This document shows positions 1 to 25,506 of a DNA stretch of 25,506 nucleotides, in pieces. The translations under genes and the position numbers were made by a program. The notes beneath the pieces are model-generated. The model saw nothing but the letters and a program-made list of their open reading frames with translations. It had not been told where the DNA came from and searched no databases. This DNA comes from Nitrososphaerota archaeon. GTDB lineage: Archaea; Thermoproteota; Nitrososphaeria; Nitrososphaerales; JAHFOH01. Each line of letters starts with the position of its first letter. Positions within the stretch are counted from its first letter, which is position 1. The stretch spans positions 1 through 25,506 of the forward strand of contig JAHFOH010000004.1 of NCBI GenBank assembly GCA_023266955.1, read 5' to 3'.

Positions 1-1108
1 TGAGACCGCTTCCAGTCAACACTAACACGACTCTACTGTCAGAACTGAGCTTACCGTTTTTTACCAACTTCTGCCAGCCTCCGAAAGCGACGGCTCCACT
101 CGGCTCCGCATAGATTCCTTTCCTAGCTAATTCATTGGTGGCATCAAGAATCTCCCTCTCCTTTAGTGCAATACATTTTCCCCCGACTTGACGGAGGGCT
201 GAGACCATTTCACCTAACCTAGGGGGCTTATGCGATATGAGGGCGTCAGCTACTGTCCCTTGATTTCTGCGTGGCCTGTAATCCCTCCCGTGAAATGCGT
301 GAAAGAGTGGAGATACATTCAGAGGTTGGACAGCCGTTATCGTGGGAATTGACCTAATTGTGCCAGATAGCATCATTTCTTTGAAGCCTTTAATGACTCC
401 TAGGAGAAGTCCGCCAACAGAGACGGGCAAGAAGACGTGTTCTGGAGCATTCCATAGGAGCTGCTCAGCGATTTCGTATGCAAGTGTCTTCATTCCCTCG
501 TTGAAGAAAGGATTCCACACGTGACTGACGTATAGCCCTCTTGCTTTCTGCGCTGCCCTTGACACGTCCTCCCGTGATCCGCGAATCCTGTGAAGTCTTG
601 CGCCATAAGCTGTTATTTGCCTAGCTTTGGCCTCAGAAACTTTCTGAGGAGCGTAAACATCACAACTGAGACCGGCTTTAGCACTATAGGCTGCTACTGA
701 TGCGCCTGCATTTCCTGAAGAGTCTTCTATCAGCCTCTTCTTTACCTTCAACCTTCCAACAATAGTAGATAGCATTGCTGACGATCCTCTGTCCTTGAAG
801 GAGCCCGTTGGCATAACAAAGTCCAGCTTCAACATAGTGTTACCGTGGTTAAGTGAAACAAGGGGGGTGAGACCTTCACCCATGGAAATCAATCTCTCTC
901 CGATAAAGGATAGCATACTTCGATAGCGCCACATAGAGTAATCACTCTCCAGAATTTTCCTCTTATCAAATGGTGTCCGTACTTCAGTCGTCAGAGGGTT
1001 CCCACATTTCCAGCAGCGCCAAGCCAGCTCATTTCGAGATGGCTCTCTACATACTGTACATAATATCTGGAAACTCGGTTGTTCCATCGGTATGTCCGCC
1101 TTGCGCAT
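1..1108 (-). CDS. thrC: Threonine synthase (fold-type II PLP enzyme with N-terminal CxxC..CxxC zinc ribbon); 3' end runs off the window
   Basis: Absent from the ORF track (no stop inside the window). Manual translation from ATG 1108 gives MRKADIPMEQ..CTVC..CWKC..SMGEGLTPL..PTGSFKDRG..EDSSGNAGASVAAYSA..EGMKTLAYEI..YAEPSGAVA..VLTGSGL, all ThrC motifs. Confidence 0.92.
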   Translation of the reverse strand, partial: MRKADIPMEQPSFQILCTVCREPSRNELAWRCWKCGNPLTTEVRTPFDKRKILESDYSMWRYRSMLSFIGERLISMGEGLTPLVSLNHGNTMLKLDFVMPTGSFKDRGSSAMLSTIVGRLKVKKRLIEDSSGNAGASVAAYSAKAGLSCDVYAPQKVSEAKARQITAYGARLHRIRGSREDVSRAAQKARGLYVSHVWNPFFNEGMKTLAYEIAEQLLWNAPEHVFLPVSVGGLLLGVIKGFKEMMLSGTIRSIPTITAVQPLNVSPLFHAFHGRDYRPRRNQGTVADALISHKPPRLGEMVSALRQVGGKCIALKEREILDATNELARKGIYAEPSGAVAFGGWQKLVKNGKLSSDSRVVLVLTGSGL

Positions 1109-1130
1109 GACCTTCTCAATCCTCCTTCCC

Positions 1131-1136
1131 TATAAG
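1131..1136 (-). promoter_or_regulatory. TATA box (CTTATA) for leaderless thrC
   Basis: CTTATA on the minus strand, 22 nt upstream of ATG 1108. Confidence 0.5.
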
Positions 1137-1151
1137 CTAAGATTGTAAATT

Positions 1152-1304
1152 GAGGCTGAGTCTGAGATCGTAGTACCGATTAAGAAGGATGGTAGAGCTT
1201 TAAGAGTGATAGATGTCGAGAGTGACAAACTGAATTAGTTTGTCGAAGATGACTGAAGACTACTCGAAAGAGCTGCCGAACACATGGCACGACTATGGCA
1301 ATAA
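1152..1304 (+). pseudogene. Remnant of the C-terminal half of a GAF-domain protein (fRMsr/MsrC/YebR-like)
   Basis: Frame reads EAESEIVVPIKKDGRALRVIDVESDKLN*FVEDD*RLLERAAEHMARLWQ*. This matches the SEIVVP..G..IDV(D/E)S..F...D...LE pattern of GAF/fRMsr proteins. In-frame stops at 1236 (TAG) and 1254 (TGA); no start codon or N-terminal half. Confidence 0.7.
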
Positions 1305-1324
1305 TCTAAGGTAATCGACTGACT

Positions 1325-1346
1325 AGCCTGAAAATGATTGCAGGCT
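1325..1346. terminator. Short hairpin between convergent genes
   Basis: AGCCTG (1325-1330) / CAGGCT (1341-1346) inverted repeat abutting the TAA of the minus-strand nucleotidyltransferase. Confidence 0.3.
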
Positions 1347-1904
1347 TTACCGGGTTGCCTTAGGATGGCTGAGTAAATCCGCCAAAATATCCGCGGTCGT
1401 CTCCTTTTTCGCGTTCTTCTTTACCGCCGATAGATTGACCTTCGTGAATCGAATGATGGATTTTACGTCCTGCCTGTCCTTCGAGACCCTTTCCGGGTCA
1501 AGTGTCGCCTTTATCATGCGGAGTTTAGTAAGTAGCAAGCCCTCTGGAGTCTCGTAGTAAGTTGGAAGCCGAAGGATTGAGCCGGATCGTCTCCTCAGAG
1601 GACGGTCTGAGAGTATAATGTCTACAGTGTGCGGGCTCCTAGTATCCTTGAGGGTAATTATCCTGTAACCAGTTCTTAGAGCCGACTCAACTTTGCGTTC
1701 ATTGACCTCAAGACGTGCTTTTTCTAAAGAGGTTAGTAGCCTCGGAAGTTCTTTCCTCGAAATTCTAACTATGACATCTATGTCCATCGTGGTTCTCGGT
1801 TGACCGTAGTAGCTCGAGGCTAAAGCGCCCGTCAGCATATAATTGAAGACGTCATTGTTGAGTCTAGTTACAATTCGCCGAACGAGGTCTTCGAAGCTTT
1901 CCAG
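1347..1904 (-). CDS. Putative nucleotidyltransferase (toxin-like, AbiEii/DUF6036-type fold)
   Basis: Motif LTGALASSYYGQPRTTMDID, C-terminal LLLTKL..KDRQD. The frame is open upstream of ATG 1838 to a TAG at 1908 and reads (CTG)ESFEDLVRRIVTRLNNDVFNYMLTG, so CTG 1904 is the only near-cognate start that includes the usual N-terminal helix. Confidence 0.7.
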   Translation of the reverse strand: MESFEDLVRRIVTRLNNDVFNYMLTGALASSYYGQPRTTMDIDVIVRISRKELPRLLTSLEKARLEVNERKVESALRTGYRIITLKDTRSPHTVDIILSDRPLRRRSGSILRLPTYYETPEGLLLTKLRMIKATLDPERVSKDRQDVKSIIRFTKVNLSAVKKNAKKETTADILADLLSHPKATR

Positions 1905-1907
1905 TTT

Positions 1908-2087
1908 CTAGACTTCCTGGTGAAGGTTTCTTCCGAATGCAATACGTCTCCGCGCTTGCAAAATTACTTTAACCTCCTCCAGCTTTGGATCCTGATCAAG
2001 GATCGAATCTACACAGATACGGGCTACAACACTACTCATGCTAATAGCCAAATTGACTCTTTCCTCCGCCCTCGACTTCCTCCCCAT
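1908..2087 (-). CDS. 59-aa small protein, probable partner/antitoxin of the downstream nucleotidyltransferase
   Basis: MGRKSRAEERVNLAISMSSVVARICVDSILDQDPKLEEVKVILQARRRIAFGRNLHQEV*. GAGGT RBS 7 nt upstream; stop 3 nt from the next gene's proposed start. Below the 60-aa cut-off of the track. Confidence 0.6.
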   Translation of the reverse strand: MGRKSRAEERVNLAISMSSVVARICVDSILDQDPKLEEVKVILQARRRIAFGRNLHQEV

Positions 2088-2165
2088 TGTTCTGACCTCT
2101 TGTCGTTTGATGAAAGTTTAACTTTTAGTCTTGGGGAGATTGGATGGTATCCTACAGGATTATAG

Positions 2166-2522
2166 CTACTGCTCAGTGTATAGCTCTTCAGCGCCCTTGA
2201 TACAGAGAAATGTAAAAGGATGGCTCACTATGTTCAGAAACTGATGCGCCGTATTGGACGGTACGAAGACCGTCTCCCCCGGTTTCACTTCCATCTCCTA
2301 GTCACCAACTCTTGCTAATCTCCTTCCCTCGAGAATGTAGACTTGGTGCTCGTAAGGATCTCTATTAAGAGGCGTATAACCACCTGATTCAACTGTGTAG
2401 TGTCTAAGGAAGAATTTCTGAGCGCCGTCGGTTCTATCTATCAGGTATTTCACCACTACTTTGTGAGCGCCTTTCTTCTCTAGAACTTTAGCGTCCTTCT
2501 GCTCAACGTTGATAGCGTACAT
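2166..2522 (-). pseudogene. Cupin-domain protein interrupted by an in-frame TAG
   Basis: After the TAG at 2298-2300 the same frame continues EMEVKPGETVFVPSNTAHQFLNIVSHPFTFLCIKGAEELYTEQ*, which is cupin motif 2. Motif 1 is degenerate (GGYTPLNRDPYEHQVYILEGRR where HxH and GxG are expected). Confidence 0.8.
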
Positions 2523-2533
2523 TTCACATTCAC

Positions 2534-2688
2534 CTACATCGCATTCTTAGTAGCTTGGGCATGAAGCTCTGAGAGCTTCCTCGCAGTGTTTTCGTCGAAA
2601 CCAGCCATCCTAAGCCTCTCTACGCGACGTTCATTCATATGTCTATGCAATTCTTTTGCTGCTTGCTCGGCCCTCGTGTCTTCTCCAT
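2534..2688 (-). other. Possible small frameshifted ORF between asd and the cupin
   Basis: Frame ..EDTRAEQAAKELHRHMNERRVERLRMAGFDENTARKLSELHAQATKNAM* (stop 2534). The nearest upstream ATG (2688) is in another frame; an in-frame ATG at 2638 gives 34 aa. Confidence 0.25.
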
Positions 2689-2697
2689 TCTCGGCGG

Positions 2698-3771
2698 CTA
2701 CAAGTAACCTTCCTTCTTCAGAAGCTCGGCTACAAGAACAGCACCCTTGGCGGCGCCCATCTTTGTGTTATGTGAGACCAACACATACTTAATGCCGTTT
2801 GGAACAGCGTCGTCTCTTCTTAGCCTACCGACAGAAGTTGCCATTCCATCGTAGAGATTTCTGTCAAGCCTGGGCTGAGGTCTCATGGGATCATCGTGCA
2901 ATACGATCATCTCTTTTGGAGCTGAGAGGAGACCTAATTTCGAAATCTCTCCACTCCATTTCTTCATCGCCATCTTCACATCCTCAACGTCGCAGCTCTT
3001 TTTCGTCGAGACTGTAGCAGATTCGGTATGACCGTCCTTTACGTTCACCCTTGTGCAGGTGCTGCTCACGTTGAAATCAGCAGGCTCTACGCTAGATCCA
3101 GACAACTTTCCTAGAATCTTTCGAGTCTCCCTCTGAACCTTCTCCTCCTCACGAGGAATGTAAGGGATCACATTATCTATTACATCTAGCGATAGGACGC
3201 CGGGATTTCTTCCAGCGCCAGACACTGCTTGCATAGAAGTCATGATGACAAAGTTGATTCCGAATCTATCGTAGATCGGCTTTAGTGTTATCGCGAGACC
3301 CGTAGCCGTACAATTCGGTATAGGAGTGATGAATCCCTTCCAGCCTCTCTTCTTCCTCTGAACCTCAAGTAGTCTTACATGCGCATTGTTGACGCCGGGC
3401 ACTAAAACAGGAACGTCTTCTTCATATCTGAATGCGGAGGCAGTGCTTACAACGGCAGTCTTCTCTGCATATTTGGGCTCGAGCACCTTTGCAACATCTG
3501 CCTCTACTCCAGTGAAGATGACATCGTAATTAGAAGGTCTAATACTCGACGAGCTAGTAACCTTCATCCCTCCAACCTCATCGGGCATCTCTTCATCGCA
3601 GTACCAGCCTAGTGCACCGGTTGATTCACTTCTTATCGCATCCGCGTACCTCTTCCCAGCAGAGCGCTCTGATGCTACTAATGCTGAGATCTCGAACCAG
3701 GGATGTTTGTGCAATGCAACTATGAATTGCTGTCCGACTATGCCGGTGGCGCCGACTATCGCAGCTTTCAA
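2698..3771 (-). CDS. asd: Aspartate-semialdehyde dehydrogenase (archaeal type)
   Basis: GATGIVGQQF Rossmann motif, PNCTAT catalytic Cys, SMQAVSGAG, SHNTKMGAAKGA; TTG start. Confidence 0.96.
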   Translation of the reverse strand: MKAAIVGATGIVGQQFIVALHKHPWFEISALVASERSAGKRYADAIRSESTGALGWYCDEEMPDEVGGMKVTSSSSIRPSNYDVIFTGVEADVAKVLEPKYAEKTAVVSTASAFRYEEDVPVLVPGVNNAHVRLLEVQRKKRGWKGFITPIPNCTATGLAITLKPIYDRFGINFVIMTSMQAVSGAGRNPGVLSLDVIDNVIPYIPREEEKVQRETRKILGKLSGSSVEPADFNVSSTCTRVNVKDGHTESATVSTKKSCDVEDVKMAMKKWSGEISKLGLLSAPKEMIVLHDDPMRPQPRLDRNLYDGMATSVGRLRRDDAVPNGIKYVLVSHNTKMGAAKGAVLVAELLKKEGYL

Positions 3772-3798
3772 CGTAAAATCAGCGAACTAATCTCCGCG

Positions 3799-3805
3799 TT
3801 AATAA
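3799..3805 (-). promoter_or_regulatory. TATA box (TTATTAA) for asd
   Basis: 27 nt upstream of TTG 3771; no RBS in between. Confidence 0.55.
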
Positions 3806-3850
3806 TCCTTTGAATCCATATTCAGTCGTCCTCGGACCTAAGCAAAGTCA

Positions 3851-3857
3851 ATAAATA
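3851..3857 (+). promoter_or_regulatory. TATA-like box (ATAAATA) for ilvC, divergent from asd
   Basis: 29 nt upstream of TTG 3887, preceded by purine-rich CAAAG. Confidence 0.45.
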
Positions 3858-3886
3858 ATCCAATTCTAACCCGGCGCTGAGCCTAA

Positions 3887-4885
3887 TTGGCGAAAATATG
3901 GTACGACGCAGATATCGACCTAGGCAGCATCAAGAGTGAAACTATAGGCGTGCTTGGTTATGGTATCCAGGGCAGCGCCCAAGCTTGTAACATGAAAGAT
4001 TCTGGGCTTAATGTGGTAGTGGGACTGAGGAAGGGTGGGGAGAGCTGGGCAAAAGCCGTGAAGGATGGATGCCAAGTGGCGGAGGTGAGCGAGGTAGCCA
4101 AAAGGGCTGACATTATTCACCTTCTCGTCCCAGACATGGTTCAAGCAAAGCTGTACAGGGATGAAGTGCGACCGCATCTGAAAGAAGGCAAGGCACTCTC
4201 ATTCTCACATGGAGCCGCTATCCACTGGAAGTGGATTGAGCCTCCCAAGTGGGTAGATGTCCTGATGATCGCCCCGAAGGCTCCGGGGCAAAGGATGAGG
4301 GAGCTTTACCTACAACGATCCGGAGTTCCGGCGTTAGTAGCTGTTCATCAAGATTATACTGGAAGAGCGTGGCAGAGAATCCTTGCAGTTGCAAAGGCAA
4401 CTGGGTGCTCTAGAGCTGGATTAATTCAAACAACCTTCAAGGAAGAGGTGGAGACGGACTGGTTTGGAGAGCAGGTGGATCTCTGCGGTGGCGTCGACAG
4501 ACTGATAAGGGTAGCATTTGAAACACTAGTTGAAAGTGGCTATCAACCCGAAGTTGCTTACTTTGAATGCCTACACGAGCTGAAGCTCATAGTCGATCTG
4601 ATTCAAAAGTATGGTATCACTGGTATGTACAATAGAGTAAGTGAAACGGCGCGATATGGAGGGTTGACCAGAGGGAAGGTGGTGATAAGCGAAGGGACAA
4701 AGGAGGCGATGCGAAAAGTTCTATCTGAGATAAAATCTGGAACTTTCGCTAAAGAATGGGTTGCGGCATACGAAAAGGAAGGCCCTAAAGCATTCGGTAA
4801 GTACCTTAGTGATCTAGAGCGGCATCCGATAGAGCAGGTAGGTCAAAGGCTCAGGAAAATGATGCGCCCTGATACAACTGAATAA
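3887..4885 (+). CDS. ilvC: Ketol-acid reductoisomerase (class I)
   Basis: GYGIQGSAQACNMKDSG, FSHG, APKAPG, ETDWFGEQVDLCGG, AYFECLHELKLIVDLI, SETARYG. Confidence 0.97.
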   Translation: MAKIWYDADIDLGSIKSETIGVLGYGIQGSAQACNMKDSGLNVVVGLRKGGESWAKAVKDGCQVAEVSEVAKRADIIHLLVPDMVQAKLYRDEVRPHLKEGKALSFSHGAAIHWKWIEPPKWVDVLMIAPKAPGQRMRELYLQRSGVPALVAVHQDYTGRAWQRILAVAKATGCSRAGLIQTTFKEEVETDWFGEQVDLCGGVDRLIRVAFETLVESGYQPEVAYFECLHELKLIVDLIQKYGITGMYNRVSETARYGGLTRGKVVISEGTKEAMRKVLSEIKSGTFAKEWVAAYEKEGPKAFGKYLSDLERHPIEQVGQRLRKMMRPDTTE

Positions 4886-4937
4886 TGACGGGACTTAAGG
4901 ACCAGCCACGGACTTCTCGATCAGCTTGTACCTCCAA

Positions 4938-5336
4938 TTATTCAAAAACTCTCCTTAATCCCTTGACGCGATCAAAATCGGTATCGGTAGAGTAGATTTC
5001 GTCTACCCCCATTCCCCTCATGGCTCGGACCGTAAGCGCATCAACGAAGTCTATTGAGTATTCTTCGACATCTTTCGGCGCCTCTAGGAAGTCATTCCAT
5101 GTGTTAGGTAACTTTTGAAGAGCAATATACGAGTTGACGGCCTTGACAAAGGTTTCGACTTCATTCTTGCGTCGGTTGTATTCGAGCCAGTCCACCACTT
5201 CTTGTAGGACAGCTAAGGTTACCAGAGCTTCCTCTCCATTCTCGATCCGCTTGAGGATGACCCTAGAGGTCTCGTAGACGGTTCTGGGCGATTTCACTAG
5301 CACGTAGATGAAGACGTTTGTATCAACGAACCTCAA
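4938..5336 (-). CDS. vapC: PIN-domain toxin, VapC family
   Basis: FVDTNVF N-terminal Asp, VLQE, DFVDALT, IYSTDTDFD; 132 aa; overlaps the antitoxin stop by 4 nt. Confidence 0.9.
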   Translation of the reverse strand: MRFVDTNVFIYVLVKSPRTVYETSRVILKRIENGEEALVTLAVLQEVVDWLEYNRRKNEVETFVKAVNSYIALQKLPNTWNDFLEAPKDVEEYSIDFVDALTVRAMRGMGVDEIYSTDTDFDRVKGLRRVFE

Positions 5337-5596
5337 CGCCGTCGCCGCTTCCGGTCAAGCCTTGCTGCCGTCGCCTTCCTCAGCTCCTCATCGATAGGTT
5401 CCCTCACTGTGATACCGGCGGTGAGACCACTCAGCGCCTCTGTCGGGTTAAGCAAGGTGTTGGCAGGTAGAATGACTATCCTCCCTCCCAGAGCCTGAAG
5501 GGTCACAGCTTCTCCCTCCTTAATGCCAAGTCTCTCTCTCAACTCCTTCGGAATGGTGATCTTCCCCTTCTGGAGGACCTTAACTTGTATGTCCAA
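5333..5596 (-). CDS. vapB: AbrB/MazE/SpoVT-family antitoxin
   Basis: KVLQKGKITIPKELRERLGIKEGEAV swapped-hairpin signature; directly upstream of the PIN gene. Confidence 0.88.
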   Translation of the reverse strand: MDIQVKVLQKGKITIPKELRERLGIKEGEAVTLQALGGRIVILPANTLLNPTEALSGLTAGITVREPIDEELRKATAARLDRKRRRR

Positions 5597-5689
5597 GACA
5601 ACTCGCTAAAGACATCTACGTCGGTTATCTAAAAGGATTACCCCAGAAGATTTCCCCGTAAGGTACCATACGATACCCCATGGTTAGCC

Positions 5690-7378
5690 TTAGTGACAAA
5701 CAGCTCCTAAAGAGGCAGACTTGACGAGCATCGCGTACTTAGCCAAGGCTCCACGAGTATACCTAGGCTTTGGAGGCTTCCATCTCTTCAGCCTCTTTCT
5801 AATCTCGTTCTGCGTTAGTTCTATCTCTAGTTTTCTTTTTATCGCGTCTACGAGAATTGTGTCTCCGTCTCTAACAGCAGCTATCGGCCCACCTACAACT
5901 GCTTCAGGTGCTACATGCCCAACCATCAGACCGCGCGTTGCACCAGAGAATCTTCCGTCGGTGACAAGCGCTACTTTATCGCCTAATCCCTGACCGATAA
6001 TCATAGCCGTTACAGCGAGCATCTCCCTCATTCCAGGCCCGCCCTTCGGCCCCTCATAGCGTATCACGACCACCTCACCGGCCTTGATCTCCCTCTTCTC
6101 CAAAGCTCTGAAAGTCTCTTCTTCGCTGTCGAAGACATGCGCAGGGCCCCGATGCCTGAGGTTCTCAACGCCGGAAACTTTTAGGACTGCACCTTCAGGC
6201 GCCAGATTGCCTCTCAGGATAACCAACGAACCGGTGCGATGTATCGGATTCTCTACAGTTCTCACCACATCTTGGGAGCTAGGGAAGGTCAAGTCTCTCA
6301 GGTTTTCCCTGACAGTCTTACCCGTAACAGTTAGTGCATCGCCGTTAAGCAGTCCTGCGTCCAACAACTTCTTCATTACCAGAGGTACGCCCCCAACATT
6401 GTCAAGCTCAGCCATGACATACCGGCCTCCCGGCCTCATGTCAGCTATGTGTGGTGTTCGACCGCTTACTCGGTTGAAGTCGTGAAGATCCAGTTTGACT
6501 TTGGCCTCATAAGCTATGGCGAGTAAGTGTAGAACCGCGTTAGTTGACCCACCCATCGCTACTACTACGGCCATAGCATTCTCCAAGGCTTCATATGTAA
6601 TGATGTCACTCGGTCTGATGCCATTTTCTAGCAGCGCCAAGACTGCTGCACCGCTTTTGACAGCCATCTGAAATCGTTGTTCATCAACTGCTGGCGGCGA
6701 AGCACTCCCCGGTAAAGAAATGCCCACGGCCTCAAGAGCTGAGGCCATAGTGTTGGCTGTGAATAGACCACCACATGATCCTTCACCCGGACAAGCGCTA
6801 ACTTCTAGCTCCCTTAACTGCTGAAGAGTCATGTTACCAGTGGAATAAGCTCCAACCGCCTCATACACATCTTGGATGGTTACGTTTCTTCCGTCGAATT
6901 TTCCTGGGAGTATGGTCCCGCCGTATAGGAATACCGCAGGAAGGTTGAGTCTAGCGATAGCCATAACCGAACCAGGAAGGCTTTTGTCACATCCAGCCAC
7001 TGTTACCAAACCGTCAAAACGCTCTGCGATAACCATTAGTTCTATCGAATCAGCGATGACCTCCCTGCTCACTAGAGAAGCCTTCATACCCTCGTGACCC
7101 ATGGCGATGGCATCGCTGACGGCTATCGTCCCGAACTCAAAGGGAGTCCCGCCAGCGGCTTTAACCCCCTCCTTAACTTTCTTGGCAACTCTGTCCAAAT
7201 GATAGTTACATGGGGTGACTTCATTCCACGTACTGGAAACTCCGATGAAAGGTCTCGCTAGGTCTTCATCGCTCAGACCCATGGCTCGGAGCATCGCTCT
7301 ATGCGGAGCTCTTTCAATGCCTTCAGTTACTTCCCTGCTCCGATGCTTAAATTTGCCAACATCCTCAGTGGCAGACAT
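5690..7378 (-). CDS. ilvD: Dihydroxy-acid dehydratase
   Basis: [76 protein letters not shown]. Confidence 0.97.
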
Positions 7379-7700
7379 GATTTTGACGATCTCCGGGGTT
7401 CAAAACATTTGATGACATTTAAAATCCATGCGTTATAGAGGGCTGAAAGAAGGTCTAGATACCGCAGAAGAGCTGCTCGCACTGGGATACCGACTTGAAC
7501 CCTTAATGGGCCTTAGGGTCATGCTTGGGTGTCATCGCGTTGATTACCACCTTAATATGTAGCACATCTTGGGCTACACTTCTCCAGATCGCAACTCTTG
7601 ATGCTTGTAGAGCAAGATTTAGGTGAGTTGCATAGTCGGCTTCTTGTAACAAGTGAATCCTTTTGAAGGGATTATCTTAACAGCATCGCCATACTTTACC

Positions 7701-7714
7701 AGAAACCTTATTAA
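7701..7714 (+). promoter_or_regulatory. BRE/TATA promoter (AGAAACC-TTATTAA) of the ilv-leu operon
   Basis: TTATTAA at 7708-7714 lies 27 nt before ATG 7742, the same spacing as the asd and pheA promoters, but about 190 nt before ilvB. Confidence 0.6.
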
Positions 7715-7741
7715 CCAATCAGGAAATTCGCCGTCAACTAA

Positions 7742-7837
7742 ATGTCGCATAATGTCGCAGCGGTGAGTGGTGCCTTCAGGCCCTCACCTGTAGTGATTGC
7801 TGCGAGTTTGATTCTCGTTATTATTCTTCTCTTGTAA
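7742..7837 (+). CDS. Putative ilv-leu operon leader peptide (31 aa, Ile/Leu/Val-rich)
   Basis: MSHNVAAVSGAFRPSPVVIAASLILVIILLL*: 14 of 31 residues are I/L/V, including 12 of the last 15 and all of the last 9. It is the first ORF after the TATA box, upstream of the BCAA operon. Confidence 0.75.
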   Translation: MSHNVAAVSGAFRPSPVVIAASLILVIILLL

Positions 7838-7874
7838 AGCCCACAAAAAGCAAGTTACCTGTTGCTTGTGGGCT
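7838..7874 (+). terminator. Attenuator-like hairpin directly after the leader stop codon
   Basis: AGCCCAC (7838-44) / GTGGGCT (7868-74) plus AAGCAA (7848-53) / TTGCTT (7862-67), 3-A bulge, 8-nt loop, followed by GTTTCTCCC. Confidence 0.55.
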
Positions 7875-7900
7875 GTTTCTCCCAGTTAGAGGTGACTCTT

Positions 7901-9616
7901 TTGGCCCAAATGTCCGGCGCAAAAGCCTTGATGGAAGCGCTTCGGCGCGAAGGTGTAGACGTAGTCTTCGGTATTCCTGGCGGAGCCAACCTCCCCATCT
8001 ATGATGCTCTCTATGATTCGGGGATTAGGCATATCCTAGCACGTCATGAGCAATCGGCAGCGCACATGGCGGACGGATTTGGCAGAGTTAGCGGCAGACC
8101 AGGAGTCTGCATGGCAACCTCTGGACCAGGTGCCACTAACCTAGTTACGGGTCTCGCAACTGCCTACATGGATTCTTCACCCGTCGTAGCGATAACTGGC
8201 CAAGTCCCAAGAGCGATGATAGGCAAGGATGCGTTTCAGGAGACGGACGTAATTGGGGTCGTCACTTCTATCACAAAGTACACGTTCCAACCCAAGAAAA
8301 GTAGTGAAATTCCTGAAGCCATCAAGAAGGCATTCTATATAGCTTCAACAGGTAGACCCGCTCCGGTTCTAGTTGACATTCCGAAGGACGTGCAGACGGA
8401 AGTCGAAGAGATGAACTTTCCTGACAAGGTTGAGATTCGAGGCTACAGTCCTCAAAGAACTCCTGACCCGATTCAGATCGAACGCGCTTCTGAGATACTG
8501 ATGAGAGCCGAAAGGCCAGTTCTATGGGGAGGTGGAGGCATTAGGATCTCTAACGCGTCCCAGCCGTTCCAAGCCATAGCGGAGCTACTCCTGGCTCCAG
8601 TAGTTACCTCGCTTCAAGGTAAGGGCGCATTTCCCGAGAACCATCCTTTGTCCCTAGGTCCCATGGGAATGCACGGCAGGGCAGAGTCGAATAAGCTGGT
8701 GCAAGAGTGTGACGCCCTGCTTGCAGTGGGAGTTCGCTTTTCAGATAGAACTACCGGCAAAGCGAGCGACTTCTGCCCTGGCGCTAAAATTATACATCTT
8801 GATGTAGATCCTTCTGAGATAGGGAAGAACAAGGCAGTAGAAGTATACATTGTAGGTGATGCGCAAGAAACACTAAATCAACTCTACTCTTCTCTCTCAA
8901 ATAGGATGGACAAGAGAGATGGCCCTTATCCCTGGCTCCAGAGAGTAAAGGAAGTTCGGGAAGAACTGCGTAACATCCCAGGCTACAGAGAAAACTCTGC
9001 CGACTTGTCTGGACCAAAAATTGTGAGGAAACTGAGAGAGATCCTACCTCCAGATGCCATCCTCACAACCGGAGTAGGTAGGCACCAGATGTGGGCAGAG
9101 TTGCACTACAAGGTTCTGAAGTCGAGGACTTGGATCACATCTACCGGTTTGGGGACTATGGGATTTGGCCTTCCAGCAGCAGTAGGTGCTAAAGTTGCTA
9201 GACCTGATGTACCTGTGGTGGACTTGGATGGGGATGGATCGTTCCTGATGACGGAAAACTGCCTTGCCACTTGCATAGATGAGGGCATACCGCTAACAGT
9301 CGTAATCCTCAACGATAACAGTCTCGGCATGGTTGAACAGTGGCAGCGAATCTTCTACAATAGAAGGTACATGGGAGTCAAACTAGGCAAAAGCCCCGAC
9401 ATGGTCAGGCTCGCTGAAGCATACGGGGCACAGGGCATCAGAGTTGGTTCGCTCGAAGAGTTTGAGAGATCATTGAAACAGTCCATCAACGACGACGTAG
9501 TAACTGTCATTGACGTCCCCGTTTCGCCTGAAGAGGACGTATTCCCATTCATGCCTCCCGGGAAATCTCTGAAGGATACGATTCACGGAGCACCGCAGGA
9601 GATGGCTGTCTTTTGA
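7901..9616 (+). CDS. ilvB: Acetolactate synthase, large subunit
   Basis: FGIPGG, RHEQSAAHMADG, TSGPGATN, ITGQV, GTMGFGLPAA, GDGSF..NNSLGMVEQWQ TPP motif. Start reassigned from 7862 to TTG 7901, 5 nt after the RBS GAGGTGA; ATG 7910 is the alternative. Confidence 0.96.
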   Translation: MAQMSGAKALMEALRREGVDVVFGIPGGANLPIYDALYDSGIRHILARHEQSAAHMADGFGRVSGRPGVCMATSGPGATNLVTGLATAYMDSSPVVAITGQVPRAMIGKDAFQETDVIGVVTSITKYTFQPKKSSEIPEAIKKAFYIASTGRPAPVLVDIPKDVQTEVEEMNFPDKVEIRGYSPQRTPDPIQIERASEILMRAERPVLWGGGGIRISNASQPFQAIAELLLAPVVTSLQGKGAFPENHPLSLGPMGMHGRAESNKLVQECDALLAVGVRFSDRTTGKASDFCPGAKIIHLDVDPSEIGKNKAVEVYIVGDAQETLNQLYSSLSNRMDKRDGPYPWLQRVKEVREELRNIPGYRENSADLSGPKIVRKLREILPPDAILTTGVGRHQMWAELHYKVLKSRTWITSTGLGTMGFGLPAAVGAKVARPDVPVVDLDGDGSFLMTENCLATCIDEGIPLTVVILNDNSLGMVEQWQRIFYNRRYMGVKLGKSPDMVRLAEAYGAQGIRVGSLEEFERSLKQSINDDVVTVIDVPVSPEEDVFPFMPPGKSLKDTIHGAPQEMAVF

Positions 9617-10086
9617 TCCAAATCTACATCTTGTCCGCTATAGTTGAGAACAAGCCCGGAGTTTTGTTCAGAGTCTCTAGCATGATAAGACGAAGAGGCT
9701 TCAATATTGAGAGCATTACCGTAGGCGCCCTTAAGGAAAAGGATCTCTCTCGAATGACTCTAACAATAAGAGCTGACGAGACGACTGTCGAAAACGTCGT
9801 AAAACAGCTCCGCAAACTCATAGACATACTTGATGTGAGTGTTTTTGAAGCTAAAGATACAGTTGCAAGGGAACTGGCATTAGTGAAGCTTAGCGCCGAC
9901 GATGCTAAGCTCATTCTTGAGCGAACCCCTGCATCAAACTGTCGAATTATCGATTCTTCATCGGACCCAGTCGTGCTCGAGATTACTGGTACTGCAGAGG
10001 AGATCGATTCGTTCTTTGAGGCTGCAGATAGATTCAGAGCTATCGAAGTTTCTAGAACAGGAATTACAGCGTTGTCGAGGGGGTAA
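9613..10086 (+). CDS. ilvH: Acetolactate synthase, small regulatory (ACT) subunit
   Basis: VENKPGVLFRVSSMIRRRGFNIESITVG, RELALVK, EVSRTG; 4-nt overlap with ilvB. Confidence 0.93.
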   Translation: MIQIYILSAIVENKPGVLFRVSSMIRRRGFNIESITVGALKEKDLSRMTLTIRADETTVENVVKQLRKLIDILDVSVFEAKDTVARELALVKLSADDAKLILERTPASNCRIIDSSSDPVVLEITGTAEEIDSFFEAADRFRAIEVSRTGITALSRG

Positions 10087-10088
10087 AA

Positions 10089-11678
10089 GTGGCGGAAAGC
10101 GACATCCCGGACAATCAGCCTTTTGTTAGAATCTTCGACACCACACTTAGGGATGGAGAGCAGACTCCAGGCGTAGCCTTGACCCCTGAAAAGAAGCTGC
10201 AGATAGCACGTCAACTCGACCGGCTTGGGGTAGATACAATCGAAGCAGGTTTCCCAATAACTTCACAGGGAGAACGCGAAGCGATCAAGCTTATCGCTAA
10301 GGATGGTCTTCGTGCCGAAATCTGTGCGTTGTCTCGTGCAGAAAAGGAAGACATTGATGCAGCCATAGGCTGCGGCGTATCTGCAATCCACATCTTCCTC
10401 GCGGCTTCAGATCTGCACCTAAAGTATAAGCTAATGATCACTAGGGAGGAGGCTCTACGTAATGCTGTCGAGGCGATCGAGTACGCAAAGAGACATGGCG
10501 TAACAGTCGAATTCTCAGCCGAGGATGCAACTAGGGCAGATCAAGAGTTCCTAGTTCGTTTCTTCAGATCCGCTTCTGAGGCTGGGGCAGATAGGCTTGA
10601 CATACCTGATACTGTGGGCGTCATGACGCCCGAGAGAATGTCCAACCTTGTAACAAAAATCTACTCTGCATGCGCCGCTCGTATCAGCGTCCATTGCCAC
10701 GACGACTTTGGACTAGCGGTAGCAAATACCCTAGCAGGAATCAAGGCAGGTGCTAGTCAAGCTCATGTAACCATCAATGGCCTCGGTGAGAGAGCGGGCA
10801 ACGCCTCCCTAGAAGAAGTAGTGATGGCACTTCATGAGCTTAAGGGAATCAAGACAAGAGTAAACACTAGATTGCTGTATGAGACGTCTAGATTAGTGTC
10901 AAAACTTACTGGCGTGATAGTTCAACCGAACAAGGCAATCGTTGGAGAGAATGCATTTGGACATGAATCAGGTATACACACACACGGAATTCTGGCGAAT
11001 CCATTGACGTACGAACCTTTTGATCCTTCTGCCTTGGGTCGGGCTAGGTGGCTTCAGGCAGGAAAACATGCTGGCACGCATGGAATAGAGGCGCAGCTAA
11101 AGGCAATGCGCCTGTATCCTGGTAGGGAGGAATTAAAGGAGATAGTAAGCAAAGTGAAGGAGCTTGGTGATCTGGGTAAAAGGGTAACTGATTCCGACCT
11201 CTACCTAATTGCCGTGAATGTGACGAAGAGAGACCGATCTGACCGCGACCTCGTGAAACTGGTCAATCTTGAAGTCAAGACTGGCGTAGGCATTACGCCC
11301 ATAGCTCATGTTGAGCTCAGAATAGGAGAGAAGATTCATTCCAGAACGGAGGTCGGCGTAGGACCGATTGATGCTGCAATAAAGGCGATTCAAAGTATAA
11401 CGAGTGGAAGCGCAAATATTAGACTAAAGGAGTACAGACTTGACGCAATCACTGGAGGTTCGGACGCTCCGGCGGAGGCCATCATAGTGGTCGAGGATAA
11501 GGATGGGTATACGGCTTCTGCCAGGGCCATAGGCGACGATGTTGTGGTTACAAGCGTCCAAGCTATGATACAAGGAATCAACGCGATTTTACTTAAGAAC
11601 ATACCTTCAACATATGTAACCAGAGCGGAGACAAAGTCTTCTCTTATGCCCCCTGGCGAAGAAATTGACTCTAAATGA
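10089..11678 (+). CDS. leuA: 2-isopropylmalate synthase (LeuA/CimA family)
   Basis: FDTTLRDGEQTPG, EAGFP, FSAEDA, PDTVG, HCHDDFGLA, GLGERAGN, HESGIH, C-terminal regulatory domain (GVGPIDA). LeuA versus CimA specificity cannot be settled by eye. Confidence 0.88.
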   Translation: MAESDIPDNQPFVRIFDTTLRDGEQTPGVALTPEKKLQIARQLDRLGVDTIEAGFPITSQGEREAIKLIAKDGLRAEICALSRAEKEDIDAAIGCGVSAIHIFLAASDLHLKYKLMITREEALRNAVEAIEYAKRHGVTVEFSAEDATRADQEFLVRFFRSASEAGADRLDIPDTVGVMTPERMSNLVTKIYSACAARISVHCHDDFGLAVANTLAGIKAGASQAHVTINGLGERAGNASLEEVVMALHELKGIKTRVNTRLLYETSRLVSKLTGVIVQPNKAIVGENAFGHESGIHTHGILANPLTYEPFDPSALGRARWLQAGKHAGTHGIEAQLKAMRLYPGREELKEIVSKVKELGDLGKRVTDSDLYLIAVNVTKRDRSDRDLVKLVNLEVKTGVGITPIAHVELRIGEKIHSRTEVGVGPIDAAIKAIQSITSGSANIRLKEYRLDAITGGSDAPAEAIIVVEDKDGYTASARAIGDDVVVTSVQAMIQGINAILLKNIPSTYVTRAETKSSLMPPGEEIDSK

Positions 11679-11712
11679 CAGTGAATTACAGTAGTATAAT
11701 CTTGAGGTTCTA

Positions 11713-12756
11713 ATGACCAAATACAGGATCTGCCTGCTCCCAGGAGATGGAGTCGGTCCCGAAGTAAGTGAGGCCACTTTGCAGGTGTTGAATGCTCTAG
11801 CCGACTACCTAGACTCAAAGCTTGACATCCGGTTTATCGAAGGAGGCGATAACTACGCTCAAAGGTATGGCCAACCTCTTCCCGAGGAGGCTATACTTGC
11901 GATCAGGGATTCCGACGCGTGTCTAAAGGGTCCTGTTGGGGCCACCGCGATGGATGTAACGGTCAGGCTGAGGCAAATGTTTGATCTCTATGCGAATGTT
12001 AGACCAATAAAATCGTACTCAAACGTTCAGAGCTTAAGTGATAACGTCGACTTCGTCATAGTCAGAGAAAACACTGAGGATCTTTACAAAGGATTTGAGT
12101 TTGAGTTGGATGATACCACCGTAGCGCTGAGGGTAATTACAAAGAAAAGCTGCCTCAGGATTGCAGAATATGCTTTCAGGCTGGCTCGTGAACGGAACAA
12201 CAAGAAAAGCGTGGTCGCCGTTCACAAGGCTAACGTCATGCGAAAGACCTGTGGCACTTTCCTTGCTGCGTGTAGGGAAGTCGCTAGGAGTCATGAAGAA
12301 ATCAACTTCTCTGATATGCTGGTCGATACAGCAGCTATGAACCTCATTCGAAGACCTGATTCCTTTGACGTTATAGTTACAACAAATGTGTTTGGAGATA
12401 TTCTGTCCGATGAAGCAGCTCAAATTGTCGGTGGGCTGGGAATGGCTCCTTCTGCGAATATTGGTGAAAATTTTGCGTTGTTTGAGCCAGTTCATGGGTC
12501 AGCCCCTGACATAGCTGGCCTTGGGGTTGCGAACCCATTATCAATGATACTTTCTGCTAAAATGATGCTCGAATGGATAGGCTCGACGCGTAATGATGAT
12601 AAATTCAGGAAGGCTGCAGCTTTCCTGCAGAGAGCGGTAGAGAGGACGCTGCTTCAGGGTGTAAAAACTCCAGACATCGGTGGCACCAGTAAGACTACAG
12701 ATGTGGCTTCGGCTGTACGTGAATCCCTTTCCTTAGGCGTTCGATCATTAGCATGA
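11713..12756 (+). CDS. leuB: 3-isopropylmalate dehydrogenase (archaeal isocitrate/isopropylmalate DH family)
   Basis: LPGDGVGPEV, LYANVRP, VRENTEDLY, VHKANV, NVFGDILSD, FEPVHGSAPDIAG; operon context. Confidence 0.9.
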   Translation: MTKYRICLLPGDGVGPEVSEATLQVLNALADYLDSKLDIRFIEGGDNYAQRYGQPLPEEAILAIRDSDACLKGPVGATAMDVTVRLRQMFDLYANVRPIKSYSNVQSLSDNVDFVIVRENTEDLYKGFEFELDDTTVALRVITKKSCLRIAEYAFRLARERNNKKSVVAVHKANVMRKTCGTFLAACREVARSHEEINFSDMLVDTAAMNLIRRPDSFDVIVTTNVFGDILSDEAAQIVGGLGMAPSANIGENFALFEPVHGSAPDIAGLGVANPLSMILSAKMMLEWIGSTRNDDKFRKAAAFLQRAVERTLLQGVKTPDIGGTSKTTDVASAVRESLSLGVRSLA

Positions 12757-13727
12757 CTCCATTCAACTATGTCTGGATGAATGGTAACTTTGTTACTTCT
12801 AAGGACGCTACTGTCCCTATCCTTACTCATACTCTGCACTACGGAACCGGAGTTTTCGAAGGAATACGTGCCTACCCCGTCGGCAATGATTTAATCATCT
12901 TTAGACTTCAAGAGCACATGGAGAGGCTCATTCGCTCAGCAAAGATGGTCTACCTGAATCCTCGCTACACTGCTGACCAACTTTCTATTGTGACGGTGGA
13001 ATTGATGAGAAAGAATGAAGTGCGTCGCTCGGCTTACATTCGCCCTATCATTTTCACGGGCTCAGAAAGTTTAGACTTAGATCTTAGAAAGTCCTCACTT
13101 CATGCAGCGATAGCAGTGATCCCTTTCGACAAGTACTTCGAAAAGGATGGTCTCAAAGCCTGCATCTCGAATTGGAGGAAAATATCAGATTCATCTTCGC
13201 CTACGAAGGCCAAAGCCTCCGGCAATTATCTGAATTGCGTTTTGGCTAAGACGGAAGCGGGAATTAATGGTTATGACGAAGCCTTACTCCTGAGCCAAGA
13301 TGGCACTGTCTGCGAGGGCTCCGGCGAGAACATTTTCATAGTTAGAAACAGAGAGCTTTACACCCCGCCATTATCCTCGCCAATACTCGCAGGTATTACA
13401 CGAGACTCTATTATCACACTAGCTCGAGATGATGGTATGCGAGTATTCGAGAAGGAGATTACGCGAGCGGAGCTGTACTCTAGTGACGAGGTCTTTCTTA
13501 CAGGCACAGCGGCTGAGGTATCATCAGTAGTAGAGATCGACGAGAGAAAGATAGGCAATGGAAGGAAGGGACCAATAACTACTAGGATACAGGAGCTGTT
13601 TTCCCTGCTACTTGCATGCAAGCTCGATAAATACTTCGCATGGCTCACTCATGTCTACACCGAGAATCAATCCATCAAGGCCGCAATCACTAAGAATAGA
13701 CAACCCAGAATGAAACGAAGGAGTTGA
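12753..13727 (+). CDS. ilvE: Branched-chain amino acid aminotransferase (class IV)
   Basis: LHYGTGVFEGIRAY, YIRP, KAKASGNY, EGSGENIF, LAGITR, EVFLTGTAAEV. Confidence 0.96.
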   Translation: MTPFNYVWMNGNFVTSKDATVPILTHTLHYGTGVFEGIRAYPVGNDLIIFRLQEHMERLIRSAKMVYLNPRYTADQLSIVTVELMRKNEVRRSAYIRPIIFTGSESLDLDLRKSSLHAAIAVIPFDKYFEKDGLKACISNWRKISDSSSPTKAKASGNYLNCVLAKTEAGINGYDEALLLSQDGTVCEGSGENIFIVRNRELYTPPLSSPILAGITRDSIITLARDDGMRVFEKEITRAELYSSDEVFLTGTAAEVSSVVEIDERKIGNGRKGPITTRIQELFSLLLACKLDKYFAWLTHVYTENQSIKAAITKNRQPRMKRRS

Positions 13728-13730
13728 GAG

Positions 13731-15176
13731 ATAGGCTCGACAATCTTTTCGAAGATTTTTGATGCGCATGTTTTAGCTGAGCGATCCGACGGTCAGTCGC
13801 TCATCTATATTGACAGGCATCTGACGCACGAAGTAACCTCGCCTTTGGCGTTCGAGGGGTTACGGAAAGCGGGCCGACGAGTAAGTAGACCAGACCTAAC
13901 CTTCGCAGTCATGGATCACAACGTGCCGACGGGTGATCGAGCGCTGCCTGTTCTCGACGACATGTCTGGCAAGCAGATGGATGCATTGGCTAGGAACTCG
14001 GCGGAGTTTGGTATCACATGCTTCGATTATTTAAGCCCCTTCCAAGGGATTGTCCACATCATCGGTCCGGAACTTGGGCTAACATTGCCCGGGACTACGA
14101 TTGTGTGCGGCGATAGTCATACTGCCACCCATGGAGCTTTTGGTGCCCTCGCGTTGGGAATCGGGACCAGCGAGGGTGAGCATGTCTTTGCGACCCAGGC
14201 GCTGTGGCTTCGAAAGCCGAAGCAGATGGATATTCGGCTCTCCGGTAGGCTACCAAATGGTGTAACTGCTAAGGACGTCATCTTATGGATCATTCGACGC
14301 ATCGGTACGGGTGGCGCGATTGGCCATGTCGTCGAATACACTGGCGACACGGTCGAGCAGCTTTCGATTGAGGAGCGGATGACACTGACAAACATGGCGA
14401 TCGAAGCTGGCGCACGAACAGCCATCATATCCCCTGACGAGAAGACTTTCAACTACCTTCGTAATGCACTATATGCTCCGCAAGGGGACGAGTGGGACGC
14501 AGCTGTCCAATACTGGCGTTCGCTTCGAACCGATTCCAACGCGCAATACGATACATCTTTGCATTTTGATGTGAATAACCTAGCCCCTCAGGTAACGTGG
14601 GGAACTAACCCCGCCATGACTGTAAGTGTGACTGAGAATGTGCCCTCGCCCGAGGATTTCGCTGACGCAAGTGACAAAGCGGCTGTGATGCGAGCGTTAA
14701 AGTATATGGGATTGCAGCCTGGCATGAAGGTCACCGACATCAGGATTGACGTGGTCTTTATCGGCTCCTGCACTAATGCACGGCTTTCAGACCTGATTGA
14801 TGTGGCGCGAGTCGTAAAGGGCAGACGCGTGACACCTTCGGTTCGAACGATGATTGTGCCAGGGTCCCAGCTAGTTAAGAGGCGAGCTGAGCAGCTAGGG
14901 CTGCACAGAATCTTCATAGAGGCCGGATTTGAATGGCGGAACTCTGGGTGTAGCATGTGCATTGCCATGAACGAGGACAAGCTCGGAAATGGCGAAAGAT
15001 GCGCAAGTACCTCAAACAGGAATTTCGAGAACCGCCAGGGACCTGGAGGACGCACCCATCTGGTAAGTCCCCTGATGGCTGCAGCTGCCGCGGTGGAGGG
15101 GAGGTTCGTGGACGTACGAGAGTTGGATTTGTTAAATGTTGAAGAGTTGGAGTTGAAAGGTGGATTTAATGCCTGA
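13731..15176 (+). CDS. leuC: 3-isopropylmalate dehydratase large subunit (long, bacterial-like type); apparent ATA start
   Basis: DHNVPT, CGDSHT, IGSCTNAR, GCSMC, STSNRNFENRQG. The conserved N-terminus (I)GSTIFSKIFDAHV..YIDRHLTHEVTSP lies upstream of the track's start (13845). It begins at ATA 13731, 7 nt after GGAG; in-frame TGA at 13725. Confidence 0.92.
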   Translation: MGSTIFSKIFDAHVLAERSDGQSLIYIDRHLTHEVTSPLAFEGLRKAGRRVSRPDLTFAVMDHNVPTGDRALPVLDDMSGKQMDALARNSAEFGITCFDYLSPFQGIVHIIGPELGLTLPGTTIVCGDSHTATHGAFGALALGIGTSEGEHVFATQALWLRKPKQMDIRLSGRLPNGVTAKDVILWIIRRIGTGGAIGHVVEYTGDTVEQLSIEERMTLTNMAIEAGARTAIISPDEKTFNYLRNALYAPQGDEWDAAVQYWRSLRTDSNAQYDTSLHFDVNNLAPQVTWGTNPAMTVSVTENVPSPEDFADASDKAAVMRALKYMGLQPGMKVTDIRIDVVFIGSCTNARLSDLIDVARVVKGRRVTPSVRTMIVPGSQLVKRRAEQLGLHRIFIEAGFEWRNSGCSMCIAMNEDKLGNGERCASTSNRNFENRQGPGGRTHLVSPLMAAAAAVEGRFVDVRELDLLNVEELELKGGFNA

Positions 15177-15795
15177 GCCTGTTCGCGAGGTTGTTGGCAA
15201 GGCGGCACCCTTAGAAGCTGACGATGTCGATACTGACCAAATCATCCCCGCTCAATTTCTCAAAGTGATAGAGAGGGACGGGTTGGGCAGGTATCTGTTC
15301 TATCGCTGGCGATATGATGAGCAAGGCAAACCCGTGCAGGGCTTTGTCCTGGACCGCGAAGAGTTTCGAGGTGCCGGGATTCTCGTAGTGGGTCGTAACT
15401 TCGGCATTGGTTCTTCCAGGGAGAATGCCGTTTGGGCCTTGATGGATGCAGGAATAAAGTGTGTCATAGCCACCTCTTTTGGCGATATATTCTACAACAA
15501 TGCCTCGAAGAATGGGCTTCTATGCGTCAAGTTGTCAGGAGAGAGCGTCAAGCACCTGAGAGAGAAGGCAAAATCGGGAACGCTAAGCCTAACCGTCTCT
15601 TTGGATGATCAGGTCGTCAATTATCTGGACGGCAAAATACCATTTGAGATCGAGACGCACATAAAGGAGAGGCTTCGCAGCGGATTGGATGATATCGCAA
15701 TGACGCTGTCAATGTATAAAAGTAAAATCAAGCACTATGAGGAAAAGATGCCGACCTTCCTTATGCCCAAGGCTCGCAGATCACCGTTGGAATAG
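15169..15795 (+). CDS. leuD: 3-isopropylmalate dehydratase small subunit
   Basis: DVDTDQIIPAQFL, NFGIGSSRENA, SFGDIFYNN, GLDDI; ATG 15169 follows the RBS GGTGG. Confidence 0.94.
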   Translation: MPEPVREVVGKAAPLEADDVDTDQIIPAQFLKVIERDGLGRYLFYRWRYDEQGKPVQGFVLDREEFRGAGILVVGRNFGIGSSRENAVWALMDAGIKCVIATSFGDIFYNNASKNGLLCVKLSGESVKHLREKAKSGTLSLTVSLDDQVVNYLDGKIPFEIETHIKERLRSGLDDIAMTLSMYKSKIKHYEEKMPTFLMPKARRSPLE

Positions 15796-15826
15796 TCGCC
15801 TCCCGGTAGCTACTGGATCTCTAGTT

Positions 15827-17011
15827 ATGAAACACATCGCAGGTCGCACTCGATTCTTTACGGAGTCAGTGATCCGGGAGATGACTCGCCTAGCCCAGCG
15901 ATATGGAGCCATCAATTTGGCGCAAGGCTTTCCTGATTTCCCAGCACCACTAGAGGTAAAGGAGGCAGCCCAACGTGCCATCGCTGCTGACATCAATCAG
16001 TACGCAATCACTTGGGGTGCGAAGTCACTCCGAGACGCCATCGCATGGAAGATGGGGCACTTTCAAGAAATGACGATCGATCCTGAGCGGGAGGTGACCG
16101 TGACATGTGGTGCGACTGAGGCGATGATGGCCACAATGCTGGCGCTTGTTGACCCCGGGGAGGAGGTCATTGTGTTTGAGCCCTTCTATGAAAACTACGG
16201 GCCTGATGCGATAGTCTCGGGCGCAAAGCCTCGGTACGTGCAATTAAGGCCGCCAACTTGGGAGTTCGACGAGGAGGAGCTGAAGAGTGCGTTCTCAAGC
16301 AGGACGAAAGCGGTTATAGTTAACACGCCGCACAATCCCACAGGGAAAGTCTTCACCCGATCAATGCTTCGCTCGATCGCCGATTTGTGCGTTGATTTTG
16401 ATGTTGTAGCAGTCACCGATGAGATCTACGAGCATATCCTGTACGATGGACGAGTGCACGTTAGCCTCGCTACCTTGAACGGGATGCAAGACCGAACTGT
16501 GACTATCTCGGGCTGCTCTAAGACATATAGTGTGACAGGTTGGCGAGTGGGATATACCGTAGCTGCGCCTCGGTGGACTGACGCCATTAAAAAGGTGCAC
16601 GACTTTCTGACTGTTGGGGCTCCTGCTCCCCTGCAGGAAGCCGCAGCCCTTGCTCTGCACCAGCCAGATAAATTCTATGTTAAGCTGCGAGAGCAATATG
16701 CGGAGCGGCGTCAGGTGATGCTTCAAGTGTTGCGAGAAGCGGGTTTTCCCTACTTCCCTCCGGAAGGAGCGTACTATGTGATGACAGAGATTGGACCGCT
16801 AGGAGCTGAGGACGATGTTGAATTCGCGAATTGGTTGGTTAAGGAGATTGGCGTTGCGACAGTGCCGGGGTCGAGCTTCTATCATGATCCAACTTTAGGT
16901 AGAGGATATATTCGCTTCGCGTTTCCCAAGACATTGAACACGCTTCGCGCGGCAGAGGAGCGTCTCGTTAAGATACGAGAAAGGCGCGTTAAGCTAGCCC
17001 GACACAGCTAG
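15827..17011 (+). CDS. Class I/II PLP aminotransferase (YbdL/methionine-glutamine-kynurenine transaminase-like)
   Basis: INLAQGFPDF, VTCGATEA, EPFYENY, NTPHNPTGKVF, DEIYE, SKTYSVTGWRVG, YIRFAF. Start taken as ATG 15827 (MKHIA..), after the leuD stop. Confidence 0.88.
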   Translation: MKHIAGRTRFFTESVIREMTRLAQRYGAINLAQGFPDFPAPLEVKEAAQRAIAADINQYAITWGAKSLRDAIAWKMGHFQEMTIDPEREVTVTCGATEAMMATMLALVDPGEEVIVFEPFYENYGPDAIVSGAKPRYVQLRPPTWEFDEEELKSAFSSRTKAVIVNTPHNPTGKVFTRSMLRSIADLCVDFDVVAVTDEIYEHILYDGRVHVSLATLNGMQDRTVTISGCSKTYSVTGWRVGYTVAAPRWTDAIKKVHDFLTVGAPAPLQEAAALALHQPDKFYVKLREQYAERRQVMLQVLREAGFPYFPPEGAYYVMTEIGPLGAEDDVEFANWLVKEIGVATVPGSSFYHDPTLGRGYIRFAFPKTLNTLRAAEERLVKIRERRVKLARHS

Positions 17012-17058
17012 GGATTATTCTTCGCAGTGAAATAGACTCACGCTCGACCGACCTTAAT

Positions 17059-17074
17059 TGCCGTAGCTGCGGCA
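17059..17074. repeat. Near-perfect 16-bp palindrome
   Basis: TGCCGTAGCTGCGGCA (reverse complement TGCCGCAGCTACGGCA) between the aminotransferase and the amidase. Confidence 0.5.
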
Positions 17075-17126
17075 TCTCACCGCAGACGGGTCAACTAGCT
17101 TTGGTCGCACACAGTACATTAGCCAT

Positions 17127-17133
17127 TTTATAT
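17127..17133 (+). promoter_or_regulatory. TATA box (TTTATAT) for the leaderless amidase gene
   Basis: 23 nt upstream of ATG 17157. Confidence 0.6.
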
Positions 17134-17156
17134 CAATCCTTTTCCAGGACGCTAGC

Positions 17157-18098
17157 ATGCCGCGACTGCACCACCTGGACCCGCAGTACGTCCACTTCCG
17201 ATGGGATAACTCGCTATCACGCGCACTTACTATCGATTCCGGCGACACTGTAGTCTTCGACCTCCAAGAAAACAGCGCCGGTCAAATCACCCGCACCTCG
17301 ACCAGCGACGCGGTCGCCAAGCTCGACCGCAACAGGACGTACCCACTCGGTGGCCCCATCTACCTGCGCGACGCGAAACCTGGCGATGCGCTCGAAGTTC
17401 AAATTCTGAAGCTACAGCCCGCCGACTGGGGGTGGACCGCCATCCTTCCCGGCTTTGGCTTACTGAGCGAGGAGCTGCCCGGGCCCTACCTAGTCCATTG
17501 GGATCTCTCGAACAAGCCAACAGCAAAAGGGATTCGGGGTGCCGCTGTGCCTATCGAGCCCTTCTGTGGCGTCATGGGAGTCGCCCCCGACGAACCGGGC
17601 TCCTTTCACCCCACTCCACCCGGCAAATTTGGAGGCAACATGGACATTCGCCATCTGACCGCCAGCAGCACACTGCGCTTGCCTGTCTGGGTGGATGGTG
17701 CGCTCTTCTCTTGCGGGGACTGCCACAGCGCCCAAGGGGATGGTGAGGTCTGCGGGTTTGGGATTGAAACGTCGATGCGGGTCACGCTGCGCTTCTACCT
17801 CCGGAGGCAGCTCCGCCTGACCTCGGCGGAGTTCGTCACTCGGAATGGGCTCACGCCGCGCACTGACCGCCGCGGCTATTACGTGACTACGGGCATCCGC
17901 TCCGACCTCATGGAAGGCGCACGTGAAGCGGTCCGTCAGATGATCGCCCACCTGATGGGTGCCTACGGTTTGAGTCGCCTTGATGCTTACGTGCTCTGCA
18001 GCGTCGCCGTCGACCTGAAGGTCAGCGAAGTGGTGGACAAGCCCAACTGGATCGTCTCCGCCTACCTGCCACTAAGCGTCATGCGCCGGACGGGTTAG
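17157..18098 (+). CDS. Acetamidase/formamidase family protein
   Basis: HFRWDNS, SGDTVVF, GGPIYLRDAKPGDALEVQI, PGKFGGNMDI, GDCHSAQGDGEVCG, AYVLCSVAVDL. Confidence 0.9.
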   Translation: MPRLHHLDPQYVHFRWDNSLSRALTIDSGDTVVFDLQENSAGQITRTSTSDAVAKLDRNRTYPLGGPIYLRDAKPGDALEVQILKLQPADWGWTAILPGFGLLSEELPGPYLVHWDLSNKPTAKGIRGAAVPIEPFCGVMGVAPDEPGSFHPTPPGKFGGNMDIRHLTASSTLRLPVWVDGALFSCGDCHSAQGDGEVCGFGIETSMRVTLRFYLRRQLRLTSAEFVTRNGLTPRTDRRGYYVTTGIRSDLMEGAREAVRQMIAHLMGAYGLSRLDAYVLCSVAVDLKVSEVVDKPNWIVSAYLPLSVMRRTG

Positions 18099-18264
18099 AT
18101 CAGCTTTGAACAGGAGCTGCGGGCTCTGGCTCGATGCGGGCATTCTGCCGCTCACCTGCAAACTCGGAGGAAACAGTGAACGCAAACACGCGAAGATGCA
18201 AATTGACTGGGAGAGCAGTCGACGGAGCTAAGATTATCCTTCATTTTATTCCTTGGATTGTAGT

Positions 18265-19668
18265 TCAGTGTTTTCCGAGACCAAAAGCTGAGTGAATAAC
18301 CCTAACCGCTTCTCGACTGTCGTTCTCCTTAACGACGAAAGATATGTTTAGCTCAGATGAGCCTTGAGCAACCATCCTCACGTTAATGCCCTTCGCGGCT
18401 ACGGCCCCGAAGACCTTCGCGGCAATCCCTGGCGTTCCCTTCATTCCAGCCCCTACGACTGCGATTACATTAACGTCATCCTCTGAAACTACTTCCTTCA
18501 CCTCTCCTCTTCCGAGGAGCGCTATTTCGAGGGCGTTGACGGCTCTTTGAACCATATTCCTCTTGACTACCATGCTTATGTTAGATTCTGAGACGCTTTG
18601 GGATATCATGAGAACATTTACTCCGTTTCTGCCCATCAGATCGAAGATCTTGGCTGCACTTCCTGGACGCCCAACCATGCTAGCTCCGGAGACAGTAATG
18701 ACGGCCACATCCTTCACTAGAGCTACGGACTTGACGATCTGGTTAGTGTCTAACTTCGTCGCTTCGGTTATCTTCGTCCCCGCATTTTGAGGGTTGAAGG
18801 TGTTCCTGATTCTTACCGGAATTCTCTTTTCCGCCACAGGCTCCAGAGCTCGTGGGTGCATAGCCTTAGCTCCGAAGACTGCCATCTCGCCCGCCTCTGC
18901 GTACGATACTTCATCAAGTAGTCTTGCTTCAGGTGCGATCTTGGGATCGCAAGTCATCAGTCCGTCTACATCACTCCATATCCAAACTTCATCGGCTTCA
19001 ATTGCCGACGCTACAATAGTAGCAGTAAAATCAGATCCGCCTCGACCCAGAGTGGTTATCTCTCCGTTTTGCGTCAAAGCTATGTAGCCCGTGATTACAG
19101 GCGTGGTGCGAGAAGATAGTAATGAGTCTAGAGTTTCCTTCACCTGAAGTCTGGTGACCTCCATTAGAGGGTAAGCGTCGCCGAAGTTTTCGTCGGTTAC
19201 TATGCCGCATTCGCCTCCCATGAGATACTTTGCGTGAAGACCCAAGTCCATAAGGGCGCCCCAAACGATAGGTGTGGATAGTCTTTCTCCGCATGAGAGA
19301 ATCCTGTCCTTCGAGCGGGGTGTGAGTTCTCGAAGAACGGCCACTGCCGCAGCTGACTTCTCTAATTCGTCCATTCCTGATTTCAAATATTCCGAAACCT
19401 TCCGTCGAATTTCTTGATCCTTTACCGCATCGTCAAGCGCTAGCCGGTGCCTTTCCTTTAAGGACGAAACAGACTTTTCAACGGCGTCGATGGCTCCCTC
19501 ACGTGCATTCTCCGTCAGCTCAATGAGTCGCTCGGTCACACCTTCCATGGCCGAGGCAACCAAAACGATCTCGTTGCTATGGCTATGGCTCTTTACTAGT
19601 TCGGCGATATGTCTAATCCTCTTCCCGTCATCCAATGAAGTCCCACCGAACTTCATCACAAGTTTCAT
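18265..19668 (-). CDS. lysC: Aspartate kinase with two C-terminal ACT domains
   Basis: VMKFGGTS, SAMEGVT, GERLS, TTLGRGGSDFTA, WSDVDG..DP, GAKAMHP, MISQSVSE, QGSSELNIS; ATGA overlap with hom. Confidence 0.95.
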   Translation of the reverse strand: MKLVMKFGGTSLDDGKRIRHIAELVKSHSHSNEIVLVASAMEGVTERLIELTENAREGAIDAVEKSVSSLKERHRLALDDAVKDQEIRRKVSEYLKSGMDELEKSAAAVAVLRELTPRSKDRILSCGERLSTPIVWGALMDLGLHAKYLMGGECGIVTDENFGDAYPLMEVTRLQVKETLDSLLSSRTTPVITGYIALTQNGEITTLGRGGSDFTATIVASAIEADEVWIWSDVDGLMTCDPKIAPEARLLDEVSYAEAGEMAVFGAKAMHPRALEPVAEKRIPVRIRNTFNPQNAGTKITEATKLDTNQIVKSVALVKDVAVITVSGASMVGRPGSAAKIFDLMGRNGVNVLMISQSVSESNISMVVKRNMVQRAVNALEIALLGRGEVKEVVSEDDVNVIAVVGAGMKGTPGIAAKVFGAVAAKGINVRMVAQGSSELNISFVVKENDSREAVRVIHSAFGLGKH

Positions 19669-20678
19669 GTTTGACTCCTTCCAGACAGCTGATCTCTGAT
19701 CTCGAGAAGGTCTCGAAGAACTGAGGATGCGGTTTCCATGCCTCCTGCACCTCTCCCAACAACCACTTTCTCACCTGAATATTCACAAAGGAATTTTACA
19801 GCGTTGTACGGACCGCTTACAAACAAAGGGTCCCTCCTGTCAATCTCAGAGGGAGAGACGCTGAATTCGTCGTCGGCGGAAGCTAAAAGCCTGATACCTT
19901 TCCCTCGATCTCGGGCATTGTGTAAATCTTCACGAGATACTTTCCCAATCCCTCTTATTTTCACATCTCTTAGAGTAGGTCTTTGACTCATCAGGGAGTT
20001 AACTATAATCACGAGCTTTACCGCAGTGTCGACTCCTTCCACATCCAGTGAAGCGTCAGCCTCTGCATACCTTTCCTTTTGAGCGTACTTCAGAGCTTCC
20101 TCAAAGGTTGAGTTATTCTGCTCCATCTGGGTGAGAATTAAATTCGTGGTTGCATTCAGGACTCCCTTGAGGCCAATAATCCTGTCACCTCTGGAACACA
20201 CCTTGCCGAAATCAAGGATTGGTGTACCAGCACCTACAGCACCGCTAAACTTCAGGTGGACATTGTTGTATCTGGCAAGCTCTAGGAGAGCGTGAAACGC
20301 CCTTGCAAGAGGTCCCTTGTTCGTAGTGATTACGCTTTTTTTAGCTTGGAGCGATGCCTTGATGTGTGATAATCCTGGCTCACCAGTCTTGAAGTTTGTT
20401 GGGGTAGTTTCGATGAGCACATCGGCCTCGATCCTTCTGATAAGTTCTACCGGCAACTCGTGTGTTTTATCTTCCGCTACCGTTCCCTTCTCGTATTTCG
20501 TTTTTAGGGCCATTTCGAGATCCAGACCTTTCTCGTTTACAACGGCTCCTCGGCTGTCTGCTATGCCGACGACCCTCGGGCGCATACCGAAATCCGTGAT
20601 CAATTGCTTTTCTTTCATTATGAGCAGCTTTGCTACACTCTGCCCCACTGCACCGAAGCCTACCATCACCAGTCTCAA
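19665..20678 (-). CDS. hom: Homoserine dehydrogenase (no C-terminal ACT domain)
   Basis: VMVGFGAVG, TNKGPLA, VGAGTPI, NATTN, AEADASLDVEGVD, GRGAGG. The start is more likely TTG 20678 (MRLVMVGFG, after GAGG/GGTG) than GTG 20702. Confidence 0.93.
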   Translation of the reverse strand: MRLVMVGFGAVGQSVAKLLIMKEKQLITDFGMRPRVVGIADSRGAVVNEKGLDLEMALKTKYEKGTVAEDKTHELPVELIRRIEADVLIETTPTNFKTGEPGLSHIKASLQAKKSVITTNKGPLARAFHALLELARYNNVHLKFSGAVGAGTPILDFGKVCSRGDRIIGLKGVLNATTNLILTQMEQNNSTFEEALKYAQKERYAEADASLDVEGVDTAVKLVIIVNSLMSQRPTLRDVKIRGIGKVSREDLHNARDRGKGIRLLASADDEFSVSPSEIDRRDPLFVSGPYNAVKFLCEYSGEKVVVGRGAGGMETASSVLRDLLEIRDQLSGRSQT

Positions 20679-20720
20679 TGCGGCCGCACCAAGCCTCTTC
20701 ACGTGCTGTTTTTGAATACT

Positions 20721-20738
20721 CTAAGTTGTGACAGTCAT
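20721..20738 (-). other. Thr-rich minigene MTVTT* upstream of hom-lysC
   Basis: ATG ACT GTC ACA ACT TAG in the pheA-hom spacer, in frame with hom. Confidence 0.3.
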
Positions 20739-20757
20739 GCTCTAGAAAGCTCACGCG

Positions 20758-21591
20758 CTACGATTCTTTAGCCTTTGGATAAGATCCCAGTGCCTTGGTG
20801 AAGGCAGCTATACGTTCAAGATCGGCTAACGCTTCCTTACATTTCACGTCAGAGATGTGCCCCTCAAAGTCTAAGAAGAAATGGTACTCCCAAGGCTTCT
20901 GCCTAGTTGGCCTCGATTCAATCCTAGTTAGATTGATGCCCCTCTTCGCAAATGGTTCCATTGCTTGATAAAGCGTGCCAGGCTTATGCGCCACCGAGAA
21001 TACTATTGACGTCTTGTCACGGCCAGTAGGGCCTGATTCATCTTTTGAAATAACAAAGAACCTCGTGTAGTTATTGGGCTGGTCTTGAATCCCTCTGGCA
21101 AGGACCTGCATGCCGTACGCATCAGCTGAGATTTCGCCTGCTATCGCAGCGGCCTGCTTCATGTTACGCTCCTTAAGCATCTTCACACTGCCAGCCGTAT
21201 CATAGGCGGGAATTATCTCCCACACTTTTCCTTCTAGGAACTTTCTACACTGTGACAACGCCTGAGGATGCGAGTAAACTGCTTCAATGTCAGCAATATT
21301 TGTGCCAGTATGGGCTATCAGGCAGTGGATAATTTTTAGTTCGATTTCACCACCAACTTTGAGACTCGAGCGCAAGAGAAGGTCGTACGTTTCATTTACA
21401 CTCCCTTCTAAGGAATTCTCGACTGGCACAACTGCGTATGGGACTGCTCCCTTTTCGACAGCGTCGAAGACCTCATGGAGAGTCCTAAGAGCTTCGGTCA
21501 TAACCGTGTTCCCGAAATGGGAGAATACAGCTTGCTCGCTATACGCCCCATGTTCGCCCTGAAATGCAACGACGTTTCCTTCTTTCTGCAC
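20758..21591 (-). CDS. pheA: Prephenate dehydratase (PDT + ACT, no chorismate mutase domain)
   Basis: AFQGEHGAYS, PVENSLEGSV, SHPQALSQC, NYTRF, LTRIESRP, WEYHFFLD. Confidence 0.96.
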   Translation of the reverse strand: MQKEGNVVAFQGEHGAYSEQAVFSHFGNTVMTEALRTLHEVFDAVEKGAVPYAVVPVENSLEGSVNETYDLLLRSSLKVGGEIELKIIHCLIAHTGTNIADIEAVYSHPQALSQCRKFLEGKVWEIIPAYDTAGSVKMLKERNMKQAAAIAGEISADAYGMQVLARGIQDQPNNYTRFFVISKDESGPTGRDKTSIVFSVAHKPGTLYQAMEPFAKRGINLTRIESRPTRQKPWEYHFFLDFEGHISDVKCKEALADLERIAAFTKALGSYPKAKES

Positions 21592-21619
21592 TTTGAAAAG
21601 GAACCGGCACGACCTAGCG

Positions 21620-21626
21620 ATATAAG
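21620..21626 (-). promoter_or_regulatory. TATA box (CTTATAT) for pheA-hom-lysC
   Basis: 28 nt upstream of GTG 21591. Confidence 0.55.
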
Positions 21627-21670
21627 GGCATCATGAATTGATGAAATCCGTAGAACTTCTTCGCGTTAGT

Positions 21671-21682
21671 CAAACTTTATAT
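21671..21682 (+). promoter_or_regulatory. BRE/TATA promoter (CAAAC-TTTATAT) of the aromatic operon
   Basis: TTTATAT at 21676-21682, about 210 nt upstream of the aspartokinase ATG and 41 nt upstream of a short ORF. Confidence 0.65.
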
Positions 21683-21723
21683 GAGTGGATTACGCGAGGG
21701 TGGCTATCAAGGTGGAGGCGATA

Positions 21724-21792
21724 ATGCGAGGCGATTACGTTTACATTAGCGAGAGTGGTTACCTTTTCGAGCTCGCCTCTATCGTCGGCTAG
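21724..21792 (+). CDS. Putative aromatic-operon leader peptide (22 aa; 3 Tyr + 1 Phe)
   Basis: MRGDYVYISESGYLFELASIVG*, with a strong RBS (AAGGTGGAGG; GGAGG 5 nt before ATG), just downstream of the TATA box. Confidence 0.6.
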   Translation: MRGDYVYISESGYLFELASIVG

Positions 21793-21894
21793 CATCTTAC
21801 CAAATATTCTAAGCGCGCTGTTACGCAATTTCTCCTCGAATCAAGTCGAAGCTGTGCCTCTTCAGCTACGTGAGATTGCGACGGAGGAGTTCTA

Positions 21895-23112
21895 ATGAGT
21901 GAAACTGTTGTAGTGAAGTTTGGCGGGTCGGTTTTGGAGAATGACCAGAAGATTCGTCGCGCAGCGGGCATGATTGAACAGATGCTAAAGGAATCGAAGG
22001 TGGTGGTTGTAGTTTCTGCTCTTAAGGGCACAACTGACGGTCTTATCAGGACGGCCCGAAGGCTTAACCCTAGAGCTTCAAAGGAACTCCTCGACGATAT
22101 CCTTGCCATGGGCGAGAAAACGAGTGCAAGGCTTTTCGCTGCTGCACTCTCAAGATTCGGCCTGAAACCTGTCGTAGTTGACCCCGGATCAGAGTACTGG
22201 CCAATTGTTACTGACGAGGGTCATCTGGATGCGAATCCCCTCTACGAAGAGACGTCAAAATTGATCAGAGAGAGGATAGTTCCGATCCTGCAGTCTGGAG
22301 CCGTGCCTATAGTCTGTGGGTTCCTTGGGCTCACTAAGTCTGGCAAGATTACGACGCTGGGCCGCGGGGGGAGTGATACTACAGCAACGCTGCTAGGCAG
22401 CTGTCTTCAAGCGAGAGAGGTTGTGTTGGTGAAGGATACGGAAGGGGTTTTCTCCAGCGATCCTGATAAGGTCACGAATCCGGTTCCTCTTGAGAGGTTG
22501 AATCTCGAAGAGGCCCAAATTCTGACTGCTGGTGGAGCTAAGTTTCTTCATAAGAAAGCACTAAAGTACTTGCAGAATGGAATCAAAGTAAGAATAGCCA
22601 GTCTAACCAGCGCCCCACTTACAGGAACCGTAATCGTCGGAGACATTCCTGATCTCTCATTGACACGTTCTGCAAGCGACATAACAATGTTCACTATTTT
22701 GGCGGACGATGTGATCGACGCTACAAAACTCTCCTTCATCATCGACGAGATCAAGAAAGCTGGGCGGGCAATTGCTGGCTTGACTGTCGAAGAAAAGTCG
22801 ATGATTGTCTATGTGGAAGGCGGGAAGAGTCTTCTTGTGAAAATTCATGACGTTATGTTAAAGCACCATATTGGGAAGGCGCTCACTTCGTTTGAAAATC
22901 TCTCGATAATAATTGTGAAGGGAAAGGCTCTTGAGACAAGCCCAGGTATGGTCCAAAGAGTTACCCAGCCCCTAGCACGAAAAGGGATCAACATCTACGG
23001 TCTGGAAACCATTGGTTCATCGATCAGGGTCTTCGTTTCAGAAGAAGACGCCGATAGAGCTCTCTCCTTGATAAAATCCGCATTGATGGTGAGCAATCAT
23101 GCAGGAAGTTAG
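21895..23112 (+). CDS. Second aspartate kinase (shorter archaeal type), first gene of the aromatic operon
   Basis: VVKFGGSV, SALKGTTD, MGEKTSA, TTLGRGGSDTTA, DTEGVFSSDP, GAKFLH, C-terminal ACT-like PG..RV..L...INI; RBS GGAGG. Confidence 0.9.
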   Translation: MSETVVVKFGGSVLENDQKIRRAAGMIEQMLKESKVVVVVSALKGTTDGLIRTARRLNPRASKELLDDILAMGEKTSARLFAAALSRFGLKPVVVDPGSEYWPIVTDEGHLDANPLYEETSKLIRERIVPILQSGAVPIVCGFLGLTKSGKITTLGRGGSDTTATLLGSCLQAREVVLVKDTEGVFSSDPDKVTNPVPLERLNLEEAQILTAGGAKFLHKKALKYLQNGIKVRIASLTSAPLTGTVIVGDIPDLSLTRSASDITMFTILADDVIDATKLSFIIDEIKKAGRAIAGLTVEEKSMIVYVEGGKSLLVKIHDVMLKHHIGKALTSFENLSIIIVKGKALETSPGMVQRVTQPLARKGINIYGLETIGSSIRVFVSEEDADRALSLIKSALMVSNHAGS

Positions 23113-23135
23113 GCTTGCAGGAGTTTAGTTAGACC

Positions 23136-23924
23136 ATGGTGTTCGGAAAGCAAGTCAGACTTTCGAGGATCACATCGAACGGTAGAATGCTATGTGTACC
23201 GTTTGATCATGGGGTAAGTATCGGACCGGTAAAAGGGTTGGACACGATATCAGAAACGATAGAGAAGGTTGAACAGGGAGGCGCAACAGCCATACTGGTT
23301 CACAAAGGGATCATTAGGACACTCGCCAAGCCGACTAGAGTGGGAGTTATCATGCATTTATCAGCCAGCACATCGCTCGGCCCCGCTCCAAATCGCAAGG
23401 TTTGGGTTGCCAGCGTTGAAGAAGCCATTAGGCTAGGTGCAGATGCGGTATCCGTTCACGTCAATGTGGGCAGCAAGGAGGAACCGGAAATGCTCGTCAA
23501 ATTAGGAACCGTCGCCGATGAGTGCGACAAATGGCAGATCCCATTCATTGCAATGATGTATCCCCGGGGAGAAGGTATCAAGGATCCTAACGATCCGGAC
23601 ACTTTAGCTCACGTGGCAAGAATCGGAGCAGAACTCGGAGCGGACATCGTGAAAACCCCATACACTGGAGACACGGATTCTTTCAGAAAGGTCGTAAGAG
23701 GATGTCCTGCACCAGTAGTCATAGCGGGAGGACCCAAGTCGGATAGTGATCACGAAGTCCTCCAAACGGCTTCAGGAGCAATGAAGGCTGGAGCCTACGG
23801 AGTAACGTTCGGAAGAAACGTCTTCCAGCATGAAGATCCGGTGAAGATGGTTCGCGCTCTATCCTTAGTCGTTCTTGAAAACCGCTCTGTCGAAGATGCG
23901 CTAGAGGTCTTCAAAGGTGGCTGA
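23136..23924 (+). CDS. aroA': 2-amino-3,7-dideoxy-D-threo-hept-6-ulosonate (ADH) synthase, class I aldolase family
   Basis: PFDHG, HKGI, HLSASTS, AVSVHVNVG, AMMYPRG, ELGADIVKT, IAGGPK, GRNVFQ; immediately upstream of DHQ synthase II. Confidence 0.9.
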   Translation: MVFGKQVRLSRITSNGRMLCVPFDHGVSIGPVKGLDTISETIEKVEQGGATAILVHKGIIRTLAKPTRVGVIMHLSASTSLGPAPNRKVWVASVEEAIRLGADAVSVHVNVGSKEEPEMLVKLGTVADECDKWQIPFIAMMYPRGEGIKDPNDPDTLAHVARIGAELGADIVKTPYTGDTDSFRKVVRGCPAPVVIAGGPKSDSDHEVLQTASGAMKAGAYGVTFGRNVFQHEDPVKMVRALSLVVLENRSVEDALEVFKGG

Positions 23925-24987
23925 ACACTCGAAAGAGATAGTAGTAGACCTAAATCAGAACCTTGCAAGCAAGTTTAGCGAGCAAGCTGTCAAAGTAGGC
24001 ATCAGGTCGTTTCTGGGTAATCCAGAGTCTCTACCACCTGACGTGAGGAGTATCGCAAAGGTCTACTCAACTTCGAGCAAGGGTGACGTACTTCTTCTCG
24101 GCTCTTTAGATGAGGCCCGACTAAACAGGTCTTCACAGAAGCCTTTTGCGCTCCAGCTGAAGTTAGCTTCGCCTAAAGATGTGCAGGAGGCCGTAGAGGC
24201 GTCAAGGCTTGGTGCTGACGCAATTATCGTTGAAACCGGTAGTTGGAAAATCATCCCTCTCGAGAACCTGATTGCGAAATTGCACAAGCACAACACTCGT
24301 ATCTTAGCGAAGATTGAGAGTCCCGATGAAATCGAGACTGTGTTTGGGATCCTCGAAGTAGGCGTAGATGGAGTAGTGCTTTCGCCAAAGAACGTTCAAG
24401 AACTCAGCAGAGCAGTTGAAGCGTTATCTTCGTTGAGACATTTTGATCTTAAGCCTGCTATAGTGACCGAAGTCAGAGATGTAGGCATCGGTGATAGGGC
24501 ATGTATAGACACCGCATCCATCTTGAAACTCGGAGAGGGAACTCTTGTTGGGAGCAGATCCAACTTCTTCTTTCTCATCCATAATGAATCAGTTGGATCC
24601 AGCTTCACTTCTCCTAGGCCATTTCGAGTCAACGCTGGTGCGGTTCATAGCTACACCCTGATGCCTGATGGTAAGACAAAGTATCTTTCTGAACTTCAAA
24701 GTGGAGAACGGGTCCTGATAGTCAATCACGAAGGAAGAGGAAGTATTGCAACAATTGGACGCATCAAGATTGAACGCAGGCCTTTGCGCCTAGTGAAAGC
24801 TGAAGTTGACGGAGAAGTTGGAACAGTACTAGTTCAAAACGCTGAGACAATAAGGTTTGTAGGAGTTGATGGAGGGGTCATAGCCGTTACGGAGCTAAAG
24901 CCTCAAGACAAGATATTGGTTCACGTAGGACAAACTCAGGGCAGACACTTTGGCCAGACAGTAGACGAGTTCATACTGGAGAAGTAA
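23917..24987 (+). CDS. aroB': 3-dehydroquinate synthase II (NAD-dependent, archaeal)
   Basis: WKIIPLENLIA, LEVGVDGV, GDRACIDT, RPFRVNAGAVHSY, KYLSEL, GRIKIERRPL, LVQNAETIR, GRHFG. Confidence 0.95.
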   Translation: MAEHSKEIVVDLNQNLASKFSEQAVKVGIRSFLGNPESLPPDVRSIAKVYSTSSKGDVLLLGSLDEARLNRSSQKPFALQLKLASPKDVQEAVEASRLGADAIIVETGSWKIIPLENLIAKLHKHNTRILAKIESPDEIETVFGILEVGVDGVVLSPKNVQELSRAVEALSSLRHFDLKPAIVTEVRDVGIGDRACIDTASILKLGEGTLVGSRSNFFFLIHNESVGSSFTSPRPFRVNAGAVHSYTLMPDGKTKYLSELQSGERVLIVNHEGRGSIATIGRIKIERRPLRLVKAEVDGEVGTVLVQNAETIRFVGVDGGVIAVTELKPQDKILVHVGQTQGRHFGQTVDEFILEK

Positions 24988-24991
24988 GAGC

Positions 24992-25506
24992 TTGCGTCAC
25001 ACCGGAGCCGTCTGCACTTCTGTGTACGCTAGGAATACAAAAGATCTTGCAAGTCGAATAGAACGGGCGACGAGACTAGGATCGGATCTGGTGGAAGCTA
25101 GAATTGACTTGCTTGCTCAGATCCGATTCGAAGAGCTGGCTAGAATTGTAACCAAACATCGCAGACGTTTGATCCTAACGTGTAGACCGACCCAAGAGGG
25201 AGGGGGTTTTGATGGAACTGAAGAGGAAAGGTTGGAGGTTTTGCAGAAACTTTCACGTCTTGGGTCTGCCTTCTTGGATGTTGAGCTCAGCCTTGCAAGG
25301 AAGTATCCTAGAAGACTAGGAGACCTTTCTAAGAATCGCACTGCACTGATCATTTCGTGGCATGATTTCGAGCGAACTCCCGCTGACTCAAAACTCAAGG
25401 AAAGAGTCAACGAAGCCCTGAAGCTTGGCGATATTGCAAAGATAGTACCTACTGCCAGAGAGTTCAGAGATAATCTCACGGTGCTATCTCTCTATGACGA
25501 CCACCA
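24992..25506 (+). CDS. aroD: 3-dehydroquinate dehydratase type I; 3' end beyond the window
   Basis: Absent from the ORF track. From TTG 24992: ..DLVEARID..LILTCRPTQEGGGF..LDVEL..IISWHDFERTP..DIAKIV, which are type I DHQase motifs. Confidence 0.9.
   Translation, partial: MRHTGAVCTSVYARNTKDLASRIERATRLGSDLVEARIDLLAQIRFEELARIVTKHRRRLILTCRPTQEGGGFDGTEEERLEVLQKLSRLGSAFLDVELSLARKYPRRLGDLSKNRTALIISWHDFERTPADSKLKERVNEALKLGDIAKIVPTAREFRDNLTVLSLYDDH

Follow-up and report, generated by a model that had tools for sequence, protein, structure and literature searches.

Comparative sequence analysis of a 25,506-nucleotide stretch of archaeal DNA (the window), which is an entire contig from the 78% complete metagenome-assembled genome of a groundwater member of the Nitrososphaeria (Thaumarchaeota), identified two short upstream ORFs, one preceding the ilv/leu operon and one preceding an aro operon, that are real, conserved and of two different designs. 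We propose that both ORFs let the ribosome gauge the supply of the amino acids that their own operons make, and we place the probability of this two-design explanation, taken jointly, at roughly 0.6. Leader-peptide control of amino acid operons is a textbook bacterial mechanism; a literature search found no accepted archaeal example and no paper describing either the ilv or the aro element. When the whole window was compared with the Rfam 15 covariance models, the sole match (E = 0.57) was attributable to chance, and no RNA runs containing the window were found. Because the relatives used for comparison are kin, the locus counts given below exaggerate independent support.

A conserved site in the aro leader

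The aro leader is encoded on the forward strand behind a promoter TATA box (TTTATAT, 21676-82; in relatives the TATA box lies 44-54 nt 5' of the motif described here) and is preceded by a Shine-Dalgarno (SD) sequence, AGGTGGAGG, at 21710-18. The frame-0 ORF (21724..21792) comprises 22 codons (MRGDYVY...) and ends with a TAG (21790-92), ahead of an operon that runs from the ATG at 21895 and comprises ask2 (the second aspartokinase gene), ADH synthase, DHQ synthase II and aroD. A first candidate +1 shift site (21728..21744) consists of an SD-like element, GAGGCGAT (21728-35), a TAC spacer, GTT_T (21739-42) and a Tyr codon, TAC (21742-44). A second candidate site, also in frame 0 (21751..21768), combines the G-rich GAGAGTGGT, a TAC spacer, CTT_T (21763-66) and a Phe codon, TTC (21766-68); its counterpart reads GAT CAC CTT TTC in three relatives (L038, L040 and L042) and TTT TTC in a fourth (L043). 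From site 1, the +1 frame (21743..21895) is open for 50 codons up to a TAA (21893-95), which overlaps the ask2 ATG as TAATG.

A sequence-only reading of this DNA had described the aro leader as rich in the end products of its pathway, Tyr and Phe. A conserved element is indeed present, but the richness did not hold up: the peptide contains only 3 Tyr and 1 Phe per 22 residues, just one or two cognate codons lie in a site resembling that of bacterial prfB, and what relatives preserve is this specific site, with the start pattern M-[R/K]-G-D-x-[L/V]-[Y/F], rather than a general abundance of aromatic residues. The same reading placed an anti-SD element in the spacer. In the predicted minimum-energy fold of the window, CTCCTC (21832-37) does pair with the ask2 SD (GGAGGAG, 21883-89; the region including the ask2 ATG at 21895 is 21832..21897), and the stretch from SD to start has an unpaired probability of 0.24, but such strong pairing is peculiar to the window; the ask2 SD is not strongly paired in relatives, leaving the "off" state unexplained in most genomes. 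No other credible copy of the aro motif was found in this genome, which makes a multi-site transcription factor operator unlikely. The motif is also asymmetric, which counts against a palindromic operator.

The same site before the trp and his operons of relatives

Across relatives the site takes the form of an SD-like GGYGAU, 3 nt, NUU and then a cognate codon (Tyr then Phe in aro), and it was found at 18/22 ask2, 22/29 trpE and 16/30 hisG loci. The codon 3' of NUU fits the operon, being Tyr or Phe for aro, Trp (UGG) for trpE and His (CAY) for hisG, so that the predicted existence of leaders on trp and his operons was borne out in relatives; neither trpE nor hisG was found in the window's own genome at its 78% completeness. 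The 3' end of the 16S rRNA is unassembled in that genome and the tails of relatives were used instead: in four complete relatives the tail reads ..GGATCACCTCC, which is complementary to GGUGAUC, and the aro copies, reading GGCGAU, carry one mismatch relative to a perfect SD. The shift codon is always NTT (CTT, GTT, TTT or ATT); with T as the next base at aro and trp and C at his, re-pairing in the +1 frame can take place on UUU or UUC.

In all three operon types frame 0 comes to a stop a short distance past the site, and +1 reading stays open toward the gene product. With shuffles and the -1 frame as controls, the aro +1 frame continued without a stop to 21 nt or less from the first gene at 17/17 loci (4.7 expected; 3/17 for the -1 frame), usually ending at an ATGA or TAATG in which stop and start codons overlap, and the his +1 frame was open to the same distance at 13 of 15 loci (4.6 expected). 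At 21/22 trp loci, trpE is read in the +1 frame of the upstream ORF, and this frame runs into TrpE. The +1 frame is closed immediately 5' of the site. Comparison across these loci establishes the aro motif and its open +1 frame as sequence features; from them we infer a frameshift and its response to amino acid supply.

A proposed +1 frameshift switch

In the mechanism that we propose for aro, a ribosome supplied with ample cognate tRNA would stay in frame and stop about 100 nt before the first gene, whereas scarcity of the cognate tRNA would leave an empty A site and let the P-site tRNA slip +1 (from NUU_N to UUN), with help, as in bacterial prfB, from the SD-like element located 3 nt earlier. 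Having changed frame, the ribosome would then read through the remainder of the leader, melt the structure that hides the aspartokinase SD and stop on the TAATG overlap, allowing the first gene to be translated. In the trp leaders of relatives the slow codon would be UGG and the +1 frame TrpE itself; in the his leaders a CAY site before hisG would operate the same switch. We therefore put forward, as a proposal whose odds we rate slightly better than even, that Nitrososphaeria run "frameshift attenuators", upstream ORFs whose prfB-like site holds one hungry sense codon (for Tyr/Phe, Trp or His) and whose +1 shift leads either to synthesis of TrpE or to delivery of the ribosome to a start codon (aro, his). 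Along with the ILV-run leader described below, they would be the first ribosome-based amino acid sensing in Archaea and would put recoding to a new use. The family as proposed includes cultured ammonia oxidizers such as Nitrosopumilus and Nitrososphaera.

The +1 site of prfB (RF2) is CUUUGA with an SD 3 nt upstream (PMC10798248). The aro, trp and his sites resemble it in having an SD-like element 3 nt before NUU, a productive frame that is +1, an autoregulatory logic and, as proposed here, slow decoding in the A site that lets the P-site tRNA move onto UUN. They differ in using a sense codon (Tyr/Phe, Trp, His) as the slow codon where prfB has a stop recognized by its own product, in being placed within upstream ORFs of biosynthetic operons, and in that the shifted ribosome at aro and his would deliver itself to the start codon of the enzyme instead of making the enzyme. 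At the eukaryotic Ty1 site (CUU_AGG_C) and in eukaryotic antizyme +1 frameshifting, tRNA-Leu slips from CUU when the next codon is slow, and the efficiency acts as a metabolic sensor. Those systems sense a rare tRNA or polyamines and, unlike the sites considered here, do not form a matched set of cognate codons across amino acid operons. For Archaea, a 2021 review gives the -1 frameshift in fucA1 as the only case shown (PMC8211752).

The strongest competing explanation, which we regard as rather unlikely, is that sensing involves no change of frame: the motif would either specify a short arrest peptide ([R/K]-G-D-x-L-aromatic) or serve as a protein-binding site in the RNA, and the +1 frame would be an independent overlapping ORF or, at trp, TrpE translated from an embedded GTG. 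The peptide pattern is kept while Arg codons (CGA/AGA) and Tyr codons (TAT/TAC) interchange, as an arrest peptide would predict, but GGC and GAT show almost no synonymous change, and two loci (L047 and L048) retain the motif despite a stop at the x position and the lack of any preceding start. Against an independent ORF, start codons are missing from the +1 frame in L032 and L033 and come late at other loci, and its openness is conserved while its peptide sequences are not. In favor of an embedded start, a GTG in the TrpE frame lies inside the motif at 21/23 trp loci and TrpE could simply begin there; this GTG is unusable in L141 and L145, however, and L141 has a +1-frame TAG just 5' of the site and keeps the conserved core with no preceding start.

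A loose genome-wide scan for frameshift motifs was uninformative: it returned 26 matches, and the controls (-1 frame and complemented motif) gave 41, 35 and 87. Its lone cognate-looking match, a Pro codon upstream of ProRS, was not conserved; the G-D-P-L motif that relatives show ahead of ProRS belongs to the C-terminal end of a preceding gene, roughly 100 aa or more in length.

An ILV-rich leader ORF before ilvB

The second design is also found on the forward strand of the window. A TATA-like box (TTATTAAC, 7708..7715) lies 34 nt 5' of the ATG (7742) of a leader ORF of 31 codons plus TAA (7742..7837; TAA at 7835-7837), and since the start is only about 32 nt 3' of the TATA box, this ORF probably sits on a leaderless transcript. 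The part of the leader rich in Ile, Leu and Val (ILV) spans 7790-7834 and the uninterrupted ILV run 7808-7834, so that I, L or V is specified by 12 of the last 15 and all of the last 9 codons (9/9). Directly 3' of the stop is a predicted stable hairpin (7838..7874; dG -18.6, z -2.9), followed by a U/C-rich tail (7875-7883) and by the ilvB SD (GAGGTGA, 7889-7895) and TTG start (7901-7903; together 7889..7903). This start was set by alignment with relatives, which begin MVEM, three codons 5' of the aligned ATG at 7910. The operon, ilvB-ilvN-leuA-leuB-ilvE-leuC-leuD-aminotransferase, ends at 17011.

Taking as the candidate in each relative the best short ORF ending 32-74 nt 5' of ilvB, we found a leader with an ILV-rich C-terminus in 21/30 genomes of the same order, with 7-10 ILV codons among the last 12, in about 20 families; most of 80 further loci, including Nitrososphaera and Nitrosopumilaceae, also have one, giving 72 distinct leaders in total. 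The ILV score was equaled in 0-12 of 500 dinucleotide shuffles for 20 of the 21 relatives and in 29/500 for the remaining one (L027). A TATA-like box lies 24-45 nt (mode 32) 5' of an in-frame leader start at 62/72 loci. The hairpin, assessed by per-sequence folds and shuffles, begins 0-2 nt 3' of the leader stop in 50 of 64 loci (median z about -2) and differs in sequence between families; its 3' arms were not alignable across loci with MAFFT. About 60% of loci have a U-rich tail 3' of the hairpin; many lineages show a short U tract there, GGGTTTT being one example. For one Nitrosopumilaceae relative, RNA-seq contigs start at the leader ORF and continue into ilvB; one of them is joined to a sequencing adapter, and the contigs, which carry no depth information, show read-through past the hairpin. 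These comparisons show that the leader architecture is conserved and confirm, among relatives, the earlier identification of an ILV-rich ORF cognate to the ilv/leu operon. We infer that the leader reads ILV supply: a shortage of charged Ile, Leu or Val tRNA would make ribosomes dwell on the final codons, their position would determine whether the hairpin folds, and the output would be exerted either on ilvB translation or through termination of the transcript at the hairpin with its U-rich tail. It should be noted that a ribosome stalling early in the ILV run would let the hairpin fold freely.

The sequence-only reading had attributed all of these leaders to transcription attenuation of the bacterial kind, in which stalling at cognate codons decides between antiterminator and terminator hairpins and, when the amino acid is ample, transcription by archaeal RNA polymerase (perhaps acting with aCPSF1) ends ahead of the first gene. 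The classical regulatory codon run, the GC-rich hairpin with a short U tract in many lineages and the co-transcription of leader and ilvB all speak for this mechanism at ilv. Yet the comparisons turned up neither a conserved alternative pairing in competition with the hairpin nor a conserved partner for its 3' arm, no terminator/antiterminator alternative emerged at the ilv loci, constrained folds revealed no switch, and about 40% of lineages lack the U tail. At aro, trp and his, moreover, the leaders have one cognate codon and no conserved terminator, and termination control would leave their open +1 frame unexplained. We consider attenuation as a common mechanism unlikely, and on these comparisons a +1 frameshift supplying the first gene with ribosomes would explain the aro, trp and his data better than classical attenuation does.

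Two other ways in which the ilv leader might act were considered. A switch that masks the ilvB SD was not supported, mean SD exposure being 0.47 in all five modeled ribosome positions (partition-function folds, 72 loci), a result that further weakens the attenuation claim. A frameshift at ilv was rejected: at 54/72 loci the -1 frame seemed open between the ILV run and ilvB, but this proved to be an artifact of composition, because NUN runs cannot make -1-frame stops; when counting begins at the leader stop, the +1 and -1 frames do not differ in openness. That the ilv ORF is merely a small hydrophobic membrane peptide or a U-rich by-product that senses nothing, with the hairpin a general 5'-UTR stabilizer, is very improbable, for although similar hydrophobic short ORFs precede unrelated genes in this genome, the ilv ORF always lies immediately 5' of ilvB, its hairpin adjoins the stop (0-2 nt in 50/64), and across some 20 families only its composition and C-terminal position are conserved, not its sequence or length.

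The ilv leader shares with E. coli ilvL/ivbL/leuL and the Corynebacterium ilvBNC upstream ORF (PMC10272879, PMC11857589) a short 5' ORF, an Ile/Leu/Val codon run and a structured spacer before ilvB. It differs from these bacterial attenuators in its archaeal host, TATA-driven promoter and probably leaderless ORF, in the position of the run at the extreme C-terminus, in having one hairpin abutting the stop with no terminator/antiterminator pair detected, and in matching no Rfam family. Translational attenuation of resistance genes of the ermC/cat type offers another parallel, in that a stalled leader ribosome melts an adjacent hairpin, and in Nitrosopumilaceae leaders with short spacers (for example L027) the hairpin includes the ilvB SD. 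The stall signal at ilv would, however, be tRNA supply and not a drug, and in the window and most lineages the ilvB SD lies outside the hairpin and its exposure was unchanged in modeling.

Search for cognate leaders elsewhere in the genome

An unbiased scan of this genome for composition-biased upstream short ORFs found no further cognate leaders, and the ilv leader is not an outlier in it. ILV enrichment is unexceptional there, about 10 other upstream short ORFs scoring 11/14, and the top matches precede unrelated genes (NIF3, HAD, DsrE and PIN); hydrophobic short ORFs are common in this genome, a counterpoint to be kept in mind for ilv. The third leader that had been suggested, a Thr-matched minigene between pheA and hom (MTVTT, ATG ACT GTC ACA ACT TAG, 20738-20721 on the reverse strand), is present in the window, but the hom loci of 29 relatives contain no counterpart (0/29), T-rich short ORF or motif, and we judge it to be a chance occurrence.

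Implications

If the ilv reading is correct, archaea evolved or retained leader-peptide control in a setting where the promoter is TATA-driven and the ORF leaderless. The frameshift reading of the aro, trp and his sites, if true, would introduce a new regulatory principle, a frameshift at a starved sense codon used as a switch, and would widen the small set of cellular programmed frameshifts. The start of TrpE may be misannotated across Thaumarchaeota, and gene callers are expected to overlook upstream ORFs of this kind. The elements are present in cultivable ammonia oxidizers.

Gene content of the contig

The window spans an entire 25.5 kb contig of a metagenome-assembled genome (1.67 Mb, 78% complete) recovered from groundwater. 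Both ADH synthase and DHQ synthase II, through which archaea enter the shikimate pathway, are encoded on it, which identifies the host as an archaeon; the closest ilvB genes are those of Thaumarchaeota/Nitrososphaeria assemblies, UBA141 and Gagatemarchaeum among them. The genes asd (minus strand), ilvC (plus) and ilvD (minus) at 2698-7378 are followed by ilvB-ilvN-leuA-leuB-ilvE-leuC-leuD-aminotransferase on the plus strand (7901-17011), pheA-hom-aspartokinase on the minus strand (18265-21591) and, from 21895 on the plus strand, ask2 (aspartokinase 2), the genes for ADH synthase and DHQ synthase II, and aroD. There are thus two aspartokinase genes, one in the pheA-hom operon (18265-19668, minus strand) and one (21895-23112, plus strand) at the head of the shikimate-entry operon, which needs aspartate semialdehyde.

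A cognate leader ORF precedes ilvB

The sequence-only reading proposed a candidate attenuation regulon, with cognate leader peptides on the ilv and aro operons and a cognate minigene at a third locus, hom. The candidate before ilvB is a 31-codon ORF (ATG at 7742, stop at 7835-37) whose last nine codons all encode Ile, Leu or Val (ILV); it begins 34 nt downstream of a TATA-like promoter box (7708-7715) and is followed directly by a hairpin (7838-7874; dG -18.6, stability score z -2.9), a U/C-rich tail, the Shine-Dalgarno (SD) sequence GAGGTGA (7889-95) and the ilvB start TTG at 7901, all on the plus strand. Its composition is ordinary within its own genome, where about ten other short upstream ORFs, located before unrelated genes, are equally hydrophobic, and the evidence that it is a real leader with cognate codons comes from relatives. 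Among 30 genomes of the same order (about 20 families, IlvB identity 56-72%), 21 carry a short ORF ending 32-74 nt 5' of ilvB with 7-10 ILV codons in its last 12; the shuffled maximum was 4-5, and in 20 of these 21 genomes the observed value was reached by only 0-12 of 500 shuffles. A further 80 ilvB loci added Nitrososphaera, Nitrosopumilaceae, Nitrosotenuis and MAGs labelled Bathyarchaeia, bringing the total to 72 distinct leaders, in which composition and position are conserved and sequence is not. Because the in-frame start has a TATA-like box 24-45 nt upstream (mode 32) in 62/72 loci, the leader ORF appears to be essentially leaderless itself. RNA-seq contigs of a Nitrosopumilaceae relative show coverage that starts at the leader ORF, with none upstream, and continues into ilvB; one of them is fused directly to the Illumina adapter at the ORF.

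No ILV-rich leader was found before ilvB at loci L012, L013, L015, L022, L023 and L026, from Nitrosocaldus-like genomes (family f9) and some Nitrososphaeraceae (family f16), or at locus L028, so that some lineages must have lost or replaced the element. Three loci (L073, L088 and L092) have a geometry unlike that of the window, the leader stop lying just 12-13 nt before the ilvB start, so that the ilvB SD must fall within the last leader codons. Two others (L004 and L005) carry a second small ORF (MQVECVNYG or MHMECVNYG) downstream of the hairpin, whose 3' arm is SD-like; the TGA of this ORF overlaps ilvB codons 2-3, and the ORF may form a translational coupling chain in that family.

The ilv leader and its hairpin keep a conserved geometry. 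The hairpin starts 0-2 nt past the leader stop in 50/64 loci, its sequence varying between families, such that the 5' arm has to be unfolded once a ribosome reaches the stop or the final two or three codons, whereas a ribosome that has not come so far does not occupy it. In Nitrosopumilaceae with a short spacer the hairpin includes the SD and extends to the start codon, which favors a model in which ribosome dwell time governs unmasking of the SD; in the window, the ilvB SD lies outside the hairpin, and its modelled exposure was the same for each of five ribosome positions. A search for a second conserved pairing that competes with the hairpin found none, and no more than about 60% of lineages have a U-rich tail downstream of it. 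A frameshift reading of the ilv leader did not hold up on testing, its apparent support being an artefact of composition.

The aro leader contains a conserved candidate +1 frameshift site

The 22-codon ORF before ask2 (21724-21792, plus strand; promoter TATA at 21676-82, SD at 21710-18) is likewise a real conserved element, albeit not for the aromatic end-product richness originally ascribed to it. What 18 of 22 relatives' ask2 loci conserve is a specific site, a start codon, [R/K] and GGC GAT NNN (C/G)TT TAY, in which GGC and GAT show almost no synonymous change and the middle codon is free; two loci keep the motif although this codon is a stop. The window has two such sites, the first with a Tyr codon (21739-44) and the second, in the upstream ORF frame, with a Phe codon (21763-68). 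This anatomy is that of the prfB +1 frameshift site, in which an SD-like element stands three bases ahead of CUU_U and the codon in the A site is decoded slowly (PMC10798248), and the relatives' 16S rRNA tail, ending ..GGATCACCTCC, is complementary to GGUGAUC.

Downstream of the site, the +1 frame has no stop for 23-50 codons and ends on or beside the ask2 start in an ATGA or TAATG overlap (in the window, a TAA at 21893-95 overlapping the ATG at 21895); a single locus has it joined in frame to ask2. It is open to the ask2 start in 17/17 testable loci compared to 4.7 expected from shuffles, and the -1 frame in 3/17. An independent overlapping ORF does not fit this pattern, since in most loci a stop closes the +1 frame 15 nt ahead of the site, two loci have no start codon in it, and its peptide sequence is not conserved. 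From these comparative sequence data, we infer that ribosomes would shift to the +1 frame at such sites when the cognate tRNA is scarce. The fold predicted for the window pairs the ask2 SD with CTCCTC at 21832-37.

Relatives carry matching sites on their trp and his operons

Cognate leaders had also been predicted for trp and his operons. Neither trpE nor hisG was found in the window's own genome (78% complete), and the prediction was borne out in relatives. Upstream ORFs of the form start-G-[D/G]-x-[L/F/V/I]-W (6-25 codons) are present at 22/29 trpE loci, and the +1 frame continues directly into full-length TrpE in 21 of the 22. At 16/30 hisG loci the site carries CAY, as in MGDYVHKL, and in 13/15 loci the +1 frame extends as far as the hisG start, compared to 4.6 expected. 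With Tyr/Phe, Trp and His codons on aro, trp and his, respectively, the codon after NUU matches the operon product in three operon types. In several relatives (such as genomes G005 and G021) the aro leader and trpE share a divergent intergenic region.

The main weakness of the frameshift reading is a GTG embedded in the trp motif. In 21/23 trp loci the sequence GGGTGAT supplies a GTG codon in frame with TrpE at which its translation could begin, and such a start is excluded only by L141, with a +1-frame TAG between the GTG and the site, and L145, which has no GTG.

Other candidates and prior knowledge

The hom minigene MTVTT (20738-20721, minus strand) is attributable to chance, with no counterpart in 29 relatives. 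A motif-like site with a Pro codon in an ORF (LGELLPHR) before the prolyl-tRNA synthetase (ProRS) gene of genome G000 (contig C4, about 2214-2300, minus strand), whose +1 frame has no stop before the ProRS start, was dismissed because relatives do not conserve it and a hit of this kind is in line with the false-positive rate of the motif scan. Of the three loci originally put forward, ilv and aro hold and hom does not, and the sequence-only interpretation is supported in part: the data favor cognate ribosome-based sensing and do not show classical attenuation. No Rfam family matched elements of the window. The literature search returned bacterial ilv attenuators and no archaeal leader peptides, none for Thaumarchaeota, and a 2021 review of archaeal recoding gives the -1 shift in fucA1 as the only case shown (PMC8211752).

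Two further features of the contig concern its genes. A formamidase/acetamidase-like gene (17157-18098, plus strand), flanked by the ilv-leu operon and the aspartokinase gene convergent with it, lies in a patch of 60% GC, compared to about 49% elsewhere, and may be a horizontally acquired insert. The leuC gene has no canonical start: the conserved LeuC N-terminus directly follows the ilvE stop (TGA, 13725-27) in the same frame, with an ATA at 13731, and initiation at the first ATG, GTG or TTG (13845) would cost about 38 conserved residues, making ATA initiation, read-through or an assembly error possible.

Follow-up and report, generated by a model that had tools for sequence, protein, structure and literature searches.

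A putative leaderless leader ORF with an Ile/Leu/Val codon run and a stop-adjacent RNA hairpin precedes ilvB in Nitrososphaeria

A short open reading frame (ORF) rich in Ile, Leu and Val (I/L/V) codons lies directly ahead of the ilv-leu operon of a Nitrososphaerota archaeon, which raises the question of whether an archaeal ribosome could use it to sense branched-chain amino acids. The window, the whole stretch of DNA analysed here, comprises 25,506 nucleotides; it is contig C5 of a metagenome-assembled genome (MAG) of 1.67 Mb in 276 contigs with 78% completeness, and its sequence is also present in DNA runs of a groundwater metagenome. No RNA run was found to contain it, and the runs retrieved with the locus of a relative (L107) consisted of DNA-like contigs from related strains. 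A sequence-only reading of this DNA had described a TATA element, a gap of 27 nt and a 31-codon ORF, and the coordinates of all three were confirmed in the sequence (Table 1). The codon composition that it reported was likewise found: 12 of the last 15 codons and all of the last nine encode I/L/V, giving the C-terminal 15 residues VVIAASLILVIILLL, and the leader uses ATT for all four Ile and TTG (two), CTC (two) and CTT (one) for Leu. Three further I/L/V codons (V V I) occur at 7790-7798. No rare-codon bias was found in the sensor codons relative to the codon usage of long ORFs in the same genome. As I/L/V make up 25% of the codons in those long ORFs, nine in a row would be expected at about 4e-6 per position.

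Downstream of the ORF, the gene order ilvB-ilvH-leuA-leuB-ilvE-leuC-leuD given by the same reading was borne out by NCBIfam models, which added an aminotransferase gene. The arrangement, a short ORF with end-product codons before a biosynthetic operon, is that of an attenuator leader. The archaeal origin assigned to the operon also held, in that the best 80 ilvB relatives on genome contigs were archaeal MAGs without exception, the majority from Thaumarchaeota/Nitrososphaeria and a few from Bathyarchaeia. The host genome is the sole member of its family in the reference set, and the nearest ilvB showed 72% identity. No closer relative that would reveal the codon-level evolution of the leader was found in genome or metagenome contigs, so this leader could be compared only with distant orthologues.

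Table 1. Features of the ilv-leu leader region and its flanks (positions are those of the window)
Feature	Position	Strand	Details
ilvD	5690-7378	divergent from ilvB operon	upstream of the operon; NCBIfam
Archaeal promoter	7701..7714	+	BRE-like purine-rich AGAAAC 7701-7706, TATA-like CTTATTAA 7707-7714
Leader ORF	7742..7837	+	ATG 7742, TAA 7835-7837; 31 codons plus stop
Sensor codons L I L V I I L L L	7808..7834	+	run ends at final sense codon
RNA hairpin abutting stop	7838..7874	+	predicted fold, -19.0 kcal/mol, z = -4.3 vs shuffles
Short U-rich tail GUUUCUC	7875..7881	+	5/7 U including last stem base (UGUUUCU)
ilvB Shine-Dalgarno (SD) AGAGGUGA	7888..7895	+	within poorly structured spacer
ilvB, acetolactate synthase large subunit	7901..9616	+	TIGR00118, 738 bits (NCBIfam)
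ilvN (ilvH, small subunit), leuA, leuB, ilvE, leuC, leuD, aminotransferase	9613..17011	+	NCBIfam

The TATA-like box CTTATTAA begins 35 nt before the leader ATG, and no SD sequence was seen upstream of the leader ORF; both observations fit a leaderless start, as in the mycobacterial Cys leaders. In long ORFs of the same genome, the identical octamer peaks 32-35 nt before the first ATG. From this spacing we infer a transcription start a few bases 5' of the leader ATG; the ilv-leu mRNA probably opens with the leader ORF as a leaderless first cistron. GeneMarkS-2 placed 11 of 11 Thaumarchaeota in a class with leaderless first genes and ribosome-binding sites (RBSs) on internal genes (PMC6028130), which is the layout found here, a leaderless leader ORF followed by an SD before ilvB. 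The ilvB start is likely TTG 7901, located 5 nt past its SD; ATG 7910 encodes the first IlvB residue that aligns to relatives, and an ATG/TTG-GTT-GAA-ATG block is conserved at this place. GGTGA-like motifs occupy the equivalent position before ilvB in relatives. We also considered a leader-IlvB fusion made by read-through of the leader stop. In the window the two are in frame with no stop between TAA 7835 and ilvB (7835-7912), but spacers elsewhere are not multiples of three, and the shared frame looks accidental on this comparison.

The sequence-only reading had proposed that orthologous ilvB genes be searched for an upstream I/L/V ORF with free interchange of the three residues and a variable N-terminus, and this is what the ilvB orthologues of Nitrososphaeria and Bathyarchaeia revealed. 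The tail score of a locus is the number of I/L/V among the final 10 codons, taken at its maximum over the ORFs whose ends lie 15-110 nt upstream of ilvB. Of the 80 ilvB loci, 69% scored 7/10 or higher, whereas the reverse complements gave 0% and the shuffles 7.4%; the 80 loci are related to one another and do not amount to 80 independent trials, which applies to all statistics taken across loci. The shuffles were near-dinucleotide-preserving, and since the best-ORF score is a maximum statistic, the same procedure was applied to the reverse strand and to the shuffles. The tails of the related loci could be sorted into 30 families, with more than 4 of 12 positions differing between them. In a separate sample drawn across the order, 21 of 29 loci had a tail score of at least 6, and the leader was associated with ilvB across lineages down to 57% ilvB identity. 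A scan of the 1.67 Mb genome for the full architecture (TATA, a start 27-38 nt on, an ORF of 10-45 codons, a stop and a hairpin of -12 kcal/mol or lower) gave 16 sites, among which only the ilvB site combined an I/L/V tail with a downstream operon; no other operon of this genome had the same strict architecture in a convincing form.

The distribution of the leader is not uniform. A clear I/L/V leader was missing from some lineages (L001/L082/L111; L014, L015, L017, L092, L093 and L095; L102, L103 and L106). It was absent from Nitrosocaldus-type loci, from the complete 2.8 Mb Nitrososphaera-like genome of L106 and from the 3.2 Mb genome of L103. The closest relative, a UBA141-type genome with 72% ilvB identity, had a weak tail of 5/10, yet the hairpin at the stop was kept.

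Alignment of the tails from the stop codon backwards revealed a consistent anatomy. Across the 30 tail families, the I/L/V frequency was 0.53 at position -1, 0.97 at -2 and 0.63-0.83 from -3 to -8; it was about 0.4-0.7 from -9 to -12, and between -13 and -18 it was at most 0.31 at five of six positions and 0.41 at -15. I, L and V swap freely within the tails, while the N-terminal parts of the leaders are variable, polar and unrelated between relatives. Among 299 tail residues there were 4 Phe and 1 Met, and the positions not occupied by I/L/V were mostly polar or charged. The scarcity of Phe and Met together with these interruptions sets the tail apart from generic hydrophobic segments as well as from a U-rich RNA signal. 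A TATA-like octamer was located 27-38 nt (mode 32) before the in-frame start in 52 of 65 related leaders. In the Nitrososphaera group, we further took a Leu/Val motif recognised by its nucleotides alone and measured how far it lies from the promoter-anchored ATG. The distance was 36, 42, 45, 48 or 51 nt, always divisible by three, in all 21 distinct sequences. Taken together, the leaderless promoter spacing, the conservation of frame and a conservation that follows amino-acid class and not nucleotides suggest indirectly that the leader is translated.

Immediately after the leader stop we found a predicted RNA hairpin that the earlier reading had not mentioned; its first base is the first base after the stop codon. 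It contains 13 bp, divided into a lower stem of 8 bp (7838-7845/7867-7874) and an upper stem of 5 bp (7849-7853/7862-7866), which are separated by an AAA bulge (7846-7848) and closed by an 8-nt loop (7854-7861). Its position relative to the stop is shared among relatives: measured from the end of the stop codon, the hairpin start fell between -3 and +2 nt in 53 of 60 loci, and the stop codon often lay inside the stem (gap of -3 in 13 of 60). In 37 representatives, the mean folding energy of 45-nt segments showed a sharp minimum of -12.5 kcal/mol at the stop, as opposed to only -4 to -5 kcal/mol in the upstream flank and the spacer, and the spacer holding the ilvB RBS was the least structured part of the region. 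The 45 nt past 450 long-gene stops of the same genome averaged -6.3 kcal/mol, and 0.2% of them reached -19.

The 5' arms of the hairpin families are A/C-rich and the 3' arms G/U-rich. Because the sense strand folded better than the antisense strand in 24 of 29 hairpin families and 15% of the pairs were G.U, the predicted hairpin is an RNA element of the sense transcript; the same two observations ruled out its reading as a DNA palindrome or operator. An ordinary terminator also appears unlikely, as gene ends in this genome are without hairpins and the families do not share a U-run. In the 7 nt after the hairpin, 5 or more U occurred in 24% of families against a background of 11%, so the U-rich tail seen in the window is not a conserved part of the class. 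Archaea are not known to require hairpins for termination.

The arm sequences of the hairpin were unrelated between lineages. RNAalifold found no consensus among 23 Nitrososphaera hairpins, since they fall into three subtypes that do not align with each other, and a permissive Rfam search of 7300-8000 returned chance-level matches only, with no T-box, riboswitch or known RNA family. The base of the stem, CCCACA/UGUGGG in the window, was also seen in L004, L009, L084, L086, L097, L099, L114, L122 and L124, in families that have unrelated upper stems and loops. This shared base suggests either a common ancestral hairpin or a sequence-specific requirement at this site. In all 29 hairpin families, the last I/L/V codon was found at -1 or -2 and lay 3-11 nt (median 7) before the first paired base, a distance that fits steric action of a ribosome held there. 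The hairpin start and the last I/L/V codon did not show a compensating correlation across the 29 families (Spearman +0.31, p = 0.10).

The output side of the leader was more variable. In Nitrosopumilaceae the leader is present with a 40-nt spacer and little or no hairpin. In a variant group (L021, L036, L040, L123 and L153), the leader stop is directly followed by an SD-like GGAGGTGA, at a distance of only 21-22 nt from ilvB; the L123 copy pairs with the start region to form a small hairpin. The variant with an SD at the leader stop would suit direct translational control and not an RNA-level effect. The output side thus appears plastic in these two groups.

The comparison of relatives supports a cognate codon run, its position relative to the stop, leaderless spacing, a conserved frame and a sense-strand hairpin at the stop; from here we infer translation, stalling, the direction of the effect and the role of the hairpin. 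A ribosome-stalling sensor is the best reading of the cognate run, the leaderless start and the frame conservation. In the specific steric and kinetic model, which we regard as evenly poised between right and wrong, the leader would sense branched-chain amino acids and act through the hairpin at its stop. A ribosome would load at the mRNA 5' end just upstream of the ATG and, by translating the leader as a leaderless first cistron, would read the supply of charged tRNA-Ile, tRNA-Leu and tRNA-Val. With good supply, it would terminate and leave, and the hairpin would fold and serve as a negative element, by premature termination, pausing or cleavage before ilvB. Under a shortage of branched-chain aminoacyl-tRNAs, it would linger over the I/L/V codons at the end of the ORF. 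Once the last of these is in the A site, the leading edge of the ribosome would extend 0-10 nt into the 5' hairpin arm and prevent the base of the stem from closing, and stalling would lead to read-through and more enzyme. Bacterial ribosomes keep the mRNA single-stranded for about 9-12 nt past the first base of the A-site codon, and a ribosome with such a footprint, if held at the last sensor codon, would overlap the stem base by 0-10 nt.

This steric model has weak points. A ribosome stalled at -4 to -8 would not reach the hairpin, and a terminating ribosome would open it, so the model needs fast release at the stop. Position -1, the expected best stall site, is I/L/V in only 53% of families and is the least conserved sensor position. 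The weak U-run that is mostly absent in families, the gene ends without hairpins, the lack of a compensating correlation between hairpin start and last I/L/V codon, the Nitrosopumilaceae with little or no hairpin and the 5/10 tail of the closest relative also speak against it. The same sensor might instead work in a reversed geometry, which we hold to be unlikely. There, the folded hairpin would be the ON state: unstalled ribosomes at the stop would unzip the 5' arm and expose the 3' arm and the U-run to a termination or cleavage factor (e.g. aCPSF1/FttA or an RNase), or otherwise lower expression, whereas a ribosome stalled further upstream would act as a dam that keeps the hairpin closed. 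Consistent with such a geometry, a ribosome with its A site at -3 to -8 misses the hairpin and one at the stop covers 8-12 nt of the 5' arm; the G/U-rich 3' arms opposite A/C-rich 5' arms, the tie of the hairpin to a stop codon often enclosed in the stem and the lower I/L/V frequency at -1 point the same way. An upstream stall would need no run abutting the stop, however, yet every hairpin family has its last I/L/V codon at -1 or -2; in addition, the analysis revealed neither a factor nor a motif for its recognition, and most families lack the U-run. Translational attenuation of the mycobacterial poly-Cys leaderless small ORF (sORF) or ermC type, in which a structure hides the ilvB RBS until a stalled ribosome frees it, appears quite improbable. 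CUCACCU (7783-7789) and the loop GUUACCU can each pair with the SD AGGUGA, among 60 loci, masking of the 5' arm reduced RBS accessibility in 18 (a drop of more than 0.1) and raised it in 2 (a weak trend), and in four of the variant loci (L036, L040, L123 and L153) the SD comes directly after the leader stop and is enclosed in a small hairpin. Against this, the complementarity of the ilvB RBS was no better than in shuffles for the 3' half of the hairpin (mean z 0.11; window z 0.06), was if anything avoided in the I/L/V region (mean z +0.3 to +0.6) and also failed to exceed shuffles when an anti-SD was sought in the N-terminal half of the leader (window z = -0.79; mean z of families 0.12). The two SD-complementary sequences of the window were accordingly indistinguishable from chance. 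With the 5' arm masked, no alternative downstream fold was better than with a shuffled arm (mean z 0.06), and the RBS lies in the least structured stretch.

Explanations without a sensor were weighed against the same data. A translated leader might encode a hydrophobic micropeptide that has a role of its own, or might, as a starter cistron, do no more than recruit ribosomes or stabilise the mRNA 5' end; this we consider distinctly unlikely. The C-terminal 15 residues in the window are hydrophobic enough to resemble a membrane segment, and leaderless first cistrons are usual in the phylum. Yet the run is mostly 7-9 residues long and broken by D, R, K, H or E, and the tails do without F, M, W, A and G (apart from the few Phe and Met counted above), unlike a membrane helix; the exclusion of Phe and Met and the charged residues argue against a membrane peptide. 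What is conserved is the I/L/V class alone and not the sequence, and the element is tied to ilvB down to the 57% identity given above, with an architecture unique to the ilvB site in its own genome. It is very improbable, finally, that the region is untranslated and acts as an RNA or DNA signal in which U at the second position merely reads as I/L/V, with the hairpin as an independent protein-binding or processing site. Some leader stretches of the Nitrososphaera group are indeed conserved even at third codon positions. But a U-rich signal would be expected to contain Phe codons as well, and hardly any occur; the frame survives indels in all 21 sequences compared, the start codon stands at leaderless distance from the TATA box, and neither the reverse strand nor shuffles give such ORFs.

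The failed complementarity and alternative-fold tests bear on the claim that the locus follows the ilvL/ivbL design. That design implies alternative terminator and antiterminator hairpins, and in this respect the claim did not stand, as we found no conserved alternative pairing. In place of mutually exclusive structures, a single hairpin is conserved, and the tests point to neither a four-segment switch nor a masked binding site. A two-state switch linking the leader to the ilvB RBS was accordingly dropped as unsupported by the comparative complementarity and folding tests.

We compared the locus with the closest known systems. The enterobacterial ivbL-ilvBN and ilvL-ilvGMEDA operons have leaders of about 32 residues with Ile/Leu/Val runs, on which ribosome stalling is the sensor, and an I/L/V-run leader before cognate genes is found here as well. 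Those leaders possess an SD, fold through four pairing segments and end in a strong intrinsic terminator that has a long U-tract; none of these three features was found at the archaeal locus. In Corynebacterium glutamicum, the ilvBNC attenuator has the leader peptide IlvL (MTIIRLVVVTARRLP), and its expression depends on the leader start codon and the Val codons (PMC11857589, citing Morbach 2000). As described there, IlvL is, as here, encoded by a short Ile/Val/Leu-rich ORF before ilvB, and its transcript starts 1 nt before the leader start without an RBS, a leaderless arrangement (PMC11857589) like that proposed here for the archaeal leader. The bacterial system has a 292-nt leader with three hairpins (anti-antiterminator, antiterminator and terminator) and a short terminated transcript (PMC11857589); the archaeal locus, in contrast, has one hairpin at the stop about 60 nt before ilvB, no detected alternative pairing and an archaeal polymerase. 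The mycobacterial polycysteine leaderless sORFs of the 'Cys ribulon' are sensory first cistrons in which ribosome pausing on a cognate codon run is the signal (bioRxiv 10.1101/834739). They resemble the leader studied here in being leaderless first cistrons of a biosynthetic operon with a cognate run, and differ from it in their complementarity to the RBS: here none was detectable, duplex energies were no better than those of shuffles and the RBS lies in open RNA.

In the literature, a full-text search for archaeal leader-peptide attenuators, in a collection with few subscription journals, returned bacterial cases only. This agrees with the earlier statement that no leader-peptide attenuator of an archaeal branched-chain operon was known to have been characterised, and with a 2021 paper according to which no attenuation is known in Archaea (PMC8448881). 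Archaeal ribosome-profiling papers mention upstream ORFs in general terms only (PMC7261190, PMC11456600). We slightly favour the view that the leader belongs to a widespread archaeal class of ribosome-mediated amino-acid sensing and would represent the first attenuation-type control in Archaea, with a minimal design. Such a design would comprise a leaderless sensor ORF and, right behind its cognate codon run, one hairpin at the stop; a terminator/antiterminator switch would be lacking, and the output may proceed through archaeal-specific termination or cleavage machinery coupled to translation. As far as we know, regulation beyond the initiation of transcription is poorly understood in Archaea. 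If the class reading is true, archaeal ribosomes serve as metabolite sensors as they do in bacteria, and the translation of a leaderless cistron is functionally coupled to the fate of the downstream transcript. The promoter, sensor ORF and hairpin design is found in cultivable ammonia oxidisers and offers a handle on archaeal transcription-translation coupling and termination. It is also relevant to annotation, since gene finders do not call such leader ORFs, and the leader could serve as an amino-acid-responsive part in archaeal engineering.

Several minor observations were made elsewhere in the window. Two aspartate-kinase paralogues are present, at 18265-19668 (-) and 21895-23112 (+); one adjoins homoserine dehydrogenase and the other heads an aromatic-entry operon. 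This operon encodes an aspartate-kinase-like protein, ADH synthase, 3-dehydroquinate synthase II and aroD, which form the archaeal entry to aromatic amino-acid synthesis. About 100 nt before it lies a 22-codon ORF (21725-21793) with 3 Tyr and 1 Phe, preceded by a TATA at about 21673-21682 and an SD AAGGTGGAGG at 21709-21718. It could be a second cognate leader, although its enrichment is weak (4/22) and it failed the strict architecture filter. Within the ilv-leu operon, leuA and leuB pass the cut-offs of the archaeal-type subfamily models TIGR02090 and TIGR02088 (10089-12756), whereas for leuC and leuD (13845-15795) the best-scoring models are the long bacterial-type TIGR00170 and TIGR00171; given these model types, the operon may be a mosaic. 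Just past the operon, positions 17001-18000 have 60% G+C compared with about 49% on average elsewhere in the window; this stretch, which may be a foreign insertion, covers a 313-residue ORF (17157-18098) with a weak formamidase-like match.

Follow-up and report, generated by a model that had tools for sequence, protein, structure and literature searches.

A candidate leader-peptide sensor of isoleucine, leucine and valine supply upstream of ilvB in Nitrososphaerales, with a conserved hairpin at the leader stop codon

The ilvB locus and its leader ORF

The window, which here means the whole analysed stretch of 25,506 nucleotides (contig JAHFOH010000004.1, positions 1 to 25,506 of the forward strand), belongs to a 1.67-Mb metagenome-assembled genome (MAG; 78% complete) of a thaumarchaeal member of the Nitrososphaerales from groundwater. 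On the plus strand, ilvB (7901–9616), which encodes the large subunit of acetolactate synthase, heads the gene series ilvN-leuA-leuB-ilvE. ilvD (5690–7378) lies on the minus strand and is divergent from ilvB, and ilvC and an archaeal-type asd are located further left in the window than ilvD. The closest relatives of IlvB are all found in Nitrososphaeria ("Thaumarchaeota") or, for a few of them, in Bathyarchaeia. The start codon of ilvB is likely the TTG at 7901 (TTG GCC CAA ATG), because the orthologues open with ATG GTT GAA ATG. A Shine-Dalgarno sequence, GAGGTGA, is present on the plus strand at 7889–7895; the SSU rRNA is not assembled in the MAG, and the anti-Shine-Dalgarno sequence is therefore unreadable.

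A TATA-like box (TTATTAA, 7708–7714, plus strand) predicts a transcript start near 7737, so that a leader ORF opening with the ATG at 7742 would be nearly leaderless. This ORF (7742–7837, plus strand; stop codon TAA at 7835–7837) has 31 codons and ends with SLILVIILLL. Isoleucine, leucine and valine (I/L/V) account for 14 of the 31 codons and for nine of the final nine, and the main I/L/V run (L23–L31; 7808–7834, plus strand) forms an unpaired linker between two hairpins, H1 and H2. The operon is therefore preceded by a short ORF that carries codons for its end products and is predicted to be translated, and the ORF combines a 5´-proximal position, as given by the TATA-like box and the ATG, with a run of cognate codons.

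For comparison, ilvB loci were taken from 40 relatives in the order and 80 species genomes, and then from 80 more Nitrososphaeraceae; the Nitrosopumilus and Nitrososphaera loci in this set all come from MAGs, and the genome of the window is the sole member of its family among those compared. L026, the only complete Nitrososphaeraceae genome sampled (~2.8 Mb), has no clear I/L/V leader. A short ORF that ends in an I/L/V run no more than 150 nt upstream of ilvB is found at 71 of 99 distinct orthologous loci, and 13 of the 17 families that have an orthologue possess such a leader. Numbered backwards from the stop codon, codons −2 to −8 are 75–93% I/L/V, with F, M, W and A almost nil, and codon −1 encodes I, L or V in only 34% of the loci. 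Inside the run, the second codon position varies least and the first and third drift, as would be expected if the residues are constrained to be I, L or V. At 59 of the 71 loci, an in-frame leader start has a TATA-like hexamer centred 22–34 nt upstream of it. Some orthologous leaders are only 14–20 aa long and carry charged residues inside the run. In the window, the leader and IlvB are in frame with no other stop codon between them; read-through of the leader stop to give a fusion with IlvB was rejected as an explanation, as most orthologues have a spacing that is not divisible by three.

The arrangement is exceptional in the MAG: a genome-wide scan for an amino-acid run followed by a stop codon and a hairpin returned the ilvB leader as the only clean case. 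A scan of the whole window against Rfam 15 gave zero matches at the gathering score. A second "leader", which the sequence-only reading had placed at 21724–21792, folds no better than its shuffled versions (z −0.31) and has no hairpin at its stop, and it does not support an architecture common to both leaders.

Hairpins within and after the leader ORF

The region 7738–7915 folds with a z of −3.09, and the spacer between the leader stop and the ilvB start folds with a z of −3.9. H1, the leader-internal hairpin (7745–7805, plus strand), consists of an outer stem (TCGCA/TGCGA) and a core in which GGTGAG (7762–7767) pairs with CTCACC (7783–7788) around an inner GCC-TTCA-GGC hairpin (7772–7781); the core had been pointed out by the sequence-only reading. 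H1 reaches −25.9 kcal/mol, shuffles −17.3 kcal/mol (p 0.024). The codons V17-V18-I19 lie in its 3´ arm. Counterparts are found in most lineages with unrelated sequences, the 5´ arm lying in the first few codons and the 3´ arm over the first I/L/V codons. Among 22 lineage representatives, the hairpin reaches p≤0.05 in five and p≤0.1 in ten, and H1 is statistically weaker than H2.

H2 (7838–7874, plus strand) starts on the first base after the leader stop and ends 14 nt 5´ of the Shine-Dalgarno sequence. Its 13 bp are arranged as 8 bp, an AAA bulge and 5 bp, closed by an 8-nt loop. This hairpin, too, had been described from the letters, and it lies above chance: anchored at the stop codon, its energy is −17.9 kcal/mol against −10.9 kcal/mol in dinucleotide shuffles (p 0.033). 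It is followed by a U/C-rich tail, GTTTCTCCC (7875–7883, plus strand), that contains only three consecutive U.

The leader ORF and the hairpin behind it form one conserved unit, as had been suspected. A hairpin of −8 kcal/mol or lower starts between −4 and +6 nt from the end of the stop codon at 57 of the 71 loci, and the stop codon itself is often paired. The mean energy of the stop-anchored hairpins is −11.7 kcal/mol over the 71 loci, compared with −6.8 kcal/mol in shuffles, and 35 of the 71 reach p≤0.05. When each GTDB family is represented by one genome, p≤0.05 is reached in 7 of 13 families and p≤0.1 in 11 of 13. The gap between H2 and the ilvB start codon ranges from 8 to 32 nt across loci.

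The arm sequences of H2 vary by family (AGCCCACA/TGTGGGCT, GGACTCACA/TGTGAGTCC, ATCCTGCAG/GTGCAGGGT, GACAAA..CTCTGC and others). When 11 relatives were aligned by MAFFT without regard to structure, 79.8% of the cells of the H2 stem can pair, compared with 70.8±2.7% in shuffles (0 of 500 as high), and five of the ten pairs have changes on both sides; controls slid along the same alignment pair at 27–65%. A covariance model built from the H2 hairpins of the 11 relatives recovered its own seeds only and not the H2 of the window, which indicates that H2 is conserved in place and shape and not in sequence. The same model gave one spurious match in the window, at 6712–6754 (E 0.06). MAFFT combined with RNAalifold, applied to 23 Nitrososphaeraceae leaders and to 12 H2 regions, returned helix fragments only, because variable loops left the 3´ arms misaligned.

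The order of near-leaderless ORF (17–35 codons), H1, I/L/V run, stop codon, H2 and ribosome-binding site (RBS) is kept in at least 13 families and in some Bathyarchaeia. In this layout, the 3´ arm of H1 falls in the first I/L/V codons, the run occupies codons −2 to −8, the distance between the stop codon and the start of H2 is 0±4 nt, and the RBS follows 10–14 nt beyond H2. Three compact variants (L051, L066 and L070) lack H2; in these, the RBS adjoins the leader stop, and the minimum-energy fold pairs the I/L/V run with both the RBS and the start codon. That both hairpins exceed chance and are conserved points to control through a ribosome that senses the leader codons.

Leader-RBS pairing and folding under ribosome masks

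The sequence-only reading had proposed a two-state switch, in which CTCACCTGTAGT (7783–7794) pairs alternately with the upstream GGTGAG and with the ilvB RBS, and the RBS is blocked unless a ribosome stalls in the leader. All the letters and pairings it named are present in the sequence. TCACCTGTAGT (7784–7794) can pair with GTTAGAGGTGA (7885–7895) at 10 of 11 positions, including two G-U pairs, and the isolated duplex has an energy of −10.2 kcal/mol; related designs are known in bacteria (10.1101/834739; PMC1262725). However, this helix is neither above chance nor populated nor conserved. The best leader-RBS duplex in the window has −12.6 kcal/mol and a z of +0.52, and 65% of shuffled leaders do as well. 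When the transcript is folded from 7737, the ensemble probability of the long-range helix is 0.000–0.001, and forcing it costs 7.2 kcal/mol (−47.0 versus −54.2 kcal/mol), because a local hairpin of −14.4 kcal/mol outcompetes a −10.2 kcal/mol duplex that also has to close a large loop. The putative anti-RBS arm (7784–7794, plus strand; claimed partner 7885–7895) lies inside the 3´ arm of H1. It is thus either held in H1 or covered by the stalled ribosome, so that the RBS-blocked state is never populated and the switch has no OFF state. Across the 71 orthologues, leader and RBS are no more complementary than in shuffles (mean z +0.2; p≤0.05 in 4% of loci).

Folding with ribosome masks leads to the same result. 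The window RBS is 25–56% unpaired under footprints at V17, L23, L29, L31 and the stop codon, and the ilvB start codon is unpaired with a probability of 0.05–0.07, reaching at most 0.32 under any mask. Across the 71 loci, the accessibility of positions −14 to +3 is 0.49, compared with 0.49–0.52 when masked. RBS accessibility is thus unchanged in every state; no duplex sequesters the Shine-Dalgarno sequence or the start codon in the unstalled state, and the Shine-Dalgarno sequence remains about 50% unpaired throughout. Two variants of the switch were also rejected. An indirect version, in which the freed 3´ arm of H2 would release the start codon, shows no consistent effect of the masks. A clamp that would enclose H2 by pairing the distal I/L/V run with the RBS fails, since complementarity between the sequences on either side of H2 does not exceed that of shuffles, cross-locus pairs and reversed controls (z 0.08). 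By these models, the anti-RBS idea fails both in the window and in the family, and the switch is the least probable of the explanations considered here, to the point of being nearly dismissed.

The masks do affect H2, within a narrow range. In the window, the predicted probability of H2 is 0.00 when L31 or the stop codon occupies the A site and 0.85 when L29 does. The proposal that a stall anywhere from L29 to L31 blocks the hairpin is therefore borne out for L31, whereas L29 barely affects it. When the mask is slid along 54 orthologous leaders, the probability of H2 is 0.09 at the stop codon, 0.17 at codon −1 and 0.34 at codon −2, and it is 0.60–0.79 for A sites from −3 to −24. Since masks from −3 to −24 leave H2 unaffected, there is no long-range antiterminator; H2 is lost only by direct occlusion, and no structure mutually exclusive with it was found. 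The present analysis thus rejects the RBS switch and defines constraints on H1 and H2. The specific outcome is that the RBS-switch helix should be dropped and that attention should move to H2 and its distance from the stop codon.

Candidate read-outs of the leader

The public runs that hold the window are groundwater DNA metagenomes only, with no RNA run among them; RNA contigs are available for a relative. The ilvB leader of L072, a soil Nitrososphaera MAG, has its TATA-like box at 1186–1193, ATG at 1218, stop at 1287–1289, H2 at 1290–1325, Shine-Dalgarno sequence at 1335–1339 and ilvB start at 1349. In three soil/rhizosphere metatranscriptomes from three studies, the contigs have zero depth over 1100–1234 and start at 1242–1251, which is 24–33 nt past the leader ATG, and one contig (1244–1407) extends from within the leader across H2 and the RBS to ilvB. 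Leader and ilvB thus share a transcript, no RNA comes from further upstream, and H2 can be read through; the 5´ boundary of this RNA agrees with a 5´-proximal leader. Neither an excess of leader RNA nor a pile-up of ends is reported in these contigs, which are a weak test for this and whose depths are no measure of attenuation. In two of four metatranscriptomes (X5 and X8), the 5´ part of the L072 leader is far shallower than ilvB, a difference that can stem from strain variation and contig-level depth.

The organism encodes a termination factor: the MAG contains FttA/aCPSF1, which matches TIGR03675 with 801.5 bits against a cut-off of 580 that only archaea pass among the control genomes, and a second beta-CASP paralogue is present. 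Bacterial-type terminators were rejected as a general feature of this MAG, as its convergent intergenic regions are unstructured (mean fold z 0.03) and a consensus terminator scan found no excess; H2 is not in the list of that scan. H2 itself is GC-rich, and the GTTTCTCC behind it contains three consecutive U; archaeal polymerases have other requirements. Behind H2 at 54 loci, 2.83 of 8 nucleotides are U, compared with 2.29 expected, and a T-run of at least five occurs in 2 of 54; the U enrichment appears weak and the U-tract is not conserved. Hairpin-assisted termination has been observed in Archaea, with 59% termination in a Haloferax reporter test (PMC7237163), and the RNA polymerase of M. 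thermautotrophicus is cited as terminating at bacterial-type terminators (in PMC13675443).

The reading that we favour, to which we give an even chance, is that the element is an archaeal I/L/V leader-peptide sensor in front of ilvBN-leuAB-ilvE, with H2 and not the RBS as effector and with a read-out at the RNA level by termination or cleavage. We infer that the supply of I/L/V-tRNA would be sensed, that H2 would be the effector, and that the read-out would be of this kind. The transcript would start a few bases before the 31-codon ORF, the 5´ part of which would fold as H1, and the position of the ribosome translating the leader would decide the fold of the RNA. A ribosome stalled anywhere in the I/L/V run would hold H1 open, while opening H2 would take a ribosome at the stop codon or at one of the two to three codons before it. 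The decision would be taken between the leader and ilvB, by premature termination or cleavage that involves RNA polymerase and FttA/aCPSF1, with no masking of the RBS. The sign of the response could take either of two forms: H2 may be a stop signal that a stall at the final I/L/V codons opens, or a protective fold that fails to form when a ribosome reaches the stop codon.

Several observations stand against this reading. Oligo-U after H2 is not conserved, and hairpins are not used at the gene ends of the MAG. The L072 RNA contigs run through H2, and the covariance model from relatives misses the H2 of the window. A co-transcriptional terminator at H2 would act when the ribosome lags, which is the wrong sign for a biosynthetic operon. 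Finally, only codons −1 to −3 can occlude H2, yet codons −4 to −8 are the strongly conserved ones and codon −1 is I/L/V in about a third of the loci.

The second form of the response, in which H2 is a protective fold, abundant I/L/V lowers expression and a stall lets the polymerase reach ilvB, is a tentative idea that we rate as rather unlikely when taken by itself. With plentiful I/L/V-tRNAs, the ribosome would follow the polymerase to the stop codon and sit on the 5´ arm of H2, leaving the emerging G/U-rich RNA unfolded and unprotected, and termination or cleavage of the FttA/aCPSF1 type would follow. With the ribosome held on the run, H2 would fold as it is made, and only about 14 nt of naked RNA would remain before the RBS. 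If true, this logic would explain why H2 lies exactly at the stop codon and fills the spacer, why codons −3 to −8 are all conserved, and why the element can do without a U-tract and without RBS pairing.

The favoured sensor resembles several known systems in part. The enterobacterial attenuators (ivbL-ilvBN, ilvL-ilvGMEDA, leuL, hisL and pheL) have a short ORF rich in codons for the amino acids of the pathway directly ahead of the operon; in hisL and pheL the regulatory codons are close to the stop codon, and hairpins lie in and after the ORF. The archaeal leader would share the principle of sensing cognate codons, and it has the same placement of codons near the stop and of hairpins. In contrast to the enterobacterial leaders, it has an archaeal host and promoter and a near-leaderless ORF, has no conserved U-tract and no mutually exclusive 2:3 antiterminator, the defining feature of that class, carries its regulatory codons on and beyond the 3´ arm of the first hairpin rather than in the 5´ arm, and has an effector hairpin that begins at the stop codon itself. 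In the pyrE and pyrBI attenuators of E. coli, a terminator hairpin lies just past or overlaps the end of an upstream ORF, and a closely following ribosome prevents it from folding. H2 likewise lies directly after the end of the ORF, but the pyrE/pyrBI signal is the speed of the polymerase (UTP) and a lagging ribosome leads to termination, which is the wrong sign for an amino-acid sensor. In tnaC-Rho regulation, free tryptophan stalls the ribosome at the stop codon of the leader ORF, and this ribosome controls the access of the factor to the RNA after the stop. FttA/aCPSF1, which the MAG encodes, would be the archaeal counterpart of Rho; unlike in tnaC, the stall is proposed to occur at hungry codons, and no factor site is definable by sequence here, where only the short U/C-rich tail at 7875–7883 is seen.

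Other counterparts come from Actinobacteria. Mycobacterial poly-Cys short ORFs are leaderless first cistrons in which a stalled ribosome acts on a downstream structure (Canestrari et al., 10.1101/834739). The archaeal leader is similar in being a leaderless short ORF with a cognate run and no obvious terminator; the mycobacterial structure sequesters the RBS of the next gene, whereas RBS pairing is neither predicted nor conserved here. In the actinobacterial LEU element upstream of leuA, a base stem between the Leu-codon run and the Shine-Dalgarno sequence encloses an inner structure, and its authors doubted a role of leader translation (Seliverstov et al., 2005; PMC1262725). Its topology is that of the helix once proposed around H2, and an enclosing stem is unsupported here from either 7784–7794 or the distal I/L/V run. 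Upstream of ilvB in Corynebacterium, an I/L/V-rich uORF occurs with several hairpins (a three-hairpin attenuator) and a terminator (PMC10272879, PMC11857589); it is like the archaeal leader in its uORF and hairpins, and unlike it in being bacterial and carrying a terminator.

No description of leader-peptide (ribosome-mediated) attenuation in Archaea was found in the literature, although the coupling of transcription to translation in archaeal cells has often led to the expectation that it exists. The anatomy described here is shared by ammonia oxidisers throughout an order and by relatives of theirs, and it differs from the bacterial textbook design in having no antiterminator, no conserved U-tract and no RBS masking. 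If the element works, its route would reveal something new about the interplay of the ribosome, RNA folding and factors for termination or processing in Archaea.

The main rival to an RNA-level read-out is a translational one that dispenses with RBS pairing. The folded H2, located 10–14 nt upstream of the Shine-Dalgarno sequence, would obstruct the small subunit and lower initiation, and ribosomes on the last I/L/V codons or the stop codon would open H2 and raise the translation of ilvB. This is possible, if on balance improbable. The geometry agrees with it, given that H2 nearly fills the spacer between stop codon and RBS and leaves 8–32 nt to the start codon, that only ribosomes at −2, −1 or the stop codon open it, and that the U-tract is not conserved; the compact variants without H2 indicate that the clade has an RBS-proximal translational solution. 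However, the RBS and the start codon never lie within H2, and the accessibility of −14 to +3 remains the same under all masks. Opening from two or three codons only, averaged over time, would be a weak switch, and the conserved I/L/V codons at −4 to −8 would be left unexplained.

A read-out through RNA stability or processing is less probable still. A stall would lead to cleavage near the stop codon, and H2 would either cap a processed, stable ilvB mRNA or block 5´-3´ exonucleases in the primary transcript. Archaea possess 5´-3´ beta-CASP nucleases, and the second beta-CASP paralogue of the MAG is compatible with such a role. H2 also lies exactly at the border between the translated leader and the untranslated spacer of ilvB, and the shallow 5´ part of the leader in two of the four metatranscriptomes of L072 speaks for it too. 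However, these depth gaps are attributable to strain variation and contig-level depth, and there is no nuclease sequence motif.

That the leader senses nothing, the ORF encoding a small hydrophobic peptide or being untranslated and the hairpins being unrelated or due to chance, is very unlikely: the peptide does resemble a membrane helix, but the enrichment is limited to I, L and V and excludes F, M, W and A, some leaders have only 14–20 aa with charged residues in the run, the second codon position is conserved and the other two drift, the ORF invariably stands before ilvB, and in 11 of 13 families the hairpin keeps a fixed place relative to the stop codon.

Leader start, internal hairpin and reading frame

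The leader ORF upstream of ilvB (positions 7742–7837, 31 codons) begins within a direct repeat of AATGTCGCA, the two copies of which (7741–7749 and 7751–7759) are separated by a single base and span the leader start codon. An out-of-frame ATG at 7752, located in the second copy, opens a 4-codon ORF that encodes MSQR and then terminates. Further downstream, a scan for the consensus terminator selects a small hairpin within the leader ORF (GCGAG..CTCGT followed by TATTATTCTT; 7802–7818), the T-rich tail of which is the Ile/Leu/Val codon run itself.

The leader ORF and ilvB share a reading frame across 7835–7901, with the TAA at 7835 as the sole intervening stop codon, so that read-through of this stop would give a fusion protein. 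The shared frame is probably accidental, because most orthologues have a leader-to-ilvB distance that is not divisible by three.

Variant arrangements upstream of ilvB in relatives

Three loci from relatives (L004, L005 and L034; family f14) contain a second conserved mini-ORF of nine codons, which is absent from the window, between the hairpin that follows the leader (H2) and the ilvB start. The encoded peptides are MQVECVNYG, MHMECVNYG or MHRECVNYG. The 3´ arm of H2 carries the Shine-Dalgarno (SD)-like sequence of the mini-ORF (GAGGTG/AAGGTG), and the TGA stop codon of the mini-ORF overlaps the ilvB start (ATGGTTGA). The mini-ORF could be a coupled upstream ORF that is gated by H2 in this family.

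Three compact variants (L051, L066 and L070) lack H2; the TAG stop codon of the I/L/V leader is directly followed by the ilvB SD (GAGGTG/GGAGGTG), and their minimum-energy structure has the I/L/V run base-paired to the SD and start codon. In two Nitrosocaldus loci (L013 and L044), the short ORFs preceding ilvB are rich in Met (MMRMMMVCM and IMMMMVM) rather than I/L/V, and no hairpin follows their stop codons.

Other candidate leaders and an inserted gene pair

The sequence-only reading had also noted a Tyr/Phe 'leader' before the aspartokinase/aro operon; the region (21724–21895) lacks the architecture of the ilvB leader and folds like its own shuffles (z = -0.31). It contains a strong helix approximately 30 nt past the stop codon, adjoining the RBS. 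On contig C67 of genome G000, a 12-codon ORF ending in NTTTTF is located 146 nt upstream of a gene (ORF 17530–18253), with a hairpin of -10.4 kcal/mol at its stop codon; this ORF could be a Thr-type leader or a chance occurrence.

Between ilvC and ilvD, a minus-strand pair of ORFs is inserted (4938–5596). An AbrB/MazE-type antitoxin-like ORF (5333–5596) overlaps by 4 nt a 132-aa ORF that has no NCBIfam match (4938–5336), and the two look like a toxin-antitoxin pair.
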